Virus record (IMG/VR): IMGVR_UViG_3300036784_000146
Span: 1 to 64,000 of that record
Direction: 5' to 3' (one strand)
Length of the DNA stretch: 64,000 bases
Origin: a virus
Taxonomy: Duplodnaviria > Caudoviricetes
In this document: in pieces, positions 1-64,000 of the stretch
How the letters are laid out: every line of letters begins with the position of its first letter
Position numbering within the stretch: position 1 is the stretch's first letter
Program-made: the position numbers and the translations under genes
The notes under the pieces: generated by a model
Databases searched by the model: none
Seen by the model: the letters and a program-made list of their open reading frames with translations, nothing else
What the model was told of the DNA's origin: nothing

Positions 1-38
1 GGGCACATCGTCGGCTGGCATGAGCCGCAAACCACCCA

Positions 39-1406
39 GTGAGCCGTCAGCGTTTTTGGAAAGTCGCCGACTCGTTGCTGCGTCGGGTCGGTCTGATGCG
101 GCGTAGCCGAGAGGTCTGGGAGTTCAGCTACTGCTCGACCGACGGGCATATCAGGGTCATGATGAGAAATGGGTATCGGATCGTCGGGTATGTGCACCCG
201 ACACCCAACGGTCCGCTCGGCAAGATCGAGCTGCCGCCCAATCCGATCTTCGATGGGCGCACGCCGTCCCTCGCCCTGCAACGCCATGGGCTGATCCGGT
301 GAGCGCATCCATTCCGGCCAATCCGTTCGCCGAGGAGCCCAACGTCATCGGGGTGCTACGCGCCCTGACGGCTGCCGCCGCGCTGTGTTGGTCCAACGAG
401 GACCTGCCTCGGCTTGGCACCTTCGACGCGGCACAGGCCGAGCAACTGGGCAACGACGCTATGGCGCGCATCGGAGAGATCCTCGGGTTGCCGGGCTGGC
501 GGGGCTCCAAGCTGATCGGGCAGGTCACCATCGGCCAAGGCATCGGGGAGCAGTAATGCCCGGCTTTCAGGAGATGGAAGAGATCCAGCGGCGGGTCCTG
601 GATCATCCGGACTATCCGCAGTTGCGCGCCGACGTGGAAGCCGCCTATCAGGATATGCAGACGGCTCACTCTCGTTTCATGGCCGCTCAGAACGCCGTCA
701 ACGAGCTGTGGCGCAGAGAGTACGCAACCTATATCGAGGAGAGAGATCAGTGAAAGAAGCACTAGAACTGGACCATCTGCGGGCCCTGCCGCTGGCCGTG
801 ATGGTCCGCACCGCCAAAGGCGAGATCCGCGCGCGCGACGAGAGCGGCTGGACCAGGATGGGCTCGGGAAGCCCGGTGTCCTGGGACGTCGATGACTTTC
901 CGGTCAAGGTGATGTGGAGCTACGCCGAGGAGGTCGGCGACCCCGGCGTCGAGGCGCTGGCCAATCTGGCCCTGGTGATGATGCGCCAGCAGTTCTCCAA
1001 CGAGCAGGCCCAACAGTTGCAGGCCGCGCGGATCACCGAGCAGTTCACCCAGCAGCAGGCCGCACAGGGTAACGGCCAGGCCCAGGTCCCTCAGCAGGTT
1101 CAGGCTCCCCCGCAGGTCCAGGTCCCTCCACAAAGCTCTGGGGGGCTACTCCCTGGGCCTATTGGTCAGGCGCCACTGCCGCCGCCGGTGCCCGAGCCCA
1201 CGCCTCCACCGCAGGGCTGAGCCGTGATCACCGCCGACGCGTTGGCCGCTTCGTTGGCGGATCATCCTTACCATCTGCCCAAGGCCGAGATCGAGCGGCT
1301 GCGTCCACATCTGGAAGCCGAGGCCGAGCGCATCAACGCCATCATGGCGAGCGACCCGCGCTTCGAGGTCCCGTTGGGTGAGGGCGACGTCTCCCTAGCA
1401 GAGTAG
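39..1406 (+). CDS. Run of five small hypothetical genes (39-302, 299-556, 556-753, 750-1220, 1224-1406)
   Basis: Mostly overlapping stop/start codons (GTGA, TAATG), with a 3-nt gap before the last gene; phage-like codon usage; 750-1220 has a Gln/Pro-rich tail. Confidence 0.65.
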
Positions 1407-1432
1407 TCACCCACGAGGTAAAGTAGATACAC

Positions 1433-1672
1433 ATGCCAAGCTTCAACGTCGAGCGCGACCTCGCCAAAGCGGTGCGCCAAGGTCTGAACAAGACCGGCAA
1501 GACCCAGCGCGAGCTGGCTGCCGGGGCCGGAACGACCACCAAGCACGTCACGATGGTGCTCAACGGCCGCTCCCACGCCAGCGTGCAGATGTGGCAGAAG
1601 CTGATCGATGCCGCCTGGGCCGGTGCCGGAGACGAGACGAACCAGCCGGAGGAGGCTCACAGTGCCGGATGA
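1433..1672 (+). CDS. XRE/Cro-type helix-turn-helix DNA-binding protein
   Basis: TQRELAAGAGTTTKHVTMVLNGRSHAS HTH signature, 79 aa. Confidence 0.85.
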   Translation: MPSFNVERDLAKAVRQGLNKTGKTQRELAAGAGTTTKHVTMVLNGRSHASVQMWQKLIDAAWAGAGDETNQPEEAHSAG

Positions 1673-1720
1673 ACCCCGTCCCGTCGTGCAGGGGCTGCGC
1701 TATACCGCCGGTGGTCCCCA

Positions 1721-2029
1721 ATGAGCCTCGATGATTTGCCCACCGAGTTGCAGGACTCGATCCGTTCCGTCGAGCAGTGCACTGGCTTCAAGGTCAACGT
1801 CGAGCCGGTATTCGAGCGCTCGAAGGTCGCCTACTACGACCCTTCGCTGAAAAAGATCGGCCTCCGCGAGGTGGCTGAGGCTTACGGGGTGGCGCCTTGG
1901 TGGATCGATGCCAGGTACGACACTCCCAAGGAACGGTTGCGCTGGCGGCTACGCCCGCTGCGGGTGGCCTGGCGCTGGCTGAAGAGGAGGCTGCGTGGGC
2001 GCTCTCGAAGACGCGCTGATCGAGGCTAA
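1721..2029 (+). CDS. Hypothetical protein
   Basis: ORF in operon orientation. Confidence 0.55.
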   Translation: MSLDDLPTELQDSIRSVEQCTGFKVNVEPVFERSKVAYYDPSLKKIGLREVAEAYGVAPWWIDARYDTPKERLRWRLRPLRVAWRWLKRRLRGRSRRRADRG

Positions 2030-2624
2030 TGTCGGCTGGTCCTATGACGGGCGTGCCAGCTGCTATGTGCCTTACACCAGCCTGGGTAACGCCACCCGGA
2101 TGTTTTTGGCGTCCCCGCAGACCATGCCGGTGCCGGTGACCATGGTCGACGTCAGCCGCGACGAGCGCGACTACCACCAGTATCTGGCCACCGCGTGGAG
2201 CCACGGCGGGACCTTCATCAACTTCGAGCACGACATCGTGCCCTGGCCCGGTGCGATCCAGTCGCTATTGGACTGCCCGCATCCCTGGTGCTTCTTCGGT
2301 TACCAGGACCAGCTCAAGGACACAGTCGCCGAAGCCGGGTGCGCGATGTTCGGGTTGGTGCGCTTCCGCAGGCAGATCATCGAGGGCCTGTTGGGAGCGT
2401 GGAGTTGCCCGCCGTTGCATTGGCGCCAGTGCGACATCCACTTCTACGACTACGCCACCAAAAACGGCTGGCGGCCGCACCAGCATCTGCCGTCGGTGTT
2501 CAACGCCAACCTGCGGATCCTGAACGAGCATCAGGCGCCGTATCTGCCTCAGCACGAATGGCGTACCCTATCCGTTGAGCCCGTGCGGGTCGGTTTGGCC
2601 TTCGGCGATGTTGGGGTCGTGTAG
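1995..2624 (+). CDS. GT-A-fold glycosyltransferase-like protein
   Basis: FINFEHDIVP (DxD-like motif after a hydrophobic strand), FGLVRF, W..CD, late His. Confidence 0.6.
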   Translation: MGALEDALIEANVGWSYDGRASCYVPYTSLGNATRMFLASPQTMPVPVTMVDVSRDERDYHQYLATAWSHGGTFINFEHDIVPWPGAIQSLLDCPHPWCFFGYQDQLKDTVAEAGCAMFGLVRFRRQIIEGLLGAWSCPPLHWRQCDIHFYDYATKNGWRPHQHLPSVFNANLRILNEHQAPYLPQHEWRTLSVEPVRVGLAFGDVGVV

Positions 2625-3080
2625 CCGGTCACCGAAGACGTCGGCGGGCAGCGACGGGATGCCCAGCTCTTCAAAGCGCTCGCAATTGTTCTCGATCCAC
2701 TCTTCGAGGACCTCCGCGCGTCGGGTCAGCCGCCTGATGGTGCGGGCCTGGATGTCGATCTCGTTGTTCTTGGCCTGCAGCTGCGCGCGGTATCGTTCTG
2801 CCTGGCGTTCGGCTTCATCGAGTTTTTCTTCGGCGGTGGTCAGTTCTCCTTTGACGCGGGAGAGTTCGGCGTTCACCCGGGCGATCACCAAATCTGAGGT
2901 CTCCTCGGCTATCTTGCGCTTTTCGGTCGCGATCTTCTCGGCTGTTGCCTCGGCTACGGTGCGGTCGGCTCTGCGGTCCACTTTGTCCTTGCCGGATCGT
3001 ACGGTGGTGAAGACGGTGCCTGCCACCGTGGCGGTGCCCCCGATGGCACTGACCACCGCAGCGATGACGTTAGCGTCCAT
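2568..3080 (-). CDS. Single-TM plus coiled-coil membrane protein (lysis-accessory-like)
   Basis: N-terminal hydrophobic helix followed by a long heptad-rich helix. Confidence 0.7.
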   Translation of the reverse strand: MDANVIAAVVSAIGGTATVAGTVFTTVRSGKDKVDRRADRTVAEATAEKIATEKRKIAEETSDLVIARVNAELSRVKGELTTAEEKLDEAERQAERYRAQLQAKNNEIDIQARTIRRLTRRAEVLEEWIENNCERFEELGIPSLPADVFGDRLHDPNIAEGQTDPHGLNG

Positions 3081-3996
3081 GCTCGGGGTGCAGTGGCACG
3101 ACTTCTTCCCCGCCCGCTGCTGGACGTTCGTTGATCAGGGCCTTGCGCATCTTATTCTCCATCCCGGGCTTGCCCTTCCACTTAGCGTATTTAAGGATCG
3201 CGATCTGGATGGCCCGATGCAGGGTACCGAACAGAAATGCCTCGACGAGGGCGAAGCCCAGAGTGGTTCCGGCCAGCACGCTGTGGTGGATGGTCTCGGC
3301 ACCGTACCAGGCCAGGGTGGCCGTCAAGGAGCAGGCGCCGCACAGTTCCAGGTTCATGCCCAGGTCCTTGTTGCGCAGGTGCAGCCCGAACATCACCACC
3401 GCGCCGCCCATGAAGTTGATCAGTGCCAGCTGTACGGCTACGGGGCGCTCTACTTCGGTGAAGACGCTGGATGGCACGACGCCGATGATGATCTGGGCGA
3501 TCGAGGCTGTCATCAGGAAGGTGGTGGCCCACAGTTGGTAGGGGTTGGAGGCCCAGCGTTTGCCGGTGAAAGCGTTGGCGTAGGTGATTGCGCGCGCGGT
3601 GTAGATCACGCAGATGAAGGCCATGACCAGCGGCCACAGCGCGGTGATCCGGGTGGGCATCACGTAGACCATGCGGGTCATGGCCATCGCCATAGCCAGC
3701 GCCCAGGCCCCGCACATGGTGGCTCCGGTGATGACGATGGCTCCCCGGTGCTGGTATTTGTCGCTGAGGATCAGCTCGCCGATCATGTAGATGGTGACTG
3801 CAACCGCGAGGGTTCCGGACCACGAGTACTGCATGAACGGCACCTTGCGGACCACGTTGAAGACCGGGTCGTCCCATCCGGCGGGGTCGAGCGCCGTGGC
3901 CATTGCGACCGTGTAGCCGAAGACGATCAGCAGCCAAGAGAACGCCTTGTCGGCGCTGCGCAGCGTGTCTTCGGGCAGTCTGTTCAGGATGCCCAC
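3070..3996 (-). CDS. Polytopic membrane protein (~8 TM, apparently two 4-TM halves)
   Basis: Alternating hydrophobic segments; RBS and an AAAGGGT motif upstream on the minus strand. Confidence 0.75.
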   Translation of the reverse strand: MGILNRLPEDTLRSADKAFSWLLIVFGYTVAMATALDPAGWDDPVFNVVRKVPFMQYSWSGTLAVAVTIYMIGELILSDKYQHRGAIVITGATMCGAWALAMAMAMTRMVYVMPTRITALWPLVMAFICVIYTARAITYANAFTGKRWASNPYQLWATTFLMTASIAQIIIGVVPSSVFTEVERPVAVQLALINFMGGAVVMFGLHLRNKDLGMNLELCGACSLTATLAWYGAETIHHSVLAGTTLGFALVEAFLFGTLHRAIQIAILKYAKWKGKPGMENKMRKALINERPAAGGEEVVPLHPEHGR

Positions 3997-4158
3997 AATT
4001 CCCCACCTTCGTCGTCTCGTCGTCGTCGTGTCCTTCCACCCTTTAGGGCCCGGCCGAGTAACCTATCCAGTGCACCTACGCCTCCCTCTCGCGGTTTTCC
4101 TCTAAAATTGCTACAATCGTAGGGAGTATCCGCAGGGCAACGACAAGGAGACACACAC

Positions 4159-5037
4159 ATGCCCCGTATCAAGGATGCCGCGTTCCTCTTCGGGGGCGCG
4201 GTCGTTGTATTCGCCATCAGCTACCTGTTCGTCGGGTCGTTCGTCGTCGCGTTGGCGGCTCACTTATGAGCCCGCTACGCAGCAAGCGCGAGCAGGCGTG
4301 GCGCAACCTGGAATCCGGCGGTGGCCGCCACGAGCTGCCCGACAGCGAGCCCCCGGCGCCTGAGGGGTCGCTGTGGTTCTTCGACAACGAGGGGGGCTAC
4401 TTCACCACCACCGTCGAGGCCATCAAAGGGGCTTCGTGAGCCCCGCACAGCTCACCCCCAAGCCCGACTGGCATACCGAGCTGGTCAACGAGTCGCTGCG
4501 CTGCGAGAACAAGTCGCTCAACGCCATCCCGGGTATCCCGGGTAACGGCCACGAGTACGTGCGGCTGCGCGAGCTGTCGGAGGAGGCCGCCTCGGAGCGC
4601 GACGTGATCGAGGCGTTCAACCTCTTTCTCAAGCGCTGGGTGCATCCCGATTGGTGGGGGCACATCATGGACGACGACGACAACGACGCCGAGTATGTGC
4701 GCCGGGCCATCAGGCTGGCTGTCCAGGGGGGATCATGAGCAAGCACGCCATGAGGCGGGTGAAGATCAGCGAGCTGACCGAACCCAGGAATGGGCTGTTC
4801 AGCGTCTATGTCGACTGGTGGTGGGCGGTGTCGACCGACGACGAGGTGTATTTCTTCGGCACCGAGCGCAGCCCGTGGTCCTCGCCGCAGTGTAACCCCA
4901 ACGAGAACGTCGCGCGGCGGGTGCACGAAGACCTCTCTCACAGCAGCGACAGACCAGCGCGCTACGAGAACTTCAAGGAGACCCGTCAGATCCCGGTGGT
5001 GTTCGTCCCGGCCAACATCAACGACTACGTTGGTTGA
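4159..5037 (+). CDS. Four small genes (4159-4269 membrane peptide, 4266-4439, 4436-4738, 4735-5037)
   Basis: AAGGAGACACACAC-ATG at 4145-4161; ATGA/GTGA overlaps; TGnTACAAT -10 at ~4109-4117. Confidence 0.6.
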
Positions 5038-5770
5038 CGCCGCGATCATCACCCACCCGAGCCGTCACGAGATAGCTCGGGAGCTGGCCGGGCTGGTGGG
5101 TGGCACGGTCATCATGGACAAGGCTGGCCAGGGCGCCGAGTTCACCCACTCCGAGGCGTTGAGCTACCTTCTGTGCTGCACCGATACCATGCGCCGCACC
5201 AAAGGTCGAGGCTGGTTCCTGGTCCTTGAGGATGACGCGTGGATCCGCGAGGACTTTCTCGACCAGCTCGATCAGGTGATCGCGGTGGCCCCGGCCGACA
5301 TCATCGGGCTTTACCTGGGCACTGGCTATCCCCGACAGTGGCAGCCCGTCTTGCGCCGCACCGTGGGATCCCTCGACGAGGACTCCTGCTTCCTGATGCT
5401 GCCCGAGATGTTGAACATGGTGGGCTACGTGGTGCGAGCCGAGCTGGCCGAGGAGATGTCGGAAATCCTGATGCGCGACCGCCTCACCATGTGTGCCGAC
5501 CAGATCGTGACTGCGTTCATTCGGGAGCGCGAGATACGGGTGGCCTACACGCGCCCGTCGATCGTGGACCACCGCCAGGACATCGATCCGGTGATCACCA
5601 CCCGTCACGATGGCCAAGATCGATCCCTCGCTCGTCGGGCCTGGAAGTTCGGAAGCCGCAAGTATTGGCAGAATACCGCCGTCGCGGTCGCTGCGCCCAA
5701 AGTTGTGCGTGTCGACGAACGGGGTACTTGGTATGAGACTGAAGAGGGAGGGACCTTCAATGTTGGGTAG
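5030..5770 (+). CDS. Glycosyltransferase (GT25-like)
   Basis: FLVLEDDA motif, LYLG, PSIVDH; TTG start overlapping the previous stop. Confidence 0.7.
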   Translation: MVDAAIITHPSRHEIARELAGLVGGTVIMDKAGQGAEFTHSEALSYLLCCTDTMRRTKGRGWFLVLEDDAWIREDFLDQLDQVIAVAPADIIGLYLGTGYPRQWQPVLRRTVGSLDEDSCFLMLPEMLNMVGYVVRAELAEEMSEILMRDRLTMCADQIVTAFIREREIRVAYTRPSIVDHRQDIDPVITTRHDGQDRSLARRAWKFGSRKYWQNTAVAVAAPKVVRVDERGTWYETEEGGTFNVG

Positions 5771-6776
5771 CGCCGTCGGAGTGGCCGAATCGATCAGGGT
5801 TTACTACAAGCCCCCGAGTGAGCGGCCCGACATGCACGTCCTCGAAATTGAGTGGGTAGACCCCAGCCATCAGGTGCATAACAGCCGAGTGGTCTGCCAT
5901 ACCGAGCACTTGCGTGCTCCGACGCGATCCGCCTACCTAGCCGGAGAGACCATCCCCGGAGTCGGTCAGGTGCTCTTGGACTGTCCGGTGCTCAAGGAGC
6001 CCACCGACGAGCCGAAGTTCAACGCCCGACTGCTGCGTGGCGTGAACGATACGATCGACATCCCGGTCCTCGTTGAGGTCGACGAAGAAGACTTCGATTT
6101 CGATGAGTGCTGAGGCCGATTGGATCCGCACCGAGCTGGTCAACCTTTGGTACGACCTGATCCGCGAGGAACGTCTCTCGCTGGTGCCGCGCAGCAGCGG
6201 CAAGTGGTCGATGAAGATGGAGGGCGTCGGCGAGCGCATCAAGGGCGCCACCCAGCTCGTCGGCCCGGCCAACTGGCGGGACATCCCGGCCCTGAAGATC
6301 CTCGACGGCTGGTTCAAGCGAACGAACAAGGTCCTGGGGATCGAGGCGAATCTGCCCACCGAGGAAGAGCTGACCGAGCTGCGCGACAGAATCGGCACCC
6401 CGTGAATTGAGTGTCTCCGCACCTAGAAAGGGTGAAGGAGGCGAAATGTCCGAGTGGGTCATCGTGGGGCTCTGCGGGACCGGGATGGTCGGAACAATCG
6501 CATTCGGCCTATGGGTGGTATGGCACTATGCCTTCTGACAATGTGCGTTGTCAACGGTGCAACCATTCGTTTTCCAACCACCGCAAGAGTTGCCGCTGGC
6601 GCAAGGTGCACTGGGACCGCGAGGCCAACGACTGGGGTGCCGAGGAGATTTGCGACTGCAAGGCCTACGTGGGCCTGGATCCCAAGACCCTCAACGAGTG
6701 CCCGCACGAGACGCTGCTTATTGACCCCTTTACCTGCGTGCACTGCAACAAGAGCATTCCCGTGCAGAAGAGGTGA
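5760..6776 (+). CDS. Small hypothetical genes (5760-6113, 6103-6405, 6446-6538 membrane peptide, 6528-6776 Cys-rich)
   Basis: RBS and overlaps; CxxC motifs in the last gene. Confidence 0.6.
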
Positions 6777-6788
6777 GAGAGGTGAGCA

Positions 6789-7196
6789 ATGACCGAGGTT
6801 GCGATAACCAGCTACACGTTCAATCCGACGACGGGCAAGATCACGTTCAGCGCGATGACCGTGGTGGATCCGAACCGGGTGGCGGCGATTTACGACCAGA
6901 GCCTCCCTATCGAGGGCCAGGAGTTCGGTACGGTGTTATACCTGGCCGACGACCAGTTGAGTGCGACTGCGACCGGCAATGTTTTGAGCATTCCGCTAGA
7001 CCGGATCCCGCCGCAGGCGAGTAGCACCGACACGCTGAAGATCAGCTACAACGTCGACCCACCCGAGGGCGTGCAGCTGCTGAAGGTGGCCAACGTCGGC
7101 GCGTTGCCAGGCACCGGCGCGTCGGGATTCCTGTACCTGGCTCTGGCGACCGGGCAGCTCTACGACTGGAACGGCACCGCTTTCGTAGCGGTGTAG
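6789..7196 (+). CDS. Putative structural protein
   Basis: Beta-rich, YTFNP start, LYLALATGQLYDWNGTAFV fibre-type C-terminus; GAGGTG RBS. Confidence 0.6.
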   Translation: MTEVAITSYTFNPTTGKITFSAMTVVDPNRVAAIYDQSLPIEGQEFGTVLYLADDQLSATATGNVLSIPLDRIPPQASSTDTLKISYNVDPPEGVQLLKVANVGALPGTGASGFLYLALATGQLYDWNGTAFVAV

Positions 7197-7272
7197 GGCC
7201 CTGTCAGCGCCCGGCCGTGCGGCATTAAAGGGTAGAGGATCCGTCGGCGCCGGGAGGAGCTGTGTCTAACTC

Positions 7273-10215
7273 ATGACTAGCCCGTTGCCCCGTTTCAACC
7301 TCACCTTCAACCTCGCGCGCGCGGTCAATATCGTCGACGGCGTCCAGGTTGCCCAGACCATCGAGATCGCGATCACCCCGCTGGCCACTCCCAGCACTCC
7401 GGGTTCGGACCTCACGCTGGTCGGTGGGACCCAGGAACAGACCGTCCTGCTCAACAACACCACCAACACCGCCGTCTTCGCGATAGTGCCGTCCAACGCA
7501 CCGGGGCTGACCGAGCCGATGAACTACCTGTGCGCGATGCGCCAGGGCGGGGTGACCGGCGCGATCAACGAGACCACGTTCTCGATGCCCAACCAGGACA
7601 CCGCCTGGGAAGATCTCGGGAACCTGGGTGACTTGATCAGCGGTACCATCTTCCTAGCCTGGACCGACTTGGGTGTGGCCGGGCGGGTGGCCAAGCTCAA
7701 CGACTCTGGGATCCCGGTCGACTCCAACGGCGATCCCGTCGCGATGCCCACCGACGTCTCCACAGTCAACGACGCTCTGGTCTCCGAGACCGAAGCCCGT
7801 ATCGCCGGGGACGCTTCGGTTACCTCCGCGATGACGTCGGCGATTACTACTCAGGCCGCCACCACGCTGAGTTCAGCTAAGAGCTACACCGACACGCAGG
7901 TCGAGACGCTCAATGCGTCGATCGGCAACGAGGCGGGGGCCCGGGCGAACGCGATCACCGCGCTGACGAACACGCTGACCGCCGACGACACCGCCCTGCA
8001 GGGCCAGATCACCACCAACACCAACGCGATCACCGCGATCGACACCACGCTTACCCACAAGGCCGATCTCGACTCCAACGGCTACGTGCCGGTCAACCAG
8101 ACCAACCCGGCGGTGATCACCAGCTGGATCCCGGTGGCCAACCAAGCCGCCATGCTGGCGCTGACCTATCCGACGCAGGTGCAGGTCGGCGACGTCGCCT
8201 ACACCGCGACCGCGATGTATGTGCTGCTGACCACCGACCCGACGCAGCTGGCCAACTGGCGCAACATCACCCCGGTCGACAGCGTCAATGGCAAGACCGG
8301 CGTGGTGGCCCTCACCGCCGCCGACGTGGGGGCTGTCGATGCTTCCACTGGTACGGTCTCGATCTCTCAAGTCACCGGTCTGTCGACCGCGCTGACCGGC
8401 AAAGCCGCCCAGTCCGACATGGCGGCCGCGCAGGCCGCGATTGCTGCCATCCAGAACGACACCACCTACGTGCACACCGCCAGCGGAGTGATCGCCGACT
8501 CGGTGATGCCCGTCGACGCGGCGTTCATCAACTCCTCCAACAACCTGACCAAGAAGGACGGCACGGTCATCCCGATCGGGTCGCTGTCCGGGGTGTCCAG
8601 CGTCAATGGCAACACCGGCGTCGTCACGATCACCCCGGCCAACATCGGGGCCCTAGCCACCAACGGCACCATTACCGAGTCCCAGGTCACCGGACTATCC
8701 ACCGACCTGGCCAACAGGCTGCTGACCACAGACGCCAGCGTGACTAACGCGCGTACCCCAACTGCGCACGCGGCCAGCCACGCCTCCGGTGGCTCCGACG
8801 CGGTTACCCTCAGCGTGGGGCAGATTACCGGCCTGTCGACGACGCTGGCGGGCAAGGCCGCCCAGTCGGACATGGTCACCGCGCAGTCCAATATCGCCAG
8901 CCTGCAGAGCACCGTGACTGCCAAGGCCGACCTGACCGGTCCGGGCAACACGGTCCCGGTGGGCGAGATCCCGACGTTCACCGGCTCGGCCAAGCTCAGC
9001 GACTGGGGCACCAAGGCAGACCTGGTCTCGGGCACCGTCCCGCTGAGCCAGACGTCCCAAGTTATCCCACAGGGCTATATCTCGGGGCTGAACACCACGC
9101 TGGCGGGCAAGGCCGACCTGAGTGGGCCCGGGGGCACCGTCAACCCCGCCCAGCTGCCGACGAGCGCGCTGAGCGCCACCTTCGAGGTCGGCAGCCAGGC
9201 CGCCATGTTGGCTCTGGCCGCCCATCAGGGCGACATCTGCGTCATCACTACCGGCGCCAACGTCGGCACCTACCGGCTGGCGACCACCGACCCTACTCAG
9301 CTGGCCAACTGGATTCTGCTGCAGTTCCCCAGCTCGGTCACCTCGGTCAACACCCACACCGGTGCAGTGACACTGACGGCCGCCGACGTCGGCGCGGTGG
9401 ATGCCTCCACCGGCACGGTCAGTATCTCTCAGGTGACCGGCCTGTCCACCCAGCTCGGTTTGCTCGCCACCACGTCGGCGCTCAACAGCGCGGTGGCTGG
9501 ATTGACCACACCGGCCCAGGTGCAGACACAGCTGGCGTCGTCGACACCCAACAAGCAGACCGCCAACTACGTCGCGACGAGCGCCATCGCCAGCCTCGCC
9601 GGTCAGCAGTCGGTCGACGGTGTGCTCACCCCGATCGGCTCGGTCGTGCTCGCGACAGCGCAGCCCAGCTCGGTCAACAACGGCCTGTGGTTGGTCAACT
9701 CCGGGGCCTGGACGCGCACCTCCGACTTCACCACGGGGTCCTGGTTGGTGAAGGGCACCTACGTGGTGGTCACCCAGGGCACCACCAAAGCCGAGACGCT
9801 GTGGCAGAATACCGCGACCAGCGGCGTCATCGACACCAACGTCAACAACTGGTCCATGGTCGGCAGCCTGGGCTCGGCGCTGAACTACACCGCCATCAAC
9901 GGCGTGAAGCTGACCGGCACCCAGTTCGCCGGTCAGGCCGTCGCCGGTGGCGGCGTGCAGGTGGCTTCCGGCGGCTTCTCGATCGATCCGGCGGTGGGCG
10001 TGCGCAAGGCCGTCGGCACCGTGCCGTCCACCGGCTCGACGATCGTGCAGATCACCCACAACCTCAACAACCTGGCGCCCTGGCCCGTTATCGTCGACAC
10101 TGCGTCGGGCAACATCGTCGACTTGGGCTGCACGGTGATCAACGCCAACATCGTCTCGTGCGAGTTCGCGAGTCCGCCCGCGTCCGGCCAGTACCGCTAC
10201 ATGATCGTGGGGTGA
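7273..10215 (+). CDS. Long fibre / minor structural protein with internal repeats
   Basis: Repeated SVNGxTGxVxLTAADVGA, ISQVTGLSTxLxGKA and KADL motifs; the TTDPTQLANW...DASTGTVSISQVTGLST block occurs twice (~8230 and ~9283). Confidence 0.85.
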   Translation: MTSPLPRFNLTFNLARAVNIVDGVQVAQTIEIAITPLATPSTPGSDLTLVGGTQEQTVLLNNTTNTAVFAIVPSNAPGLTEPMNYLCAMRQGGVTGAINETTFSMPNQDTAWEDLGNLGDLISGTIFLAWTDLGVAGRVAKLNDSGIPVDSNGDPVAMPTDVSTVNDALVSETEARIAGDASVTSAMTSAITTQAATTLSSAKSYTDTQVETLNASIGNEAGARANAITALTNTLTADDTALQGQITTNTNAITAIDTTLTHKADLDSNGYVPVNQTNPAVITSWIPVANQAAMLALTYPTQVQVGDVAYTATAMYVLLTTDPTQLANWRNITPVDSVNGKTGVVALTAADVGAVDASTGTVSISQVTGLSTALTGKAAQSDMAAAQAAIAAIQNDTTYVHTASGVIADSVMPVDAAFINSSNNLTKKDGTVIPIGSLSGVSSVNGNTGVVTITPANIGALATNGTITESQVTGLSTDLANRLLTTDASVTNARTPTAHAASHASGGSDAVTLSVGQITGLSTTLAGKAAQSDMVTAQSNIASLQSTVTAKADLTGPGNTVPVGEIPTFTGSAKLSDWGTKADLVSGTVPLSQTSQVIPQGYISGLNTTLAGKADLSGPGGTVNPAQLPTSALSATFEVGSQAAMLALAAHQGDICVITTGANVGTYRLATTDPTQLANWILLQFPSSVTSVNTHTGAVTLTAADVGAVDASTGTVSISQVTGLSTQLGLLATTSALNSAVAGLTTPAQVQTQLASSTPNKQTANYVATSAIASLAGQQSVDGVLTPIGSVVLATAQPSSVNNGLWLVNSGAWTRTSDFTTGSWLVKGTYVVVTQGTTKAETLWQNTATSGVIDTNVNNWSMVGSLGSALNYTAINGVKLTGTQFAGQAVAGGGVQVASGGFSIDPAVGVRKAVGTVPSTGSTIVQITHNLNNLAPWPVIVDTASGNIVDLGCTVINANIVSCEFASPPASGQYRYMIVG

Positions 10216-11600
10216 CCGTGAGACGAGTCGCCTTACGCACCACGCTCGGCACCCCGCTGATCCACTATGCCGACAGCGCCGGGGGCAACATCCGGCCGGA
10301 GATGAATATCCGACACCAGACCAACAAGTTCAACGAACGGGCGCTGCGAGCGCGCCAGCAGGGCGACCATTCGCTGGCCGATTACTTCGAGCAGCTGCGC
10401 GACCATATGCTCAGCGAGGCCGAGCAGGGCCGTCCCCGGCCGTTCAGCCACTACCTGCCGCAGGTTCAGGAGGAGTATGGCGACCACATCGCGAGGCGAA
10501 CAGCCAGCGTGGTGCTCTACACCAAGCCGGGCTGCGTCCAGTGCGATGCCACCCACCGGCACCTCACCAGGAGCGGCGTGCCTTTCGAGTCGGTGGACGT
10601 CACCCAGAGTCCGCAGGCCTTAGAGCACGCCCGGTCGTTGGGTTACAGCTCGGCCCCGGTGGTGATCACCCAGAACGACCATTGGTCCGGCTACCGGCCC
10701 GACAAGCTCAACACGCTGAAGACGGCGGCCGAGTGGACCGACGAGGACCGCGAGCGCGACCTGCATCGACTGATGGAGAAGTCTCACGAGGAGCGCCAAC
10801 AGCGTTTCAACAATCCGACCAAGATCTACCGTGGCCTGAAGCTGGATCTGCCGTCCGAGCTGGAAGAGCACATCAAGGCGAACAGCCGGATGCCGATGGA
10901 GCCTGAGGAGGTTGGCCAGCACCTCAGCATCGGTCCCAAACTGCTGGATCACCTACAGACCGCCCATCCGCTGCGGACCAACGAGTATGTCCCCGAGCCG
11001 GACATCGGACTGGGACGGCACTGGACCACCAACAAGCGCTTCGCCGACATCGCCGCGATGCAGGGTGGCCCCTACGGCTCACGCCATAGCGTCGTGCTGG
11101 AAGCCGATTTCCCTGGCCACGAGCACGTCGACCCCGAGCACCCTTACGTCGGTGGCAGCTGGCAGGACATGTCCGGTAACCCGATGGTCCCTTGGAAAGA
11201 GGAAGAGGAGTACACCCTCAAACCCGGCACCCCGTTGAATATCACCGGCGTGAACCTCAACGGCAACGAGGTGCTGCACGACCCGCACTACGAGAAGTCG
11301 ATGCCGCAGGATTACGGCATCCCTTACAACGGTGGGCCGCAGATCCGGCAGGCCGGTCGGCCCTATACCGACGAAGAGCGCGAGTTGCACAAGCAGCAAG
11401 GCTGGCGCGGTCCGCCGTGCGAGGACCCCAGCCATCAGGGCCAGCTTATGGGCCGCTGCGCAGAATGTGGGCGTCGGGTAGCTCCCGAGCAGCGCGCCGC
11501 TTATATCGACGAAGCCCCTTGGTACAACATGGCCTGGGACGACGACCTCGACGACGACGACGAGCCGGTGCTGCCACCCAAGGAGCACCATGGTCGCTAA
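10212..11600 (+). CDS. Multidomain protein: unknown domain, NrdH glutaredoxin, ADP-ribosyltransferase-like domain, small Cys domain
   Basis: GTGA-coupled start at 10212; YTKPGCVQC...APVV...WSGYRPDK is NrdH; KIYRG / HWTT / EEEEY is an ART-like catalytic pattern. Confidence 0.8.
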   Translation: MTVRRVALRTTLGTPLIHYADSAGGNIRPEMNIRHQTNKFNERALRARQQGDHSLADYFEQLRDHMLSEAEQGRPRPFSHYLPQVQEEYGDHIARRTASVVLYTKPGCVQCDATHRHLTRSGVPFESVDVTQSPQALEHARSLGYSSAPVVITQNDHWSGYRPDKLNTLKTAAEWTDEDRERDLHRLMEKSHEERQQRFNNPTKIYRGLKLDLPSELEEHIKANSRMPMEPEEVGQHLSIGPKLLDHLQTAHPLRTNEYVPEPDIGLGRHWTTNKRFADIAAMQGGPYGSRHSVVLEADFPGHEHVDPEHPYVGGSWQDMSGNPMVPWKEEEEYTLKPGTPLNITGVNLNGNEVLHDPHYEKSMPQDYGIPYNGGPQIRQAGRPYTDEERELHKQQGWRGPPCEDPSHQGQLMGRCAECGRRVAPEQRAAYIDEAPWYNMAWDDDLDDDDEPVLPPKEHHGR

Positions 11601-12891
11601 GCAGTTCGTCGGCGCGGCGCCGTCCAGCGCCAAGGACATCGTCATTCACGACTACGTCCTGAGCCAGATCGCGGCACTGAGCCTGCCTCAGGCCACCGTC
11701 GATTCCTTGGTCGCTTTGGGCTTCTCCACCTACGCCGACCTGAGCTACGTCAACGCCCAAGCCACCCTGAACGCCACCAAGGCCTACGTCGACGGGACCG
11801 GCGGCGCCAACCCCAACGGTGGGGATCTCGGACGGCTGCACCTGTCGCAGAAGAACCAGCCCAACGGGGTGGCCGCGCTAGGTGCCTCTTCGGCCAAAGT
11901 TGATAGGTCCAGACTCAGCTTGGGATCCACCCAGCGCTTCCCGACTCCGTACTCTTCTCCGGGCTCCTACCCTGGCAGTCCCGTCACTACCGGCTTGACC
12001 GAAGTAACCCTTGACACCTGTGCAGTGGCCGACCCGGGCTACACATACAAACTGCAGGTCGAGGGCGTGTTGGATGCTTCAAGCAGCCGCGACGGCTATT
12101 GTCCTATCGCGTTGGTCCGGCTGGGCTCGATAAGCGGTCCCGTCGTGGCAGTGGGGTACGGCTGCTTGGAGACCTACTCCGCTGCGGTGGTCGAACAGTT
12201 CTCCACTCCGGGCGCCTTCGTCTATAACATCCCCGTCTGGGCGGCTTCTCTCGACGTTCTGCTGCTCGGCGGCGGTGGAGGCGGCTCTAGTGGCGAGGGC
12301 AATCCGCTGCTGTGGGGCGACGGCGGTTATGCCGCATCCTGGTCGGTGGTCACCCTTACTGTCGGCTCAGGAGCTTTGCCTCCGGGCGTCACCCAAATCA
12401 CCGGCACCATCGGCAGCGGTGGACCACCTGGCCGCAGCGGGGTTGTTTCTCACGTGGGCGGCGCAGGCACCCCGACGACGGCGACCTACTACCACACCAC
12501 CCAGACCTCCGTCGGGGGCGCCGGAGGGGCGGGGATCGAGGCCAGCCAGAACGGCCAGAACGCCGGGTCGACGACGGCAAGTGGCTATACCTATCAGAAT
12601 GGCGGCTACGGCTGTGGCGGCCGGGGCGGCTCGGGCGGCATACTCTTCGGCGGTGTCGGAACAGCGGGAGCCGGTGGGCTGGCGTTGATCGTCGCTCATC
12701 CCCCGGGCACCGACTGGAACAGCGGGCCGATCAACATCTTCCCGCTTGCACTGGCCGATCAGGACCCGCTGACTGGCGCCTCTACCCTCTACCTCGATCT
12801 GCTGCGGATGACCGGCGACAACACCTCCACCGGCACCGTTACGGCGTCAACCTTCAAGCCCAGCCTGTGGGCTATGCCGGTGCCAGCCTAA
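11590..12891 (+). CDS. Minor tail/structural protein with Gly-rich domain
   Basis: GGGGGG / GSGG Gly-rich domain; paralogous to the next two genes. Confidence 0.75.
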   Translation: MVAKQFVGAAPSSAKDIVIHDYVLSQIAALSLPQATVDSLVALGFSTYADLSYVNAQATLNATKAYVDGTGGANPNGGDLGRLHLSQKNQPNGVAALGASSAKVDRSRLSLGSTQRFPTPYSSPGSYPGSPVTTGLTEVTLDTCAVADPGYTYKLQVEGVLDASSSRDGYCPIALVRLGSISGPVVAVGYGCLETYSAAVVEQFSTPGAFVYNIPVWAASLDVLLLGGGGGGSSGEGNPLLWGDGGYAASWSVVTLTVGSGALPPGVTQITGTIGSGGPPGRSGVVSHVGGAGTPTTATYYHTTQTSVGGAGGAGIEASQNGQNAGSTTASGYTYQNGGYGCGGRGGSGGILFGGVGTAGAGGLALIVAHPPGTDWNSGPINIFPLALADQDPLTGASTLYLDLLRMTGDNTSTGTVTASTFKPSLWAMPVPA

Positions 12892-12911
12892 AAGGGTGAG
12901 GAGGTGATGGA

Positions 12912-13703
12912 ATGGGCCGTTGGTACGTGGGGAGGACCCCTGACTCGGACTCGGTGATCGTGCCGAAGTCCTTCGCCGACTCGCAGCTCGCGTCCGGATT
13001 ACCCAGCGTCACTTCAGTGCGTCAGGCCATTACGAACTCCATCAACACCCATGCCTTGGTCACCCCGACCTACGTCGACCAGAGCAACGGGCGGGTCGCC
13101 CACAAGACCGCCGTTGACACCGCTGATCAGGCTTACGTCCCGGTGGGTCAACTCAACCAGCCGGGTGGCGTGGCCGGGCTCGACTCCGGCGGGCAATTAT
13201 TCAGCGCTCAGATCCCGGCTGGCGTGCCCACCGAATACACCGCTGTCTCCTACGACGCGGCCACCAACGGCTTCATCTACATCAATCAGACAGAGACCGT
13301 CCTGACCAGCACCTTGCGCGAGCTGAGACTGGCTTCGATCACAGTCGAGGACCCCGGGTACCCATGGCGGCCCATTCCGCGCGCCGTCGTATTGGGTGGC
13401 AATCCCAACGGGACCAACCCGGGCACCCGGCTGTCGGGCACCAACAACTACGGGCTGCTTACCGTGATCCCGCCAGCAGGGGTTTCCGACCAGGTCTATG
13501 GCGCCGGGATCTGCACCGACAGCTTCTTCATGAACTTCTACGAATGCCTGCCGTACGCGACAGCCAACCAGACTCCGACGAGCGTTCCGGCCATCGTCGG
13601 CGGCTTGGAGCTGGATCTGTGTGGCTGCTGCTGGACCGGTTCGGGCTATCAGTTCAGTCCGGCCGGTTTGTCCTACTCGATCCTCGTAGCCCCGGCGATG
13701 TGA
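12912..13703 (+). CDS. Minor tail/structural protein
   Basis: YVD...GVAGLD motif shared with neighbours; GAGGAGG RBS. Confidence 0.75.
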   Translation: MGRWYVGRTPDSDSVIVPKSFADSQLASGLPSVTSVRQAITNSINTHALVTPTYVDQSNGRVAHKTAVDTADQAYVPVGQLNQPGGVAGLDSGGQLFSAQIPAGVPTEYTAVSYDAATNGFIYINQTETVLTSTLRELRLASITVEDPGYPWRPIPRAVVLGGNPNGTNPGTRLSGTNNYGLLTVIPPAGVSDQVYGAGICTDSFFMNFYECLPYATANQTPTSVPAIVGGLELDLCGCCWTGSGYQFSPAGLSYSILVAPAM

Positions 13704-13718
13704 GGGGAGGGCAGAACT

Positions 13719-14483
13719 TTGTCAGGTTTGCATGAAGTAGGGCGGACACCGGCCAATCCACAGGATGTCGTCACCAAATTGACGGTGGCAAATATGATCG
13801 CTGCCGCTTCTCCGAGCACCGTCTCGGTGAATACCGAGATCAACAGCGCGGCCGCGCTCAAGGCCGGGAAGCCCTACGTCGACACCCAGAACGCGACGTT
13901 CGAGAGCCCGGCCTATGTCAGCGCTCAGGACGCGCTCAACGTCCCGCTGGCTAGTGTCGGCCATCTCGGTGGCGTGGCGAGCCTGGATGCCACCGGCAAG
14001 ATCCCCCTGGCTCAGGTTCCTGCCGTCGGTACTGGATACGTGTTGGGTCCGTACGGTCCCACCGCCGGGTACGAGGCCACCACCGGCGCGACACCGGTCA
14101 AGATCGCCGATTGGGACATCGGGGTAGCGGCCCTGACGTTCGAGCCGGTGGTCTACTGCACCATCCTCGCCGGAGCAATCAACATGGGTCGCCCGGTCAT
14201 TGAGATCGGCATTTCCAACGGATCAACTTCCGTCTATGCCGATCAGACGATCATCGCGCGCGGCATGGGCCGCAGCTACTGGAACGACGGCCAGGTCATC
14301 AACGTGCGTCCCATCCCGGCCAACGACGCGCTGGGCCATTCCGGTGCCGACCCGACTGTGTACATCCCGACGTATTACGTCTTCTGCAGCGCATGGCTGT
14401 GGGATGCGGCCGGTGAGACCGTCACCGTGGCCGCCGGATCCGTTCTGTCCGGCGCCGTCTATTTATGGAGGACGGCCGAATAG
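13719..14483 (+). CDS. Minor tail/structural protein
   Basis: YVD...GVASLD.GKIP motif; paralogue of the two upstream genes. Confidence 0.7.
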   Translation: MSGLHEVGRTPANPQDVVTKLTVANMIAAASPSTVSVNTEINSAAALKAGKPYVDTQNATFESPAYVSAQDALNVPLASVGHLGGVASLDATGKIPLAQVPAVGTGYVLGPYGPTAGYEATTGATPVKIADWDIGVAALTFEPVVYCTILAGAINMGRPVIEIGISNGSTSVYADQTIIARGMGRSYWNDGQVINVRPIPANDALGHSGADPTVYIPTYYVFCSAWLWDAAGETVTVAAGSVLSGAVYLWRTAE

Positions 14484-14983
14484 TGAGCAGAAGTACTCTC
14501 GCGTTGACGCTTTCGCTTTTCGCGCATGTATTCCCTGGATCGACGTCGGACGCAGGTAGGGCAAATGCGTTGGCGACCGTTGTGCTTCAGCTCATCACCG
14601 CAGTTGTCACAGTGCGTTCTGCGGGCGTGATTGTGCATGCCGTTTCTGACGGAATCGAGAGCATTGTCGGTGCGAGTACCCCAGTACAAGTTTTCGATCA
14701 GGTTATGGCTTGGGTTGTCGTCTTTGTGCAGGCCCATCATGCCCAGAGGCCGTGGGCCGACAAATGCTTCCAGCATCATGAGATGGATGAAGCAGGTCTT
14801 CTTGCCGGGCAATATGACGTAGCGATAGCCCTTCCAGTTAGCGCTGGGGCTGAGGAGCTTGCCGGGAAAGAACCTGCCATTCGGCCATCTGTCAGTGATC
14901 AGAGTCCGGTCCAGCGACTGGACCAGGCCGTTGTCGCTGACCTCGTACCAATCTTCCCAGTTCACCACAGGGAGCCAATGCAC
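14459..14983 (-). CDS. Free-standing NUMOD4-HNH homing endonuclease
   Basis: WLPVVNWEDWYEVSDNG.VQS (NUMOD4); HKDDNPSHN...NLYWGT..DN (HNH); probable GTG start at 14983. Confidence 0.9.
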   Translation of the reverse strand: MHWLPVVNWEDWYEVSDNGLVQSLDRTLITDRWPNGRFFPGKLLSPSANWKGYRYVILPGKKTCFIHLMMLEAFVGPRPLGMMGLHKDDNPSHNLIENLYWGTRTDNALDSVRNGMHNHARRTHCDNCGDELKHNGRQRICPTCVRRRSREYMREKRKRQRESTSAHYSAVLHK

Positions 14984-14997
14984 CAGGGAAGTATACG

Positions 14998-15282
14998 ATG
15001 AGAATCTATCGCCAGGCCGAGACATTCGCGTTGCAGGCCGCTGAAGGGGAAGAGTGGCGACACCACTACAAGGACTACTTGGGCCCCCGCGAGATCACGT
15101 TTACTCCTGAGGAGCGGGACCAGCGCAGCCAGCTCAAGAAAGAGGTCCAGCGGCGCGAGCAAGCCGGGGAGATCGCTCCGCTGGACGCCACCAACCCTCA
15201 GTCGATGACCGACACCAACCAGGCCTACTCGGATCTGTTCTACGACCCCAACGACGGCATGGTTAGGAGACCAGCATCATGA
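14998..15282 (+). CDS. Small protein with MRIYRQAE leader
   Basis: N-terminus shared with the 15848 and 16453 proteins. Confidence 0.7.
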   Translation: MRIYRQAETFALQAAEGEEWRHHYKDYLGPREITFTPEERDQRSQLKKEVQRREQAGEIAPLDATNPQSMTDTNQAYSDLFYDPNDGMVRRPAS

Positions 15283-15851
15283 ACGGAGTTCCCGCCAGTC
15301 ATTTCACCTACCTCTGGCAAAACTTGGCCTACCCTCGGTTGGGGCTGGCCTACAACTGGGGCGGATCGCTGGATCCCAACGACCCAGGGGCGGGCACCGA
15401 CTGCTCGGGCTGGGTCAGCGCGGCGCTCTCGGCGCTGGTGCGTGGACCAGCTATGGAGTACTCCCGGCAATTCTGGACCGGCACCTTCGCGGGTATCACC
15501 CCAGGTCAGACCGGTCCCATCCAGGGAGTGGCCGACACCGCCAATCTGGTGTGCGTTTCTAGTCCAGCTGACGTGCCGCCGGACGCGGCGATGATCATCG
15601 CGATCCTGCAAACCGGCTCGGATCCCACCTATGCCGCTAACGCCCACATGATCTGCTCGGTGCGCGGCACGGTGCTGGAAATGGGCGGCGGCCCCAACGA
15701 TCTCCACACCGGCGGCGAGCCTGGCAGCACCGAGATCAACGACCCCGAGTTCAACCAGTTCCTCTACCTGCCCGGCCCGGTGATCCTCGACGCACCGGAC
15801 TGGACGGCTCCCTCCACGCTGGCCGCCATCGCGGGAGCCTTCGCTGCGTGA
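15279..15851 (+). CDS. NlpC/P60-like peptidoglycan peptidase (lysin A peptidase module)
   Basis: YNWGG...TDCSG catalytic Cys motif, AHM catalytic His, LEMGG. Confidence 0.8.
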   Translation: MNGVPASHFTYLWQNLAYPRLGLAYNWGGSLDPNDPGAGTDCSGWVSAALSALVRGPAMEYSRQFWTGTFAGITPGQTGPIQGVADTANLVCVSSPADVPPDAAMIIAILQTGSDPTYAANAHMICSVRGTVLEMGGGPNDLHTGGEPGSTEINDPEFNQFLYLPGPVILDAPDWTAPSTLAAIAGAFAA

Positions 15852-16456
15852 GGATCCTGAGGCAGGCCGAGATGTTCGGGTATCGGACGGGGATCGCCCT
15901 GGACGACCCGAATCTCACCGCGCCCACCAAGCTCTACCGTGGCGTGGCCGTCATGGGCGTGCCGCCCGAGCAGCAGCAGCGATGGAACGATGCGCTCGAC
16001 TACAGCAATTGGGACGGCGACAAGGCCAGCCTGGGTAAGCACCTGCAGGTCGGTCCCGAGCTGATCAAGCATTTGCAGGAGCGCCAAGGCGGTGTCGGTC
16101 GGCACTGGACCACCAACCCGGCCCGGGCCTACGACTTCGCCGGACGCAGCATGGAGAACCGCAACCTCGACAACCCCGACACCCATGCGGGCTTCCCGGC
16201 GGTGTTGGAGATGAACTGGGACGGCACGGGCCTGGACATGAGCGACAGGGGCATGAACAGCGGCAGCCACAACTTCGACGTCGACGACGAGCGTGTCCTA
16301 CAGCAGGGCCATCCGGTTAACATCAGCGGCGTCAAGGTCGCCGAGCCCGACCTGGGCGGCTGGACCGACGTGCTCAACCCGTCGCCGGAGGATCGCAGCT
16401 TCGACGACTTCAAGCACCTACACCAACCCAACTACGGACACCCGGGGGTGATATGA
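15848..16456 (+). CDS. ADP-ribosyltransferase-like protein with MRILRQAE leader
   Basis: KLYRG / GRHWTTN / DDERVL pattern; clear paralogue of the domain in 10212-11600. Confidence 0.65.
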   Translation: MRILRQAEMFGYRTGIALDDPNLTAPTKLYRGVAVMGVPPEQQQRWNDALDYSNWDGDKASLGKHLQVGPELIKHLQERQGGVGRHWTTNPARAYDFAGRSMENRNLDNPDTHAGFPAVLEMNWDGTGLDMSDRGMNSGSHNFDVDDERVLQQGHPVNISGVKVAEPDLGGWTDVLNPSPEDRSFDDFKHLHQPNYGHPGVI

Positions 16457-17679
16457 GGATCCTCTCTCAGCGCGAGCAGTATGCCTACCGCATCCTGGGG
16501 TTCACCGACGACGAGTACCGCCAGCATGTCGAGAACATCGAGAAAGCTTTGGACGAGCAGCGGCGAATGGGACGCGACTCGCGCAGCATCCATGGCATCC
16601 AGCGGCGCGGAGGCGGCTTCTCCTGGTCACCCAAGCGCAAGAAGGCCCAGAACCAGCTGATCAGGGAGATGTACGCCCAGCGGAGTCAGGGCGTCCCGCA
16701 GGAAGGCCTGGGCATGCTGATGGGCGGTCTGGGCGGCTCCGGCAAGGGCACGATCTTGAGGAACCCCCAGGGCGGCCTGGAAGGCAACCGCTACATGACG
16801 GTCAACTCCGACGACATCAAGGAGGAGATGGCTCGCCGGGGCATGATCCCCCATATTCCGGGGCTCTCGCCGATGGAGTCGGTCGCCATGGTCCACGAGG
16901 AGTCCTCTGAGCTGGCCCGACGGTTGGCCCAGCTGGCCTACAAAGACCGGCGCAACGTATTATGGGACATGACCATGGGGTCGGACAGCTCGACCAAAGA
17001 GCACATCGACAACATGCGCAAGCACGGTTACGGCCAGGTCGATGCTGCGTTCGTCGACGCCGACGCGCCGTCGGCACGCCAGCGGGTCTACGACCGGCAC
17101 CGCCGGGGCGAGACGGCTTACCGTGAGACCGGCCAGGGCTTCGGCGGCCGCTACGTCGTGCAGGCGGCCTCCAAGGCCAACGAGCCCACCCCGGGTTCGG
17201 GGAAACGCTCGAAGAACGCCGAGGTCTTCGAGCGCCACCTGCCGCACTTCGACAACACGGTGAACTTCGACGTCACCGGCCCGGGCGGAGCCCCCGTGGT
17301 GACGCAGACGACCGGCCCGCGCTGGCACGGGCACCCGCTGTCGGCAGGTGGGTCCACCGCAATCGACAACATCGTGGCAAGGAGACGAAGGATGATGGCC
17401 GCTGAAGAGGAGCCGGGCATCCAGGGAACCGTCAAGGAGCTGCTCGACGTCTACGAGCAGGGGCAGATCTCCTACGAGGACCTGGTCTTAGGTATCGCGG
17501 CGGTCGGTCACTTCGAGACCGTCAGCCGTACCCACGAGGAGTCTTACCAGCGGGCCGAGGACGGTCCCGACCCCAACAGCTTCGCCCACGTGGAGACGGC
17601 TGAGTTCAACGGGGTACTCACACCAGAGCAGGTTGAGCAAATAGCCGCAGCGATCGAAGAAACTAGCGATGGAGGTTAA
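16453..17679 (+). CDS. Zeta-toxin family P-loop kinase with MRILSQRE leader
   Basis: GGLGGSGKGT Walker A, NSDDIKE, HEES, NVLWDMT, R..R...GRYV. Confidence 0.85.
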   Translation: MRILSQREQYAYRILGFTDDEYRQHVENIEKALDEQRRMGRDSRSIHGIQRRGGGFSWSPKRKKAQNQLIREMYAQRSQGVPQEGLGMLMGGLGGSGKGTILRNPQGGLEGNRYMTVNSDDIKEEMARRGMIPHIPGLSPMESVAMVHEESSELARRLAQLAYKDRRNVLWDMTMGSDSSTKEHIDNMRKHGYGQVDAAFVDADAPSARQRVYDRHRRGETAYRETGQGFGGRYVVQAASKANEPTPGSGKRSKNAEVFERHLPHFDNTVNFDVTGPGGAPVVTQTTGPRWHGHPLSAGGSTAIDNIVARRRRMMAAEEEPGIQGTVKELLDVYEQGQISYEDLVLGIAAVGHFETVSRTHEESYQRAEDGPDPNSFAHVETAEFNGVLTPEQVEQIAAAIEETSDGG

Positions 17680-17682
17680 CGG

Positions 17683-17838
17683 GTGGTAATCCTTGGAGCA
17701 ATTTTGCTGATCCTGGGACTCGTGCTCGGTATCCAGATCCTCTGGATCATCGGCGCGATCCTGTTGGTGTTGGGCCTAGTTGGCGGCGGTTTCGGCTACG
17801 CCGGGCGCCCGATCTACGGGCGTAGACACTGGTACTGA
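17683..17838 (+). CDS. Small two-TM actinobacterial-type membrane protein (DUF6131-like)
   Basis: MVILGAILLILG...GRPIYGRRHWY; GGAGG RBS; below the ORF-track size cutoff. Confidence 0.7.
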   Translation: MVILGAILLILGLVLGIQILWIIGAILLVLGLVGGGFGYAGRPIYGRRHWY

Positions 17839-17895
17839 TCCTTCGACCTGTAGCGGAAGCCTTCTCGACCTGTCTAGGGTGAGGAGGCTTCTGCT

Positions 17896-18582
17896 ATGAC
17901 GCTCGTAACTATCGATGCCGTGGCCACAGGCCAGGTTATCGCCGGACCCAACCCCAACGTCAACGGGGGCTGGAATCACCCTTCGGGGGCAAACGCCGGG
18001 GTCATCCTGGTGGGCTTTCAATACAACACCACGGCGCCCATTGCCAAGACCATTACGCGCACCATCACCGCCGGGGGTCATCCCCTGGTTCGCCTCAAGC
18101 CCTTGCAAGGGGTAAACCGAGGCGGCAAGGGCTGGGGTGCCCCCAAGTCCGGCCGGGTCGAGGTCTGGGGCGGTGTGGGGGCGGCGGCCGCCGGGGGAGC
18201 CGTCGTGGTGAATTTGGGCTATAGCCCGCTCCCTGGGGGACCTCCCACCATCAACTTCACTCAGTTCAGCGGCGTCTCGCTGACCTATAACGGCTGCAAT
18301 ACGCTACCCGATCCGGCGTTGAACAAGGGCTGTGACGAGCGCAGCGGCTGCGGTCGGATAATCTCGGTGCCCCTTTCAAACTTCATGGACGCGTTGGCGG
18401 TGGTTTTCGTCGGCAGCGATTCCGCCATCCCCGTAAATCCTCCACACGCCACCACCCGCTTCAAGGACGCCAACTCCCAGCTGTGGGTCGGTGACCACCA
18501 GGGTCCGGGCACCATCCGGATGGGGAATACAGCTCCCGGGGGCAAGTGGGGATCGGCGACGGTCAACCTCATGCCGATCTGA
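17896..18582 (+). CDS. Putative structural/fibre-associated beta protein
   Basis: Beta/Gly-rich; late-type motif and GAGGAGG upstream. Confidence 0.6.
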   Translation: MTLVTIDAVATGQVIAGPNPNVNGGWNHPSGANAGVILVGFQYNTTAPIAKTITRTITAGGHPLVRLKPLQGVNRGGKGWGAPKSGRVEVWGGVGAAAAGGAVVVNLGYSPLPGGPPTINFTQFSGVSLTYNGCNTLPDPALNKGCDERSGCGRIISVPLSNFMDALAVVFVGSDSAIPVNPPHATTRFKDANSQLWVGDHQGPGTIRMGNTAPGGKWGSATVNLMPI

Positions 18583-19418
18583 TGACGCTCTACTACCCTG
18601 ACTGTTCCAATAACAACTGGGGCAACGAGAACTGGACCCAGCAGGGCCAGGACAATTTGATGAGCTTCTTGTCTCAGCTGGTCGGCCAGGGCTTTGCGGG
18701 CATGTGTCACAAGATGAGTCAGGACAACTCCTACATCGACCCCTACGGCGCGATCTGTCAGACCTGGTGCGCACAGAACAACGTGCCGTTCATCGGCTAC
18801 CACTACGTGGGCACCTCTGACGCAGGTAGCCAGGCCGCCAACTGGAAAGCTGCAGGTGGGGGCGTCAACGCCATGTTCGACTGGGAGGCAGGGTCGGGCA
18901 ACCTGGACGAGTTCTGGGCCTGCGTCAACGCGTTCAACAACGCCGGAGTCAACGTTCAGCTGGCGTATGACCCGCGCTGGTATCTGGAAGGGGCTGGATC
19001 GGGCGCGGGCACCGACATCTCCAATTTCGCCGCCAACGGCATCCTGCTGGTCAGCTCGGCCTACCCGCTGGGCTCTCAAGTCGGTTATGCCTCCGATCTC
19101 TACGCCCAGTGCGGCGGGGACACAGGCCAGGGCTGGTCTCCCTACGACGGGGGCCCACCCCCGGCAGCCTGGCAATTTACCAGCTCGGCGAACATCGCGG
19201 GCTTCAGTGGCGTGGATTGCAACGCTTACCTGGGGGCTGACATCAATGTTCTCTTTGGTGCTGTCGCTGCTCCTCCCCCTGTTACGCCTCCACCGGTGGT
19301 TACACCGCCACCGACGCCGGTGCCACCGGTGGTTATCTCGACCATCCCCGACCTCTCCCAGGTCGGAGACCAGCTCTTCACCGCGACATCCGCCCTATCA
19401 GCCCAGTTCGGAGTGTGA
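18582..19418 (+). CDS. GH25-like muramidase (lysin A glycosidase module)
   Basis: PDCSNNN start, GYHY, MFDWE, WQFTS...VDCN; Pro-rich tail. Confidence 0.8.
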   Translation: MTLYYPDCSNNNWGNENWTQQGQDNLMSFLSQLVGQGFAGMCHKMSQDNSYIDPYGAICQTWCAQNNVPFIGYHYVGTSDAGSQAANWKAAGGGVNAMFDWEAGSGNLDEFWACVNAFNNAGVNVQLAYDPRWYLEGAGSGAGTDISNFAANGILLVSSAYPLGSQVGYASDLYAQCGGDTGQGWSPYDGGPPPAAWQFTSSANIAGFSGVDCNAYLGADINVLFGAVAAPPPVTPPPVVTPPPTPVPPVVISTIPDLSQVGDQLFTATSALSAQFGV

Positions 19419-19419
19419 G

Positions 19420-19800
19420 ATGACTGCACCAGGCAACACGACTGATCCGGTTGCGTTCTTCCAGGAGATGATCCAGGAGTTGAGTGCCTCTGGCTCAACT
19501 CCATTGACCGCCAAGACCGATACCGTCCCGGCCCCCAACCTGACGCTGCGTGGTGCGATCGGGGCCATCTTGTGGATCACCAACGCCGGGGTCGACATGA
19601 AGGGCACCGCCGGGCCGTCCGAGCGTCCCTTCCCTCCCGGCACGCCCGACACGATCCTGGGCCACATCCTCTCGCTGCGGGCCGAGCAGCTGCAGACCCA
19701 GTCCCTGGTGTCGGCACTGATCACCGCGCTCGTCCAGGCCAAAATCATCGCGCCGGTCGATCAGGTCGGCATCCTCAACGCGGTAAGGACTCAGTTCTGA
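19420..19800 (+). CDS. Lysin-associated small protein (LysA C-terminal-like)
   Basis: Lies between the muramidase and holin; DTILGHILSLRAE helix. Confidence 0.5.
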   Translation: MTAPGNTTDPVAFFQEMIQELSASGSTPLTAKTDTVPAPNLTLRGAIGAILWITNAGVDMKGTAGPSERPFPPGTPDTILGHILSLRAEQLQTQSLVSALITALVQAKIIAPVDQVGILNAVRTQF

Positions 19801-20519
19801 TGACCGGTTTCATCGCCCCGTGGTCCCCGAATTTCACCAACGACATCAACGACGCCATCATCGCCGTGGACAGCACCATCAACTCGGTGCTCCCCGGCGT
19901 GCTTCCGTCGATCGTGCCGACACCGGCACCGGCCCCCTCTCCCGACCCCGGACCAGCCCCGACTCCGGATCCTTATCCCGCTCCCTATCCCGCTCCTGCT
20001 CCTTACCCCGCCCCTGCTCCCACTCCGGTCCCTGCGCCCGCTCCCGTCCCGGTGCCGACATCTGCTCCGGGCACCGGGACGTTGAGCGACTTGGAAGCCT
20101 CGGCCAAAGCGGCCTTAGAGCAGGCGTGGCCGACCATCCTGCCCGCGATCCAGGCCGACGCCATGGCCTACGCGCAGGCCTATCTACAGCAGGTGCTGTC
20201 GGGCAACGTCACCCCGACGATCCCGAACGTCACCTACAACGGCCAGAGCCTGACCCAGTCGGCGGCTAAGGGCCATGCGTGGCGCACCTTCCTGCTGGGG
20301 ATGGGCACCAGCGCCATCACCGCCGTGCTGTCGGCAGTCGGACAGCAGACCAACTTGGACTTCTTCTCGAAGTCCGGCTGGATCGCCACCGGCACGATCG
20401 CGGTGGCAACCCTGGTCCAGACTGTGGCCAGCTACGTTACCCGCTTACAGGTGACGCCCCAGTATGAGAAGCAGATGATCGCGGCATCACCGTCGACGCT
20501 GCTGCAGCTCCACAAGTAA
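19800..20519 (+). CDS. Holin-like membrane protein with Pro-rich N-terminal extension
   Basis: AWRTFLLG followed by two TM helices and SYV; PAP/PYP repeats; in lysis context. Confidence 0.65.
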   Translation: MTGFIAPWSPNFTNDINDAIIAVDSTINSVLPGVLPSIVPTPAPAPSPDPGPAPTPDPYPAPYPAPAPYPAPAPTPVPAPAPVPVPTSAPGTGTLSDLEASAKAALEQAWPTILPAIQADAMAYAQAYLQQVLSGNVTPTIPNVTYNGQSLTQSAAKGHAWRTFLLGMGTSAITAVLSAVGQQTNLDFFSKSGWIATGTIAVATLVQTVASYVTRLQVTPQYEKQMIAASPSTLLQLHK

Positions 20520-20541
20520 CCACCGAAAGGGAGACACAACC

Positions 20542-20757
20542 ATGTCCTTCAGCCTCGCAGATCTCAAGAACGAACTAGACACCATCATCAACGGTGCTAC
20601 CAACACCGTGGACCTCGCCGACAAGACTGCCCAGGCGGTCGGCAAATACGGCGAGTTCATCCCCGTGGTGGGGCCCGAAGTCAAGATCGCCGTGGACGCG
20701 CTCAACGGCCTGGATGCAGCACTGCACACGGTCAAAAGCGCGCTCGGTCTTCTCTAA
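20542..20757 (+). CDS. Small helical hypothetical protein
   Basis: GGGAGACACAACC-ATG start. Confidence 0.7.
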   Translation: MSFSLADLKNELDTIINGATNTVDLADKTAQAVGKYGEFIPVVGPEVKIAVDALNGLDAALHTVKSALGLL

Positions 20758-20827
20758 GCGCTGAGGGGGAACCATTCCGTTCCACCCAAACGCCCAGAAC
20801 AGGCTGATCCAACAGGCTTTCAGCCCG

Positions 20828-23014
20828 ATGGACCTGTTCACCCAGTCGCTGGCCAAGCCAGCGCCATGGGACTCGATCGTCGACTTCATCACGCACCCGA
20901 GCTATTGCGGTCGACGGTTGTACCCCAGGCAGCAGACCGCGTACCGGTTGATCTACCTGGAAACCGACCAGATGACGGCCTACGACCTGGACGTCATAGA
21001 AGAGTGGCGCCAGGGCTTCCTGCGCCGTCGCGACGTCTTCGGGGTGCAGCCCGACATCTGGGAGCGTGTCCAGTACCTCAAGGAGCACGGTTACCGGCGC
21101 TTCCCGCACATTCAGTTCGTGCTGGGCCGCCGTGGTTCCAAGGGTCTGATGGGCGGCGGTCTGGGCGCCGAGCAGATCGCTTACTTCTTCAGCCTCGACG
21201 ACTGGCAGGCCCATTACGACATAGATAAGGGCCAGAACGGTGTGCTGGCCGTAGTGGCCACCAATCAGAGCCAGGCTCAGCGCTTCCAGTTCGCCGACGT
21301 CCGGCGCACCGTCGAGCGCTGCAAGTATCTGCAGCCCCATATCGCGACGTCCAAGGACCACTTCTTCTCGATCCGCACCCCGGCCGACATCCGCTACATC
21401 GCCGAGCTGAAGGCGGCCAAGGTCCACGTCGAGCACGAGATCGCCAGTCTCACAGCGGTGGCCCTGTCGTCCAGCTCGTCGGCCGGTCGTGGTGGTGTGG
21501 GCTTCGCCAACTTCTATGACGAGATGGCGCACATGGTGCTGGGCACCGGCTCGGTGAAGTCCGGCGAGGAGATCTACAACGCGTGGCAGCCCAGCCTCGA
21601 CCAGTTCGCCAAGGACGGCCTGACGGTGGTTCCCAGCTCGCCGTTCACCAAGATCGGCGTCTTCTTCAAGCTCTACCAGGATGGCCGCGTCTGGATGCCC
21701 AACTATCGGGGCGAGATGGTCGAGCAGACCGAGTTCTCGCTGGGTATCGATGCCGAGGAGGAGATCAACAAGGTCGCCGACCCTGAGATGCTGATCCTGC
21801 AACTGCCCAGCTGGGGGCTCTACGAGGACTGGGAGCGCGGGCCCGAGCTGATCGGCCGCGTGATCAAGCGCCCCATCACCTACAAGCCCGAAGGCGACAA
21901 GCCCGAGAACGTTCGTATGCGGCGGTTGGAGATCAAGAATCCCGACAAGTTCAAGGTCGAGCGTCGTGGTCAGTTCGCCGAGGTCGAAGGTGCCTACCTG
22001 GATCCGCTGGCCGTGGAGGCCATGTTCAAGACACCGGACTGGCGCCCCAAGCTGGAAGCGCAGTCGCGCGGGTACCTGGTCCATCCCTACCGGATTCACT
22101 GCGACCCGTCGCGTACCAACGCCAACTTCGCGTTGGCGATCGGGCACACCGAGATCGCACCGTGCGATAAGTGCGGGGCCAGTCCCGAGCACGCCGAGCG
22201 TTACCACCCCTGCATGGCTTGCCTACAGCGCCGCGAGGAGCTTCCCGGCATGCACTGGCCGCATGTCATCTTCGACCTGCTGCACGTGTGGCGTCCCGGC
22301 GACAGCCAGCCCGACGAGGACGGCCGCCGCAAGATCGATTACATCCAGGTCATGAACGACATCATGGGCCTACTGGATCGGTTCCCGTCGACCAAGAAGC
22401 TCTCCTTCGACCAGTACGACTCCGCGTTGGGTATCGCTCAGCTGCGCAAGAAGTACTCTCCGCGCATCCAGATCGGCGAGGTGCTGTTCACCGAGAAGGA
22501 CAACCAGCGCCGCATGGAGCGCTTCAAGAGCGCGCTCAACCTGGGCTGGATGCACTCCTACCGCGACCGCTTCTACGACGAGGAGGCGGGCGGCTCGCTG
22601 CTGGAAATGGAGATGAAGTTCCTCGCCGAGCGCCAGGGCAAGGTGGTCAAGCAGGAGATCGGTCCGGTCACCACAAAGGACCTGTTCGACTCCGTCTCGG
22701 TGGTGGCCACTGAGCTGCTCAAGGACTCCCTGGACCGCTACAGCGGTAAGGACCTGGCCCGGCCATCGGTCGGCTCTACCGAGGTCGCTGGGCTGCGCTC
22801 AGGCCGCGAGTTCCAGCGGGTCGGTGGCACCAGCAGCGTGCACGCCATGTTGGCCGAGCAGCTGGCCGGTAGCAGCACCCCGGCCCGGGACATGATCGGC
22901 GTCAACCGCGCCGAGCGGTCCCGGCGCACGGCCTATCAGCCCAGCCGGACCGAATCTATTCGGGCCCGCGCGATGCCGACCCAGATGCCGAGAGCCGGTA
23001 GGCGCGGGCTATGA
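20828..23014 (+). CDS. terL: Terminase large subunit
   Basis: LYPRQ adenine-binding motif, GRRGSKG Walker A, FANFYDE Walker B, RNase H-like HCDPS, FDQY, KDLFD. Confidence 0.9.
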   Translation: MDLFTQSLAKPAPWDSIVDFITHPSYCGRRLYPRQQTAYRLIYLETDQMTAYDLDVIEEWRQGFLRRRDVFGVQPDIWERVQYLKEHGYRRFPHIQFVLGRRGSKGLMGGGLGAEQIAYFFSLDDWQAHYDIDKGQNGVLAVVATNQSQAQRFQFADVRRTVERCKYLQPHIATSKDHFFSIRTPADIRYIAELKAAKVHVEHEIASLTAVALSSSSSAGRGGVGFANFYDEMAHMVLGTGSVKSGEEIYNAWQPSLDQFAKDGLTVVPSSPFTKIGVFFKLYQDGRVWMPNYRGEMVEQTEFSLGIDAEEEINKVADPEMLILQLPSWGLYEDWERGPELIGRVIKRPITYKPEGDKPENVRMRRLEIKNPDKFKVERRGQFAEVEGAYLDPLAVEAMFKTPDWRPKLEAQSRGYLVHPYRIHCDPSRTNANFALAIGHTEIAPCDKCGASPEHAERYHPCMACLQRREELPGMHWPHVIFDLLHVWRPGDSQPDEDGRRKIDYIQVMNDIMGLLDRFPSTKKLSFDQYDSALGIAQLRKKYSPRIQIGEVLFTEKDNQRRMERFKSALNLGWMHSYRDRFYDEEAGGSLLEMEMKFLAERQGKVVKQEIGPVTTKDLFDSVSVVATELLKDSLDRYSGKDLARPSVGSTEVAGLRSGREFQRVGGTSSVHAMLAEQLAGSSTPARDMIGVNRAERSRRTAYQPSRTESIRARAMPTQMPRAGRRGL

Positions 23015-23274
23015 GCACACCCATCAGATACGACGGCGGTTTCCAGGAGGCGATGAAGCCAGTGGCTAGAGACACGAGGGCACTTACTGACGAGGTCGAG
23101 CACTTCGACGAGCCCACCGGCGACATGAAGCGCGCCGCCCGGCGCGTCTGTGCCGCTTTCGCCACCGACGCCGAAGAGGCCGCCATGTTCATGAAGATGT
23201 GCGGGGTGCATCCCTCCCAATGGAAGGATCCGGTTCCCTCTGGCGTCTCTCACCCGCCGTCAAGGATCGTGTGA
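23011..23274 (+). CDS. Hypothetical protein
   Basis: ATGA overlap. Confidence 0.65.
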   Translation: MSTPIRYDGGFQEAMKPVARDTRALTDEVEHFDEPTGDMKRAARRVCAAFATDAEEAAMFMKMCGVHPSQWKDPVPSGVSHPPSRIV

Positions 23275-23600
23275 TGAGAAGCCCCTTTCAGTTCGGGCGG
23301 GTGGAGGAAGACGACCCCAACGCCTGGAAGTTGAAAGGGGCTTGCAGGGCTCGCCATCGTGACGGGAGTCTGGTGCACAACCCGGAGATCTTCTTCCCCG
23401 AGAACCGCGCCGAGCGATATCAGCGTCCGGGCAAAAAGATCTGTGCCCACTGCCCGGTGATCGAGCAGTGTCGTGCGCACGCCATGGTCTTCGATGAGTT
23501 CGGTATCTGGGGTGGCCTGAGCGAGTACGACCGCCGCCACCTCAAGAAGCAGGACCGGCAGAAGTTTCTTGCGGCAGCTGGCCGTTTGCGGGCTGGATAA
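23274..23600 (+). CDS. whiB: WhiB-family transcription factor
   Basis: W...AC, FFP, C..CPV...C, GIWGGLSE.DR. Confidence 0.95.
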   Translation: MRSPFQFGRVEEDDPNAWKLKGACRARHRDGSLVHNPEIFFPENRAERYQRPGKKICAHCPVIEQCRAHAMVFDEFGIWGGLSEYDRRHLKKQDRQKFLAAAGRLRAG

Positions 23601-23656
23601 GGAATATACCTGACAGGTAAACGCGTTCCTACCTATGGAAGGAAGGAACGCGGAAA

Positions 23657-24400
23657 ATGCCTGGTCCACTGTATTTTGCTAACCCGGCCGGAGCGGCCAA
23701 AGACGCCATGCGAGCTGGCTGGCTGGGATTCATCGACACCCCCGAACAGGGCAACAAGCGCCCCGACGGAGTCGTCTGGTGTGCCGACAACGGCGTGTTC
23801 TCCCAGTCGCGAGCCAAGAAGGGCATCCCCTGGGACGAAGACGGCTGGTGGAGATTCCTGGTCAAGCACGCCCCAGACGCCGCGAGCTGTGCGTTCGCCA
23901 CGGCGCCCGACGTCCTGAACTGGTTCGAGGACGAAGAGGGCAAGCCCTACTGCGTCGGTGACGCGGCGGCCACCTTGGAGAAGGGCAAGGAATGGTACGG
24001 CCGGATCCGGGCGCTGGGCTACAAGGCGGCCCTGGTGGCCCAGGACGGGCTGGACCCCGACGACGTGCCGTGGGACGAGATCGACGCGATCTTCATCGGC
24101 GGCTCCGACGACTACAAGGTAGGTACGCCACCAGCGCCCCGCAAGCGGCCGCTGTCTTTGGACGGCATCCCGTATGGCAAGCCTGGCTGCCTGAGCGTGG
24201 TCGCCGAAGCCAAGCGGCGTGGCAAGTGGGTCCATGTCGGCCGGGTGAATAGCCGCTCCCGGTACCTGTTCTGTGACTCGATCGGCGCGGACTCAGTGGA
24301 CGGCACGTTCCTGGTCGCCGCCCCCGACGAGAACTTGCCCAAGCTGTTGAGTTGGGTGCGCGAGCTGGAACACCAGAACGAATACGAGCTGGTGGGTTGA
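23657..24400 (+). CDS. TGT/queuine tRNA-ribosyltransferase-like TIM-barrel protein
   Basis: WCADNG.FS, APDV, AQDG, IFIGGS, VHVGRVN, DSVDGT. Confidence 0.65.
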   Translation: MPGPLYFANPAGAAKDAMRAGWLGFIDTPEQGNKRPDGVVWCADNGVFSQSRAKKGIPWDEDGWWRFLVKHAPDAASCAFATAPDVLNWFEDEEGKPYCVGDAAATLEKGKEWYGRIRALGYKAALVAQDGLDPDDVPWDEIDAIFIGGSDDYKVGTPPAPRKRPLSLDGIPYGKPGCLSVVAEAKRRGKWVHVGRVNSRSRYLFCDSIGADSVDGTFLVAAPDENLPKLLSWVRELEHQNEYELVG

Positions 24401-24446
24401 GTCGAATTAACCCACCAGGTAAACTCTGAATCGGAAGGAGAACGCA

Positions 24447-24911
24447 TTGATCAAGTCGATGACCCCCGCCGAGGCGGCCCGTCTCACGCGCCAGCTGTTC
24501 GACGAGCACAATCTGGTCGGCTGGAAGGTGACCTTCGGTAACGCCAAGCGCATCGCCGGAACGTGTAGCCAGCATCGCAAGGTGATCACCTACTCGAAGT
24601 ACCTGTTGGCGCAGCGATCCTACGAGGATTCGTTCGACGTGGTCACCCACGAGGTCGCTCACGCGATCGTCGGCGCGCGCCACGGCCACGACCGCGTCTG
24701 GCAGGCCCAGCACCGCGCGCTGGGCGGTAACGGGAAGCGCTGCTTCGCCCACGTCGACGAGCAGTCGCCCATCGTGGGCCGCTGCCCGCACGGCAAGGAG
24801 TTCGCGCGCTACCGGATGCCCAAGCGTCCTGACGCGTGGAGCTGCCGCTGCCGCAAGTCCGCGTTCGGAGGGCCGAGCGGAAAGATCGTCTGGTCCAAAC
24901 GGGCCGTATAA
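24447..24911 (+). CDS. SprT-like zinc metalloprotease
   Basis: HEVAH...HGHD..W, C-terminal Cys residues. Confidence 0.85.
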   Translation: MIKSMTPAEAARLTRQLFDEHNLVGWKVTFGNAKRIAGTCSQHRKVITYSKYLLAQRSYEDSFDVVTHEVAHAIVGARHGHDRVWQAQHRALGGNGKRCFAHVDEQSPIVGRCPHGKEFARYRMPKRPDAWSCRCRKSAFGGPSGKIVWSKRAV

Positions 24912-24929
24912 CACAACGAAGGAGACACC

Positions 24930-25283
24930 ATGAAACGAGTCAACAAACGCCAGGCCGAGGCGGCCGTCCGCGCGATCGGCAAGGCATTCGGCGCTCAGGA
25001 CGGTTACGGTCCCAAACTCGTCAAGGACCTCGAAGGTTACTACGGGGGCGTCTATCGCTACGCGATCGTCTGGGAGTGCGGGGGGTCCTACGACTGGCCT
25101 TTCCTGCTGCAGGGTGGCTTCGACGAGGAGCTGTTCTCGATGATCTACCCCGAGTTCGAGCCCGACCGCGACAAGGCCCGCAAGCGCTGCGAGCGCAAGC
25201 CGGTGAAGCTGCCCAAGGACGTCTTCGCTGAGGCCATCAACCACTACAGCATCGCGCTGTACAGCCGAGAGGAGTACTGCTGA
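24930..25283 (+). CDS. Hypothetical protein
   Basis: AAGGAGACACC-ATG. Confidence 0.75.
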   Translation: MKRVNKRQAEAAVRAIGKAFGAQDGYGPKLVKDLEGYYGGVYRYAIVWECGGSYDWPFLLQGGFDEELFSMIYPEFEPDRDKARKRCERKPVKLPKDVFAEAINHYSIALYSREEYC

Positions 25284-25547
25284 TGAGTTGGATCCCCATC
25301 AACGACTTCCCTGGTGATCAGCAGTACGACTCGATCCCAGGGACCGAGCACGCCTCGTATTGGGGCCAGATCGGTACCAACTGCCGCTACCCGGGCGAGT
25401 CCAGCCCCGCGTGGAGCTGGGACGATCATGGCCCAAGACGACGACTGCAACCAGTGGGAAGCCGCCGGGGGCAATGTCGCCAGCGAAGCCGAGGCCAAGG
25501 CAATCGTCGAGGCTTGGATACCACAGGTTGCTGGGGGCAGCTCGTAG
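25283..25547 (+). pseudogene. Small gene split by a one-base insertion at ~25421
   Basis: ...PAWSW continues naturally as TIMAQDDDCNQWEAAGG...EAEAKAIVEAW if one G of TGGG is removed. Confidence 0.6.
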
Positions 25548-25717
25548 CTGAATCCCGCGCTATATCGCTGTCAAGGGGGCAGTTTAGGTTCGGCGTGTCG
25601 CTGGGGAAACAACTCAGCAAAGCCCCTAGACTGCCCCTTACCAGGACTTTCCGGATGTGCCGCTAACTACAATGGTGGTGTGGCCGGGTGGTCCGGCCAG
25701 CCAAGGAGACACACAAG

Positions 25718-25984
25718 GTGAATCAAAAGAGACCGGTGCGCAGTGACTGGAAGTCGCCGCTGCTGCACGAGATCAGAGTCAACGGATCGATCCTGAAGAA
25801 GGGGATGCTGCTCAGCGTCAACCGCCGCCCCGGCCTGCCGGGTGGCAGATGGGTGTTCCTGCATGCCGAGTATCTCGGCGACACCCTGCAGCTCACCGTC
25901 GAGGGACCGATCAGCAGAGAGGCCCGGCGCCGGTGGATCCGCGTCGAGGACATCAAGACCATTCACAGGAAGGGACGCCGGTGA
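25718..25984 (+). CDS. Hypothetical SH3-like small protein
   Basis: AAGGAGACACACAAG-GTG start. Confidence 0.65.
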   Translation: MNQKRPVRSDWKSPLLHEIRVNGSILKKGMLLSVNRRPGLPGGRWVFLHAEYLGDTLQLTVEGPISREARRRWIRVEDIKTIHRKGRR

Positions 25985-26637
25985 CCGCTGTAAAGAGGGT
26001 CCGCTGGAACTGTCCCAACGACAAGCACCCGGCCATCCTGGCTTCGACCCGGCCGCCCATCGACTCGATCGAGCGCTACTGCATGCCGTGCACCCAGGAG
26101 ACCGGACGGCTGGCCAAACGCATCGCCCCGGCTCTGGAACGCAAGCGAGCGGCAGCTGCCGTGACATCGGCCGCCAAGACCAAGGCCAAGCGGGCCCGGG
26201 AAGCCAAGGCCCGAGAGCGTAAGAAGGCTGCCGAGACCAAGCGCTACACCGTCGAGGGACACGACCTGCGCGAGGACTTCCAGAGCATGATCAGGCTTAA
26301 GGCCTTCGGTGGCAGGAAGGGACGGCTGTTCCGGCGCCCGCCCAAGTTCGTGATCAGCTACCGCAGCTCGCACCCGCTGTCACGGCTGGGGTTCGCCACA
26401 CCCTGGGAGAACAAGATTACCGTGGCGAATTGGCCCAGGGCCACCTACCTCAGCGTGCGGCTCACCCTTTTGCACGAGCTGACGCACGTCGTGGTGGGCA
26501 GGGTGTCCGGCACGGGCGAGGGCTGGCACGGCAGGACCTTCAAGAAGACGCTGACAGCTGCCTACATCGAGGCGTTCGGGGAGAAGCCGCACTGGTGGTA
26601 CATCGACGCCACACCGGACGAAGAACCCGCAGCGTAG
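25981..26637 (+). CDS. Zinc metalloprotease-like protein (SprT-like)
   Basis: LLHELTH...WHG..F; N-terminal Cys residues. Confidence 0.7.
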   Translation: MTAVKRVRWNCPNDKHPAILASTRPPIDSIERYCMPCTQETGRLAKRIAPALERKRAAAAVTSAAKTKAKRAREAKARERKKAAETKRYTVEGHDLREDFQSMIRLKAFGGRKGRLFRRPPKFVISYRSSHPLSRLGFATPWENKITVANWPRATYLSVRLTLLHELTHVVVGRVSGTGEGWHGRTFKKTLTAAYIEAFGEKPHWWYIDATPDEEPAA

Positions 26638-26695
26638 GAAATAACCTGACAGGTAAATGCGTTCTGAATATGGGAGGGGAAAAGGAGGTAACGAC

Positions 26696-27193
26696 ATGAA
26701 GGAGGTCAAGAAGCGCAAAGGCGTCATCATCGACATCGATGGTTCGTTGTGTGACGTCGACAGCGTGTTGCACCACATTATCGGCAAACCCAAGCACGAG
26801 CGGGATCACGACTCGTTCATCGCGGGCTCGATGGACTGCCCGCCGAAGCAAGACGTCATCGAGTGGATCGGCAAGCACTACGAGATGGGCGACGGCCTGC
26901 TGGTCTTGACAGGCCGGGAGGAGCGGTATCGGTCGCAAAGTGAGGCCTACGTGGCCATGCACGTGCCCTGGCCGATCGACGCGTTCAAGATGACGCCGGA
27001 CTTCGACCCCCGCAGCGGGGTGGAAGCCAAGCGGGCTCTGTACGACGAGTTGGAGGATGAGGGTTGGGAGATCGTGGGAGCGATCGAGGACCGGCCCGAC
27101 ATCGTCGAGTTGTGGGAAGAGCTGGGCATCCCCGAGATCGTGTTGGTCCCGGGATGGAACAACGAACCAGGCCGGGCTGAGGGTCGGCTGTAG
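26696..27193 (+). CDS. HAD-family phosphatase (PNKP 3'-phosphatase-like)
   Basis: IIDIDGSL, LTGR, K, IEDR. Confidence 0.85.
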   Translation: MKEVKKRKGVIIDIDGSLCDVDSVLHHIIGKPKHERDHDSFIAGSMDCPPKQDVIEWIGKHYEMGDGLLVLTGREERYRSQSEAYVAMHVPWPIDAFKMTPDFDPRSGVEAKRALYDELEDEGWEIVGAIEDRPDIVELWEELGIPEIVLVPGWNNEPGRAEGRL

Positions 27194-27207
27194 AGAGGAG
27201 ACACACC

Positions 27208-28333
27208 ATGGGTTGGGTCAAGAACAAGTGGGGAGGCTTCCGCAGCGAGTGCGGGAAGTTCTACCTGCAGCAGAGCCCCAAAAAGTTCTACCAGGTGCAC
27301 CGTCAGGGCCCCGATGGCTGGGGGATCGTCAAGGTCTGCGCCAGCGCCGGTGAGGCCAAGGCGTTCGCCGAAGCCCTCTGAAGGGAGAAGGAGACACACA
27401 CCATGACATTCACCAGCAAGGCGTTCCAGTCCTCCACGAGGCTGCGACCGCCCAAACGGGTCCAGCTGCTCCCCCAGGTCATCCTGGCCGGGTGCGAGAT
27501 CAAGTCCGATCTGCGCGAGCTGGAAGCGCGCTCCAAGGAGTTGGACACCGCCGAACGTCGCCGGGCTACTCCGCTGACCGAGGCCCTCAACGACGTCCTC
27601 CTGCTGGTCCACTCCAAGATGATCCAGGCCGAGTGGGGCGTCACCGAAGACGAGGCCGAGATGCTCGCCGAGGAGGGACTTCCGCTCTAGCCAGGAATGC
27701 ACCTGTCAGGTAAACTCTTCATTGGAAGGAAGGAGACACACATTGGCAACAGTCATCAAGGCCAAGCACTACGGTGAGACCGAGGAGCGTCTCGCTCAGG
27801 ACCCCATCGTCATCGCGATGGCACACGGTCTGGCGGACGTCCCGCGCGAGCAGTTGGTGCACGAGGACGGCGAGTCGCCGCGCTTCGAGTTCATGCAGAG
27901 CGCCAACAGCGAGTACCGCTCGCGAGGGGGCGAGGACGGCGGTCACATCGGTGCTGTCGCGCACGCGCTGCTGAAAGTGCTCGACAGCGGAGCGGTCAAG
28001 CCCACCAAGGTGGTGACCTACTTCGCCAGCCGGGACAGCCTGAACGCCAGGGGCGATGAGGACCGCGCCATGGGGCACGCCAGCATCATCAGCGGCGAGG
28101 CCGACTTCGACAAGGCCCGCGCGGCGCTGACCAACTACATGGTCAACGTCGAGGGTGCCAGCCTGGCCAAGTATCCCGACAAGGAATGGGCCGTCAACCG
28201 GATGGCTGCGATCTTCGACGCGGTGCAGCGACTGATGTACGCCAGCTTCTCCGGCGAGAAGAACTGGGAGGCGCTGAACTTCGACGCCGACGGGATCCGG
28301 TTCCAGCTCGGGCGGATCAGCAAGGACGCCTAA
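27208..28333 (+). CDS. Three hypothetical genes (27208-27381, 27403-27690, 27743-28333)
   Basis: Each preceded by AGGAGACACA. Confidence 0.75.
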
Positions 28334-28340
28334 CCACCCC

Positions 28341-28360
28341 GGTGGGTCTTCGGACCCACC
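28341..28360 (+). other. Perfect 8-bp hairpin with C(UUCG)G tetraloop 5 nt before the tRNA
   Basis: GGTGGGTC-TTCG-GACCCACC. Confidence 0.8.
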
Positions 28361-28365
28361 AACTC

Positions 28366-28438
28366 AGGGGCGTAGCTCAGAGGATAGAGCAGCGGTTTAC
28401 GGAGCCGCTTGTCGCAGGTTCGACTCCTGTCGCCCCTA
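28366..28438 (+). tRNA. tRNA-Arg (anticodon ACG), CCA not encoded
   Basis: Acceptor AGGGGCG/CGCCCCT; D arm GCTC/GAGC with GGA (A20 Arg identity element); anticodon loop TTACGGA; T loop TTCGACT. Confidence 0.93.
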
Positions 28439-28459
28439 CGAAAAGAAAGGAGACACACC

Positions 28460-29996
28460 ATGGCTCTTCCACGCCGGATCACCACCATCAGGCGGGCTTT
28501 CGACGAGGCGCGTCCTGCCGACATTTCAAGCACCGCGCTTGAGAACGGCCTGCAGTGGGCGATCCGCAACGATCCCGAGCTGGCCGTCGACATCGAAGAC
28601 GAGCTGGACTTCCGAGCCAACGTTTAGGAGACCCATGAGCTACCACTACGACGACTACGACCAGTGGTCCAACGATGTCGAGAACCAGATGGACTACGAG
28701 GACGCCGAGGGGAATATACCTGACAGGTAAAGCGTCCTTAATACTGGAAGGAGGGCCGGATGCAGAAACCAATCAGCCAATTCGAGCTGGACGTCATCAA
28801 TGACGCGATCCTCATCGCGGGGAAGCGCGGCCACAAGGAGCTGTCCGAGCGGCTCGAAGAGATGTGGGACAAGGAGTTCGCTGCGCTCGCAGCCTGAGTC
28901 TTTGGAAGGAGACCAGTTTGAAACAGCAAGTATCCCCGAAGTTCAGCCCCGATCAGGCTCAGCGTCTGTTCGAGAGGGCCCACGCCGCCGGGATGGCAGC
29001 CGGTGAGAAAGCCCGGCCGCGACCGATGATCGTCGTCCAGCGCGAGCACCCGTTCGACGACAGCTCGCCGGTCGTCAAGCAGTACGCCCCCGTCATGGAC
29101 GGCGTCTGCGGGTTCGCCTGGATCAACATCCGGCCTGGTAACGGATCGTTCGCCAGCTGGATGCGCCGCCGGGGGATGGGCCACAAGTCCTACCACGGCG
29201 GCTGGGACTACTGGGTGAGCGAGTTCAACCAGTCCCTGGAACGCAAGTCGGCTTACGCCCAGGCGTTCGCAGAGATCCTGCGAGAAGCCGGGATCAAGGC
29301 CCACGCGATGAGTCGGATCGACTAGCGCGATGGCAGTGAAACAGAGTTGGGCCAGCGAGATGGAGTTGGTCGGCGATTTCGAGGTCAAGGGCTTCGCGGG
29401 CCCCTATGTCAACGTGGTCCGCAAATCCGACGGCCGCCGGGGTCGCTTGCAATACACCCATCGACCCCGGGCCTACTTCGGGTGGGCCCCTAGTTAGAGA
29501 AGGAGACACACACATGGGTTATGGGTACGCACGATCGGCCAGCGGCCGTTATGCGCTCGCCTGCGACGGAGGTTGCGGCCGGGCCGGGAGCGCCCAGGGC
29601 GTCCGGAAACGGCCTTGCCCGCACAAGGCGGCCTACTACCAGTACGGACGGCGCTACGAGCTGCCTTACTGCCCCGCACCGGCGCTGTGCTCGGCGTGCT
29701 ACAAGCGTCACGGCGGCCTGCGCGGTATCCACGGCGAGAGCTGCCGCGAGGGTGCAGCCGCGTCCAGCGCAAAGGCCGAGGAGAAGCAGGCCCGACTGGA
29801 CGCCGGAGAGAAGATCTCCGAGGCGGCCTGGGGCAGCTGGTGCGAGTCGGTGCCCGAGGGCAAGGTGGGCCTGGTGTTCCAGGGCAAGGTCGGAGACCGC
29901 GAGTACCACCTGGTGCCAGCCGAGGCCTACCACAACGGCTCGGTGGTGCTGAGCGAGATCGAGCACGAGCCCTGGGAGGGGCCGGGGTACCGCTAG
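28460..29996 (+). CDS. Small early-type genes (28460-28627, 28760-28897, 28918-29325, 29330-29497, 29514-29996 Cys-rich)
   Basis: Strong RBS / start-associated sequences; coding-like composition. Confidence 0.65.
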
Positions 29997-30000
29997 GTAC

Positions 30001-30029
30001 TTCCAATCTGAACACAATTTACCTATAAT
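30001..30029 (+). promoter_or_regulatory. SigA-like promoter
   Basis: TTCCAA-N17-TATAAT in an AT-rich intergenic gap. Confidence 0.65.
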
Positions 30030-30054
30030 GGCAGGTGGAAGGGAGACACACACA

Positions 30055-30558
30055 GTGACACGAGCAATGTACGAGAGGGCCTACGGCGACAAGTGCGCTC
30101 ACGGCTGGCGCGATGCCGCCCAGATCGCCAAGGCGATCCGCCTCGACATCAAGGAGGCCATCGCGGCCGGGGATCTGCCCGGCGGGCCGAAGAACTATCG
30201 GGTCCGCACCCGCAAGTACTCCGGTGGCCAGGCCATTGACGTCTCGGCGGTCGGGCTGGACGGCATGTACCAGCAGTGCGAGGGCATCAAGCCGGGCAGC
30301 AAGCGGCCCTTCGAGAGCGGCGAGGGCTGGACGGCCATGGGCTGTGGCAACGTCTGGTGCAAGGCGGGCGGGCAGTACCGCGACAGCGAGCACGCCAAGT
30401 ATCACCGGATCCAGTCGGTCGAGGGTCGCCGGGTCAACGAGATCCTGCAGAAGATTCACGACAGCTACAACTGGGACGGCTCCGAGGTGATGGTCGACTA
30501 CTTCGACAAGCTGTACTGGGGCCACGCCGAGGTCATCGATCCAGAGAGAGGGTACTGA
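30055..30558 (+). CDS. Hypothetical protein, LPD29-like
   Basis: AKAIR..IK...YRVRTRKYSGGQAIDV resembles LPD29 (from recall). Confidence 0.5.
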   Translation: MTRAMYERAYGDKCAHGWRDAAQIAKAIRLDIKEAIAAGDLPGGPKNYRVRTRKYSGGQAIDVSAVGLDGMYQQCEGIKPGSKRPFESGEGWTAMGCGNVWCKAGGQYRDSEHAKYHRIQSVEGRRVNEILQKIHDSYNWDGSEVMVDYFDKLYWGHAEVIDPERGY

Positions 30559-30559
30559 C

Positions 30560-32379
30560 ATGAGCGATCAATTCCACCTGCACCTGAACGTCAAGGGTGC
30601 CGCCATCGTCGAGGACCCTGCCAGTGCGGTGGGTGACATCTTGATCAAGGCGGCCGCCAAGGTCCGCGCGGGCGAGCAGTTCGGCCGGATCTTCGACGAG
30701 AACGGCAACCGCGTCGGCTTCTGGCACTTCGGCGATGAAGGAGATCAATCATGACCCAGCACAAAGGCCTGATCCTGCACGTCTACCGAGCAGCTGACAG
30801 TCGTGACTGCACCCTTGGCGGGGTCAGTAGCAAGCACGCCGGGCTCACCCTGGTCGGTTTCAAGCGTCACGCCGACGAGAAGTGGCAGCCGCTGGAACGG
30901 TATGCGCAGGTCTTCGAGCCCAACGAGGACCGTCCGGCGGTGATCCTGGTGGAGTCCGGCGTGCCCCATCTCTACGGTCCCCACCTGGTGCCTTTGGAGA
31001 TCATCGAGAGCGGACGCTACCCCATGATGGGTGGCAACTATGCCGGGACTTCCGATTCGCGTTGGGCCGAGTTGGGCCACACGATCTTCGGCCATGACCG
31101 GCTGGACGTGGTGGCGGTGCACGACCGAGTGGAGTTCTGAGCAGGGAATATACCTGTCAGGTAAAGCGTCCCTAATACTGGAAGGAGGCGATAAAATGCC
31201 GAGCATTATGGCCCAGTGGGAGCTGGCTGCGATCATCAAGCAGCGTCAGTTTGCCCAGGAGAACGGCCTATCCATGTCCCCGTCGATGGAGGAGTCTTAC
31301 CGGATGCTTCCTGCGCTGCAGGCTGGCCTGGACCAGGCCTTGGACATGATCTTGCTGCTCGACCAGCACCCCGAGCTGGCTGCGCACATACCCCCGGGAG
31401 GAGTGCCCCAGGAATGAGCTACTACTACCCTTACCCACCACCGCCGCCGCCGCCGAGGCACAGCTATCGGAAGTGGATCTTGGCAGCTGGCGGGATCTTC
31501 ATCGCGGTGATCGGCTTCGTGGCCATCGTGGTGGCAATCAAGAGCCCGTCGGCGCCCAGCTACAGCCCGGCCGAGCAGAAGTTCCTGACCGCCGTCAGAG
31601 AATCACAGCCGGGGCCCTGGGAAGACGGCAGCAGCTACATCCCGTGGCCATCTGACGCCGAGCTGGTCAAACAGGGCCATGCGCTCTGCGAGTTGGATTC
31701 CGCAGGGGGGCACTATGACCGTCTCGTGCGCAAATGGGGGTATCCCTCCTGGCAGGGTGTCGACCTGGATTCTCTTGCCGACAACATCCTCTGTTCGCAG
31801 AACTCGGTTTTCGCCGGGCAGGACATATGACCAAAGCACGCACGCGCGGACGCATCATCCGCATCGCCAGCGAACAGGGCTGGCAGGTCGTCGAGCCCCA
31901 GCCCAGCTCGCTCTACCTCGTTCGCGGGCAGGCTCGCATCTCTCTGCAGTTCGGTGCGCGCTCTGGCCGGTTAGTCGGCGCCATTCATTCCCGGCCTGGC
32001 GTGACCGAGCAGCCCAAGCAGGCCAAGCTGGCGTTCACCGTGGGCTGGTTGACTGAGGAGAGGGTCTAAGGTGCCTTGACGGGTTACCGTTAGGCTCATG
32101 CCTCTTGCACACACCAAAGACCTCGACACGCTGGCGGCCTGGGCCGAAGAGCTGGGCTGGGAGCTGATCGAGACCAATCCGCCGATCCTGGTCAAGGCCG
32201 GACGGCGCCTGCAGCTGAAGTTCAACGGCGCGGGCAAGATCAACGGCATGAGCTGGACCGGCGGATCTGAGCATGGCGACATGATGTCGGGGGCCTGCAG
32301 CTTCCGCCGGGTGCGTGAATGGATGCAGACCGCACTAGACAAGCCACCGCCGACGGATCCCGACGACAATCTCCCCTAG
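30560..32379 (+). CDS. Small genes (30560-30754, 30751-31140, 31196-31417, 31414-31830 DUF732-like membrane-anchored, 31827-32069, 32098-32379)
   Basis: Overlapping stops/starts; 31414 has a TM then EQKFL..V / LVKQGHALC. Confidence 0.6.
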
Positions 32380-32444
32380 ACTTTCCTACAATTTTGCCTT
32401 AATCTGGGTCCAGCACTGGAATTAACCCGGAAGGTAAACTACAC

Positions 32445-32744
32445 ATGTCTTTCTTGGCAACACTTCCCGCTGACATCGCCGCCACCGCTGGCGGGCTCGC
32501 CGGGCTCGGCGCGACCGTTACCGCCGCCCACTCGGCGGCCGCCGGACCGTTGGGGGCTGTCGTTCCTCCGGCGCCGGAGCCGACGTCGATCTTGGCGGCT
32601 ATGGCTCACCAGACCCATCACGGCGTCTACCAGGCTGCTGCCAGCGTGGCCGACGCCATCCACGCCATGTTCACCGGAACCATGGGCGTCTCGGGTGTCA
32701 CCTATGACCTCGCCGAGGCGGCCACGGCGCTCACGATGTTCTAG
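32445..32744 (+). CDS. PE-family protein (PE domain only)
   Basis: MSFL.T.P start, VVPPAPEPTS, HAMF, C-terminal YDLAE (YxxxE); 99 aa, directly upstream of the PPE. Confidence 0.9.
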   Translation: MSFLATLPADIAATAGGLAGLGATVTAAHSAAAGPLGAVVPPAPEPTSILAAMAHQTHHGVYQAAASVADAIHAMFTGTMGVSGVTYDLAEAATALTMF

Positions 32745-32747
32745 GCC

Positions 32748-33980
32748 ATGGACTACGGGGCGGAGCCGCCGGAGGTCAATTCCGGCCGCATGTATGCGGG
32801 GGTGGGCAGTGGGCCACTGATGGCGGCAGCAGCTGCCTGGCAAGCCCTGGCCGTCGAGCTGGGGATGTCGGGGGCGGTGTACTCCCAGATGATTGCCAGC
32901 CTGCTCGGGTCCTGGATGGGCCCTTCCTCGGCCGCAATGGCTGCCTCCGCCGCTCCTTACGTGGCGTGGATGATTCAGGCCGCCCTGCAGTGCGAGGAGC
33001 ATGCAGTGGCTACTGCGGCCACCGCAGCCTCCTTCGAGACCGCGCTTGCCGGGGTGATTCCGCCGCCGTTGATCGCCGAGAACCGGACCGAGCTGGCCAC
33101 CTTGGTGGCGACCAACTTCCTGGGCGTCAACACTCCGGCGATTGCCGCCAACCAGGCCGAGTACGCCGAGTTCTGGGCTCAGGACTCTTCCACGCTGTAC
33201 AGCTACGCCGGAGAGATGTCGGCCATCCTGGGCGGGCTGATGCCGTTCACGCCGCCGATGCTCAACACCGATCCGGCCGGGCTGGCGGCTCAGGCCGCCG
33301 CCGTCGGCACCGATACCGGGCAGTCAGCCGGACAGGCGGGCCAGACCGTCAGCGGCGTCGGCACCACGATGCCCGGGGCTGCCTCTCCTGCCAGCTCGAT
33401 GCTCGCCGCCGGTCCGTCGATGGTCGGCATGATCCCTCAGGCCCTGCAATCGCTGGCCTCTCCGGCCACCTCGCTGATGAGCGGGGGCGGTCTGTCCAGC
33501 CTCGCCGGGCAGTTCCAGTCGCTGATGGGCCCGTTCATGAGCATGGGCGCGATGGGCTCGTTCACCAACGCTTTCAGTAGCGGCTTGAGTAGCTCGCTGG
33601 GCTCGGGACTCGGCTCGTTGGGCTCTCTGTCGTCCAACGCCAATCTTGGTGGTGGCTATGTCGCCAGCATGGGCCGCGCGGTAGGTGTGGGCGCAGGTCC
33701 CACCAAGCTGTCGGTGCCCGTCTCCTGGGGCCAGACCACCGGCTCCCCTACCAGCCCGTTGATCCGCCCGCTGTTGGCCGCCGAGACCGAGGCCGCACCG
33801 GCGGCCGGTGCGCAGGCGGGGATGATTCCGCCCGGCGTGGGCACCATGGCCGGTGCCGGTCAGCAGCAGGGTGGCACTCCGGGTTTCACAAGCCTTATCC
33901 CAGCCGGGATGAGAGGGAGTCTGGGCAAGGAGGGCGACCCCAATTCCCGTCAACCACAGTTCACCAACTATCTGGTGTGA
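32748..33980 (+). CDS. PPE-family protein, SVP subfamily
   Basis: MDYGAEPPEVNSGRMYAG.GS, WMG (WxG), ATNFLGVNTPAIA, YAEFWAQD, C-terminal LSVPVSW. Confidence 0.95.
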   Translation: MDYGAEPPEVNSGRMYAGVGSGPLMAAAAAWQALAVELGMSGAVYSQMIASLLGSWMGPSSAAMAASAAPYVAWMIQAALQCEEHAVATAATAASFETALAGVIPPPLIAENRTELATLVATNFLGVNTPAIAANQAEYAEFWAQDSSTLYSYAGEMSAILGGLMPFTPPMLNTDPAGLAAQAAAVGTDTGQSAGQAGQTVSGVGTTMPGAASPASSMLAAGPSMVGMIPQALQSLASPATSLMSGGGLSSLAGQFQSLMGPFMSMGAMGSFTNAFSSGLSSSLGSGLGSLGSLSSNANLGGGYVASMGRAVGVGAGPTKLSVPVSWGQTTGSPTSPLIRPLLAAETEAAPAAGAQAGMIPPGVGTMAGAGQQQGGTPGFTSLIPAGMRGSLGKEGDPNSRQPQFTNYLV

Positions 33981-33995
33981 AAAAGGAGAAACGAA

Positions 33996-34643
33996 ATGAC
34001 TCAGCAGTTTTGGGAGATCACCATCATCGGCGTCCTCGTCGTCCTGATGGTCGGCATCTTCGTGATGGGCAACGTCGTCAACCGTGACCGGTTGAACAAT
34101 GCGCTCAACGATGCCGCAAAAAAGCCCATCGAGTTGCATCAGCAACTGCTGGCGCGCGAAGACGCGGGAGTGAAGGCTCTGGGTATCGTGGCGGATCTGG
34201 TTCAGGAAAACGGCCGACAACTCGCTCACATGCGCGAGGTTGGCGTTCCGGTTATCACCCGCCCGGTGAACGGCCGCGACGAGGCGGTCGTGGTACGAGC
34301 TGCCGTTACAAAGTAGGCGGCGCCGATGACAGCCCAGCGGGTGGTGCTCCCACCACCAACACCACTGGTTCCTGACGGCCAGTGGTGGCTGGTGCTGGAT
34401 CCCGACGGCGTCACGGTCACGCTGGCGATCATGAACGGCACCAACATCGTCGCGTCGGAGGTCGCCGCGATGCCGGGCGGCATGCGCCGGGGCAATTTGA
34501 AAGTGCCCGGCGAGCTGAAGCGGATGGCCGTCGACATCAACAACCGGATCGAGTATCGCGAGTATCTGAGCAAGGAGCTGGGAGGACAGGTCACCGTGGA
34601 ACTCATGCACGTCGGCAACATGGGGATGTGGTCACATGACTAG
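33996..34643 (+). CDS. Two hypothetical genes (33996-34316 single TM; 34326-34643)
   Basis: AAGGAG RBS; N-terminal hydrophobic helix in the first. Confidence 0.7.
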
Positions 34644-35214
34644 TGGCTTCAGCGTCGACCCGAGCCAGCTGTTCGTCGCCGGGAACGGCCACCTGGAATA
34701 CATCGATCAGCTCGGTCAGCTCATCGACTTCGGCCCGGCCCCTAATGACTGGCCCAGCTCGGCCGGGGTGGCGACATCGCGTCAGGGCAAGAACGCCATG
34801 ACATCGGCCATGATGGCCCAGCTGGGTCAGCACGGGGCCACCCTGGGCGCCAACGCCGGGTCCTACGAGGCCCAGGAGGGGGCCAACAAGGCCAAGCTGG
34901 ACACCGGCGGCATGAAGGATATGGCGGGACTGATGACGTCCAGCATGAAGGATGTCGGCGGCCTGGCTACCAACACGTTCAAGGACGTGGAGGGCATCTT
35001 CGGTACCGCCGGTCAGGTCACTGCTGCGGCGGGAGGCAGTCTCGGGGGTGCTGCAGCCTCGGCGTCAGCCTCGTTCATGGGCAAGGTCTCGCCTCCGGCG
35101 TCGACTGCTCATGCCGTGACACCCACCTCGGGCACTCCGGAGTCCGCTGCACCGGCCGGGGCTGACGACGACGGGAGGAAGCACGATGGCACCCACGCTC
35201 AGCAGCATTCGTAA
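34636..35214 (+). CDS. Putative T7SS substrate, PE/EspC-like with YxxxE signal
   Basis: FSVDPSQL start, helix pair, GSYEAQE at ~aa 76-80. Confidence 0.6.
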   Translation: MTSGFSVDPSQLFVAGNGHLEYIDQLGQLIDFGPAPNDWPSSAGVATSRQGKNAMTSAMMAQLGQHGATLGANAGSYEAQEGANKAKLDTGGMKDMAGLMTSSMKDVGGLATNTFKDVEGIFGTAGQVTAAAGGSLGGAAASASASFMGKVSPPASTAHAVTPTSGTPESAAPAGADDDGRKHDGTHAQQHS

Positions 35215-36196
35215 CTACGACCCGCGCTGGTTGCTGGACGACGCCAGCCACAGCCGCCGGGTGGCCAATGGCTGGACCGACGCCTGGTCCGGTGCCTACA
35301 GCAGCGTCGAGGGGATCCCATGGACCGGCACCGGCAGGGAGGCCGCGCTCGCCGCGCACGGCGCCGACCTCAGCCGGGCGCAATCCCACGCCGCCACTCT
35401 GACCGCTAGCGCCGCGACGACCGAGCAGACCTATCACGACCTCGTCAACGAGCGGGACGCGCTGCTCCGGCAGGTCGACCAGGCGACGAACGAGGGCTAC
35501 CAGGTGACCGAGAGCTTCACCGTGATGCCCGGGCCGAAGATGAAGGGGGCCGAGGTCATCCTGCGCGCGCCGGATATGGCGCAGAAGACCGCCGCGCTGA
35601 CCGAGGCGGCTGGGCAGCTGTTCGCCAACGATGCGGCCGCCGGTGCCGCTGTGGCCGCCCCGGCCGCGACGTTCGCCGACGCGCCGATGGCGGTAGCCCA
35701 CAACGGAGTGCAGCTGGTGGATAAGGTGACCCCGATTCCTTCCCCTGGCGACCTGTCGTCGATCGCGCCGCCCGACATGCCCGATACGTCCGCTCCATTC
35801 TTGGACGGGTACCAGGCCAGCATCGGAGCGACTCCGCCGCAGACCGGGGAGCCCGTGGCACCGATGCCAACCAGCCGTCCGCCGAACGTCCCCAAGGGAG
35901 TGCCGCTCCCGCCGGTCATGACCAAGCCCCCGCCCAACGACGGGGTCTTTGAGCCGGGTCCCGACCCGGGCTTCACCGAGGAGAATCCCAGGACGGGTCC
36001 GGTGCTCGGCGCTGCGGTGATGGGCGGGACATTGGGCTGTGAGACCGGAGCAGGATGGGCGGCCGCCCTTTCGGCCCCGGTGATCCCCGCCGAGGCTATT
36101 GCGGTGCCCGTTGGATGTGCCACCGGAGCTGCCATCGGTGCAGCTCCGCCGTTGCTGTACCCCTGGGTCGACAACTTGTTGGAAGGAGGTGGGTGA
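35186..36196 (+). CDS. Putative T7SS substrate: WXG100-like N-terminus, Pro linker, hydrophobic Gly-zipper-like C-terminus
   Basis: PTLSSIRNYDP start, WTG at the helix turn, GY.VTE.FTV, VQLVD linker. Confidence 0.7.
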   Translation: MAPTLSSIRNYDPRWLLDDASHSRRVANGWTDAWSGAYSSVEGIPWTGTGREAALAAHGADLSRAQSHAATLTASAATTEQTYHDLVNERDALLRQVDQATNEGYQVTESFTVMPGPKMKGAEVILRAPDMAQKTAALTEAAGQLFANDAAAGAAVAAPAATFADAPMAVAHNGVQLVDKVTPIPSPGDLSSIAPPDMPDTSAPFLDGYQASIGATPPQTGEPVAPMPTSRPPNVPKGVPLPPVMTKPPPNDGVFEPGPDPGFTEENPRTGPVLGAAVMGGTLGCETGAGWAAALSAPVIPAEAIAVPVGCATGAAIGAAPPLLYPWVDNLLEGGG

Positions 36197-36303
36197 TGCC
36201 CCCGCGCGTGTACCGGTTCTGGAAGCGCTGCCAGCTGGGGACGTTCGAGCTGCTCGTCGCTGCTTCGGCCGTCGGCTGGATCATTCATCTCGTGACGCGG
36301 TGA
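36196..36303 (+). CDS. 35-aa membrane peptide
   Basis: TGATG coupling; one TM helix. Confidence 0.5.
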   Translation: MPPRVYRFWKRCQLGTFELLVAASAVGWIIHLVTR

Positions 36304-36437
36304 AACCTGTCGGTGGGTCGCGTTAGATTCGGTTCGTCAAAGAAAACGGCGCTCTGACGTTGGCATTGTAGGAACATTAGGGTAAAGTTGGAGCCAGTTA
36401 AGCCCGACCGGGGCTTCGAGAAAGGAAGACACACACC

Positions 36438-37619
36438 ATGACCGCAGCAACAGAAGCATTCCCCACCCGCGTAGACCGCGAGCGGGACGTCCGGAAGGTC
36501 CTGGACTACCTCAACCAGCAGCAAACCATCAAGCGCGACTTCGTCGTCCCGGCCTCGGTGCTCAGCTTCGACATCGGCGATATGATCGTCGACGCCGCCA
36601 ACCTCGTGATGGACGAGGAGGGTGTCACCGACGTCAACGGCCGCTACGAGCTGTCCGGCCACGCGCTGAACCAGCTCGCCGACATCTTCAAGATTCCCGG
36701 CCGCTACCTCAAGCGCTGCCGCTCGGAGAAGGTGTCGCTGTTCGACGCCAACCTGAACGGGTGGGTCGAGGAAGATGCGCGCTCGTTCCTCCTGCGGACC
36801 TTCGTGCACAACGCCGAGGACCGCAACTACCTGCGGGCGATCCTGTCCAACGGCTACGGGATCATGGACAACATCGACGTCCTGATGTCGGCCATCCAGG
36901 GTCTGGCTCAGGTGCAGCTGCCCAGCGGTGGGTTCCTGGGGCCGCAGAACATCCGCGACATCCAGGTGACCGAGTCCCGCCTGTACATCCGGGTCGAGGC
37001 TCCCGAGATCACAGCCGTCGGCGGCGAGTACGTCAAGGGCCTGCGCAGCCCCTTCCGGGGTACCGGCCACGGTGGGGTCTCCGCCGAGCACCCCGAGCTG
37101 GTGCACGCCGGGTTCGTCATCACCAACTCCGAGGTGGGTGACGGTGCCTTCAACGCTACCGGCGAGGTGATCGCGAAGGTCTGCGACAACGGCGCCCAGA
37201 TGCGCGACAGCCGGATCCGCAAGGTCCACGTCGGCGAGCGGTTGGACCACGGTCACATCAAGTGGTCGGCGGACACCCAGGCGGCCGAGGTCAAGGCCAT
37301 GCAGCTGAAGGTGCGCGATGCCTTCACCTCCTTCCTGACGGTCGAATGGTTGGAGGAAGCGGTGGCCAAGCTGAACAAGGACGCCGGACACCCGGTGGAG
37401 GACGTTCAGAAGACCATCGAGGTGGTCTCCAACCAGCTGCAGTTCAACCAGGACGAGCAGGCCGCCATCATGCGGATGTTCTTCGACGGTGGCCAGCGGA
37501 CCTCCGGCGGGGTGGCGAACGCCATCACGGCTGCCGCCCAGACCATCGAGGATGCCGATCGGGCGAACTACTTCACCGAGGTGGCCGTCGACGCGATGAA
37601 GATTGCCGCCACGGTGTAA
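36438..37619 (+). CDS. DUF932-family protein
   Basis: RAILS.GY, ITNSEVGDG, VCDNG, NAITAAAQ. Confidence 0.75.
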   Translation: MTAATEAFPTRVDRERDVRKVLDYLNQQQTIKRDFVVPASVLSFDIGDMIVDAANLVMDEEGVTDVNGRYELSGHALNQLADIFKIPGRYLKRCRSEKVSLFDANLNGWVEEDARSFLLRTFVHNAEDRNYLRAILSNGYGIMDNIDVLMSAIQGLAQVQLPSGGFLGPQNIRDIQVTESRLYIRVEAPEITAVGGEYVKGLRSPFRGTGHGGVSAEHPELVHAGFVITNSEVGDGAFNATGEVIAKVCDNGAQMRDSRIRKVHVGERLDHGHIKWSADTQAAEVKAMQLKVRDAFTSFLTVEWLEEAVAKLNKDAGHPVEDVQKTIEVVSNQLQFNQDEQAAIMRMFFDGGQRTSGGVANAITAAAQTIEDADRANYFTEVAVDAMKIAATV

Positions 37620-37623
37620 CAAC

Positions 37624-37725
37624 TTGGCCCCGGTGGGCTGCTGCCCGACACCCACCGGGGTCAATACCACACAACCCGAAGACCACCCCCGCGAGCCCTT
37701 CCTTCCCGAACTCGCGGGGGTCTTC
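37624..37725 (+). terminator. Two tandem hairpins closing the early island
   Basis: TTGGCCCCGGTGGG/CCCACCGGGGTCAA and CCCCCGCGAG/CTCGCGGGGG. Confidence 0.6.
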
Positions 37726-37770
37726 GTGTATCTGAGCCCTTCTCGGCCCTAAAAGGGTGGAGGAGGCATC

Positions 37771-38463
37771 ATGCAATTCACCGGCTCATTGGCCCGTGAG
37801 GCCGATCTGACCAACCGGCGGCTGGCGCAAGAGGCCCAGAAATTCCGTGAGGGCCGTGACGACTGGTTCGACGGCACCCCGGCATCGACCGACCGGCGCA
37901 TCTCAGCCTGCCAGCGTGTGCTTCACAGCGCCCGCAGCGCGCGGGCCCGCAGCCCCTTCGACTGGGAACCCCAGCAGATCATCGCCGAGCTGGAAGAGGA
38001 CCTGCGCGCCTTGGTCGGCCAGCGCGAGGACCTGCTCAGCGGTTACCAGGATCGCAAGGCCGCGTTGCCCTGGGGGAAGTCCGACGAGGAGCGAGAGGAG
38101 GAAAAACGCCAGCGCGAACACTGGCGGCAAGAAGACGGCCAAAGGGTGCGCCGTGGCTTGGAGCAGGCTTACGGTCGTCCCCGGGCGGCAGCCATCGACG
38201 ACGACGAGCTGCGCTGGGCTCACCTGGAAGCGCCCAAGTTCCTGCGCGCCAATCTCGACGTCGTCCACTATCGTGACGAGCTGGCCACTCGTGCCCAGCA
38301 CTGGGCGCAGAAGATGGCTTCCGGATTCGATCATCCAGCTGAGACCACCCGGGTCTTCGTGGGCGCGGTCGTCGAAGCAGCCCGCGCGGTGCCTTTCCAG
38401 CCGCCGATGCAGGTAGCTCATACGATTGACTTCGATCTCGACCCTGCGGCGATGTGGCTGTGA
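37771..38463 (+). CDS. Head-associated/scaffold-like hypothetical protein
   Basis: Late-type motif upstream; WFDGTP.S.DRR; REA/RKAA/RAAA motifs. Confidence 0.55.
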   Translation: MQFTGSLAREADLTNRRLAQEAQKFREGRDDWFDGTPASTDRRISACQRVLHSARSARARSPFDWEPQQIIAELEEDLRALVGQREDLLSGYQDRKAALPWGKSDEEREEEKRQREHWRQEDGQRVRRGLEQAYGRPRAAAIDDDELRWAHLEAPKFLRANLDVVHYRDELATRAQHWAQKMASGFDHPAETTRVFVGAVVEAARAVPFQPPMQVAHTIDFDLDPAAMWL

Positions 38464-39298
38464 GAAGTTGGCTGCAAATTCTCTACCCGAACGCCACCCA
38501 ACTGGGATGGAGACCCGTCCGGTTCCAGCCGTTCCTTATGGTGGCCATGTTCGTCGGTGGCGTCATCTTGATTTACGCCAACTTCGATCCGGACTTGTCG
38601 CCACACTTCGCCCAGGACCGAGGCTTGGGTCTGGTGCCCGGCCTGTGGCTGGCTATGTTGGTAACCACCCCGGTGCTGGCGCTGGTGTCTTCGGCCCTGA
38701 TATTCAAGGGCCGGGGGCGCAACGTGCGTACTTTAGGCCTGGGCTTGAGGCTGGCCGCAGACATCACCTCCGCCACGACGCTGTGGTCTTACATCATTGC
38801 TCGCCTGACCGTCGAGACCTACGTGATGTCCGGCAGCCTGTTGGTCGCCGTTGGCTTGTTCTCCTTCGCCATCGTGCTTCGCGATATTTTGGCCCTCTCC
38901 GAGGAACGCAAACGGCTGCAGTTGTGGGAGGAACTGCGTTCATGATGGTCCTGGCCTCCCATGCACTTTCTCACAGCGAAGCAGACACCGGTCACTTCCT
39001 TGCCAACGCGTGCATCTGGTTCGGGCTCTTTGCGACGGTGGCTGCCGTCCTATGGGTCTTTTTCGTCCAGGCGCGATCCAGCAAAACCGTCTCGTCAGAT
39101 CTGTTGGTTGCCAAGAGCATCGCCGACAACGACAACAGTCGGTTGGTCGAGGACAACAAGTTGTTGCGTCGGGTTCTGGTCGACCTGGCCCGCGTAAGCA
39201 ATCAGGTTCAAGAAGAGTACCCAGACATGCCCGACGTCGTCGCTAAACGCTTACGCACCACGCTCTTGGCGGCTGAGGCAATTTTGACTAGTCATTAG
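38454..39298 (+). CDS. 4-TM membrane protein (38454-38945) and TM plus coiled-coil protein (38942-39298), lysis-accessory-like
   Basis: Hydrophobicity pattern; upstream of LysB. Confidence 0.65.
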
Positions 39299-39310
39299 GA
39301 GGCATCAATC

Positions 39311-39799
39311 ATGACCGCACCCGATCCGGCTTGGGTTGTCCAGCAACAGGTATTCCCTCCCGGCCCGCAGCCGCCGGACGCCATCACCATGTACGACGGC
39401 GCTGTGCAGGCCAAGAACGGCTTCGGGCCGTGGAAGGCTTGGGACCTCCGGGGCTGGCTGAACCGGCTCGTCTGGGACCTGCTGCGGTTCCAGACCATCG
39501 ACTCCGGCAAGCCCAACGCCGACCGCACCGTCCCCTACGGCCTGCGCGACAGCGTCAGCGCGATCTGGTACCTCACCGACCAGAACAACCAGCTGCTGAA
39601 GGCCATCGCCACCAAGGTCGGCGCCGACACCACTCACCTGGTGATGGCCCAGAAGGACGTGCAGGAGGCCGCGCTGGCCAACGAGGCCTTCGTCGCCTCG
39701 GTGCGTGAGCACCTGACCGCGATGGAGGACACCCTCAGGGCCAGCGGTGTCGTCAACCCCGGGCTGCTGCGGCAGGCCGGTCTGCACGTGGTGCTCTGA
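39311..39799 (+). CDS. Lysis-region hypothetical protein
   Basis: AGGAGG RBS; QNNQLLKAIA.KVG LysA-tail-like helix. Confidence 0.55.
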   Translation: MTAPDPAWVVQQQVFPPGPQPPDAITMYDGAVQAKNGFGPWKAWDLRGWLNRLVWDLLRFQTIDSGKPNADRTVPYGLRDSVSAIWYLTDQNNQLLKAIATKVGADTTHLVMAQKDVQEAALANEAFVASVREHLTAMEDTLRASGVVNPGLLRQAGLHVVL

Positions 39800-39800
39800 C

Positions 39801-40739
39801 ATGCCGGGCCCCATGCTCGTCACGGTCAACGGGACCGGCGTTCCGGATCCGTTTGGGCCGGGCTTCTCCGGCGATCTCGGCCGGGCGTTGACCAATCCCT
39901 GGAACGGCATCGCCGCCCAGTTCTGGGGACAGGGTGCCGACCAGGCCTACGGCAGGTTCATTTTCTGGCAACCGATCGGCTATCCGGCGGGCGTCTTCCC
40001 GATGAACCCGTCGGTCAATACCGGTGTCGCCGAGGTCAGCCGCCAGGTCACCTTGCACGAGGCCGACGGCAGTTGCCCGCCCGGCTACCCGCTGTTCCTC
40101 TCGGGGTACTCGCAGGGCGCTTTGGTGACGAATGTGTTCTGGCGTGATTTCGTGTTAAACCCCAACGGGCCACACAACAACCGGCTGAACGACATCGTGG
40201 ACCTGGGCGGCATCATCAACTTCGGGGACCCGATGGCCTGTCCCGGGGTGTACAACGGCAACATCGCCGCCGGGTTCGCCAAGCCCAAGCTCCTGGACGG
40301 TGTCATCCCCGGCGGCATCGCCGGACCGGGATGCCTGACCCCGGCGCAGACCCCTGATTGCCTACTGACGTGCGGACTGGACGGGGACCTCTATGGTGCC
40401 GCGCCGGTCGGACCGGCCAGCCTGCCGGTCTTACCTACCGGGGCCCCTTGGGTCAAAGAGCCCCTGGTCGGCCAGATCGAGACCCGCATCTATGGCTTCA
40501 TCGAGAGCGGCTCGATATTGACCGGCCTCATGGCCGTCGCCGAGGGTGTGGCCCAGGAGTTCGAGCAGCCGCTGTCCAACACGATCGCCCTGGTGCACGC
40601 CATCTTCAACGGCATGGGCTTTGCGGCCCAAGGAACAAACGCACCGCACTGGCGTTATCAGGGATTTATCCCTCCCATGGTCGGTTGGATCATCAGGCGG
40701 GCCCAGACTTCGATGGCTCGGATCGCGGCGGCCGCCTGA
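39801..40739 (+). CDS. lysB: Lysin B (mycolylarabinogalactan esterase)
   Basis: TVNGTG, WQPIGYPA..FPM, GYSQGA nucleophile elbow, FGDP, GDLY, PH. Confidence 0.92.
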   Translation: MPGPMLVTVNGTGVPDPFGPGFSGDLGRALTNPWNGIAAQFWGQGADQAYGRFIFWQPIGYPAGVFPMNPSVNTGVAEVSRQVTLHEADGSCPPGYPLFLSGYSQGALVTNVFWRDFVLNPNGPHNNRLNDIVDLGGIINFGDPMACPGVYNGNIAAGFAKPKLLDGVIPGGIAGPGCLTPAQTPDCLLTCGLDGDLYGAAPVGPASLPVLPTGAPWVKEPLVGQIETRIYGFIESGSILTGLMAVAEGVAQEFEQPLSNTIALVHAIFNGMGFAAQGTNAPHWRYQGFIPPMVGWIIRRAQTSMARIAAAA

Positions 40740-41326
40740 TGCGGTTCCTCCCTGTTCTACTGGGGTTGTTTGCTGCGTTCTGTCTGGGGATCGCTCCCGC
40801 GCACGCCAACATCGGTGGCAGCGTGCCCAGCCCGGGCGAGTGCGACTACCCCGGCGTCGGTACGTTCGGCGCCGCCTTCGGTGAATACGACGCGGGCTGT
40901 GCCTTTCCTACCGAGATCAACGGCAGTCACTGGCAGCTGCTTTACGGCGGCGGGATGTGGTCGGTGCAGGCCGGGGTGGGTTTCAGCCTGGCCGTCACTT
41001 TGAATTTCCAGGTCAACTCGCCCGCCGGTGTACTGCGCGGGATCACTTACTGGGCCTGCCCGGATCTCTCCATGGCCGAGCCCCCCAACCCACCGGGGGC
41101 CTGGAACCAGCACATCACCCCTTCCCCGTGCAAGACGGTCGCTCCCCGGCCGGTGCTACTGCGCGACGAGCCCCCGCCTCCACCCTTCGGGGTTCCCCCG
41201 CCTCCGCCGCCTCCTGCCGATATTGAGCCGCCGCTTCCCGCCGGTCCTCCGATGACCCCTCAGACCGGGGCCCAGACCAACCCCACCCCGGGTAATCCGG
41301 TGGCTCCCGACAGTCCCCGCCGTTAA
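40739..41326 (+). CDS. Secreted Cys-containing protein with Pro-rich tail
   Basis: Sec signal peptide ending PAHA. Confidence 0.75.
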   Translation: MRFLPVLLGLFAAFCLGIAPAHANIGGSVPSPGECDYPGVGTFGAAFGEYDAGCAFPTEINGSHWQLLYGGGMWSVQAGVGFSLAVTLNFQVNSPAGVLRGITYWACPDLSMAEPPNPPGAWNQHITPSPCKTVAPRPVLLRDEPPPPPFGVPPPPPPPADIEPPLPAGPPMTPQTGAQTNPTPGNPVAPDSPRR

Positions 41327-41378
41327 GGCCCCTGTAACACGCCCGATCCGGCCCGAGAAAGGGAGAAGGGACGTTTCA

Positions 41379-44077
41379 TTGGCTGACGGAAGCAGGGTCG
41401 CAATGTCCGGTGGTTGTTTTGAAGTTTTGGCCGCATCGGAGGACGAGCAGAAGCTCGCCCAACAGCAAGCAGGTGACAGGCTTGCCGCCGCCGTCTATGA
41501 CGTGCGCCAGGAGTTTGGTGACTTCCTGTTCAAGGCCGCCAACATCCAGGAGTTCCGCACCCGGGTGGCACTGGTCAAGGACGACATGATGAAAGTCGTC
41601 GATCGCCACCTTCCGCCGGTGTCCGGCGTGATGGGCCGCATCGCGGTGCGCCGGGGCTCGATCCTGGAACGCCAGTTCAAGGCCTTCAAGAAGGGCGCCC
41701 CGTTCGCCGACTATGACAACTTCGCCGACTGCACTTCCAAGAACAGCGACAAGGACAACCCCGACGCCTACTGCGGGGAGATCAAGCACCGTACCGAGGA
41801 CAAGACAAGCGCCCGGCGGCTGGAAGCGACCCACAGCATCGTCGCCGACGACCCGCACTTGGGCTGGTTCGCGGTCGCCGACGCCACCTCCGGCGCCGGT
41901 GAGTACGTGAACGACATGGAGGGCCAGCTGTCCGGCGGGTCGGCGATGCCTCCCTCTCCTCTCACGTCAGGTGATCCCACCGGCGGCATGCTGGGCGACA
42001 CGGTGGTCCCAGGCAACATCCCAGGCAATCCCGGGATCGAGGGGGACAAGCCCACGATGCCCGGCGGCCTGAAGAGCTGGGGCCGTCGACGGCACTGGGC
42101 CACCGGCGAGGGCGGTGCGTTGTCCACTGACGAGACCTATCACCCTGAGTCCGGCGCGCTGATCCCTGAGGGCGACTGGCACGGCTTCCAGGACAGTGTC
42201 GACCAGGGTGCGGAGTCCAAGGTCGACGACGCGTTCGCCTCCGGCGAGCACGACAAGCACTACGACGGCGACCCGTCGAACACCGACTTCGTCAGCGGCC
42301 ACGAGGCGGCCTGGGTCGGCCCAGACCAGCACAGCTACGTGGGCAAGCCGAAGGGTCAAGATGCTGAAGACTGGGGAAACTGGGAAGAGCACCTGAAGTC
42401 CCGAAGTGCCGATCCTCGCAATCGCGAACACCCTTTGGTGCAAGACGCCAGGGACTCTCACGACCGGGCCATTGGGGCCCGGCGACGTCAAGCGGTGGAC
42501 GACGACAACAACGGCATCTACAACGTCATGCAGGGGCAGGGCTTCGGTCCCGAGCACGAGACCGGTGGGTTCGACGAAGCGTTCCCCTCCAAGATGGGCG
42601 CTCTGACTCTGCGCTACCTGTCGTTTTGCCATCGCAACAACCTGGCGCCGACGCTGGCCAGCCTGGAACGCCACGGCAAGAGGCTTGATCCTGGCGAGTA
42701 CTTAGCGCTCGCCAACGGGCTGGACAAGCTGGCCCGGCTGCCTCGGTCCGAGAAGGTCAAGGTGGCCCGGCTGGTGGACTGGACGCTGCGCCAGGCCGAG
42801 ACCTACCACGGCGAGGGCGACGTCGAGGACAAGTCGGGTCCTTTCGCTGGTCCGCACGGCTCCTTCCCGGTCGGCACCGAGAGCGACCTGAGTGGCGCCA
42901 AGGACGTGTGCAATATGCCTTCGGTGCACGGCAAGCACCCGGGCACGTGCGACCGCATCGAGCACATGCAGAAACCGGCTGCCCGACGGCGTCGAGCTGC
43001 ACCGGACTATCTGATGAAGGCCAAGGACGCGCTGGAAGGCCTGCTCAATCAGAAGGCCGAGGAGTTCCAGACTGGCGTGGCCCCGCTGCAGCAGGCGCTG
43101 CAGGTGGTCCAGCAGTCTCAGGCCATCGAGCAGGCCAACAACCCGCTTAGTGTCCAGCCCCCGGCGGGCACCGTAAACGTCTTGCCCGATCCTCCACAGG
43201 GTATGCCCGGCGCTCCGGCGGCTGGCGGCGGCGCTCCGGCGGACCAGAACGCTCCCCCTCCGGCAGCCGACGCAGCTGGTCTGTCAGGGATGCCTCCTGA
43301 CCCCACCCAGCAGATGGCGGCGAGCCGGAGGCGTGGTGGTCACCCAAAAGGCCGGGTCCCCGCGTAGGGGACGTCGTCAAGGACTACCAGAGCTGGCTGA
43401 ACCGGCGCCCGGACAACCGGGGCGGTTCGGATCTCGAAGAGTTCGCCGTCGAGCATCCCATCGGTGACCGTGCCAAGCGCACCCTGCAGGAGCAGATGTA
43501 CGGCCAGCCGTCGCAGACCACGGCGGCCTACCAGGCGGCCTGCAAGGTATTCGGCAAGCAGGCCGTCGACGCCAGTCGTCGCGGCCGCACCGCGTCTCGC
43601 AAGCAGGCCTGGATGGGCTGGGGCCCTGCCCAGCTCGACCATCACCCCCGGGTGGCCGGATGGGACTGGGATCCGCACCTTGAGGCCTACACGGCCAGGA
43701 CACCCGGCCGGTTCGCCTGCTCGTGCGGCAATCAGATGGACATGCCCGGCCATCACGAGTGCAAGTGCGGGCGGCTGTACAACGGCTACGTGATCGGTAC
43801 CGGCGGATCCAACCACGAGGCCAGCGCCGAGAAGTATCTGGTGCGTGAGATCACCGTGCGCCCCGACGTCATCGTGGCCAACAAACAAGCGGCGCCGTCC
43901 GGCTACTACGGCAGCCCCGCTTACGATCCCGACGACCCCGACGCCGACTTCCCGTCAGACCACCACCCGTCCGTCGGCCGTCAGCCAGCAACCCCGGACG
44001 ACTGGGCGCACCGCAACGAGAAGAACGATTGGACGTCTCATCCGTTGCCCCGGCGTAAGAGGCGCCAGCCAGCTTGA
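41379..44077 (+). CDS. Large head-associated protein (662 aa to 43367) with predicted -1 frameshift extension to 44077 (~899 aa)
   Basis: Slippery C-CCA-AAA at 43343-43349; -1 frame open and coding-like from there to 44077. Confidence 0.75.
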
Positions 44078-44340
44078 CTTCCTCCCAAGGCCGAGGCCGA
44101 GGGATTCCCACAAGGAGATTCGACATGCTGAGTGTACAGCTAAAGCGGGCAGGGGCACCGTTTGGTTATCGCGGTATCGCCCCTGCCCGCAAAGTGGCAT
44201 CTTCCACACCTGGGGGTGTCGAATCTCCTTGTGGAGGTTCGCGGATCGTCGCCGTGTCTAACTGCACAAGAAGGCTTACCGCGCTGCCACCGCCAGCCCG
44301 GCGGCGGGTTCCGAGGAACGTATTTAACGATAGCAGTCGA
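44074..44340 (-). mobile_element. Non-autonomous IS200/IS605-type element or omega-RNA-like structured sequence
   Basis: Minus strand ends GAAT-CCCTCGGCCTCGGCCTTGGG-AGGAAG-TCAA (IS608 right-end layout); nested 18-bp and 12-bp perfect inverted repeats; left boundary uncertain. Confidence 0.6.
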
Positions 44341-44372
44341 TTAAAGGCGGGAGTTTTGCCGGGCGGTTTTGC

Positions 44373-44732
44373 ATGATTGGCACGGTGTGCCAAGGCTGCA
44401 AGCAGCTCGCCGAGATCGCCCACACCGATAGCCTCGGCCTCGGCTACTGCGCTCGGTGCGCCAAGGACATCCCAATCCAAAGCGAGACACTGGGTTTGGA
44501 GTACCTGATAGCCAACCCCCCGTTCTTCCCCGGCGATCGAGTAGAGTGCCGGACCGGCGGAGAGATTTTCGACGGAGTCGGAACCGTCCAGGAGATGAGT
44601 TTCGATTTCGAGCACGGGGGAACTTTGATCTATCCTGCCTTCCGCGTGACCATCGACGAACCTGCCAACGAGCACAGTCCGGTCGAAGGCTGGTGGACCG
44701 AGGTCTGCTTGAAGAAGGTGGGTAAGCCATGA
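44373..44732 (+). CDS. Hypothetical protein (Zn finger plus SH3-like)
   Basis: Two CxxC pairs; FFPGDRVEC. Confidence 0.65.
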   Translation: MIGTVCQGCKQLAEIAHTDSLGLGYCARCAKDIPIQSETLGLEYLIANPPFFPGDRVECRTGGEIFDGVGTVQEMSFDFEHGGTLIYPAFRVTIDEPANEHSPVEGWWTEVCLKKVGKP

Positions 44733-47305
44733 CGGCGCCGGGCGGGCGGTTCTGGACCGGCAACCCCGATGCCGAGATGCGCCGTCTGCGGGCGGCCGGG
44801 GCCACGCTCCCCAACTCCGCGCCGAGGGCCCGGCTGGAAGCCAAACGCTTCGGCGATCAGATACGCAGCGGCTCCCTGGTGGACAACACCAACCGGATGA
44901 TGGGTGCCGACTTCCGGCGCCGCCGGGCCTCAGGCCTGCGTACCGGTGCCAACGTCCAGATGGCGATGCCCAAGTTCCGCACCCCGCTGGGCTCCCTGGA
45001 AGACAAGAACGTCCCGTTCAACGTCGAGGACCGCAAGGAGCTGCAGGAATGCCGCCGGTGGGCGCGGGCCTTCTATATCACCCACGACCTGGTCCCGCTG
45101 CTGATCGACATCTACGCGCGCTTCCCGCTGGTTGGCTTGGAGTTCAAGAGCACCGACCCGCTGATCGAGAAGTTCTACACCCAGATGTTCCTCAACGACC
45201 TGGACTACGAGAACTTCCTGCCCGACAGCCTGGGCCGCGAGTACTACGTCGCCGGTGAGGTCACCACGCTGGCTCATTTCAACGAGTCGCTGGGCATCTG
45301 GTCGTCGGAGGAGGTCCTCAACCCCGACTTCGTGCGGGTGTCCAAGGGCCTGTTCGTCGAGGAGGAACGTGTCCAGCTGATGGTCAAGGACCTCGTCGAC
45401 GGCCTACGCGACGGGCCGCAGGGGATGGGCCCCGACGAGGAGACCCGCAGCGAGCGCGAGGAGCGCCTCTACGAGTACCGCATGCTGGTGCAGAACTACC
45501 CCGAGATCATCCGCGCCGCCCAGATGGAAGACGGCCTGGACATCAGCCCGGCCAAGTGGAGCCGCATCGTCAACAAGAGCGCCCCGTGGCATGAGTACGG
45601 CACGCCGCCGCTGTTGCGCAGCTTCCGCACCCTGATGATGGAGGAGTCCCTCAACGCTGCTCAGGACGCCGTGGCGGACCGTTTGTACTCCCCGATGATC
45701 GTGGCCACCCTGGGCCTGGAAAACATGGGCGACGGGCTGCCCTGGATCCCGATGCAGTCCGACCTCGACGACCTGCGCGACGACATGCAGAACGCGTTCA
45801 TGGCCGACTTCAAGCTCGTCTGCCACCACATGGGCCTCAACGTGGAGAACGTCTTCGGCCGCGAGTCGGTCCCCCGATTCGATCAGGACTACGAGCGCAT
45901 CGACCTCAAGCTGATGCAGGCCTGGGGCATCGGCTCGGCACTGATCATGGGCGGCACCGGCGCGGCCGGTACCTACGCCAGCTCGGCACTGAACCGCGAG
46001 GTGTGCGAGCTGCTGATGAAGAGCTACCAGAAGAAGGTCATCCGCCACATCGTGAAGCGGATGGAAGTCATTGCCGAGGCCCAGCAGCACTACGCCTACG
46101 AGAAGAAGGGCGGCTACCGGCGGCCCCTCTACAAGGAGGTCGTGCAGTTCAACGAGGAGACCGGCGAGGAAGAGATCGTCCGCGTTCCGCAGCTGCTGAT
46201 TCCCAAGGTTGAGTTCGCCTCGCTCAACTTGCGCGACGAGACCCAAGAGCGTTCGTTCATGATGGAACTCAAGCAGGCCGGGGTGCCGATCAGCGACAAG
46301 AGCTTGGCGATCAACATCCCGATCGATTTCGAGCAAGAGCTGCCTCGCGGCGCCGACGAGACGGTCGACAAGCTGGTGGCCCAGGCCGAGGCGATGGGCA
46401 AGGCCCAGTCGATTATCGACCACAAGGACCTGCCGTACCCCGCCGAGCTGGCCCAGTACCTGACTCAGACCCTGATCCTGCGCCAGCAGCTGGCCCAGAC
46501 CAAGATGATGGAGGGCCAGGAGGAGATGCAGGAGACCGCCCAGCAGCAGCAGACTCCCGCCGGTGCGATGGGTGCACTGCCCGGCGTCCCGCCAGCTCCC
46601 CCGCCGCAGCCTGAGGGCGGCGAAGGCGAGGATGGCCAGTTGCCGCCTCCGGGCCCGATGCCCGTCCCGATGCTGCCCGGCGACGGCGGTCCGCCCATGG
46701 GCCCCGGTGGTCCGATGCCCATGCCGCCCCAGATGGCCTCTCCGGAGATGCAGACCGAGATGGGGCTGGTGGCCGCCAAGGGGCAGAAGCGCACGCCCTT
46801 CCAGGTCAATGCCCCACATGCCGGTGGCCCCGGAATCCTGCCGCCCGACATGGAGTTCGGCAACGAGAACGAGTTCGGAGGCGGACAGCCTTCCGAGGTC
46901 GTCGAGCCCCCGCGCAACCGCACTCGTCCCGAGGAGAGCGACGAGATGCGGGCCAACTCCCCGCGCAAGGCCACCCGGGTGGGCCGTAGCGGGATCCGCA
47001 AGAAGGCCGAGTTCGAGATGGACCCCAGCTCCTACGGCCACCGCAACCGGGTCAGCGAGAGCGCGGTGGAGAAGGCCGTCCGGCGCCGGGAGGCCCAGGC
47101 CAACCCGCCCCGGGTCGACGAGCTGATCCAGGACCCCAAGTTCTACGCCCTTACCGGCATCGGCGGTTACCAGGCCCAGATCCAAGGCGACTTCCCGCAC
47201 ATCATGGCCGGTGACGACGACGACAGCACCAAGGAGTCGATCCAGATTCTTGAGGACGCGTTACTGCAGTACGAGCGGCAAACAGGAGTGAGGCCGATAT
47301 GGTGA
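44729..47305 (+). CDS. Portal protein
   Basis: IDIYARFP, GEV, EEVLNPD, YGTPPLLR, AQDAVADRLYSP, YASSALN; position at the head of the capsid module; long Pro-rich C-terminus. Confidence 0.85.
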   Translation: MTAPGGRFWTGNPDAEMRRLRAAGATLPNSAPRARLEAKRFGDQIRSGSLVDNTNRMMGADFRRRRASGLRTGANVQMAMPKFRTPLGSLEDKNVPFNVEDRKELQECRRWARAFYITHDLVPLLIDIYARFPLVGLEFKSTDPLIEKFYTQMFLNDLDYENFLPDSLGREYYVAGEVTTLAHFNESLGIWSSEEVLNPDFVRVSKGLFVEEERVQLMVKDLVDGLRDGPQGMGPDEETRSEREERLYEYRMLVQNYPEIIRAAQMEDGLDISPAKWSRIVNKSAPWHEYGTPPLLRSFRTLMMEESLNAAQDAVADRLYSPMIVATLGLENMGDGLPWIPMQSDLDDLRDDMQNAFMADFKLVCHHMGLNVENVFGRESVPRFDQDYERIDLKLMQAWGIGSALIMGGTGAAGTYASSALNREVCELLMKSYQKKVIRHIVKRMEVIAEAQQHYAYEKKGGYRRPLYKEVVQFNEETGEEEIVRVPQLLIPKVEFASLNLRDETQERSFMMELKQAGVPISDKSLAINIPIDFEQELPRGADETVDKLVAQAEAMGKAQSIIDHKDLPYPAELAQYLTQTLILRQQLAQTKMMEGQEEMQETAQQQQTPAGAMGALPGVPPAPPPQPEGGEGEDGQLPPPGPMPVPMLPGDGGPPMGPGGPMPMPPQMASPEMQTEMGLVAAKGQKRTPFQVNAPHAGGPGILPPDMEFGNENEFGGGQPSEVVEPPRNRTRPEESDEMRANSPRKATRVGRSGIRKKAEFEMDPSSYGHRNRVSESAVEKAVRRREAQANPPRVDELIQDPKFYALTGIGGYQAQIQGDFPHIMAGDDDDSTKESIQILEDALLQYERQTGVRPIW

Positions 47306-48179
47306 TGGGCAGGTTGACCAACATCGTGCACGCCACCCTGGACATGGGCGAGTTGATAGGCTTCCTTATCCGGGGTCCGGGGCTCTCTCCCTCCTTCAAC
47401 GGGGAGCAGGCGTTGGTTGGGGGTGATCCCGAGCCGAACACCAACGGCCACGAGTTACCGGCGCCCCCCGTTGTTCCGCAGCCGATCGAGCAATGGGGGT
47501 TGCGGTTGCCGAACGGCAACATCGTCTGGGAGAACTGCCTCTATCAAGGGCTGCCGATTCGGGAGCCGGACCAGCGCCAGGTCTTGGTAAACGTCCTGCG
47601 CCGTACGGCGGCCGACCTCGATTTTGACGAGGGCACCTTCCTGGGCCACTATGGCTGGGCCCGGCGCTTCGGCATCCCGGCGGTGCAATGGGGGGATATC
47701 ACCGTGCACCCCTTGACAATTGAAAACAGTGGTTCCGACACGCCCAGGGCGAACGGTATGTTAGAGGGTCCCGGCGTGTCGGAAATTGGTTCACCGAATA
47801 GGTAAATTTTCAGGTAAGGTGTGACGGTATCCCATGGCAACGATTAGGTGGGGAACGTCGCCCGAACAAGGGAAAGTGATTGTCTGACATGAAGTCTGAC
47901 TCCGAGAATGCTGTCGATGTCTACTATCTGACGCTGCCAGTGGCTAGTTCGGACCAAGCCAGAAGTTTGGCCAACTACCTGAACGCCCATGGGGTGGAAG
48001 CGGTTCCGGACGGCAACGACGGCGTCACGTGCCCAGTGGCCAAGGACGAGACGGTTAGCGACATCCGCCAGTTGCAGAAGTCGTGGTACAAATTCTGGGA
48101 ACACTCCGATGCCGAAGTTTTCGGACTGTCCGTCTACGTCAAGCCTGCCGGGGTAACCTGCAGCCATGAGTCTCCCTGA
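47305..48179 (+). CDS. Two hypothetical genes (47305-47805, 47880-48179)
   Basis: Operon orientation. Confidence 0.6.
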
Positions 48180-48807
48180 CATCGAAGCCAATATCGAGGC
48201 TGCCATGGATTGGGCTCGATCGGTCAACGGCCAGCCCTACTTCAAGACCGCCGACGCCGAAGAGGCCAAGCAGTCCGGCGGCATGATCGCGCTTTACCCA
48301 CGCACCGACTTCGCTCAGATGTTGGCCGTGCCCGGCGGGGAGCCCGAAGACGACCTGCACCTGACCTTGGTCTTCCTGGGCGATGACGTCAGCACTCTGG
48401 ACCCCGCGAACCTAGGCGCGATCGTCGGCCGGGTCGCCGATTCCTACACCGAGATCACCGCGCGCGTCTTCGGTCACGCCGTGCTCAACCCCGACGGCGC
48501 CGAGGGCCGTGACCCCTGTGGTGTTTACCTGGTAGGTCATTCCCCCGAACTGAGCCAGATCCATGATGACGTGCGCGAGGCCGCCGAGATGGGTGCTCAG
48601 ATCCCCGAGCAGCACGATCCCTGGCTGCCTCACATCACCGCCGGATACGCCTCTCAGATGGGCGAAAGCACCCAGGTACGGGAGTACACCGGAGAGGTGA
48701 TTTTCGATCGTCTGGGGCTCGCTGTGGCCGGGGAAACGCAGTTCTATCCCTTCCATGGTGCCTCGATTGCGGCCGCATATACCTCTCTTGCGCACTGGCC
48801 CCTGTAG
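48166..48807 (+). CDS. 2H phosphoesterase (2'-5' RNA ligase / Acb1-like fold)
   Basis: Two HxT motifs: LHLTLVFLG and PHITAGY. Confidence 0.88.
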   Translation: MSLPDIEANIEAAMDWARSVNGQPYFKTADAEEAKQSGGMIALYPRTDFAQMLAVPGGEPEDDLHLTLVFLGDDVSTLDPANLGAIVGRVADSYTEITARVFGHAVLNPDGAEGRDPCGVYLVGHSPELSQIHDDVREAAEMGAQIPEQHDPWLPHITAGYASQMGESTQVREYTGEVIFDRLGLAVAGETQFYPFHGASIAAAYTSLAHWPL

Positions 48808-48847
48808 ATAGCGGTCTTCCGCCCTAGGAAAGGGTAGGAGGACTGCG

Positions 48848-51800
48848 ATGACAATGATCCACACGGCGCACGGCGTCGGTGAGGTAGTCGAGACCGTCAC
48901 CGAGCGCGGCGGGCGCGTCAGCTACAAGGTCAAGGTTGGCCTCAACGAGGTCTGGGTGAAGGCCGCCGACGCGCGCTTCGCCGAGGGTGGCCCAGAGAAC
49001 CTGTTCAGCTACCAGTTCACTCCGGATCGCCACATCGATCCCACCGCCGAGATGTACGGAGCCTCGACTCCGGAAAAGGACTTCGTCGTGGGCAACGTCT
49101 TCGCCATGGGATCCAAGGGCTTCTCTCCGATGGCTCCGGCCAAGAGCGTGCGCGACATCAAGCGTCCCTACCCGTACGACCCCACCCCGCAGTACCCGGT
49201 CGACATGTTCACAGACTCGACCATTCAGCCCGGCGAGTACGAGATCGATCCCGACAAGCGGCTCAAGCCCTCGCAGCCGAGCACGCAGCCCCCGTCGCCG
49301 GGGCCGAGCCCCAGCCTGTTCGCCACCGGTGCTTACAGCGCGATCCAAGACCGCCCCGAGATCGTCCTGGGCAGTCGTCCCGGCAGCGACGAGGACTACC
49401 TCATCCACGAGGGCTTCTTCGCCGAGGCCGAAGAGCTGACCGACGAGCAGCGCGGCAAGCGCCGCGAGGACTATCCACGTCAGAGTCGCGACCCGGCGGC
49501 CGACCGTCCCCGCTTGCGCGAGCACGACGAGCCGGTCCTCCCCTTCGACAAGGTCTCTCCGTCCGGCCACACCACCCACGAGATGGGCAAGAAGAGCGAG
49601 CCCGACTGGTACAGCTGCCCGGACTGCGGGGCCTGGCACAACCCGTTCCGGCACATGAAGAACCGCCGGGGTCCCAAGCCGCCGCGCTCCGACGACGCTT
49701 TCCAGCCCGCCTACAAGGGCGCTTCGATGCGCTGTGCGGCCTGCGAGCATGACCACCAAGAGCACGGCATGGGCTATCACGAGGGCGAGGGCGAGTTCGA
49801 GAACTATCAGCCGCCTTGGGAGCGCTCGGCTGAAGGGCGCCACCGCGCGCCGCCCAACGAGGTGGACCCCTTCATCGACACTCTCGACCGTGGTGCGTTG
49901 CCCGAACTGGTCAGAGATCCCGGCAACGACCAGCAGGTCTTCATGAAGCGCACTCCGACACCGAAGCCACGTGGGGAGCACTTCGCCCCGGGCATCATGG
50001 ACCGTCTGCGCGGCCGGGCGGCCGGTGTCTTCGACGGCATCGAGTTCCCCACCGACATGCCCGAGAAGTTCGCCTACATCCCCGGGCCCGAAGACTTCAC
50101 CGACTCGGCGCAGACCGCGCTGGCCGCGATCACTCGCCAGGCCGCGATCCTGGAAGGCGAGTATGGACTGAGCCCGCGCGTGGCCGTCGAGATGGACTTG
50201 GTCGAACACGACGCGCACGTGCGCGAGGCAGCATGGCGTGACGTCCAGCGCAAAGCCAAGCGCCTGCGCGCCGAGGGCCGGGTGCACATCAAGGACAGCA
50301 GTCCCGAGCACATCGTGGCCACCGTCGACGGCGACACCGGCACCTACGACACGATCATCGTGCGCGGCAACGTCTTCGACCTGGGTGGCCAGTCGGTCAC
50401 CAGCTGGCACTGCGGCTGCGACTGGGGTCGATGGGCGTTCAAACGCCGCCTGACCTACGTCGGGCGCTTCTGCTCTCACGCGTACGCCACCTACCAGGAA
50501 ATGCGTTCAGCGCACGATCTACCCGGCGGGACACGCAGCCGTACGCGCAGCGCCGGAAGCCATGAATTTGCGGACCCCACCGACGAAGCGGATGCCCGTT
50601 TGCAGTACGAGCAGTCCGGTGCAAGGCCGGTAGCTCCTGGTAGCGATGCGTACCTTCACGCCCCCAGACCCGCCGGTCCTCCCATTCCTGGCTGGGTGGG
50701 TCAGTCTGTCGAGGGCGGCGAGCCCGGCCGACACCGTGCGGCCGGAGTGGTCGAGGACTACAAGAAGTGGCTCAAGGAGAACGACCAGGTTCCCGGCGTG
50801 GACTCGGTGGCTGATTTCGTCACGCTGCCCCAAGACGACGATGAAGAGGCACCGCTGACCGAGGACGAGGTGGCCAAGCTCTACGACTACGCCGAGGGCA
50901 ACCTGCCGGAGTCTCGGGAGCGCAACTACGATGTGGGGTACACCTTCGACCCTGATGAGGTGTACAAGACCAGCCGCGAGATGCTGCGCACCAAGCCGCA
51001 GAGCCTCACCCCGGACCTGCAGTTCGTGCCCGAGGGCGAAGACGAGCATCTGGTCGACGTCACCAAGGACGACCGCAAGACCACCGGCCCGGGCCAGATC
51101 ATGCACGGCAACACCGATGACGAGGGTGGCCAAGAGCCCGGCGACGGCGAGATTGTGCACTTCGCCAGCCTGCAGCGGCTCTGCGACACCGAGGGCTTGC
51201 CCTACCCGGTCGAGCTGACTGCGTTCCTACAGCACTACGCCGAAGAGCAGAAGGTCAACAACCCGACCCCAGGCTCTCCGGCCAACCCCCGGCCGGACGC
51301 CGGTGAGGCCACTCGCGACCTCAACAAGCTGCGCAACCTGATCCAGGACCCGCTCTCCGACAGCTTCGGTCACATGGACGAGCGCAACGACAAGGTCCGC
51401 GATCTGGTGGAAGAGCTGCACGACGCCGGAACGGCCGCCGAGAACCTGGTGGCCAGCCGCCAGTTCGAGGCCGAGGGCGACTTTGCCTCTCCGGGTGGTG
51501 GCACCTGGGCCGATCTTCCCTTCGCGGGATCCGGCCCTGACCCCAAGGACTGGTACAGCAGCTCGGCCGACTACGTCGACGAGCACGAGCGGCCCAACTT
51601 CACCGACGTCACCGACCTGCCCGACGGCGACATCCTGAAGTACAACGACTCCGACTCGCCGGTGAGCAAGCCCAAAGAAGCCCGGTACGAGCACGAGGGT
51701 GAAGAAGAGGATTACGGCGACGAGGGTCCCCTGGAAGCTCCTTCCGATGCGCCTTGGGGCGAAAAGAACCCGCGTTGGAGCCCGCGCCACGCCGACTTGT

Positions 51801-52924
51801 TCTCCAACGAGACCAGCTCGATGCAGCCGATGGAGCCCAACGTTGGTGGCGGGGGGCCGGGCGACGTCAACAACGCGCCTCCCATCATGAACGCTGGGGA
51901 CAACGTCTCGGGCGCTGAAGAGGACCCCACCGGCACGCTGGCCAGTCTGCTGCACTTCGCCGACGACGATGACCTCACTAGCGGTGACACCATGGGCGAT
52001 CCCGGCGGCGGCATGACCGATGGTGGCGGCAACTCGATGGGGATGGGTGGCGGCGACTCGATGGGTGGTGGTGGCGACTGGATGGGCACCCCTAGCGGTG
52101 GCCTCCACTATCCGGGTCTCGACACCGACTCGGGCGGCGTCAGGTTTGGACCTATGTCCCCGGATTCTTCTACCCCTTCGGCCACTCCGGGCCTTCCCGG
52201 TGGAGCCGGTGCCAGTGACTTCGTGCATCCGTCCGGTCCGGTCGGTGCCCCGGGCGACATGATCCATCCGGATAAGAGCGTGACTTACGCCAATCAGCAG
52301 CGTCCTTCGATCCGAGACAGCATCGCGAAGCGCAACCAGCACTGGCGGCACGGCTACGACTGGTCGAACGTGCCTCCCGGCTGGGGTGACGTCCCCAGCA
52401 ACCCCGACGACGACAGCGATCCGCTGCCCCCGTTGCCGGGCCAGAAAGAAGTCGAGAACCTGCTGCCCAACCAGATGCCCAAGATCCCCGGCATGGGTAA
52501 GGGCGGCCCCGGCGGTGCCGGTGGTGCAGCTGGCGAGGCCGGGATGGCCGAGGAGTTGCCGTTGGTGGCGGCCTCCATCGACCCGCGTTGGGACCAGTCC
52601 GACGTGGTGGCCCAATTCCAGCGGTCAGCCGGGGCGGCAGCCCTGCGTGGACGCGGCCAAGGTGGCCCGCCTCAATCCGACCCGCGCGCGCAGGCGATGT
52701 CCCAGTGGGGCGGGGCGCCGGGCGGCGTCACCCGCGCCGGTAGCCGTGGCAACTTCTCCGAGGGCGACATCGCCGGGGCGGCAGCTAGCTTCCTACACCG
52801 CACCGCCGGACGCACCTATTCACCGGCCGAGCAGGCCAGTCTGATGAACGAGGAGCCGGTCAACGGCCGGGGTGCGCGCAACCTCGGTGGTCTCGATCTC
52901 CAAGGGACCCACTACGTCCAATGA
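48848..52924 (+). CDS. Large acidic head-associated protein with SWIM-type Zn finger
   Basis: WHCGCDW...FCSH; many (R/K/H)xA-delimited segments; between portal and protease. Confidence 0.75.
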   Translation: MTMIHTAHGVGEVVETVTERGGRVSYKVKVGLNEVWVKAADARFAEGGPENLFSYQFTPDRHIDPTAEMYGASTPEKDFVVGNVFAMGSKGFSPMAPAKSVRDIKRPYPYDPTPQYPVDMFTDSTIQPGEYEIDPDKRLKPSQPSTQPPSPGPSPSLFATGAYSAIQDRPEIVLGSRPGSDEDYLIHEGFFAEAEELTDEQRGKRREDYPRQSRDPAADRPRLREHDEPVLPFDKVSPSGHTTHEMGKKSEPDWYSCPDCGAWHNPFRHMKNRRGPKPPRSDDAFQPAYKGASMRCAACEHDHQEHGMGYHEGEGEFENYQPPWERSAEGRHRAPPNEVDPFIDTLDRGALPELVRDPGNDQQVFMKRTPTPKPRGEHFAPGIMDRLRGRAAGVFDGIEFPTDMPEKFAYIPGPEDFTDSAQTALAAITRQAAILEGEYGLSPRVAVEMDLVEHDAHVREAAWRDVQRKAKRLRAEGRVHIKDSSPEHIVATVDGDTGTYDTIIVRGNVFDLGGQSVTSWHCGCDWGRWAFKRRLTYVGRFCSHAYATYQEMRSAHDLPGGTRSRTRSAGSHEFADPTDEADARLQYEQSGARPVAPGSDAYLHAPRPAGPPIPGWVGQSVEGGEPGRHRAAGVVEDYKKWLKENDQVPGVDSVADFVTLPQDDDEEAPLTEDEVAKLYDYAEGNLPESRERNYDVGYTFDPDEVYKTSREMLRTKPQSLTPDLQFVPEGEDEHLVDVTKDDRKTTGPGQIMHGNTDDEGGQEPGDGEIVHFASLQRLCDTEGLPYPVELTAFLQHYAEEQKVNNPTPGSPANPRPDAGEATRDLNKLRNLIQDPLSDSFGHMDERNDKVRDLVEELHDAGTAAENLVASRQFEAEGDFASPGGGTWADLPFAGSGPDPKDWYSSSADYVDEHERPNFTDVTDLPDGDILKYNDSDSPVSKPKEARYEHEGEEEDYGDEGPLEAPSDAPWGEKNPRWSPRHADLFSNETSSMQPMEPNVGGGGPGDVNNAPPIMNAGDNVSGAEEDPTGTLASLLHFADDDDLTSGDTMGDPGGGMTDGGGNSMGMGGGDSMGGGGDWMGTPSGGLHYPGLDTDSGGVRFGPMSPDSSTPSATPGLPGGAGASDFVHPSGPVGAPGDMIHPDKSVTYANQQRPSIRDSIAKRNQHWRHGYDWSNVPPGWGDVPSNPDDDSDPLPPLPGQKEVENLLPNQMPKIPGMGKGGPGGAGGAAGEAGMAEELPLVAASIDPRWDQSDVVAQFQRSAGAAALRGRGQGGPPQSDPRAQAMSQWGGAPGGVTRAGSRGNFSEGDIAGAAASFLHRTAGRTYSPAEQASLMNEEPVNGRGARNLGGLDLQGTHYVQ

Positions 52925-55900
52925 CTGTCGACCTGCGTGACCACGACGTAGAGCGCCGCTTCGTGCAAGCGCTCAAGCACAGCGGTGTTCCCGTCTCCAA
53001 CAAGGCCATGCCGTCGACCCGGCAGCTGCGCGCAACGTCGATTTTGGCCAACAGGCAGCACAAGGTTGTCGGGAAGATTGCGGCCGTCAAGACCAGCCGC
53101 AAGGCGGTCTACTCGATGGTGGAGCCCTTCGCCAAACACGGCACCGTCGTCAAGGACTTCGAGTTCGTTCCCGGGATGCTCTACACCAAGGTGCGGGCGA
53201 TCTCGGCGCGCATCAACCAGAACTACGACGCGTGGCCGTCTGGTCAGCTCAAGACCAGCTACCTCACCTTCTTGGGCAAGCCGATCTTCGTCAATCACGC
53301 CAACTTCGACCCCGATCGGGCACGGGGTCGGGTGGTGGCCGCGCGCTACATCGAGAACGGCCGGGACAAGTACGTCGAGACCGTGATGGAGGTCGACGCA
53401 CTCAACTTCCCCCGGCTGGCGGCCGAGATCCACAACGGCGGCCTGGACAGCGTGTCCATGGGCGTCGAGGCGGGCTTCACGATCTGCAGCTTCTGCGGCA
53501 ACAAGGCTACCGACGTGTTCGACATGTGCGACCACGTTAAGTTCCACAAGGGTAGTCACCTACCAGACCCACGCACCGGACAACCCAAGCTGGTGTACGA
53601 AGACTGTCACAAGCTAGGTTTCTTCGAGCTGAGCTACGTGTTCGACCCGGCCGACGAGACGGCGGTGGTCTCACAGGTAATCGTGGCCGACAAGCGTGTC
53701 GCCGACAACCAGTTCATCAAGCGCGAAGGTGCCCGGCCGATCGACCCCAGCCAGGAGGTCTTCGTCCACTACAACCGGCACGCCTTCAATCGGCAGAAGC
53801 GCACCGGCCAGCCTCAGGCCGACCTGTGGTCGATCCGCCAGGACGATCCGGAGACCAGAAAGCACGTGCGCGGTTACATCAACGACCTGCACTTGCGTGA
53901 TGCCCGCCTGCACGTCCAGCCCGGTGGCAGCCAGCTTTACAAGGACACCTACACCGATGATCGCGGCGAGGGTGATCGCACCGTGCACGCGGGCATCTAC
54001 GGGACGCTGGACAGCGGGCCTCCCCCGGAGGGCATGTCGATGTCGGTTCTGGGTTACAACCCCAAGACCGACTCCACCTTCGTCCACAAGGACACAGGAG
54101 AGCCCGTGCACGAGGCCGACCACATCCACGTCGACCCCGCTGGCAAGGTCTACGGCTACAAGGCCGACGGCTGGGGACGCACTGCACGCCGCAAGAAGGC
54201 CTGGGGTGAAACCGAAGCCCCCGAGGACATCGACACGCTGCGCGAGGACGACGACGACAGCGATGACGACTACGAGTTCGTCACCCCCTATCGACCCGAC
54301 GGTGCTGATGACATGCCGTTCGCGAACGAGATCGGCTCACCGCAGGAATTGCAAACCCCAGACTTCGACCAGACCAAGCGCCTCGACCGCGACCAAGAGG
54401 AAGAGGGCCTGGACTCCGACCGAAGGGTCGAGGACGTCGGAGAGGTCGGAGCCCCGTCCAACGGGACTCAAGCTCAGCCGAAAGCGGCAAGGAAACAAAG
54501 GAGGAAGGCGATGGCTCGCACCAAATACGCCGCTGAGGAGGACCGGGACGACGACCGTCTCCCCCCGTGGCTTCAGGATGACGACCAGGGTGGCGGCGAC
54601 GAAGGTGGCTTCCCCGACGATGGCGGCGATGGCGGTCCCCCGCCTCAGGGTCCGCCCGACGACGGCGGTGACTTCGGCGACGACGGCGGTGATGACCTCG
54701 AATCCCGCGTCGACCAGCTTGAGCAGGCTGTCGGCGAGCTGCAGGACGAGGTGGGCCCCGACGAAGACGACAGCATGGACGGGCCGCCTGCGCCCCCGCC
54801 GCCAGGTCCCCTTGGTCCTCCGCAGTTCGCCGCCCGTAACCGGCGTCAACAGCCTCGTCAGGCCACTCGGCGCACCGCCAAGGATGACGACGATTCGGAC
54901 GATGACGATGACGACGATTCGGACAAGGACGACAACAAGCCGCCGTGGCTCAAGGAGAAAGAATCTCGGCGTCGTACGCCCCAACGCCCTGTGAACGGGC
55001 GCTCCCCGCAAAAGAAGGGGAGAAAGGGCTCGCAGAAAGGAGCGCCGACCGTGGGAGCACCTCGTCTCTCTGAGCGCAGCAAGGTGGCCGCCTCTTCGCG
55101 TGCGCGCAACCGTCGCACCGCCGACGACAGCGGACACACCGACGGCGGCCCGTACGGCGAGAACACCCTCGGCGAGCAGGCCGAGACTTACATCCCGTCG
55201 GTGTACGGCGAGGGTGACGGCGTTCCGCCCGAAGAGCCCGTGGCCGCTCCGGCTGGCGACGAGTCCAAGGCGCCCAATAGCGAGAGCAACCTGGTGGCCA
55301 GGATCCACAAGCAGAAGGTGGCCTTGGAGCGTGACATCCAGACCTACATGCGGATGCAGGCCGGGCGTCGGACCGCTGAGGACTCCGGCGTGGTGCAGCC
55401 CACTACGGTCAACCCAGAGTTGAGCGGCACCGAGGACCAGTCCGTGCGCGGCGACGACTTCCAGGACGTCGGTCTGGATTACGGCAGCTCGGCCGAGACT
55501 CAGCCCAAGGACGCCAGTCGCCACTGGTTCGCTCAGTTCAACAACTGGTTGCGCCAGGTCACCGGCAAGAACTGGAACCAGCACACCTCCGGGCACCTGA
55601 CCCGGTATGCCGCCCATTGGGCGAAGGGGACCGGCGTTCCGCTGGATGCCATGTTCCCGACCCTGCAAACTGCGCTTCGCCAGGCGAAGAAGGGTGAGGC
55701 AAGGAGTAGTTCCATGAGACGTCGCGCCGAGGACGAGAAGCTGGAAGTAGCAGCTCCGGACGAGCGTGTCGACGTGGAGCGGCCGGTTTCCAACGAGACC
55801 GACGCGGACGCGCAAGCGTCACAGTTCGATCTGCACGATTTCGGCGACAATGCGGGGGATAACCTCGCCGATCCAGATATGGACGTCGACTCGCAGATCT

Positions 55901-56283
55901 GGGCTCCGGGCGAGGGAGAGGCAGCCGCCGGTAGCGGCGATCGCTCTGCCTCCCGGGTCAAGATGGCCGACGGTATGCAGGCGCTGCGGTGCGCCGAGGC
56001 ATACATCAGGTGCGGCCTGGTCCATCCCAGCCAGAAGTGGAAGGTCGGCAGCTGGCTGCAGACCATCCGGATGGCCACGGTGGTGGATCGTACGAAGCTC
56101 CTGGAAGCTGTCTACGCGGCTAACCAGCGGGCTTTCACCGCAGCGAGGCAACCCGCAGGAAACATGCGCGGGGCCACGACAGGCACTGTTCCTCCGGGCT
56201 TCGGCTCGGGACGGCGAGTTGCGTCAACCGCCCGAGAGAGTGCCTTGGACCCCAAGTTCGACGCGATGATGTGGCTCAGCTAA
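52921..56283 (+). CDS. Capsid maturation protease fused to inserted domain and scaffold
   Basis: NQNYDAW, FVNH, SVSMG, CSFC, FFELSYVFDPADETA; acidic low-complexity C-terminal half. Confidence 0.88.
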   Translation: MTVDLRDHDVERRFVQALKHSGVPVSNKAMPSTRQLRATSILANRQHKVVGKIAAVKTSRKAVYSMVEPFAKHGTVVKDFEFVPGMLYTKVRAISARINQNYDAWPSGQLKTSYLTFLGKPIFVNHANFDPDRARGRVVAARYIENGRDKYVETVMEVDALNFPRLAAEIHNGGLDSVSMGVEAGFTICSFCGNKATDVFDMCDHVKFHKGSHLPDPRTGQPKLVYEDCHKLGFFELSYVFDPADETAVVSQVIVADKRVADNQFIKREGARPIDPSQEVFVHYNRHAFNRQKRTGQPQADLWSIRQDDPETRKHVRGYINDLHLRDARLHVQPGGSQLYKDTYTDDRGEGDRTVHAGIYGTLDSGPPPEGMSMSVLGYNPKTDSTFVHKDTGEPVHEADHIHVDPAGKVYGYKADGWGRTARRKKAWGETEAPEDIDTLREDDDDSDDDYEFVTPYRPDGADDMPFANEIGSPQELQTPDFDQTKRLDRDQEEEGLDSDRRVEDVGEVGAPSNGTQAQPKAARKQRRKAMARTKYAAEEDRDDDRLPPWLQDDDQGGGDEGGFPDDGGDGGPPPQGPPDDGGDFGDDGGDDLESRVDQLEQAVGELQDEVGPDEDDSMDGPPAPPPPGPLGPPQFAARNRRQQPRQATRRTAKDDDDSDDDDDDDSDKDDNKPPWLKEKESRRRTPQRPVNGRSPQKKGRKGSQKGAPTVGAPRLSERSKVAASSRARNRRTADDSGHTDGGPYGENTLGEQAETYIPSVYGEGDGVPPEEPVAAPAGDESKAPNSESNLVARIHKQKVALERDIQTYMRMQAGRRTAEDSGVVQPTTVNPELSGTEDQSVRGDDFQDVGLDYGSSAETQPKDASRHWFAQFNNWLRQVTGKNWNQHTSGHLTRYAAHWAKGTGVPLDAMFPTLQTALRQAKKGEARSSSMRRRAEDEKLEVAAPDERVDVERPVSNETDADAQASQFDLHDFGDNAGDNLADPDMDVDSQIWAPGEGEAAAGSGDRSASRVKMADGMQALRCAEAYIRCGLVHPSQKWKVGSWLQTIRMATVVDRTKLLEAVYAANQRAFTAARQPAGNMRGATTGTVPPGFGSGRRVASTARESALDPKFDAMMWLS

Positions 56284-56322
56284 CCCCCGAGCCCCGAGTT
56301 TCCTGAGAGGAGGCGAACCCTT

Positions 56323-56883
56323 ATGTTGCGGGTAACACTGAACAACCCGGCGCAACAGCGGACCTTGCTGCCCAAGTACGCGCAGACCCAAGCGACTGCC
56401 TACTCCGGCTTCTGGGTCCCCACCTGGACGCGCCAGTACGACGTCTACCCCGGCAGCGTGGTCAAGCTCTTGCATGACGAGGTCTTCACGCTCTGGGACG
56501 GCTTCGGCGAGCCCTTCGGCTTGTCGTCGCTGTTTATCGCCCCGGCCCTGGGGATCGACGAGATCCTCAACACCGGAGGCAACGAGTTCACCGCATGGCA
56601 GATCGAGCCGCAGGGCCTGTTCGAGGTCCTGGCACCGGCGTTCGACCAGACGGCCACGTGGGCGTCTGAGCAGCACGGCGGTCAAGTGCTGCTGACGGGC
56701 ACCACAGCGCCGGTCACGCTGCCGAGTGGGGTTGTGCAACCCCCGGGTGTGCTCACTCCGGTGGGCGCCAACAACGCCAATTCGGTCGCGACCCTGGTCT
56801 CGGTCGAATCCACGTCCAAGATCCTGATCAGCGGCCGCCGGTACAGCTTCGGCACGGGCGTTGCTCTGGGCACCGGAAGCTAA
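56323..56883 (+). CDS. Capsid decoration / minor capsid protein
   Basis: Between scaffold and MCP; AGGAGG RBS; FEVLAPAFD. Confidence 0.7.
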   Translation: MLRVTLNNPAQQRTLLPKYAQTQATAYSGFWVPTWTRQYDVYPGSVVKLLHDEVFTLWDGFGEPFGLSSLFIAPALGIDEILNTGGNEFTAWQIEPQGLFEVLAPAFDQTATWASEQHGGQVLLTGTTAPVTLPSGVVQPPGVLTPVGANNANSVATLVSVESTSKILISGRRYSFGTGVALGTGS

Positions 56884-56895
56884 GGGGAGGAAACC

Positions 56896-57909
56896 ATGGG
56901 ACTTCCAGCTCTAGTGGCAAACGCCCCCGGCCTCGAAAGGTTCGGCGCAGCAACATCGAGCGACGAGATTGTCGTGAAGATGGGTCAGCTGCAGCAACGT
57001 CTGGGCGGCCGTAAACTGTCCATGCGGGAGAAGCAGATCCGGATGGCGCACATGCTGCGGGATGCCAACAGCGGCATGTTGCGGCTCGGCCAGTCGATGA
57101 TCGGCCCGATCCAGCTGCAGTTGCGCTATCAAGGGATCCTGCGAAATGTGTTGTTAGAGGACACATTAACGCCCGGAGTACCAATTCAGTACGACATCCT
57201 CGACCAGCTCGGTCAGGCCTATGTGCTGCACGGTGCCGAGGGTGAAATCCGCATCACGCCCTTCGAGGGCAAGCGTGTGGAGGTGCAGCTGTTCCGCATA
57301 GCTACCTTCCCGATCATCCGCAAGGAGGACCTGTACTTCCTCAGGGCTAACCTGGTCGAGTATCAACAGGACTTCTCCAAGCAGGCGATCATGCGCCAAG
57401 AGGACGGCCGTCTGGTCAGCCTCATCGAGACCGCCGTCGCGCAGTACCGGCTGGTGGACACCTCGTCGGTGCCGGTTACCGGGTCGCTGCCCAACGAGAT
57501 CTCGGTGGCCGGAGACATCCTGGCTCCCGACGACCTCTACAACGCGGTCACCTACACCGACCAGCGCATGCTCGACAGCACGCGTTTGCTGGTGAATCCC
57601 AAAGAATATCGGGATTTCTACAGGTGGGACATCAACACAACCGGCTGGGCCTTCAAGGACAGCGTGGTTGCTGGCGAGCGCATCGTACAATTCGGTGAGT
57701 TCCAGATCGGGAAGAGCATCATCATCCCGATCGGCACGACTTACCTCACGCCGGACCCCGAGTTCCTCGGCGTCTTCCCCGTGATGTACAGCCTCGATGT
57801 CGAAGAGAACAACCTCGTCCAGCAGTTCCATAAGGGCTGGGTGATGGACGAACTGGTCGGCATGGCGATCCTTAACCCTCGTGGTTTGATCATTCTGCGC
57901 AAGCAGTAA
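56896..57909 (+). CDS. Major capsid protein
   Basis: PIQLQLRYQGI.RNVLLED, FEGKRV, FRIA.FP, QED, GWVMDE.VG..ILNPRG; followed by a terminator. Confidence 0.9.
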   Translation: MGLPALVANAPGLERFGAATSSDEIVVKMGQLQQRLGGRKLSMREKQIRMAHMLRDANSGMLRLGQSMIGPIQLQLRYQGILRNVLLEDTLTPGVPIQYDILDQLGQAYVLHGAEGEIRITPFEGKRVEVQLFRIATFPIIRKEDLYFLRANLVEYQQDFSKQAIMRQEDGRLVSLIETAVAQYRLVDTSSVPVTGSLPNEISVAGDILAPDDLYNAVTYTDQRMLDSTRLLVNPKEYRDFYRWDINTTGWAFKDSVVAGERIVQFGEFQIGKSIIIPIGTTYLTPDPEFLGVFPVMYSLDVEENNLVQQFHKGWVMDELVGMAILNPRGLIILRKQ

Positions 57910-57943
57910 GCCATTTGCTGAACATTCGTTCCAGGTGGACGAC

Positions 57944-57980
57944 AAAGGAATCCCCCGGGCGATCCCCGGGGGTTTTCTTT
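57944..57980 (+). terminator. Intrinsic terminator after the MCP gene
   Basis: CCCCCGGG-N5-CCCGGGGG then TTTTCTTT. Confidence 0.85.
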
Positions 57981-57999
57981 CTGGGCTAAGGAGTTAGCT

Positions 58000-59520
58000 G
58001 TGGACATGGGGTCTCTGATGGTCCTCGCTGACGCGATCACCCTACTGGCCTACGACATCCAGTCCCCGGCTCCCGGTGCTCCGCTGACGACCATCAGGGG
58101 GCCCAAGGGCCCCTCTCTGGATCCGGCCAACGACCCCATGGGTCACCTGGACAAACGGCCCTACAACTACGACACGATGGTCTCTAACCTAGAGAGCCAC
58201 TACCACGGCGCGAGCGACAACGAGCGCAGGCAGGGCAGGTTCTGGTACAAGGGCGCCAACGATCTGTTCGGCAAGTTCGCCAAGAACAACGACATCAGCC
58301 CCGAGCGTGCGGTCGCCTACGGCGCGGCGTTCTCGCCGCTGACCGACTGGGGCGACAACGTCCACCACGCTCAGCAGTTCATGCTGGGCTACCGGCCAGG
58401 GGACCCTAATTTCAGTGAGCACGACTGGCAGGTTGCTCATATCCATCCCGGGGCGTTGGACGCCTTCCGGCAGCAGACTGGACGCGATCCGTCGCACTCG
58501 GACGAGGATCTGCACCAGCTGGCCGACTTGCACGCTGACGCGTTCTCACGTGGGCCCAAGAAGAACGCGGTCAACGATCTCTCCAACCCTGCGGCCCGGG
58601 CCGACTGGATGGCCAACATCCAGCACAAGGGCATGGATGCCGTCCTAGAAGACCACGAGCGCCAGAAGGAGGCTTGGCGTAAGGACGTCAACAGGAGCGG
58701 CCCCTACAACCCGTCGATGGCGATGCGCCCCTCGGGCATCAAGACGCTCGGCGGCAACATCCAGAAGGCCAAGGACCTCTACCACGCACCCGAGGACGTC
58801 GCGCAGATGTTCGGGGTGCTGGGCGGCCCGAAGATCAGCCACTTCACCGACAACATCCTCGACGACACCCCGATCAATGAGGAGGGGTATTATCAGCACC
58901 CCAACGGCGACTGGACTCAGAACAAAGACCTGGGCGGCACGATCGACAGCCATCACATCCGGGCTTCGAGCATGCCCCACGGGGGCTGGGAGCGTAAGGC
59001 CTATGCCTCCAAGAACCCCAACACCGCCCATGAGTACGACGTGTTCAACCGTGGCCTCTACGACGCCACCAAGCGCATCAATGACGCCGAACCCGATGCC
59101 ACCAAGCACATCACCCCCAAGCAGCTACAGGCCATCGTGTGGCTCAAACACAAGAACGACAAGGACTACTTCGAGCGCCAGCGCAACCCCCAGACCGGCC
59201 AGCTGATCAACCACGAGAGCGAGCTGGGCGGCGCCGGGCGTCCTGAGGACTGGCAGTATGCCGAGAAGAGCTACAAGTCCAAGGGCAAGGGCTTGGGCAA
59301 GGGACGCAGCCGTGCGGCCGCGCTGGACGAGGCCGACTTCGCCGACATGCCGCCGCTGTGGCGCAAGATGTTCATGAGTCGGCGCCCCGCCGAATGGACC
59401 GAGCTGCTTTCCGCGTGGGTGAACCACCACGCGCCGGAATCTGTGGACCCGGATCCCACGCGTGAGGCTCGCACCATCAACGACGCGGTGGTCTTGACGG
59501 CGGTGGCGGCTCTTGTCTGA
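58000..59520 (+). CDS. Divergent HhH/DNA-glycosylase-like protein
   Basis: WY, AAFSP...W.DN, GPK..HF..NI, TIDSH, PKQLQAIVW. Confidence 0.55.
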   Translation: MDMGSLMVLADAITLLAYDIQSPAPGAPLTTIRGPKGPSLDPANDPMGHLDKRPYNYDTMVSNLESHYHGASDNERRQGRFWYKGANDLFGKFAKNNDISPERAVAYGAAFSPLTDWGDNVHHAQQFMLGYRPGDPNFSEHDWQVAHIHPGALDAFRQQTGRDPSHSDEDLHQLADLHADAFSRGPKKNAVNDLSNPAARADWMANIQHKGMDAVLEDHERQKEAWRKDVNRSGPYNPSMAMRPSGIKTLGGNIQKAKDLYHAPEDVAQMFGVLGGPKISHFTDNILDDTPINEEGYYQHPNGDWTQNKDLGGTIDSHHIRASSMPHGGWERKAYASKNPNTAHEYDVFNRGLYDATKRINDAEPDATKHITPKQLQAIVWLKHKNDKDYFERQRNPQTGQLINHESELGGAGRPEDWQYAEKSYKSKGKGLGKGRSRAAALDEADFADMPPLWRKMFMSRRPAEWTELLSAWVNHHAPESVDPDPTREARTINDAVVLTAVAALV

Positions 59521-59637
59521 GGATTCGCTTCGGGTTTACGCTCTGGCCGTGTTGGCCCCCCTAATTGCAGCATGGTTATTCAAGAAGCGGGGTAACCTAA
59601 ACGGTGGTTCTGACACCAAACCAGGAGGCACCGCGCC

Positions 59638-60639
59638 GTGAGCGAGATAGCTCAAGACCTCGAACGCATCCTCGCCGACCTCGTTCGACGGGAGCTGGGA
59701 GCCCTTGGCGATCAGCTCGTCTCCGCCATCGGCAACATCAATTCCAAATTCAATGATTTCGACACCAAGCTAGGAGCAATCGTGACAACTCTCGACGAAT
59801 TGACCACATTGACGAACCAGGTGCAGACCTTGGTACAGGGCTTCTCTCAGGCCGGTACGGATGTAGCTGCGGCGGAGGCCCAGATCGCGGACCTGCAGGG
59901 CCAGTTGGCCACCGCGCAGACCCAGATCGCCACCGATGCCACCACCGCGCAGGCCGACGAGGCGCAGGTCGCCACGCTGACCACCGCGATAAGCCAGCTG
60001 CAGGACCAGCTCACCGCACTGCAGAATGTCCTCAACCCGCCCGCGCCGACCCCCACTCCGACTCCCACTCCGACGCCTACCCCGACACCCACTCCGACCC
60101 CGACGCCTACTCCAACCCCGGCGGCTTCCATCACGGTCACCAGCGTGTCTCCGGCCACGGGCAGCGACCAGGGTGGCGACACCTTGACGGTTGCAGGCTC
60201 GGGCTTCGCCAACGCGTCGGGCGTGAACTTCGTTGACTCGACCGGCGCCGCCACTCCGGCCGCCAGCTGGTCGCTGTTGGACGACGGCAATCTGCAGGCG
60301 GTCACCCCGGCGCTGGCCGACGGCACCTACGACGTGGTTGTGACGGCCACTGACGGCACCAGCTCGGCAACGAGCGCGGCCGACCAGTTCAGCACCTCGG
60401 CTCCGGCCCCTGCGCCCACTCCGACACCCACGCCTACACCCACCCCGGCTCCTAGCGGCACGCTGAGCCCGGTGGACCCTAACGCCGCTCCGGTTCCGGC
60501 CGGGACTCTGGACCCGACCACCCTGGTGGTCGAGGTGCCTGCGGGTACCACTCCGGTAGTCCTTCCGGCTAACGCCGTAGCTGTGGCCGCCGGTACCCTG
60601 CCCGCCGACGCGACAGTAACGCCTGTACAGCAGTCGTAA
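59638..60639 (+). CDS. Coiled-coil, Pro-Thr linker and IPT/TIG (Ig-like) domain protein
   Basis: VTSVSP..GS..GGDTLTV.GSGF; long PT repeats on both sides. Confidence 0.8.
   Translation: MSEIAQDLERILADLVRRELGALGDQLVSAIGNINSKFNDFDTKLGAIVTTLDELTTLTNQVQTLVQGFSQAGTDVAAAEAQIADLQGQLATAQTQIATDATTAQADEAQVATLTTAISQLQDQLTALQNVLNPPAPTPTPTPTPTPTPTPTPTPTPTPTPAASITVTSVSPATGSDQGGDTLTVAGSGFANASGVNFVDSTGAATPAASWSLLDDGNLQAVTPALADGTYDVVVTATDGTSSATSAADQFSTSAPAPAPTPTPTPTPTPAPSGTLSPVDPNAAPVPAGTLDPTTLVVEVPAGTTPVVLPANAVAVAAGTLPADATVTPVQQS
60046..60120 (+). repeat. Degenerate 6-bp (CCNACN) tandem repeat encoding Pro-Thr; a shorter copy at ~60400-60450
   Basis: Direct reading. Confidence 0.9.
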
Positions 60640-60687
60640 AACTAAAACCGATCCGGTAAACGCAAGAGTGACCCGGATGGTAACGAA

Positions 60688-60733
60688 GAAACCAGGCTGG
60701 TAAACAAAATGCTTTTTCCGGCCTGGTTTCTTT
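60688..60733 (+). terminator. Hairpin terminator overlapping an operator-like site
   Basis: GAAACCAGGC / GCCTGGTTTC then TTT. Confidence 0.55.
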
Positions 60734-60809
60734 CGCGTTCATGTGCTATGTGGCTACTATGGGCTAACCTTTAGGGGAAAGCTAGAGAACAACTAGCAGA
60801 GAGAGCCCG

Positions 60810-62563
60810 ATGAAGAACTATCTGGTGACGCTGATCAGTCGAGACAGCGGCGATCTGCAGCGCATCGTGGTGCAGTCAGAGTGCCCTTGCGGCATGCAAG
60901 AGTTCGTCGACGGTCTGAGCGACCTTCATGTCACGAGCCCTGTGGTCGTTGATATCAACGAGACAGCTGCCAGTCATCTGCCTCAGGTAGATCCGACCTA
61001 AACCCCGGCGCCGCACTGGCCCTGCGGCAAGTCCTACGGCCCGCCCCGATCTCCCGGGGGCGGGCTGTAGTGCGTCTGGGACCTGTGAACCTGCACCCGA
61101 GCATCCTTAAAGGGTAGGAGGACGCTGCGCAGCGGGAAGAGAACCCTGGCAGGACTCCCTGACCCCGAGAGGATCATCGTGAACGCACCGACCGACACCC
61201 CCACTGACAAAGTCGCCGCCGACGAGAAGATCGCCAACCTGGAATCTCAGCTCGCCGAGGCCATGAGCTTCATCAACCAGATGAAAGCAAGCGGTGTCGG
61301 GGCTCCCGCCGCCGCGCCGGATGTGGTCATGGCGGCGCCTGAGAAGCCGCGTACCGTGATGAACCTCCGCGAGTTGCGCCAATACGAGGGCACGCTCTAC
61401 GTCAAACACAACGACCCTCAGCGCCAATTCAGCTGCCACCAGGCGTTGGGCGAGCACCGCGTCGACTTCGATCTCGGTCCGGCCGGGCGCGGCGACGACG
61501 TCGCCATCCTGCCCAAGCTGGCCTTGGAGATCCGGGGCATCCAGCGTGCTTGGAAGCGCAAGACGATCACTATCTCCAAAGAGGAGGACATGGACGAAGA
61601 GATCGATCTGATGATGGCGACCCACGGCAGCTACGCCGAGTCGGTGCTGGCCGAGCTGCAGGTCCAGGTCACTCCGTCAAACAACGAGCGCGACATCCTC
61701 ACCCGGCCCTGCCTGCGGTGTGGTCGGTGGGGTCGCGACCAGTATGGCCAGTCAACGCCGGTGGTTGAGGGCGGCAGCTCGATGATGACCTACGCCGACT
61801 ACAAGGGTGGGCGTCCGCCCCTGTGCACCGCCCACCAACACGAGGAGCACCTGTGGGTGGCCTCGCTGATCACCAACCCGTCGACCGGCCAGCAAGACTG
61901 GGCCTACAACCCGATGGTCGTTGGGGAGACTCAGCCCGGGATACCCCCACAGCAGCAACAGCAGCCCTATACAGGGGCGATCACGCCGCAGCATATGCAG
62001 CAGTACTACCAGTAAAGGAAGGTAGCCATGACTAGTCCTCAACAGCCGGGGATCTTGTTTACCGGCAACTACCGCGTCGTAGCGGGCAATCCCGGTGTTC
62101 CGGGTGCCCCGAGCGTTCTCGATGAGTTGGCCAATCCGCCCGCCACAGCGGTGCAGGCCCAGACGGACGGCAAGGCCGCCCAGGCTGCGCTCGGCGTTGT
62201 CAAGACGGCGGCTTTCCAGGCAGCCACTAAGGTCGCCTCGTCCCATTACGACAAGATCAAGAACTTCTACGACGGGGCCGGTGTCGTCGGCATCGCCAAC
62301 AACAACCCGCTGTCGTAGGGGGAGAAGTAACCGGCGCGTCAAGGCTGACACCAGGGCCGACGCGCCGGTCAGATTCCCAGTTTAGTACCCGGAGGTAGGA
62401 AATGACTCAGCCAGCACCGCCAACGCCATATATGACTCGGGCAGCCATCAACAACCTGGCCAACTCCAACGAAGACCCGATTAAGGACTTCGCCGACTCG
62501 GTCGGCGTCGTCAACTCGCCAGCCAGCGGCTTGAGTGCGCCGCCGCCTACCAAGGAGTTCTAA
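60810..62563 (+). CDS. Hypothetical genes (60810-61001, 61179-62015, 62028-62318, 62402-62563)
   Basis: RBSs; the last two share an IK.F.D..GVV motif. Confidence 0.65.
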
Positions 62564-62566
62564 CCA

Positions 62567-63544
62567 GTGGGATCGGGATCGACCGCCTATCCCGGCGGCG
62601 ACGATACGTTCACCATCCCCTCCGATCCCGAGAACACACCCACTTCATCGGCAGGGGACGGTACGAGAGACCTGCCGCAATCGATCGCCGACGAAGGTGC
62701 GGCGATCATGGCTCTGGAAGCCAATGCGGCCCAGAAGCCCCACACCCACTCCGGTGGCTCCGACGGCACGGTGATCCTGAGGCAGTCCTCCACGCACGCC
62801 AACGCCGACACCGATACGTCCAACACGTCGATTCACCACACCATCGGGCCCGGTGCACACCAGGCGTCGGCCGGGAACCATACGCACAACTACAACTCCC
62901 TGACCGGCGACCCGCTGATCATTTGTACGTCAGTGAATCGTCCGCCCAGCCCGTTCGTCGGCCAGATGATCTTCGAGACCGACACCGGTGTCTGGCGCCA
63001 GTGGTATGCCTACTCCACACCGAGCCCCGTCTGGCAAATCCTGCCGATGGGCAGAGTCCCGAACTTCCGCGCCGAGGCCCAGACCGTCCAGGCCGTGCTG
63101 CGCGAGGAGAGCCACGCGCTCTCACTCACCACGATCATTCAAGACTTCTTCTGGGGGATCTTCGGTATCGCCCAGTTCATGGTGACCGACGTCTCCGCCA
63201 CCGATATCGTCATCCCCGAGCCCGGCACCTACCACGTGCACGCCTCGATCTGCTGGGACCCGTCCAACACCTACCAGGACCAGTCCTCGGTGCAGGTCAC
63301 CGTCAACGGCGCCGACGTCGGGCGCAAGAATTGGGAGTGGGTACGCGGGCCGGTCAACCCCTACTCGGGCACGGCAGGCTTCTCGCAGACCAACGAGATC
63401 GAGTTCTACTACCCGTTCCAAGCCGGGGATGTGTTGCGGGTGATCGCCGAGCACAACGCCCAGGAGACCTCGTTCCTGTGGTACAACCCCAACCCGCCGG
63501 TGCGTCAGGTCTGCTTCGTCGAGTGCATGTTCCATAGCCCGTAA
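62567..63544 (+). CDS. Minor structural / fibre-like protein
   Basis: HTH and HHT motifs, RP.SPFVGQMIFETDT, C1q/TNF-like beta C-terminus. Confidence 0.7.
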   Translation: MGSGSTAYPGGDDTFTIPSDPENTPTSSAGDGTRDLPQSIADEGAAIMALEANAAQKPHTHSGGSDGTVILRQSSTHANADTDTSNTSIHHTIGPGAHQASAGNHTHNYNSLTGDPLIICTSVNRPPSPFVGQMIFETDTGVWRQWYAYSTPSPVWQILPMGRVPNFRAEAQTVQAVLREESHALSLTTIIQDFFWGIFGIAQFMVTDVSATDIVIPEPGTYHVHASICWDPSNTYQDQSSVQVTVNGADVGRKNWEWVRGPVNPYSGTAGFSQTNEIEFYYPFQAGDVLRVIAEHNAQETSFLWYNPNPPVRQVCFVECMFHSP

Positions 63545-63552
63545 GGAGGATC

Positions 63553-64000
63553 GTGGTTGCCTATCCGTCGGGCATGGCCGTCTGGTCCCCGAAGATCACC
63601 AACTCGGCGTTGGCCCGAAAGTTCGTCTCGCTCAACGGGTATGGCTACGTCGCGATCACCATCTATAACGGCCAGACTGCCGTCGACCCCGACCCGGGGA
63701 CGCTGGCCCTGCAGGTCTGGTTCGACGACGTCACCAATCCCGATGCGACACTGAGCGATCCGCGCGGCACTCAGGTGATCAACGTGACGGCCAGCGAGAT
63801 CACTCGCGCCGATACTGGCATGTACCACTACGCCATTGGACCCGAGTACACCGGCAATATCGGGGTGCTCACCGCCGAGTGGTCCTATCAGGTTGCCGGT
63901 CAGGCCATCACCTACAGCGACTACCTGCAGATCCTCGAACAGATGCCGTTGTACGAGACGCTCACCGACGCCGAGAAAGGCCTTGTCGAGCAAGTGAATT
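63553..64000 (+). CDS. Head-tail connector/neck-like protein, truncated by the window end
   Basis: AAGGAGG RBS plus GTG at 63553; frame open to the end; position after the capsid module. Confidence 0.55.
   Translation, partial: MVAYPSGMAVWSPKITNSALARKFVSLNGYGYVAITIYNGQTAVDPDPGTLALQVWFDDVTNPDATLSDPRGTQVINVTASEITRADTGMYHYAIGPEYTGNIGVLTAEWSYQVAGQAITYSDYLQILEQMPLYETLTDAEKGLVEQVN

Follow-up and report, generated by a model that had tools for sequence, protein, structure and literature searches.

The stretch of DNA analysed here (the window) is 64,000 nucleotides long and comes from a 144 kb, mycobacteriophage-like virus genome, in which a short signal, Arg, Lys or His followed by any residue and then Ala ([RKH]-x-A), marks head-assembly proteins (Table 1). 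The gene starting at position 52921, which immediately precedes the genes for the cement and capsid proteins, encodes a protein that matches the PHROG head maturation protease (E 1e-18) and belongs to a family of more than 400 proteins. Its catalytic domain is predicted to be a protease of the T4 gp21/herpes assemblin fold: in VIA-align, the model of residues 59-256 superposes on T4 gp21 (5jbl) with Z 8.3 over 128 aa at 3.4 A and on five herpes assemblins with Z 5.4-7.1, and Foldseek with the whole 1120-residue model ranks the same families top, with E values of only 0.015-0.05. The protease domain matched nothing in the PDB at sequence level. All 60 homologues keep H126 and S179 unchanged, together with a cluster formed by C189, C192, C203 and H205. 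The first R-V-A lies immediately C-terminal to the protease in a low-confidence linker (258-262), and the L5 gp82-like domain that follows it (Pfam E 7.5e-16) is folded in the AF2 model. The R-T-A/K-K-A pair then adjoins the N-terminal side of a conserved WGETEAP block, and the product continues as a long disordered or helical remainder up to a conserved C-terminal tail, ahead of which sits the second R-V-A, 19 residues from the C-terminus. A nested scaffold-only product is probably made from the internal ATG at 54511, judging by the strong Shine-Dalgarno (SD) sequence AAAGGAGGA upstream of it and by the same SD-ATG arrangement in Phrappuccino gp53. Two further in-frame starts preceded by an SD lie at 55051 and 55714, and Met is conserved at the internal starts in 33 of 48, 38 of 43 and 54 of 59 homologues.

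Table 1. Features of the window that bear on the [RKH]-x-A motif.
Feature	Position	Strand	Basis
Multi-module protein	10212..11600	+	Pfam, PHROG, module-limit test
Pre-portal head-module protein	41379..44077	+	ORF 41379-43367 plus -1 frame 43349-44077
Portal protein	44729..47305	+	Synteny with annotated portals, alignment
2H phosphoesterase (Acb1/2'-5' RNA ligase-like)	48166..48807	+	Pfam/PHROG, alignment
Giant head-module protein, 1358 aa	48848..52924	+	Motif statistics, alignment, structure
Polyprotein of protease, inserted domain and scaffold, 1120 aa	52921..56283	+	PHROG, AF2 map, motif statistics
Prohead serine protease domain (predicted), residues 59-257	53095..53691	+	Structure alignment, invariant columns
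R-V-A, residues 259-261, release-site-like motif	53695..53703	+	Relatives, AF2 linker
Inserted L5 gp82-like domain, residues 263-418, candidate cargo	53707..54174	+	Pfam PF25735
R-T-A and K-K-A at the end of the insert, residues 420-427	54178..54201	+	Relatives
Candidate nested scaffold-only product, internal ATG (M531)	54511..56283	+	SD, conserved Met
R-V-A, residues 1099-1101, maturation-site-like motif	56215..56223	+	Column in 60 homologues
Major capsid protein	56896..57909	+	Alignment

The other head-module proteins also carry the motif. Both parts of the pre-portal protein match phrog_2922 and its -1 frame is open; the first part holds 18 sites against 11 expected. The portal has conserved N-terminal sites, R-A-A (44789-44797) and R-R-A (44921-44929), and in the 2H protein a variable leader ends in K-T-A (48244-48252), after which the conserved domain start, DAE..GGM, begins. 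The N-terminal G-x-E-R-F-G-A of the capsid protein (56938-56949) aligns with G-R-[FY]-A of relatives, possibly the site of a short propeptide. Copies of the motif also occur within the bodies of the major capsid and portal proteins. The giant protein has 31 sites against 15 expected, and one of these sites, R-T-A at 52799-52807, is shared by all 18 sequences compared; the protein is approximately 75% disordered around a SWIM-like folded core, which itself contains several copies. A Pfam search returned no families for either the giant protein or the 41379 protein.

The multi-module protein is encoded further upstream, between genes for a virion structural protein and minor tail proteins. From the N-terminus it runs from a leader through H-Y-A, a phrog_666 module (24-91), H-I-A/R-T-A and NrdH (99-172) to K-T-A, and it continues with an ART-like module (200-349), R-Q-A, a zinc ribbon, R-A-A and an acidic tail. 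NrdH spans residues 99/100-172 (Pfam E 1e-11, PHROG E 6e-16) and, as the preliminary description had proposed, lies exactly between RRTA (95-98) and KTA (170-172). The cluster C homologue gp86 carries an additional ParB-like segment. The acidic tail was compared with the acidic WGETEAP block of the scaffold, and the similarity is not significant (E 25).

The individual motifs quoted in that description are present where it placed them (RRTAS at 10494, LKTAAE at 10716, RRRRMMA at 17380, FKTAD at 48241, KRVAD at 53692 and GRTAR at 54175), and their excess is not an effect of composition. The four flagged proteins contain 89 copies of [RKH]-x-A against 50.7 expected from local shuffles, which preserve composition (z 6.65). 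The enrichment is specific to the spacing, with none at offsets +1 and +3, and in an unbiased scan R-x-A is the highest of all gapped residue pairs (53 versus 28.3, z 5.4). All four proteins rank within the top six for the motif among the 160 ORFs of the genome, and the ratio of observed to expected copies is 1.70 in the head set versus 1.11-1.15 across the remaining genome. That weak genome-wide excess counts against the reading favoured below. Arg often occurs at P4 as well, P2 is frequently Thr, Val or Phe, both P2 and P1' avoid Pro, and Ala and Ser are enriched at P1'; Asp and Glu are near expectation at P1', and the statistics do not support the acidic residues earlier said often to trail the motif.

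The motif is short, and composition alone predicts a copy approximately every 70 residues, so Arg- and Ala-rich proteins of a high-GC genome might yield R-x-A by accident. Both global and local shuffles ruled out composition as the cause of the excess, and homologous proteins repeat it: the ratio is 1.54 in homologues of the protease-scaffold protein, with an excess in 60 of 60, and 1.70 in homologues of the giant protein, with an excess in 17 of 17. The 41379-type excess recurs in Phrappuccino gp44, Pupper gp86 and EmToTheThree gp91. Head proteins of Phrappuccino, DrPhinkDaddy, Pupper and EmToTheThree exhibit the excess, whereas in these four phages neither portals nor tail proteins do. Replication across these 77 homologues is not fully independent because they have common ancestry, but together with the flat neighbouring spacings it leaves chance a very improbable explanation. 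An earlier column conservation test on four sequences was not discriminating, because conserved blocks dominate, and was replaced by a test on 60 sequences, in which the conserved columns for the motif beyond the protease number 13, most conserved sites fall within the scaffold, and the motif is the top of 243 grouped pairs. The second R-V-A of the polyprotein is conserved in the four-phage alignment, and its column holds the motif in 44 of the 60 homologues. These results support a basic-x-Ala motif that is spacing-specific, conserved in the lineage and concentrated in head-module proteins.

Placement at domain boundaries, another early claim, likewise held. In the AF2 domain map of the 52921 protein, 7 of 8 folded-domain borders have a site no more than 4 residues away (P ~1e-4), and in the 10212 protein the same is true of 4 of 6 module limits (P 0.008). 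Disorder alone was rejected as an explanation of this placement, as 17 of the 30 sites of the 52921 protein (~19 expected) lie in low-confidence regions, which make up 46% of its residues. The remaining 13 are inside folded or helical parts and, given also the copies in the giant protein's SWIM-like core, not every copy of the motif can be a site.

Family members differ at the protease-scaffold junction. Where an insert is present, it measures 20-780 residues and lies between two sites, and members without one have a single site, which fits the earlier suggestion that domains are added between sites. The L5 gp82-like domain is missing from Phrappuccino gp53 and from insert-less relatives, and relatives have site-flanked L5gp82, SLT, isochorismatase and other domains, the folded ones spanning 15-80 kDa. 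[RKH]xA occurs approximately 10 residues past DPADETA in 45 of 70 non-redundant relatives, and [RKH]x[AG] stands immediately before [WYF]GE in 63 of 70, where P2 varies freely and P1 is always Ala or Gly. Sequence comparison thereby supports a variable insertion hot spot for candidate cargo that is flanked by the motif.

Enrichment by itself does not name a function, and the motif could have been selected non-proteolytically, either because disordered head proteins use it to contact capsid protein or DNA, or because a modifying enzyme targets it. Conserved R-Y-A, R-Q-A and R-C-A copies do sit in helical domains, and three ART-like paralogues encoded by the phage would suit the second version. 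A non-proteolytic role is nevertheless improbable: the motif occupies short linkers flanking variable inserts and the ends of folded domains, P1 is restricted where P2 is free, and the P3-x-P1 layout is that of relatives of the same protease fold. The favoured reading, which we consider probable, is that the putative gp21/assemblin-fold prohead protease of this lineage, itself part of a polyprotein with a cargo hot spot, recognises its substrates by [Arg/Lys/His]-x-Ala. By analogy with related proteases, the cut would most likely fall after the Ala.

Under this proteolytic reading, protease, insert and scaffold would form one chain in the style of herpesviruses, with one R-like site after the protease, one or two sites closing the insert, about ten in the disordered scaffold and one M-like site approximately 20 residues from the C-terminus. 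Once the shell had assembled, the protease would cut itself loose, break up the scaffold together with the giant head proteins, which are largely disordered, and trim the N-termini of the capsid, portal and 2H proteins. It would also set free the folded insert at the R-site, which would be too large to exit the shell as a peptide and would therefore stay in the head as cargo. Cutting after Ala would give NrdH and 2H N-termini resembling those of free-standing homologues. That the proteins are cut, that the products stay in the virion and that they reach the host is inferred; a search of the literature for virion proteomics, cleavage sites or biochemistry of cluster C phages found nothing relevant.

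Protease and scaffold share one frame with internal starts in lambda C/Nu3, Mu I/Z and P2 gpO, which differ in having proteases of other families, and we know of no inserted cargo domains in those systems. The closer parallel is herpesvirus UL26/UL26.5, where an N-terminal protease of the same fold is in frame with the scaffold, an R site follows the protease and an M site lies near the scaffold C-terminus; the phage has conserved motifs at the corresponding places. Herpesvirus assemblin sites (YLQA-T, VQA-S) have Ala at P1 and a determinant at P3 (PMC4498786). The phage motif shares that layout, and the probable nested scaffold-only product would be a further likeness; the P3 of the phage motif, however, is basic rather than hydrophobic, and the phage has many more sites and a variable foreign domain at the R-site. 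For T4 gp21, the best structural match, a short P3-x-P1 motif likewise recurs in the core proteins. The T4 head encloses enzymes that its prohead protease processes (gp21; core gp22, IPI-III, Alt). The T4 cut falls after Glu (L/I-x-E), however, and T4 cargo consists of separate genes with an N-terminal targeting peptide, whereas the phage domains are embedded in the protease-scaffold and giant proteins. Many head proteins of SPN3US are cut at A-x-E (PMC10052503), and the phiKZ gp175/SPN3US gp245 systems resemble the present one in having a three-residue motif in many head proteins; their abundant internal proteins are thought to enter the cell. Motif and lineage differ, and cleavage there has been proven by mass spectrometry, whereas here it is predicted from sequence. 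Polyvalent phage proteins (Iyer et al. 2017) have been proposed to be packed in heads and processed, with autoproteolysis by embedded metallopeptidase domains (PMC5512222). The 10212 protein resembles them in joining unrelated effector-type domains, such as its ART-like and NrdH modules, in one chain whose gene sits in a late structural region, but here the punctuation matches the putative motif of the prohead protease itself.

The preliminary description had gone further and cast these proteins as strings of effectors, of which a part stands: motifs at the folded-domain borders of the 52921 protein, the insertion hot spot and the gp21/assemblin fold agree with it, but the giant protein, mostly disordered and with no recognisable enzyme domain, looks more like core or scaffold than like an effector string. 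The Zeta and ART-like proteins were rejected as motif-rich substrates, as Zeta has 3 copies against 5.3 expected and the ART-like proteins show no excess; the looser motif earlier read after Zeta, R-M-M-A, does not fit. Real sites might accordingly only clear scaffold and core, in ordinary scaffold degradation, leaving inserts and fused modules as assembly helpers or as passengers with no function after ejection, and the NrdH fusion, Zeta and ART-like proteins as no cargo at all, and the concentration of conserved sites in the scaffold also favours this. We rate it unlikely, though a serious alternative, because site-flanked inserts of this size recur with cell-wall-active families (SLT, and LysM in the relatives' giant protein) that make sense only at entry, the 2H domain is repeatedly fused to head proteins in other phages, and the NrdH fusion carries sites where complete free-standing modules begin or end. 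It is only the gene's place among virion genes that suggests a head location for the 10212 protein.

A broader proposal, which we advance tentatively, is that the protease-scaffold junction is a general, evolvable loading dock, an insert between duplicated sites entering every procapsid at the copy number of the protease, being cut free and being delivered with the DNA. It may be, although we would not yet count on it, that more than 400 related actinobacterial phages have swapped domains of no fewer than five or six unrelated families, cell-wall enzymes among them, into this dock. If the motif is a cutting code, the cluster C/AA mycobacteriophages and their many uncultured relatives would have a first substrate rule for their head protease, and virion proteomes would become predictable from sequence. 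The junction would also be a natural site for loading foreign domains into capsids and could be a handle on what these phages, some of which grow on M. smegmatis, inject besides DNA. As for an N-terminal targeting peptide shared by cargo, as in T4, a leader, M-[RQ]-[IV]-x-x-Q-x-E, is common to four proteins (14998, 15848, 16453 and genome position 65261); R-Q-A occurs in only two of the four, and the flagged proteins lack the leader.

The genome lies on a single contig of 143,610 bp and has a G+C content of ~64%; its opening 64 kb make up the window. Its head region shares 70-74% DNA identity with Mycobacterium phage Phrappuccino (cluster AA), cluster C myoviruses such as DrPhinkDaddy, and Gordonia phages such as Pupper, and a synteny comparison shows agreement in gene order with these relatives. 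ORFs 41379-43367 and 43496-44077 both match one 1237-residue PHROG family, phrog_2922, and the pre-portal gene is therefore either frameshifted or split; the -1 frame is open at 43349-44077 (region 43343-44077) and bridges the two ORFs.

Features of the head module and of the 52921 and 10212 proteins (named by start coordinate)
Feature	Location	Basis or remark
Pre-portal giant gene	first in head-module order	gene order as in relatives
Portal	44729-47305	gene order as in relatives
Small genes	between portal and 2H gene	gene order as in relatives
2H 'RNA ligase'	48166-48807	gene order as in relatives
Giant protein	48848-52924	gene order as in relatives
Protease-scaffold	52921-56283	gene order as in relatives
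Cement protein	56323-56883	Pfam E 1e-51
Major capsid protein	56896-57909	gene order as in relatives
Protease	52921 residues 59-257	confident fold, AlphaFold2 model
R-V-A	52921 residues 259-261	five-residue linker behind protease
L5 gp82-like insert	52921 residues 263-418	confident fold, AlphaFold2 model
R-T-A/K-K-A	52921 residues 420-427	linker behind insert
Two helical domains	52921 residues 863-933 and 1012-1077	confident folds, AlphaFold2 model
phrog_666 module	10212 residues 24-91	PHROG match; 65-residue protein elsewhere
NrdH module	10212 residues 99/100-172	PHROG match
ART-like module	10212 protein	PHROG match to N-terminal part of 575-residue cluster C protein

The preliminary description proposed that a prohead protease cuts head polyproteins at [Arg/Lys/His]-x-Ala and that the freed effectors are ejected with the DNA, and each motif that it quoted was found in place. 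Because composition alone predicts one motif about every 70 residues, bare counts prove nothing; expected counts were taken from shuffles inside 15-residue blocks. Across the four flagged proteins (10212, 41379, 48848 and 52921), a basic residue with Ala at offset +2 was observed 89 times vs 50.7 expected (z 6.65), with 39 and 59 such pairs at offsets +1 and +3, and the signal is specific to the spacing. When all residue pairs at offsets 1-4 were scanned without bias, R-x-A ranked first (53 vs 28.3 expected, z 5.4), and the high rank of F-A, K-x-A and R-T fits R-[T/F]-A. All four proteins are in the top six of the genome's 160 ORFs for motif excess, and the motif ratio is 1.70 in an eight-protein head set vs 1.11-1.15 in the remaining genome. 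With the basic residue as P3 and Ala as P1, the extended pattern has Arg at P4, Thr/Val/Phe at P2 and Ala/Ser at P1', and Pro is absent at P2 and P1'; acidic residues, earlier said often to follow the motif, are not enriched overall at P1'.

The +2 excess is present in all three homologous head proteins of Phrappuccino, DrPhinkDaddy and Pupper (z 2.0-3.75) and absent from their portals and tail proteins. A motif excess is also present in gp91 of EmToTheThree and in its gp86, a multi-domain cluster C protein that shares the ART-like module. In the protease-scaffold family, z exceeds 0 in each of the 60 sampled members (ratio 1.54), as it does in 17/17 giant-protein homologues (ratio 1.70, with offset +1 depleted to 0.57). 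The giant-protein family has few conserved site positions and nonetheless maintains motif density, which is the behaviour of a short linear motif in disordered sequence. In the scaffold alignment, the motif is present in at least 60% of sequences at 13 columns, the highest number for any of 243 grouped gapped pairs.

In the 52921 protein, residues 102-255 hit a head maturation protease PHROG (E 1e-18). The best structural match of an AlphaFold2 model based on 60 homologues is T4 gp21 (5jbl; Z 8.3, 128 residues, 3.4 A), followed by the pseudorabies, HSV-1, EBV, KSHV and HCMV assemblins (Z 5.4-7.1), and the gp21 and assemblin matches span model residues 59-256. H126 and S179 are invariant among the homologues; C189, C192, C203 and H205 (53485-53535), also invariant, likely form a zinc-binding insertion within the protease domain. 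T4 gp21 cleaves after L/I-x-E. Herpes proteases cleave YLQA-T and VQA-S (PMC4498786), and SPN3US gp245 cleaves after A-x-E (PMC10052503). Because enzymes of the gp21/assemblin fold use a P3-x-P1 code, whose layout basic-x-Ala shares, a cut after Ala is the natural reading, and basic-x-Ala is, with moderate confidence, the site of the prohead protease. Literature searches for proteomic or biochemical data on cleavage in phages of this group found none.

Outside its four folded parts, the 52921 model is mostly at pLDDT < 50. A motif lies within 4 residues of 7/8 domain borders (expected 1.7, P ~1e-4), and enrichment persists in the low-confidence regions (17 vs 10.1, z 2.7). Another conserved site sits 19 residues from the C-terminus, ahead of a conserved tail, and the candidate sites after the protease and near the C-terminus match the herpesvirus R-site/M-site layout.

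This protease-scaffold design is common to >400 database proteins, in which 20 to ~780 residues separate the protease end (D-P-A-D-E-T-A ... V-A) from a conserved [WYF]-G-E-[TV]-E-A-P block. Basic-x-[Ala/Gly] immediately precedes the block in 63/70 non-redundant members and L-Q-A or W-L-A in the remaining seven, so that P1 is always small; a second site lies ~10 residues past the protease motif in 45/70. The inserts contain L5 gp82-like, SLT, isochorismatase, ARB-07466-like and unknown domains, with sites 5-11 residues beyond the Pfam limits in the cases checked, and members without an insert have a single site for both positions (e.g. V-A-S-R-K-K-A then W-G-E). These variable, site-flanked inserts and single-site members lend direct comparative support to the proposal that domains are added between cut sites. 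Intein/Hint and LAGLIDADG domains occur in some homologues (P0018, P0064 and P0124), and the C-terminal half of phrog_27806, labelled DNA methyltransferase, also contains this protease domain.

Inside the protease-scaffold gene, three internal starts (54490-54513, 55051 and 55714) are in frame and preceded by Shine-Dalgarno sequences, and Met is conserved at these homologue columns, suggesting nested scaffold-only products. The in-frame ATG at 54511 (M531) follows AAAGGAGGA, spelt by rare AGG AGG AAG codons, and Phrappuccino gp53 has the same signal. These probable products would resemble those of UL26.5 and lambda Nu3, and would limit cargo to the lower copy number of the protease.

In the 10212 protein, NrdH does lie between sites, with R-R-T-A at residues 95-98 and K-T-A at 170-172. 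Its modules occur free-standing elsewhere by PHROG matches, and a site lies no more than 4 residues from 4/6 module limits (P 0.008). The gene has that of a virion structural protein on one side and those of minor tail proteins on the other, which supports late expression, not head location. Leaders of 2H phosphoesterases comprise 13-84 unrelated residues and end in [KR]-x-A in 3/4 phages, abutting a conserved D-A-E..G-G-M start, the point at which free-standing or N-terminal 2H domains begin in other phages. PHROG families labelled head maturation protease contain a 2H domain and one labelled minor head protein contains a Zeta domain, an occurrence that fits head association. Capsid protein N-termini of relatives share G-R-[FY]-A (R-F-G-A in the window), and two N-terminal sites are common to portals.

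The basic-x-Ala motif pattern in head proteins is confirmed overall, and the effector-polyprotein reading is partly supported: insertion between sites and the NrdH and 2H borders fit it, Zeta and 48848 as a chain of enzymes do not. The Zeta protein (Pfam E 4e-17) lacks motif richness and its supposed looser site, R-M-M-A, is off-motif. The 48848 protein is ~75% disordered, its only folded regions being a SWIM-like core and two small helical segments, and no Pfam family was found in it; it resembles core or ejection material more than an enzyme chain. LysM is present in relatives' counterparts. That domains freed by cutting are truly delivered cargo is plausible but somewhat doubtful. Internal proteins of T4 and phiKZ-like phages are processed by the prohead protease. 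Multi-domain effectors packaged in phage heads have been proposed as 'polyvalent proteins' (PMC5512222). New here are a candidate basic-x-Ala code for this lineage, a herpes-like site layout and a candidate hot spot for cargo where the protease meets the scaffold.

EmToTheThree gp86 (L004 8929-10656, 575 residues) joins the ART-like module to a ParB/Srx-like segment and further parts, and its apparent junctions bear K-M-A/R-A-A, R-Q-A and R-H-A/R-T-A. ART-like modules (K-[IL]-Y-R-G ... G-R-H-W-T-T) form three paralogues at 10809-11258, 15848-16456 and genome 65261-66226, one fused behind NrdH and the other two bearing a shared leader. This leader, M-[RQ]-[IV]-[LY]-[RS]-Q-[AR]-E-x-[FY]-x-Y-R, is common to four otherwise unlike proteins (14998, 15848, 16453 and, outside the window, genome 65261), namely one small protein, two ART-like proteins and the Zeta kinase, and is a possible targeting peptide; R-Q-A occurs in only 2/4 of them. 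Two motif-rich small proteins of unknown function outside the head module, 30751-31140 (6 vs 1.8 expected) and 37771-38463 (11 vs 5.7), may be further substrates or chance.

Follow-up and report, generated by a model that had tools for sequence, protein, structure and literature searches.

Three genes in the genome of an uncultured tailed phage raise the question of why otherwise unrelated proteins begin with the same short peptide and where that peptide might send them. The genes lie in a 64,000-nt window (i.e., the whole stretch of DNA analyzed) of IMG/VR record IMGVR_UViG_3300036784_000146 (Caudoviricetes), whose whole genome (G000; 143,610 bp) encodes its own DnaE-type polymerase. A sequence-only reading of the window had reported a leader common to the open reading frames (ORFs) at positions 14998, 15848, and 16453. 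All three ORFs are present, each starting with M-R-I-x-x-Q-x-E, and the shared stretch ends near residue 15, as that reading had stated, because none of the three pairs showed similarity once the first 16 residues were removed (best E value, 2.9). The same reading had interpreted the leader as a portable capsid-targeting tag. Our analyses bear this out in so far as the leader is a genuine N-terminal tag that is evolutionarily portable and heads unrelated enzymes of a mycobacteriophage-like myovirus, while the evidence for the head as its destination is indirect.

ORF1 (14998..15282, plus strand; 94 aa; ATG start) consists of the leader followed by a charged region. The leader-coding segment (first 16 codons; 14998..15045, plus strand) encodes a typical first half (R-I-Y-R-Q-A-E-T-F) and an atypical second half, which ends in Q-A-A in place of R-x-A. 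ORF1 matched no Pfam or PHROG family, has a partial homolog in another genome (G004), and is a candidate small internal protein. A homing-type HNH endonuclease gene adjoins it. Between ORF1 and ORF2 lies a gene for an NlpC/P60-type peptidoglycan hydrolase (15279..15851, plus strand; 190 aa; phrog_6707 endolysin, 2.6e-19), whose N terminus is without the leader and which is context rather than a bearer. ORF2 (15848..16456, plus strand; 202 aa) has a GTG start that overlaps the upstream stop codon, and its leader ends in Y-R-T-G ahead of an ADP-ribosyltransferase (ART)-like domain at residues about 27 to 175. The ART-like label given earlier to this protein is moderately supported: all top Foldseek matches of the AlphaFold model (pLDDT, 63) were ARTs, but these matches were weak (E values, 7e-3 to 0.1; TM scores, about 0.3 to 0.45). 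R31, H-W-T-T (residues 86 to 89), and E148, which we compared with the ART triad (R/S-T-S/E), are invariant among the homologs. In the predicted structure, the leader (residues 2 to 18) forms a separate helix off the ART-like core; the orthologs P0003 to P0005 retain the leader, and in P0005 the linker behind it is deleted. ORF3 (16453..17679, plus strand; 408 aa; ATG start) contains the leader, a Zeta-toxin-like P-loop kinase domain at residues 88 to 236, and a C-terminal third with no assigned domain. Its proposed identity as a Zeta kinase was borne out by a match to Zeta_toxin (PF06414, 4e-17). The same domain also matches phrog_16619 ("minor head protein"; 1.6e-10), and ORF3 is 35% identical to the C-terminal domain of gp57 of phage Phrappuccino; a PDB sequence search with the protein returned nothing. 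A promoter and terminator scan of positions 13500 to 21000 gave nothing above shuffles.

The tag spans 15 residues, and its consensus is M, 0 to 3 residues, and then R-I-x-R-Q-[A/R]-E-x-[F/Y]-[A/G]-[Y/W]-R-x-A. The motif is situated 0 to 4 codons past the start codon in 26 of 27 cases from nine genomes, and when all six frames of the genome (143,610 bp) were scanned, the extended motif turned up solely at ORF starts (i.e., in four places, plus a fifth variant with an M-Q-V start). In a blind all-versus-all comparison of N-terminal 12-mers, the top three pairs of the genome were leader genes (BLOSUM scores, 46, 40, and 36; maxima of 36 and 31 with control windows shifted 20 or 35 residues). G000 carries six bearers, namely, the three at the locus and three just past the window end (an NMNAT-like enzyme, an ART-like/ParB protein, and a small disordered protein). 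All six are encoded on the same strand, in late structural or lysis blocks, and show no mutual similarity past residue 16, except between the two ART-like proteins. Conventional export signals were also considered: a Sec or Tat signal was ruled out by the absence of a hydrophobic core, and a type VII secretion motif was ruled out since the Y-x-x-x-E of ORF1 is not kept in other leaders.

A shared start might have no sorting role at all and represent a leftover of common ancestry, a recombination joint for cassette swapping, or a translation-start context. The bearers do cluster in variable gene islands, the HNH gene abuts ORF1, and leaders tend to be alike within a genome (e.g., three of the four tagged G008 enzymes have R-I-Q-R-Q), which is compatible with gene conversion. 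However, Arg in the leaders is encoded by CGN as well as AGR codons, and the genes differ in their upstream DNA, including the ribosome-site regions. Since codons vary freely at conserved residues and the upstream regions differ, selection acts on the peptide rather than on DNA or RNA. The peptide is moreover retained between phages whose capsid proteins are only about 65 to 75% identical, and a recombination joint would explain neither the motif match with head proteins nor the conserved core bearer described below. We thus regard an origin without sorting as very improbable.

The tag also occurs in Phrappuccino and in at least seven uncultured relatives. A lookup of the motif across related genomes, which had been suggested as a check, listed Zeta-like kinases, ART-like, ParB-like, NMNAT-like, GNAT, and PRTase-like domains behind it. 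Besides ORF3, the bearers include a Zeta_toxin protein of G008 (6.7e-10), a cytidylyltransferase/NMNAT-like protein of G003 (1.3e-5), three multi-GNAT proteins of 1069 to 1353 aa (PF00583, 3.3e-31), and a weakly matched PRTase-like protein; those of Phrappuccino are gp57, gp68, gp75, and gp195. Fused multidomain forms occur in the relatives (i.e., gp57 and gp195 of Phrappuccino, an 818-aa protein of G003, and the GNAT giants of G008). The G003 case is instructive: in this genome, whose capsid protein is 95% identical to that of G000, the NMNAT and ART portions are fused in a single 818-aa ORF that has one leader and only A-Y-R-F-G at the junction, whereas in G000 they are two genes with a full leader on each. 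One tag per polypeptide therefore holds across the fused and split forms. In Phrappuccino (gp57) and at three further loci (L029, L030/L031, and L037), tagged genes lie directly 3' of the capsid gene. Cluster C1 phages have an ART/ParB enzyme homolog without a recognizable tag (Cali gp78). A near-identity DNA search with the locus had no match in the phage collection, tblastn of the NMNAT-like protein had none among phages, and a PDB sequence search with the latter gave only a marginal NMNAT match (E value, 0.55).

Clues to the destination come from the second half of the tag. Head proteins encoded on the plus strand of the window include a portal protein (44729..47305; phrog_2833, E value of 0), a putative head maturation protease-scaffold fusion of 1120 aa (52921..56283; phrog_18299 "head maturation protease," 1.1e-18), and the major capsid protein (56896..57909; phrog_2522, 5e-126). 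The R-x-A motif is found at conserved islands of the fusion (alignment of nine homologs/phages), which contains 16 copies of R.A versus 7.1 ± 2.5 in shuffles. It also occurs at about residues 15 to 20 of the capsid protein in six of nine aligned homologs (up to about 36 in G001 and G018, whose ORFs start farther upstream), and the capsid proteins of G000, G003, and G004 have R-x-G-A/S at that site. The G000 portal carries R-R-R-A followed by S-G-L at about residue 65, and its relatives carry R-G-R-T-A followed by S-G-L near the N terminus. In Phrappuccino, the sharper motif [R/K/G/Q/M]-R-T-A-[A/S/D/E/G] is concentrated in the portal, gp52, the scaffold gp53, and the bearers gp57, gp75, and gp195; the strict leader-end motif is otherwise rare (0.06 per 1000 aa).

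In the fusion, the predicted protease domain covers about residues 60 to 262 (phrog_18299 match, 102 to 255), and the rest comprises an acidic/basic linker together with conserved blocks. The protease assignment draws on a single PHROG match and on weak fold similarity to T4 gp21 (Z score, 4.7; model pLDDT, 59); Ser and His residues are invariant in eight homologs, and a PDB sequence search with the domain identified only a Zn-finger-like stretch. The sequences leave the putative cut site ambiguous between R-x-A and a position after the Glu of Q-A-E, since Q-A-E-T-[F/Y] of the tag is seen again in a conserved block of the scaffold and would be a fitting substrate for a protease with cleavage after Glu. 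Complex predictions that paired the first 40 residues of the NMNAT-like protein with the protease domain or the C-terminal part of the scaffold scored 0.00 in both runs, which had no controls and are uninformative either way.

Taking these observations together, we think it fairly likely that the tag is a bipartite propeptide for capsid loading and protease processing, analogous to the T4 capsid targeting sequence (CTS). The steps that we infer are docking on a receptor, packaging, cleavage (including the bond that is cut), and injection. The first half (R-I-x-R-Q-[A/R]-E-x-[F/Y]), which is probably an amphipathic helix, would dock on a conserved core particle component, for which the scaffold part of the protease-scaffold fusion is our first guess. 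The second half ([A/G]-[Y/W]-R-x-A) would present the cleavage site, and the head maturation protease would free the enzyme inside the prohead. The freed enzymes would then be retained in the head and reach the host together with the DNA, where they would serve as early effectors; this set would include the ART-like protein, the ParB-like nuclease, the Zeta-like kinase, and the NMNAT-like enzyme, along with the GNAT acetyltransferases and PRTase-like protein of the relatives. A head destination is supported indirectly, because the tag end agrees with a motif that scaffold, portal, and capsid proteins conserve, because bearer genes directly follow the capsid gene in relatives, because the rule of one tag per polypeptide holds in both fused and split forms, and because the attached domains are typical of virion-delivered polyvalent proteins. 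Several observations speak against it: cargo of 1000 to 2000 aa is bulky, ORF1 (Q-A-A) and ORF3 (R-I-L-G) are without the canonical R-x-A, the Cali gp78 homolog is untagged, the cut site is ambiguous, and the docking half also occurs on a tail-block protein. We found no virion proteomics of Phrappuccino or cluster C phages in the literature.

The last of these objections concerns a small protein, predicted to be disordered, whose gene lies between those for the tail tube and the tail chaperone and which is headed by the docking half of the tag. It is present in all ten genomes examined, including Myrna and G016, from which tagged enzymes are absent, and among the bearers of the docking half it alone is universally conserved; an Atlas search with it gave no usable match. 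Since a conserved tail-block protein bears the docking half even where there are no tagged enzymes, the receptor could be a tail component, and a tail-lumen destination is possible. The tag would then dock on the tail assembly chaperone, the tape measure protein, or the tube complex, and the cargo would travel in the tube lumen and be expelled before the DNA, a scheme akin to that of the N-terminal packaging signals of contractile injection systems such as the Photorhabdus virulence cassettes. In G000, tail fiber genes do adjoin cluster A, and in G008 they adjoin the Zeta gene, and the Phrappuccino tape measure protein contains one Q-R-T-A-E match. However, cargo of 1000 to 2000 aa (G008 and Phrappuccino gp195) would be hard to fit beside the tape measure in the tube lumen, the tag end matches motifs of the scaffold, portal, and capsid rather than of tail proteins, and several tagged genes lie directly 3' of the capsid gene. 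In addition, an incidental reading of the tagged and tail gene neighborhoods brought no loading ATPase of the Pvc15 kind to notice. We therefore consider loading into the tail unlikely.

The docking half also invites a comparison with peptides recognized outside the particle. Sliding-clamp-binding motifs of the Q-A-D-M-F type resemble the Q-A-E-M-F form of the tag, whose core Q-x-x-x-[F/Y] fits a loose clamp-binding pattern, and the phage has a DnaE-type polymerase of its own. The tag might serve as a recognition peptide for a modifying enzyme or chaperone with many substrates, or for a host hub, such as the DNA sliding clamp, to which the enzymes would bind once expressed. However, a clamp motif in the stricter sense (i.e., a Q-L-[S/D]-L-F-like pentapeptide, hydrophobic at positions 2 and 4) was rejected: the 18 aligned cargo leaders have A, R, S, or T at position 2 and Q, T, A, S, M, V, or E at position 4, with one M and one V as the only hydrophobic residues, and in most copies R or Q occupies a place at which clamp motifs require a hydrophobic residue. 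Conservation also extends beyond the pentapeptide, four residues upstream and six downstream. A nonparticle partner would predict neither the single tag per polypeptide nor the R-x-A link to the head, and the strict N-terminal position likewise argues against it. Finally, a phyletic profile search revealed no gene confined to tag-bearing genomes. We consider recognition outside the particle quite improbable. By the result of the profile search, the receptor proposed for head loading should be among the 39 core proteins.

The T4 CTS, which the sequence-only reading had named as its precedent, is the closest known analogue of the tag, and the facts cited from T4 agree with the literature (PMC9026906). 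The comparison is with the CTS of the T4 internal proteins IPI to IPIII and with the propeptides of Alt (Mullaney and Black 1996, reviewed in PMC9026906); the CTS is bipartite, with targeting residues followed by processing residues (PMC9026906). The two systems have in common a short N-terminal peptide on otherwise unrelated, fast-evolving proteins (in our case, a putatively bipartite one), cargo that includes an ART or an ART-like protein, and a phage with a prohead protease (predicted in our case) and a scaffold core. Unlike the CTS, however, the tag has 15 residues rather than 10, a likely cut motif of R-x-A (or a cut after Q-A-E) rather than L/I-x-E, a protease fused to the scaffold, a probable actinobacterial host, cargo of up to 1000 to 2000 aa, and a first half that recurs on a conserved tail-block protein, and the system is known here from sequence. 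The sequences are not homologous and share only a loose resemblance (M, a basic residue, and then Q and E), and the protein sets are unrelated. By analogy, the tag would function like a CTS without being one by descent.

The cargo resembles polyvalent and MuF-type effectors, for which ART, ParB, GNAT, PRTase, and kinase domains have been described in capsid-delivered polyvalent proteins (Iyer et al. 2017, PMC5512222). The proposed role is also the same (i.e., early effectors delivered with the DNA), and the relatives carry fused forms. The G000 bearers, however, are mostly single-domain proteins with a short tag instead of a fusion to a MuF or head domain; Pfam and PHROG searches assigned them one or two domains each and no MuF match, and we did not class them as polyvalent or MuF-fused effectors. 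In the Photorhabdus virulence cassettes and other extracellular contractile injection systems (eCIS), diverse effectors of a machine with a contractile tail likewise carry a transferable N-terminal signal, which is disordered or helical. Those signals have about 50 residues, direct loading into the tube lumen, and depend on a dedicated ATPase, whereas the tag has only 15 residues, we noticed no ATPase of this type, and the links through the motif point toward the head. Encapsulin cargo-loading peptides also send enzymes inside an HK97-fold shell by means of a short peptide, but they typically lie at the C terminus, bind directly to the shell protein, and are not cleaved.

To our knowledge, T4 and its relatives are essentially the only phages in which capsid targeting tags have been established by experiment. 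If the tag does load the head, then tag-plus-protease loading of injected enzymes evolved more than once, in a counterpart unrelated in sequence. A simple sequence rule would predict which phage proteins enter the host with the DNA (likely counterdefense and host-takeover factors). A stronger version, which we offer tentatively as a possibility, is that the tag is a scaffold-mimicking, self-removing label that would enable a whole clade of actinobacterial myoviruses to load the capsid with any enzyme and to inject it before genes are expressed; an NAD/nucleotide set (the NMNAT-like, ART-like, and PRTase-like proteins and the Zeta-like kinase) would be part of this cargo. In that case, the first 15 residues alone would reveal which effectors are injected, and Phrappuccino would be a programmable protein-delivery vehicle for mycobacteria. 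The tag is directly testable because the cultured phage Phrappuccino (host, Mycobacterium smegmatis) bears it on four proteins. Were head loading confirmed, the tag could also be used to put proteins of choice into mycobacteriophage particles for delivery experiments in the laboratory.

For G000 itself, we infer a mycobacterial host only from the nearest cultured relatives, which are M. smegmatis phages. A scan of contigs with the extended motif gave seven matches, equal to the chance expectation, and provides no host clue because none of them was in actinobacteria. One of these matches (L159), located on a 149.6-kb contig binned as a gammaproteobacterium, resembles a true member of the family.

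In the IMG/VR virus record (143,610 bp; estimated 96% complete), of which the window covers bases 1 to 64000, three ORFs begin with M-R-I-x-x-Q-x-E and have an aromatic residue two positions further on (ORF1, 14998 to 15282, 94 aa; ORF2, 15848 to 16456, 202 aa, with a GTG start that overlaps the stop codon of the preceding gene; ORF3, 16453 to 17679, 408 aa). All three are present as named in a sequence-only reading, and their likeness is confined to the leader: BLASTP searches without the first 16 residues found no match among them (best E value, 2.9). The second halves of the ORF1 and ORF3 leaders are atypical. A 190-aa NlpC/P60-type hydrolase (phrog_6707, 2.6e-19) encoded between ORF1 and ORF2 carries no leader. 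ORF3 had been called a Zeta kinase, and it matched the Zeta-toxin-family P-loop kinases (PF06414, 4e-17). The label given to ORF2, ADP-ribosyltransferase (ART)-like, is reasonable, since its top Foldseek matches were exclusively ARTs (pertussis S1, Rhs TreX, cholera A1, and scabin; best E value, 7e-3) and R31, H-W-T-T, and E148 are invariant among homologues. The label falls short of proof, however, given the weak E value, an AlphaFold model pLDDT of 63, and a family search of ORF2 that gave no match.

When the whole genome was scanned in six frames, the extended motif occurred exclusively at ORF starts on the + strand. Just past the window end, it heads a 239-aa cytidylyltransferase/NMNAT-like protein with an H-x-G-H motif (genome positions 64542 to 65261; PF01467, 5e-4, and 1.3e-5, above the cut-off, in the orthologue from the relative G003). 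The adjacent gene (65261 to 66226) encodes a 321-aa protein that starts with M-Q-V-L-R-Q-R-E and has a ParB-like domain (PHROG ParB families) together with an N-domain that is ART-like and a paralogue of ORF2 (E value, 5e-10). A sixth, looser copy begins an 87-aa disordered protein encoded between the genes for the tail tube and the tail chaperone (70241 to 70504). All six bearers in this genome lie within late structural or lysis gene blocks. When N-terminal 12-mers were compared blind, all against all, the top three pairs of the genome were leader genes (scores of 46, 40, and 36); control windows shifted by 20 or 35 residues peaked at 36 and 31. The conserved Arg codons vary (CGC, CGG, AGA, and AGG) and the DNA upstream of the leaders is unrelated, which indicates that selection acts on the peptide. 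The leader is almost certainly a real, portable N-terminal tag.

Beyond this genome, relatives carry the tag on varied proteins. The nearest cultured relative, Mycobacterium phage Phrappuccino (cluster AA; 136 kb), bears it on four proteins: gp57 (1088 aa), which shares 35% identity with ORF3 in its C-terminal domain and has the most divergent copy of the putative docking half (i.e., R-I-x-R-Q-[A/R]-E-x-[F/Y]); gp68; gp75, a small protein between the tube and chaperone genes; and gp195 (2030 aa), with ART-like domains. Searches of IMG/VR by pattern and by capsid protein yielded seven further whole or partial genomes (G001, G003, G004, G008, G017, G018, and G021). Their tagged proteins include a ParB-only protein (G001), an 818-aa NMNAT-ART fusion with extra domains between the two enzymes (G003; L117:7498-9954, - strand), a weakly matching PRTase-like protein (G017), and, in G008, a 549-aa Zeta-like kinase and three proteins of 1069 to 1353 aa from neighbouring genes (L122:2576-17891). 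One of these three has four GNAT acetyltransferase stretches and two have weaker GNAT matches, one of the latter also with a DnaJ-type zinc finger. Other kinds of protein are tagged as well. The motif begins 0 to 4 codons from a start codon in 26 of 27 cases, and aligning 18 enzyme leaders gives the consensus R-I-[L/Q]-[R/K]-Q-[A/R]-E-x-[F/Y]-A-[Y/W]-R-x-A. ORF2 orthologues from a large protein collection retain the leader, and the linker behind it can be missing. No tagged enzymes were found in Myrna (cluster C2) or G016, and the ART/ParB homologue of Cali (cluster C1) lacks a clear tag. A full N-terminal tag, preceded by R-R-T-A, is also present on a contig (CAIPNE010000714.1; 149,613 bp) assigned to an uncultured gammaproteobacterium; this is probably a mis-binned phage genome, its length being in line with these phages.

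The sequence-only reading had likened the leader to the capsid-targeting sequence of T4 internal proteins, an interpretation that finds partial support. The portable tag itself stands firmly; for the role, we lean toward a capsid-loading propeptide processed by the head protease, as judged from sequence. The capsid protein of G003 has 95% identity to the one here. In G003, NMNAT and ART share an ORF that has just one leader and, at the domain junction, only A-Y-R-F-G; here, the natural split counterpart consists of two genes with two full leaders. Every separate polypeptide apparently needs its own label, fitting an address tag. Tagged genes directly follow the capsid gene in Phrappuccino (gp57, with only the 59-aa gp56 intervening after the major head protein gene) and at loci L029, L030/L031, and L037. 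The domains joined to the tag belong to the repertoire catalogued for capsid-delivered polyvalent proteins (PMC5512222). No gene specific to tag-bearing genomes was found, so the tag's receptor would be a core protein.

A candidate for both processing and docking is the 1120-aa protein encoded at 52921 to 56283, residues 102 to 255 of which match a head maturation protease PHROG (1.1e-18), with a His and a Ser that are invariant; the rest is scaffold-like, with long acidic/basic runs and conserved blocks. A fold search ranked T4 gp21 first, but the match is weak (Z, 4.7; rmsd, 3.5 over 110 residues; model pLDDT, 59). A Cys/His cluster at about residues 189 to 211 (C-x-x-C ... C-x-H-x-x-x-H), which matched zinc-finger chains in a PDB sequence search, is an insertion unusual among prohead proteases. 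R-x-A closes the enzyme leaders, and outside them the strict leader-end pattern is rare, at 0.06 per 1000 aa. In an alignment of nine homologues of the 1120-aa protein, R-x-A is kept at islands within otherwise variable linkers (i.e., [R/K]-x-A followed by [W/Y]-G-E, R-x-A followed by D-x-S-G, R-R-x-A followed by an acidic run and L-E-V-A-A-P, and a further copy close to the C-terminus). Its non-protease part contains 16 R.A matches, compared with 7.1 +/- 2.5 in shuffled sequences, of which 3 in 2000 reach 16. R-x-A also lies near the major capsid protein N-terminus (about residues 15 to 20 of the likely start) in six of nine aligned homologues, with R-x-G-A/S in its place in this genome, G003, and G004, and R-G-R-T-A precedes S-G-L near the portal N-terminus. 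The portal ORF here (44729 to 47305), as called, lacks the first ~15 residues that bear R-G-R-T-A in relatives; its start may be mis-set or the segment lost. In Phrappuccino, [R/K/G/Q/M]-R-T-A-[A/S/D/E/G] matches mainly the portal, gp52, scaffold gp53, gp57, gp75, and gp195.

Cleavage could instead follow the Glu of the docking half, which would take off the eight residues listed in the sequence-only reading. The leader core Q-A-E-T-[F/Y] recurs in a conserved scaffold block at about residue 750 of the 1120-aa protein (G-E-Q-A-E-T-Y-I here; the same core in G003 and G004), which could represent scaffold mimicry or a second protease site, and the capsid proteins retain S-[D/S]-E before an aromatic residue. 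The tail lumen is another possible destination of tagged proteins: the docking half occurs on the small disordered protein encoded between the tube and chaperone genes in every relative, including those without tagged enzymes, and this protein may be the ancestral bearer. The same protein, however, carries an R-T-A site in Phrappuccino and G018.

The T4 sequence, the closest known system to a head-loading propeptide of this kind, likewise has two parts, targeting positions first and processing positions after them (PMC9026906). The likeness would be functional, without homology: here, the tag occurs in actinobacterial myoviruses, the cargo is much larger, and both a protease-scaffold fusion and a different cut motif are apparently used. 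A literature search found no published description of this tag.

Between the tail fibre genes and ORF1 lies an HNH/NUMOD4 homing-type endonuclease gene (14459 to 15025, - strand), the 5' end of which, as called, overlaps the ORF1 start by 28 bases; the endonuclease might favour exchange of the leader-flanked cassette. Directly after ORF3, a 51-aa double-membrane-helix protein is encoded at 17683 to 17838 (DUF6131; phrog_3158), and small ORFs resembling it adjoin the tail tube genes in G001 and G016.

Follow-up and report, generated by a model that had tools for sequence, protein, structure and literature searches.

The DNA studied here comes from a virus record of 143,610 bp, estimated by CheckV to be 96% complete, and the window, the whole stretch that was analysed, is the first 64 kb of that record. 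Between the terminase at 20.8 kb and the portal at 44.7 kb lies a pair of plus-strand genes coding for a PE protein of 99 aa (32445-32744) and a PPE protein of 410 aa (32748-33980), separated by an intergenic gap of 3 nt. The record also codes for virion proteins and has one endolysin at 18.5 kb and another at 39.7 kb, and genes of PHROG families flank the PE-PPE block on both sides. To our knowledge, nearly all PE-PPE pairs described until now come from the chromosomes and plasmids of mycobacteria. The surroundings of the pair, together with the recurrent phage motif in front of it, support the view that it is truly located inside a phage, as an earlier sequence-only reading of this DNA had held.

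The PE protein matches PF00934 with 48.5 bits (cut-off 22), residues 6-93 covering positions 3-90 of the 91 in the profile, and its best match in the PDB is PE8 (5xfs_A, 49.7 bits). Its YxxxE motif is YDLAE at residues 87-91 (32703-32717), in which Y87 and E91 are invariant among 11 aligned PE proteins. The Pro-Glu dipeptide of the family is incomplete, with an invariant P8 followed by Ala at residue 9. The same Glu is missing from the aligned PE proteins of phage contigs and ESX-P loci, and because its absence is common to these proteins it does not separate the phage PE from accepted members of the family.

The PPE protein matches PF00823 with 184.4 bits (cut-off 26) over residues 2-160 and begins with the Pro-Pro-Glu of its family at residues 7-9 (P7-P8-E9, the last two invariant in the alignment). 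WMG is found at residues 56-58 (32913-32921) and SVPVSW at residues 322-327 (33711-33728; LSVPVSW at 321-327), and an alignment of 32 PPE proteins shows no variation at W56, G58, S322, P324 or W327. The AF2 model gives residues 1-173 as a helical WxG N-domain with pLDDT of 77-92, and the low-complexity remainder (174-410) stays below 50, so that the C-terminal 237 residues have no confident model. The best PDB match is PPE15 (5xfs_B) with 174.6 bits, followed by PPE41 with about 90 and the ESX-3 substrate PPE4 with 78. The nearest solved relatives of the pair are thus PE8 and PPE15, which were crystallised with EspG5, in agreement with the relation to EspG5 raised earlier. PE and PPE are bona fide members of their families, and the intact operon with both halves of the type VII signal, YDLAE in PE and WMG in PPE, is confirmed. 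Judged by sequence, both proteins retain all the features that mark the substrate heterodimers of type VII (ESX) secretion. The earlier statement that this is not the PE-PPE hydrolase domain also stands, as the genes are genuine PE and PPE genes and PF08237 is absent from the Pfam matches; for the PPE protein, the hydrolase reading gave no match even at E <= 5.

Assignment to the PPE-SVP subfamily is less straightforward. Members of this subfamily are 350-468 aa long and carry SVPxxW in their C-terminal domain (PMC7028111), and with SVPVSW and 410 aa the phage PPE has both features. The part of the earlier claim that concerned the motif therefore holds, but the Pfam profile of the subfamily (PF12484) gives only 15.4 bits (E = 0.036), below its cut-off of 23. 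The other phage-contig PPEs that were checked have no precomputed PF12484 match, and the PPEs of ESX-P loci have one.

Immediately upstream, at 32419-32440 on the plus strand, lies the recurrent phage motif GAATTAACCCGGAAGGTAAACT, which had been described as a GAAT-N10-GGTAAACT site with the ATG 4 nt after it and is present as such. With at most two mismatches, the window holds 7 copies against 0.99 expected, a number reached in 0 of 100 shuffles; all are intergenic and on the plus strand, and about 10 good copies occur genome-wide. The pair shares the motif with about nine other phage genes, and this motif belongs to the small-gene region (23.6-32.4 kb), not to the structural or lysis genes. 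The motif may function as a -10-type promoter or as an operator, and it is kept together with the 4-nt gap to the ATG in contigs L002 and L003.

The same site had been taken as evidence that PE is leaderless and has no SD, which is unproven. Leaderless mycobacterial transcripts start at the A or G of the start codon, some 6-7 nt past a TANNNT -10 element. In the phage, TAAACT ends 4 nt before the ATG, closer than usual, with this spacing kept in three relatives. The motif itself contains an SD-like GGAAGG (32429-32434) in the register GGAAGG-TAA-N7-ATG, which is that of the usual ribosome-binding sites of this phage, and the motif copy at 31146 reads GGAAGGAGG-N7-ATG. A consensus scan also gives a candidate sigma-70-like promoter, ACGACA-18-TACAAT, at 32363-32392 on the plus strand (9 of 12 positions matching, a pattern match only), and a transcript from it would carry a leader of about 45 nt that includes GGAAGG. 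These two elements offer a conventional alternative, and the GGAAGG in register makes the absence of an SD doubtful, as it would hold only if transcription begins after the motif.

Conservation, assembly and relatives

The record is a metagenome assembly, and the pair could in principle be chimeric host DNA or a recently captured, non-functional fragment on its way to decay. Two independent metagenome contigs from other sequencing runs, L002 (PPE 90% identical) and L003 (69%), carry the same flanking genes and reproduce both junctions. Chimeric assembly, which had been named as what would overturn the sequence-only reading, is therefore very unlikely, since junctions, flanks and motif are all replicated. 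The phage-specific motif stands directly upstream with phage genes on both sides, the reading frames are intact, and GC3 of the pair resembles that of other phage genes. Values of dN/dS are low, 0.09-0.17 for PE and 0.15-0.26 for PPE over both of its halves, and show by this measure that the two genes are conserved and under purifying selection. Recent capture from a host chromosome was rejected, as the nearest cellular PPEs are only about 55% identical and of plasmid type. Taken as a whole, the probability that the pair is an artefact or a decaying passenger is close to negligible. The description of the locus as a domesticated host module has to be revised on the same ground, and also because the unit is larger than the pair.

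In the phylogeny that had been proposed against host PE and PPE proteins, the phage PPE falls in a clade of 27 rows (support 100/98) and lies apart from the slow-grower chromosomal PPEs of the sample, which included copies in ESX-5 loci and lacked PPE15 itself. The clade consists of PPEs from phage-like contigs and of the single PE-PPE pairs of ESX-P1-type loci. The PPEs of ESX-P loci, that of pRAW included, form one subclade (95/96), and the phage PPEs are not nested inside it. Among the other 14 rows of the clade, nine contigs were checked; all nine lack Ecc genes and eight are clearly phage-like, the ambiguous one being L111, which carries P0069. The nearest cellular PPEs, from plasmid-type ESX-P1 loci, are 55-57% identical over residues 1-239, and the plasmid-collection comparison of the PPE included records such as NZ_AP025525.1. 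The tree and these identities show, as far as sequence can, that the pair belongs to a lineage of phage-contig PE-PPE pairs with the ESX-P1 single pairs as its nearest cellular relatives. Phages are thereby connected with the ESX-P1 lineage of plasmids, from which ESX-5 is believed to descend.

The placement also affects the host. It had been argued that a PPE-SVP protein is an ESX-5 substrate and hence points to a slow-growing host, but the phage PPE groups with the ESX-P1 type and not with the PPEs of chromosomal ESX-5 loci. The ESX-P1-type loci in the clade come from pRAW of M. marinum and from the fast growers M. fortuitum and M. wolinskyi, and since such loci occur in slow and fast growers alike, the PPE does not fix the growth class of the host. 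Reading growth class from the PPE alone was thus discarded, the sister clade holding the M. fortuitum and M. wolinskyi loci, and a slow grower appears the likelier host.

The block downstream of the pair

Four plus-strand genes and a small transmembrane ORF on the same strand follow the PPE gene. The first (33996-34316), an ORF with AAGGAG ahead of it, codes for a 106-aa protein with an N-terminal transmembrane segment; it has no match in Pfam or PHROG, and a homologue (73% identical) is found at the same position in L002 only. The next gene, C (34326-34643, 105 aa), travels with the PE-PPE pair, as its homologues adjoin PE-PPE in L002, L003, L004 and L106 and, weakly, in L005. AF2 models C as three strands plus one long helix (pLDDT 70.5), and a fold search with this model gave no significant match, the best being Rv1738 (E = 0.02, TM about 0.35-0.40).

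D (34636-35214, 192 aa) has a helix-turn-helix N-terminal part, an invariant WPS turn and a YxxQE motif, and homologues in L002, L005 and L106. It matches the PE profile weakly over the YxxxE helix, below threshold at 12.8 bits. E (35186-36196, 336 aa) has a WxG helical N-domain joined by a Pro-rich linker to a hydrophobic C-terminus that is rich in Gly and Ala and contains two Cys, and has homologues in L005 and L106. The family defined by its N-terminal 170-200 residues comprises 820 representative clusters and varies in its C-termini; one member has a sub-threshold PPE match and another an Abhydrolase_8 tail. The 35-aa transmembrane ORF (36196-36303), in the frame of the ORF 36055-36303, overlaps the stop of E with its start (TGATG). 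No PHROG family was found for PE, PPE or the four downstream proteins.

D and E are predicted to bind each other as a second heterodimer. Their binding model scored 0.74 against 0.00 for the best of three controls, a mark reached by 58 of 80 solved complexes and 2 of 110 mismatched pairs (rough counts, as own alignments were used), and between runs at least 86% of the contacts agree, with partner pLDDT of at least 88. The pass may stem from resemblance to solved Esx or PE-PPE bundles. Comparison by hhalign detected no homology of D to PE (1.6% probability) or of E to PPE (1.3%); the alignments do pair YxxxE with YxxxE and WxG with WxG.

The plus strand between 31100 and 36400 contains no terminator-like site and the genes abut or overlap. 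The pair thus heads a likely eight-gene operon in which the tightly packed block 32445-36303 is probably co-transcribed, gene spacing being the sole basis for this. PE, PPE, C, D and E also occur together, in shuffled order, on diverged phage contigs. The linkage between PE-PPE and D-E is not universal, as the L003 contig stops short of D and L004 adds to its pair just C and a weak E-like gene, and it is only a tentative proposal that the pair works together with D-E.

The incomplete linkage bears on whether the pair could act by itself, as a stand-alone auxiliary channel, which is the permeability idea of the earlier reading: the exported PE-PPE would form or modulate a small-molecule channel in the mycomembrane and increase nutrient uptake to the benefit of phage replication, the neighbouring genes being irrelevant. 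Relatives such as L004, with PE-PPE and no clear D or E homologues, are in line with this, as are the PPE-SVP-class size and SVPxxW motif of the PPE and the requirement for ESX-5 and PE/PPE substrates in permeability and nutrient uptake (PMC4418733). However, no channel-forming feature is legible in the sequence, the C-terminal domain being without a confident model, and the repeated co-inheritance with C, D and E points to a joint function, which makes a channel of this kind unlikely.

Proposed export and site of action

Pfam profiles for EspG, Ecc-type and WXG100 proteins found no match in the phage's own genome, and PF06013 (WXG100) had none across the phage at E <= 1. As the phage has neither Ecc nor EspG genes, the EspG and ESX machine of the host would have to serve the pair. 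PPE-SVP proteins are substrates of ESX-5, and further substrates are exported with the help of PPE38 or the PE8-PPE15 operon (PMC7028111, which also cites the use of a heterologous ESX-5 in M. smegmatis for PPE18); the route of a PPE is set by its EspG-binding domain (PMC5311947), and outer-membrane permeability is controlled by ESX-5, which is needed together with PE/PPE substrates for nutrient uptake (PMC4418733). We propose that PE and PPE would form the usual four-helix bundle, be picked up by a host EspG chaperone, leave the cell through an ESX machine of the host that belongs to the ESX-5/ESX-P1 lineage and, like PPE-SVP proteins, reach the cell surface or the mycomembrane. The block would add the divergent PE/PPE-like pair D-E, its large subunit having a glycine-rich hydrophobic tip, and the 35-aa membrane peptide. 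Our best guess is that the phage delivers the block as an ESX cargo set and that the envelope is remodelled during infection, PE-PPE being an outer-membrane component that acts as a channel or as an export helper for a co-inherited effector. We give a probability of roughly 0.55 to this reading as a whole, that is, to a functional, phage-maintained PE-PPE pair in a block which is phage-delivered ESX cargo remodelling the mycobacterial envelope. Among its parts, it is quite probable that the pair is an exported ESX substrate, and action at the envelope is favoured with some reserve.

The supply of substrates without machinery, and the dependence of the PPE route on EspG binding (PMC5311947), would also fit a pair that saturates the host EspG or ESX machine and halts the export of host PE and PPE proteins, with no need to reach the surface. 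A mere decoy would need neither the C-terminal half, which does not bind EspG and is under equal purifying selection (dN/dS 0.19-0.31), nor the invariant SVPxxW, and we regard such jamming or chaperone titration as highly improbable.

Position in the genome is relevant to another possibility, that the exported PPE weakens or marks the mycomembrane and thereby aids release together with LysB or blocks later phages. From the end of the block it is 3.5 kb to the LysB-type endolysin (39747-40739), and in other IMG/VR (pro)phage contigs (L089, L091, L095, L098, L100 and L101) solo PPEs are found directly between tail-fibre-like genes and lysin A/B. Those PPEs are, however, outside the clade of the window's PPE and lack a detectable PE, and the block adjoins neither of the two endolysins and carries the motif of the small-gene region instead of the structural/lysis one. 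A role in lysis or superinfection is thus distinctly unlikely, and delivery of the block as ESX cargo is the reading that we prefer.

Much of what pathogenic mycobacteria encode consists of PE and PPE genes, most of which have no known function and all of which are regarded as belonging to chromosomes or plasmids. Since a gene lasts in a phage only when it brings a benefit during the infection cycle, a conserved phage pair that is under selection and has minimal partners is a compact natural experiment on the role of these proteins in the envelope, as well as a simple system for asking which ESX/EspG system accepts a PE-PPE pair. More speculatively, a whole mycobacteriophage lineage with several large, seemingly lytic members may carry a self-contained type VII cargo set without machinery (PE-PPE, a second PE/PPE-like pair and small membrane proteins) that is sister to the ESX-P1 plasmid pair. 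If true, phages would be a third vehicle of PE/PPE beside chromosomes and plasmids, plugging their own substrates into the ESX of the host or of a resident plasmid and rebuilding the mycomembrane during infection.

Comparison with known systems

Among 50,697 deposited phage genomes, tblastn with the PPE gave no match at E <= 1e-5, and megablast of the locus against deposited phage genomes gave none. A scan of IMG/VR with a single protein found nothing, whereas an alignment-based scan found 14 other viral contigs with PPE genes. In the literature searched, no phage genome is described as having a PE-PPE operon, the precedents being the PEST cassettes and the PPE of phiMAV_1 only. The latter, mentioned in a single line, is MAV_0790, a gene of the M. 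avium 104 prophage phiMAV_1 (PMC3986857). Like the window, phiMAV_1 and the IMG/VR contigs with solo PPEs have a PPE-domain gene within a mycobacterial (pro)phage, but the examined genes are solo, placed at the tail-lysis junction, without a detectable PE and outside the window's clade; we found no analysis of these solo PPEs in the literature searched.

PEST cassettes are phage-encoded ESX-secreted toxins of Mycobacterium prophages that rely on the host ESX, in which a PE/PPE-like heterodimer, made of a small partner and of a large protein whose N-domain is of WXG type, precedes a small immunity gene (PMC10654092). The part of the block formed by D, E and the 35-aa ORF matches this layout in its predicted heterodimer and in the variable C-termini of the E family. 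The cassettes have no true PE or PPE genes and come from temperate prophages, mostly of M. abscessus, whereas in the block a canonical PE-PPE leads and the phage has no detectable integrase, searches of its own genome having found neither a tyrosine integrase nor a serine recombinase. The locus thereby extends the known phage-encoded ESX cargo to true PE and PPE proteins and to a phage without an integrase.

PE8-PPE15 of M. tuberculosis, the best solved match, resembles the phage pair in its bicistronic PE-PPE arrangement and similar sizes. In contrast to the phage pair, this PPE-SVP pair lies on the chromosome of a slow grower, with two Esx genes after it (the PE8-PPE15-EsxI-EsxJ operon), and in the tree the phage PPE is separate from the chromosomal PPEs that were sampled.

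The plasmid-borne ESX-P1 loci are those of pRAW of M. marinum E11, pMK12478, pMyong1 and relatives (Dumas et al. 2016, PMC4779608). Their pairs, like that of the phage, consist of a 99-aa PE followed by a PPE of about 400 aa, with invariant YxxxE, WxG and SVPxxW. A pRAW-type EspG is encoded at L110:9011-9931. Unlike the phage pair, the ESX-P1 pairs lie inside a complete eccB-eccC-PE-PPE-esx-esx-espG-ATPase-eccD-mycP secretion locus; the phage has no machinery, EspG or canonical WXG100 pair, and its PF12484 match is sub-threshold. In the related loci L102, L104 and L108, the ESX-P1 locus runs on into eccE-eccA.

An intact PE-PPE pair in a distant relative of cluster AA and C phages

We observed an intact PE-PPE gene pair under selection, with all export motifs present, in a phage in which no EspG, Ecc or WXG100 genes were found. 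PE (32445-32744, 99 aa) matches the Pfam PE model with 48.5 bits (cut-off 22) and PPE (32748-33980, 410 aa) the Pfam PPE model with 184.4 bits (cut-off 26). The motifs YDLAE in PE, and WMG and SVP (LSVPVSW, residues 321-327) in PPE, were recovered where the sequence-only reading had placed them; PPE also has the Pro-Pro-Glu tripeptide at residues 7-9. The key motif residues are invariant in 11 aligned PE and 32 aligned PPE sequences. The assignment to the PPE-SVP class holds by motif and size but not by the curated profile, as the Pfam PPE-SVP C-terminal model gave only 15.4 bits, under its cut-off of 23. Among solved structures the best matches to the pair were PE8 and PPE15 of M. tuberculosis, which had been co-crystallised with EspG5; PPE15 scored 174.6 bits, ahead of PPE41 (about 90) and the ESX-3 substrate PPE4 (78). 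AlphaFold models PPE residues 1-173 confidently as a helical domain; residues 174-410 have pLDDT below 50 and are unmodelled.

The IMG/VR record, of which the window covers the first 64 kb, is 143,610 bp long with an estimated completeness of 96%, and nearly all long ORFs of the window are on the + strand. They include a large terminase (20828-23014), a portal (44729-47305), endolysins of lysin A type (18546-19418) and LysB/cutinase type (39747-40739), and virion proteins. Its terminase and portal share no more than 50-58% identity with their counterparts in Mycobacterium phages of clusters AA (Phrappuccino) and C and in large Gordonia phages, and judged by sequence the phage is a distant new relative of these. 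Neither a tyrosine nor a serine integrase was detected in the phage record, and there is thus no sign of a temperate life style, absence from a metagenome record being weak evidence.

The nearest PPE relatives, sought in a collection of 5.8 billion proteins, are 90% and 69% identical and were assembled in two separate sequencing runs (contigs L002 and L003). Both contigs retain the upstream genes (homologues of 31734-32069 and 32098-32379), the downstream genes, and the upstream motif with its 4-nt spacing to the ATG. Between the relatives, dN/dS is 0.09-0.17 for PE and 0.15-0.26 for PPE, the N- and C-terminal halves of PPE being alike. The GC3 of the pair matches that of other phage genes, and phage protein families flank the block on both sides (phrog_6045 at 30751-31140, phrog_1362 at 36438-37619). 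On these grounds an assembly artefact was rejected.

The upstream motif and the downstream genes

The motif GAAT-N10-GGTAAAC occurs in about ten copies in the genome, every one intergenic and on the + strand, in two clusters at 23.6-32.4 kb and 98-101.5 kb. Seven copies, against 0.99 expected, are in the window (23602, 24404, 26638, 27695, 28712, 31146 and 32419), and the others are at 97968, 99773 and 101509. The family can be written GAAT(A/T)(A/T)ACCTGNCAGGTAAAC, most copies holding the palindromic core ACCTGNCAGGT. Each copy lies just 3' of the preceding gene's stop codon and 5' of a GTTCC..GGAAGGAGG leader; after most, 7-13 nt are followed by a GGAAGGAGG-type ribosome-binding site, with the start codon 6-9 nt further. 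The motif probably serves as promoter or operator for a single temporal class of genes located in the two clusters. A WhiB-family regulator (23199-23600; PF02467, 64.5 bits) lies just 5' of the first copy, and a tRNA-Arg(ACG) gene (28366-28439) is found inside the motif-bearing region of small genes.

The copy before PE is atypical, as the ATG follows only 4 nt after it, also in L002 and L003. If TAAACT is the -10 element, the PE mRNA would be leaderless, as was proposed from the sequence alone together with the lack of an SD. However, the distance from TAAACT to the ATG is 4 nt instead of the usual 6-7 nt, and the motif itself holds GGAAGG (32429-32434) in the register GGAAGG-TAA-N7-ATG, a spacing shared with the canonical site at 31180-31198. 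A leaderless start without an SD is therefore possible but not established, since this GGAAGG could be contained in a leader supplied by a sigma-70-like site at 32363-32392.

The PE-PPE pair is part of a larger unit: between 32445 and 36303 neighbouring genes adjoin closely or overlap, and the + strand of this stretch revealed no terminator-like site. Three downstream genes, C (34326-34643, 105 aa), D (34636-35214, 192 aa, with an invariant WPS turn and YxxQE) and E (35186-36196, 336 aa, with WxG), recur beside PE-PPE in varying order, on contigs with PPEs only 46-52% identical to that of the window. No fold relative was recognisable for C, and no homology of D to PE or of E to PPE was detectable. 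A binding model of the N-terminal parts of D and E scored 0.74, compared with 0.00 for the best of three controls; 58 of 80 solved complexes and 2 of 110 mismatched pairs attain this mark, counts that are only rough because own alignments were used. The runs share at least 86% of contacts with a partner pLDDT of at least 88. The model supports binding between these parts, although a resemblance to Esx or PE-PPE bundles of known structure may account for its pass. In E, the N-terminal 170-200 residues define a family that comprises 820 representative clusters, varies in its tails and has no Pfam model; one member has a sub-threshold PPE match and another an alpha/beta-hydrolase tail. As read from sequence, this matches what is seen in secreted polymorphic effectors. 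E has two Cys and ends in a Gly/Ala-rich hydrophobic segment with a Gly-zipper-like tail. Together with a 35-aa membrane ORF overlapping the end of E (span 34636-36303), D and E resemble the toxin-immunity layout of PEST cassettes in Mycobacterium prophages (PMC10654092).

PPE phylogeny and the host

In unrooted trees of the PPE N-domain (116 sequences, and a careful tree of 43), the window PPE falls in a 27-row clade set apart in both, with support of 100/98 in the careful tree. On the opposite side are the sampled chromosomal PPEs of slow growers, among them PPEs from the M. triplex and M. gordonae chromosomal ESX-5 loci. One subclade (support 95/96) consists of PPEs from complete secretion loci, including pRAW of M. 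marinum, a 380 kb plasmid and loci of M. parascrofulaceum, M. fortuitum and M. wolinskyi. The gene order in L102, L104 and L108 is eccB-eccC-PE-PPE-esx-esx-espG-ATPase-eccD-mycP-eccE-eccA, and the pRAW stretch examined has the same order up to mycP. Dumas et al. put this ESX-P1-type organisation at the root of ESX-5 (PMC4779608). In the M. wolinskyi locus (L102:8733-10004) an IS605 OrfB/TnpB-like gene is inserted between PE and PPE.

The contigs of 9 of the remaining 14 rows, the window PPE among these 14, were examined (P0001, P0002, P0003, P0005, P0006, P0007, P0012, P0069 and P0089), and none carries Ecc genes. Eight are clearly phage-like in their many small unidirectional genes and gene content, including WhiB, Lsr2, TerD, a PD-(D/E)XK nuclease and a Gp3-like gene. 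The contig of the ninth (P0069 on L111) does not have the length needed for a phage or non-phage call. On its 3.9 kb, free of Ecc genes, PE, two WXG100 genes, a 56-aa ORF and PPE are consecutive (L111:436-2774), an arrangement resembling a complete ESX substrate set that lacks the machinery; this PPE branches deeply within the 27-row clade. The window PPE is about 55-57% identical to plasmid PPEs, and by sequence the phage/plasmid split is old, its direction being unreadable without a root. The slow-growing host proposed earlier does not follow from the PPE alone, since the sister clade spans slow and fast growers. Still, chromosomal ESX-5 occurs only in slow growers and in the M. terrae complex (PMC4779608), which makes a slow grower the likelier host.

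Possible function and other phage-borne PPEs

We suggest that PE and PPE would dimerise, be bound by a host EspG of ESX-5 or ESX-P1 type, be exported by the host ESX machine and end at the mycomembrane. Such proteins have a role in outer-membrane permeability (PMC4418733), and PPE38 and the PE8-PPE15 operon assist the export of other substrates (PMC7028111). Because of these known roles and the co-inheritance with D and E, we favour the block as an envelope-remodelling cargo set with PE-PPE as its putative outer-membrane component. Alternatively, PE-PPE may form a stand-alone nutrient channel, serve as an accessory to lysis or exclusion, or jam secretion; jamming is hard to reconcile with the selection seen on the C-terminal half of PPE. 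The PE-PPE-led block would represent a new form of phage-encoded ESX cargo.

A search of 50,697 deposited phage genomes gave no PPE homologue, and neither PE nor PPE matched any PHROG family. An alignment-based scan of IMG/VR gave PPE genes in 14 further contigs, and in the literature within reach of our search the only precedents were the PEST work and a PPE named in passing in prophage phiMAV_1 (PMC3986857); phage-borne PPEs are thus, as far as can be told, recurrent yet undescribed. Most of the 14 contigs have a solo PPE between tail-fibre-like genes and lysin A, outside the clade of the window. Six such contigs (L091:8001-9071, L098:8001-9041, L100:7998-9110, L101:7986-8966, L089:8001-9098 and L095:8001-9014) are prophage-like, and their PPEs, which the trees also place outside this clade, match PF00823 with up to 204 bits and in some cases PF12484 over threshold. 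No PE was detected upstream of these six PPE genes. Each lies directly 3' of tail-fibre-type genes (with Gp77/Gp80 domains), and homologues of lysin A and lysin B either come next or are no more than 3 kb away. An unusual PE-SVP fusion was seen on another viral contig (L096:7078-7938), where a 286-aa protein with an N-terminal PE domain (91.7 bits) and a C-terminal PPE-SVP region (73.7 bits) adjoins a PPE gene.

Follow-up and report, generated by a model that had tools for sequence, protein, structure and literature searches.

A gene-less IS200/IS605-type insertion with a putative TnpB guide-RNA scaffold in an uncultured soil phage

In IS608 of Helicobacter pylori, the GAAT ahead of the right hairpin is the right guide. 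The right cleavage site of this element is TCAA (PMC3201880). Palindrome-associated transposable elements (PATEs) that encode omega RNAs and need TnpB in trans have been described (PMC10055086). A PATE is also carried by HRTV-DL1, an archaeal tailed virus; it is 489 bp long and 99% identical to a host copy, and transcription is strong in its right-hand part, in antisense to the annotated gene (PMC10544981). IStrons are IS605/IS607 elements with a group I intron, and they self-splice from mRNA (PMC10690162).

The window, i.e. the whole stretch of 64,000 nucleotides analyzed here, comes from the 143.6-kb record of an uncultured, mycobacteriophage-like virus from soil. A 299-bp insert on its minus strand (44074–44372) is located between an upstream gene encoding the C-terminal piece of a phrog_2922 protein (43496–44077, plus strand), whose stop codon lies inside the insert, and a downstream DUF7245/phrog_2858 gene (44373–44732, plus strand). 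The boundaries were determined by comparison with an otherwise near-identical empty allele, found in a contig from an independent soil metagenome run (X4). In the X4 contig, 44071 is followed directly by 44371; 299 nt are missing, two bases (GC) being ambiguous, and the element, a precise insertion, therefore spans 44074–44372. The GC dinucleotide is shared by both window junctions, and this 2-nt repeat also fits other joining mechanisms. The first-pass annotation of the DNA had set the end at 44340 and expected an empty site of ...GCT TAA beside TTTAA; X4 instead places the end at 44372 and reads ...CAG CCA GCA TGA TT, with an ATGA overlap. The insert is also absent from seven more distant relatives (L176, L171, L178, L179, L002, L003, and L004), which have abutting or overlapping genes at the insertion site. 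The suggestion of a silent non-autonomous insertion is supported by the precise presence/absence polymorphism and by the intact flanking reading frames. Neither tnpA nor tnpB (Y1_Tnp, TnpB) was found in the window, as previously noted, nor in the whole phage record. Repeat search and inspection found no terminal inverted repeats in the window element.

The affiliation of the insert was examined with a covariance model (R1) built from five phage copies. Among 151 Mycobacteriales genomes scanned, 13 contained R1 matches, with scores of up to 86.5 bits. At least 12 of these 13 matches directly follow the 3′ side of a PF07282 (TnpB) match and share its strand, and those at tnpB 3′ ends lie immediately after the zinc-ribbon domain of TnpB. 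The locus L214 is a complete IS605 with Y1_Tnp (E 1.7e-40, 138 bits) and TnpB, and its R1 match overlaps the tnpB 3′ end. Because the matches adjoin tnpB 3′ ends and include a complete IS605, we identify 44074–44372, on sequence grounds, as a gene-less non-autonomous IS200/IS605 derivative (PATE) of an actinobacterial family, inserted on the minus strand; the window copy is a member of this PATE family by descent. The locus had been annotated as an orphan IS200/IS605-type end with an omega-RNA-like body. The homology to tnpB 3′ ends strengthens that assignment, but the element is a whole PATE and not a lone right end.

Further copies, which the first-pass annotation had suggested looking for, were found in viral contigs, Mycobacteriales genomes, and metagenomes. 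Five are present at unrelated loci in other viral contigs of IMG/VR, making six viral copies with that of the window; all five are antisense to the flanking genes and end in GGAGGAWGTCAA. Flank duplications of 12 nt in L185 and 17 nt in L183 are not predicted by simple IS605 insertion. At least 120 copies in metagenomes define an abundant soil family, the majority of whose members are bacterial, not phage, and sited in metabolic operons. Within the contig stretch seen, tnpB was absent beside 93 of the 100 copies with a recognizable right end, many of the contigs being short. The bacterial relatives were detected by the covariance model only: a BLAST search of 401 Mycobacteriales genomes with the element returned short GC-rich matches only, and BLAST of the element with its flanks against 50,697 phage records returned no match. 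A protein-pattern search of metagenome contigs gave no relative, and tblastx between the metagenome loci and the phage genome gave nothing informative. A 15-mer scan with a stem arm, which consists of a ribosome site and an ATG, gave chance matches only. The idea that the long form with an extra arm is specific to phages was rejected, as long and short copies both occur in bacterial metabolic operons.

Over a 234-nt core, the window element shares homology with the RNA that autonomous IS605 copies encode at the tnpB 3′ end. Judged from this homology and from covariation, the window copy keeps a TnpB omega-RNA-type scaffold with covarying structure on the minus strand. On that strand, a TGn plus -10-like box (TG-C-TATCGT; TGCTATCGT) is located at 44335–44327, just 5′ of the conserved RNA core and where it had been annotated, and a TANNNT box is equivalently placed in other copies (TAGGAT, TAGGGT, TAAGCT, TAGAGT, and TAGATT). 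Hairpins H0 (44319–44308) and H1 (44307–44287) are followed by helix H2 (CGCGG...CCGCG) and the CCUCC strand of the closing helix (44283–44233; model helices 2–5), which pairs with GGAGG at 44085–44081. The expanded arm P3 (44234–44108) has an 18-bp stem made of perfect repeats (44108–44125/44217–44234), an inner hairpin at 44145–44190 with a perfect 12-bp stem (44145–44156/44179–44190), and a conserved loop, GAUACCGCGAUAACCAAACGG. The right end (44107–44078), conserved across copies, comprises GAAT (44107–44104), the subterminal hairpin, and the linker AGGAAG, and leads to the terminal cleavage motif TCAA (44077–44074), exactly after which the similarity between copies stops. The inverted repeats, the H1 hairpin, and this order of terminal motifs had all been described correctly at first pass. 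The scaffold thus ends at the transposon boundary, as in the omega-RNA layout, which places a predicted guide segment, GCUGGCUGGCGCCUCUUACG, at 44073–44054 if transcription passes the right end.

In the alignment, which was itself fitted to the covariance model, 96.7% of cells pair, compared with 35–56% when the partners are slid, and 39 of 62 pairs show compensatory changes on both sides, a result matched by none of 500 shuffles. H1 (8 pairs) is invariant in the family, with 99.6% pairing; helices 2, 3, and 5 pair in 98.6–100% of cells and helix 4 in 90.4%, and compensatory changes were observed in 24 of the 25 pairs of helices 6, 7, and 9. The motif GGAATCC-hairpin-GGAGGAWG with the covarying right hairpin is kept in all phage and bacterial copies. 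The P3 arm is missing from the tnpB-linked bacterial copies, which have 4–28 nt in place of ~100. H1 is at the same time a remnant of the tnpB 3′ coding sequence: the window reads EPAAGLAVAAR-stop, and the C terminus of the L214 TnpB reads ...NILAAGLAVTGRG. Rfam 15 contains no family that matches the window element, either at the gathering threshold or at E values up to 10; the bacterial copies gave a weak HgcC match alone (23.5 bits, with the gathering score at 50). Scanning for E. coli-type promoters gave no site, and the single terminator-like site, at 44043–44031 on the minus strand, is weak and within chance expectation.

The flanks of the family are TCAY on the left and TCAA on the right. 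TCAT or TCAC is present at the left flank of 27 distinct solo sites, the tnpB-bearing copies of genome G025 have TCAC as the TAM, and every copy ends in TCAA. TCAY is the complement of an RTGA start, and the family inserts exactly at start codons. In the window, the TCAT target motif (44373–44376, minus strand) corresponds to plus-strand ATGA, i.e. the ATG of the DUF7245 gene and the following A. Read on the gene strand, the TCAA end places TTGA at the position of the former start codon. This TTGA restores the TGA stop of the upstream gene (44075–44077; GCA TGA to GCT TGA), as the first reading had recognized, and, behind the native ribosome site, it also offers a frame-0 TTG codon. A single frame, the bridge reading frame (44074–44376, plus strand), begins with the TTG at 44074, runs across the element with no internal stop, and stops on the real downstream ATG in an ATGA overlap. 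All five phage copies keep frame 0 open, as do 40 of 59 distinct family sites; in the other frames, the figure is 31 of 118 (p = 1.4e-7). The left end of most family copies carries GGAGG 5–7 nt ahead of the downstream start; in the window copy, this motif is degraded to GGCGG, and an internal AAGGAG-7 nt-ATG is located within the bridge frame at 44112–44127. As read from these features, the family is built so that both neighboring genes would stay expressed. We found no IS605 description that includes a start-codon target, a TTGA right end, an open bridge frame, or a left-end ribosome site. A start-targeting, bridging design would explain how a 300-bp insert is tolerated in tightly coupled operons, phage head genes included, with the bridge frame kept open whatever protein it spells.

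The left end of the window copy (44336–44372), defined by alignment with family left ends and by fold energy, is decayed. It is short by ~26 nt, including the left subterminal hairpin that the family copies retain, and its fold energy is -5.7 kcal/mol versus -28 to -35 in five intact copies from bacteria, with the phage copy L183 lying in between (-20.5). The right subterminal hairpin is present and covarying. Because the left-end hairpin is lost, the window element is probably immobile, and decay may extend to the whole copy, its left end being decayed and its ribosome motif weakened.

Here, we propose the following history and function. The element would have arrived by single-strand "peel and paste" transposition, with a host Y1 TnpA acting in trans, and inserted 3′ of TCAT; the complement of this motif is ATGA, in which the stop of the upstream gene overlapped the DUF7245 start. 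The element would no longer be excisable. A minus-strand RNA is predicted to start near 44320 from the -10-like box and to run past 44074. A host TnpB, the putative partner, may load this RNA and cut the TCAT-flanked empty allele, which would be the usual transposon-retention role of TnpB. Taken as a whole, an IS605-family PATE with a tnpB-type scaffold, combined with this presumed arrival, transcription, and use by TnpB, is very likely the best explanation of the locus.

A further reading would make the RNA an adopted weapon or gene drive: the phage would keep the guide RNA and, with a host TnpB, cut the TCAT-flanked empty alleles of co-infecting relatives, and the rival phage would be killed or converted by recombination. 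The loss of the left-end hairpin would then have locked the element in place. X4 contains an empty-allele relative from the same habitat type, which matches the predicted 20-nt guide region, with at most two differences to 44012–44071 (60 nt), and has an adjoining TCAT. Decay has affected the left end but neither the scaffold nor the -10-like box; moreover, TnpB is known to home to empty sites (PMC10055086). However, most family copies are located in bacterial metabolic operons, so that conservation of the RNA needs no phage-specific benefit, only six viral copies were found, and the phage genome encodes no TnpB. We regard such a use as rather unlikely. If it were true, the insert would be a gene drive or an exclusion weapon between sister phages, and its translation-bridging design would spare the head-gene operon any cost.

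Structure acting on the plus strand was also considered, i.e. a non-transposon mRNA element that regulates the head-gene operon as an attenuator, a processing site, or by sequestration of a ribosome site. The 18-bp stem does sequester the AAGGAG-ATG, and the earlier impression of a highly structured body was borne out on both strands, the window folding far better than shuffles with z -5.95 on the plus strand and -5.35 on the minus strand. Three observations on strand argue against this possibility. Wobble pairs take the G-U form on the minus strand only, where the plus strand would have A-C mismatches; in H1, such a minus-strand G-U pair is present in 28 of 28 sequences. In L183, the minus strand retains a z of -3.83, whereas the plus strand (-0.92) folds no better than shuffles. 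Finally, the homology to tnpB 3′ ends runs in the minus-strand sense. An mRNA regulatory structure is thus very improbable.

Still less probable is a small protein gene on the plus strand (83–100 aa, from 44074 or 44125 to 44376) with its own AAGGAG and an ATGA overlap. In favor of such a gene, no stop interrupts the frame within the element, the ATG at 44125 has a perfect AAGGAG 7 nt ahead of it, the ATGA overlap is present at the end, and one homologue (P0001) has been called as a protein. But the GC3 of 0.51–0.52 contrasts with 0.76–0.90 in the neighbors, the coding score is negative, and Pfam and PHROG searches were without match; furthermore, the phase in which the conserved nucleotide blocks are read changes between copies, with all three phases represented, and therefore no protein sequence is conserved. 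A different class of mobile element, such as a MITE with terminal repeats, an IS110-type element with a bridge RNA, or an IS607-type element (serine recombinase, GC core), might be suggested by the GC at both junctions and by the lack of terminal inverted repeats, as in IS110, but is equally remote, given that the dinucleotide following TCAA varies by copy and is not conserved (GC, CA, TT, GT, and GT), the autonomous relative has a Y1 transposase, and the ends fit the IS605 TAM/TCAA scheme.

The identification of the locus is now backed by homology: the scaffold of an orphan TnpB guide RNA is present in a phage that lacks the nuclease itself. The locus offers a concrete test case for a guide RNA acting in trans between a phage and a host nuclease, and an empty allele that would be its target occurs in nature. 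Hosts with the cognate IS605 might also be picked out with the covariance model, which could in this way give an indication of host range.

The closest described elements are the gene-less ISGst-type PATEs of Geobacillus stearothermophilus (PMC10055086), which likewise have no protein genes and IS605-type ends, provide a scaffold for a TnpB encoded elsewhere, and are mobilized in trans by Y1 TnpA. The window family differs from them in sequence and comes from high-GC soil actinobacteria; it has the TCAY target, TTGA, the bridge frame, and the left-end ribosome site, as well as a long form with the ~100-nt extra arm, and the window copy is phage-borne and has lost the left hairpin. The PATE of HRTV-DL1 is, like the window element, virus-borne and located between genes, but it is archaeal, and no link to a start codon or a bridge frame is described for it (PMC10544981). 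IS608 and the window element both have TCAA 10 nt 3′ of the foot of the right hairpin, taking the conserved CC/GG as the foot, lack inverted terminal repeats, and insert 3′ of a fixed tetranucleotide; in contrast, IS608 has a TTAC target and its own tnpA and tnpB, and the similarity is limited to short motifs. The MIRUs of Mycobacterium carry small frames that overlap the stop and start of the flanking genes, but they are 46–100-bp tandem units without an omega RNA. IStrons rely on RNA splicing, whereas the design proposed here would depend on translation across the insert. MIRUs and IStrons spare the genes that they interrupt, as the window family would; the outcome is alike but the ancestry is not.

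The window makes up the first 64 kb of the record of an uncultured virus of 143,610 bp (96% complete), and the runs containing its sequence are labelled soil metagenome, with no RNA run among those listed for the region. Its portal protein shares 53–58% identity with the portals of Phrappuccino- and Bxz1-type Mycobacterium phages. Every gene around the element is plus-strand: the two pieces of a split phrog_2922 protein (41379–43367 and 43496–44077) are followed, after a gap of 295 nt, by a DUF7245 gene (44373–44732) and the portal gene (44729–47305). The two phrog_2922 frames (662 and 193 aa) are separated by 128 nt; in relatives this protein is a single long gene (779 aa in L004 and 891 aa in L002). 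The homologue in a close relative (L171) contains, in a different frame, a 192-aa frame at 1480–2058 that looks by eye like an HNH endonuclease and could represent an insertion of the intron or homing type.

The structured stretch is an insertion, and the element occupies 44074–44372. A 518-nt contig from X4, a soil run independent of the source sample, matches 44012–44071 with two differences and 44371–44826 at ~88%, and it fuses 44071 straight to 44371, skipping 299 nt with two bases ambiguous. The empty allele is therefore ...CAG CCA GCA TGA TT, with the stop codon of the upstream gene overlapping the ATG of the next. In seven relatives without the insert (portal identity 58–87% where measured), the flanking genes overlap by ATGA or stand 7–8 nt apart. 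The first-pass annotation had proposed looking for such empty alleles in relatives; the X4 contig corrects its element boundary from 44340 to 44372 and replaces the empty site it had suggested.

The repeats and motifs reported earlier were all found in place on sequence inspection. Both strands of the gap fold far better than shuffled sequence. No coding-looking frame was found in the gap: the GC3 of its frames is 0.51–0.65 versus 0.76–0.90 in the neighboring genes, and coding scores are negative. Rfam and ARAGORN searches of the gap returned no match. Read on the minus strand, the wobble positions form G-U pairs, which the plus strand would turn into A-C, as in the invariant hairpin H1 (44307–44287, CCGCCGC/GCGGTGG), and the copy on viral contig L183 folds significantly only in the minus-strand sense. 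When 28 distinct long-form sequences were aligned by fitting to the covariance model, pairing held in 96.7% of cells and 39 of 62 pairs had changed on both sides; none of 500 shuffles reached the observed level, and slid partners gave 35–56%. An independent MAFFT/RNAalifold alignment of five sequences yielded 23 compensatory pairs, and the stems of the phage copies have diverged in sequence with pairing kept. A weak terminator-like hairpin with a T-rich tail lies on the minus strand at 44031–44043, 31–43 nt past the TCAA end (44077–44074); such sites occur at chance level (one found, 0.6 expected).

Further copies, which the first-pass annotation had recommended seeking in the full genome and the host, were found in other viral contigs, bacterial genomes, and metagenomes. 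The translated gap matched one called protein in a large protein collection (P0001, from another viral contig), and this protein together with DNA patterns led to five further viral copies (L183, L184, L185, L195, and the P0001 contig). In the four fetched copies (L183, L184, L185, and L195), the common sequence is the element alone, the flanks are unrelated, and every copy is antisense to its flanking genes. Their antisense strand ends GGAATCC-hairpin-GGAGGAWGTCAA, where similarity ceases. Neither tnpA nor tnpB was found in the window phage, bearing out the earlier reading, or in the other four viral records. At L185 (~3257–3601), 12 nt (GTGATCGGCTAC, the first four codons of the gene) stand on both sides of the element, and at L183 (3886–3945), a 17-nt piece from the end of the upstream gene recurs next to the TTGA end. 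Neither duplication is expected from simple IS605 insertion.

R1, a covariance model built from five phage copies, matched 13 of 151 sampled Mycobacteriales genomes (top score 86.5 bits; at most 10 copies per genome). In the five R1-positive genomes searched with the profile of the TnpB zinc-ribbon domain (PF07282), at least 12 R1 matches begin within a few bases of its 3′ side on the same strand. At L214, the match (3325–3467) overlaps the final 89 nt of a gene for a 405-aa TnpB (HTH_OrfB_IS605, OrfB_IS605, and TNB domains), with a 132-aa Y1 transposase (PF01797, E 1.7e-40) encoded ahead of it. This location and strand at tnpB 3′ ends are those of the TnpB guide RNA (omega RNA). The H1 region of the window still translates as EPAAGLAVAAR-stop, and the L214 TnpB ends ...NILAAGLAVTGRG.... 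The long arm (44108–44234) is missing in the tnpB-linked copies, where 4–28 nt replace ~100. The conserved loop GCGAUAGCCAAGC (44157–44178 in the window) belongs to a hairpin that lies inside the extra arm of long-form copies and 5′ of H1 in short-form solo copies (e.g. L264 and L301) and L200; it was absent from the tnpB-linked copies examined, and it seems to be a module relocated within the RNA. Two bacterial copies gave sub-threshold scores against Rfam HgcC (gathering 50), 23.5 bits at L200 1531–1644 and 21.7 bits at L207 1487–1624; HgcC is an archaeal RNA overlapping tnpB 3′ ends.

The ends of autonomous relatives were fixed by comparing copies within one genome: those of G025 start after GGTCAC and end ...GGAGGATGTCAA, and those of G131 start after GGTGAT and end ...GGAAGTCAA. 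A search for the phage-type H1 pattern in metagenome contigs gave at least 120 loci; among those listed, 100 have a recognizable right end, with H1-to-TCAA lengths in two classes (108–155 and 214–253 nt). tnpB adjoins only five of these 100, and none was found beside 93 on the available stretch, many contigs being short. One contig (L285) carries a long and a short form (8–242 and 3495–3621) 3.3 kb apart. The left flank at 27 distinct solo sites is TCAT or TCAC, after which comes a conserved, hairpin-bearing left end (e.g. CCCCGCC-GTTCA-GGGCGGGG); downstream of this hairpin, directly before the RNA core, solo copies have a conserved CGGTAGNNTGG (TANNNT box). The window copy retains the TCAT flank and the box (TG-C-TATCGT) and lacks ~26 nt at the left end, including the hairpin; its left-end fold energy is −5.7 versus −28 to −35 kcal/mol in five intact bacterial copies. 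It is probably past excision.

TCAY corresponds on the gene strand to RTGA, a start codon plus A, and the right end substitutes TTGA for this RTGA; in the window GCA TGA becomes GCT TGA, leaving the upstream protein unaltered. The frame from TTG has no internal stop in all five phage copies, and the other frames average 3.0 stops. Its stop is a TGA that shares bases with the genuine start codon (ATG or GTG) in three copies (the window, L183, and L184) and lies 11 nt short of the gene start in L185; in L195 the open frame continues in frame into the gene. At 59 distinct solo metagenome sites, this frame is open in 40 versus 31 of 118 for the other two frames (Fisher p = 1.4e-7), and ATGA or GTGA provides the first stop in 24 of 41. 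The conserved nucleotide blocks occur in all three codon phases across different copies; the conserved property of the bridge frame is openness, not protein. On the gene strand, the majority of left ends have the form ...GGAGG-N5-7-RTG, and the native ribosome site usually lies in the upstream flank directly before TTG. Here, we propose that ribosomes would start at TTG, translate through the insert, and pass on to the genuine start codon, which would keep coupling and avoid polarity.

A phage-specific lineage was rejected because ordinary bacterial metabolic genes flank ten metagenome copies, including those for aminotransferase, dihydroxy-acid dehydratase, aldehyde dehydrogenase, copper amine oxidase, and enoyl-CoA hydratase. 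This is a bacterial family of elements that phages have acquired on occasion. The predicted guide of the window copy (44073–44054) matches the X4 empty allele beside TCAT, so a natural target exists; that the phage profits from such a guide RNA acting on empty alleles appears unlikely. The structured element is real, and the first reading was essentially correct. Gene-less, non-autonomous IS200/IS605 elements (PATEs) with omega RNAs dependent on a TnpB encoded elsewhere have been described, as has cleavage of the empty donor site by TnpB, which restores the transposon (PMC10055086), and a transcribed PATE is known from an archaeal virus (PMC10544981). The element adds a variant to this known IS200/IS605 kind.
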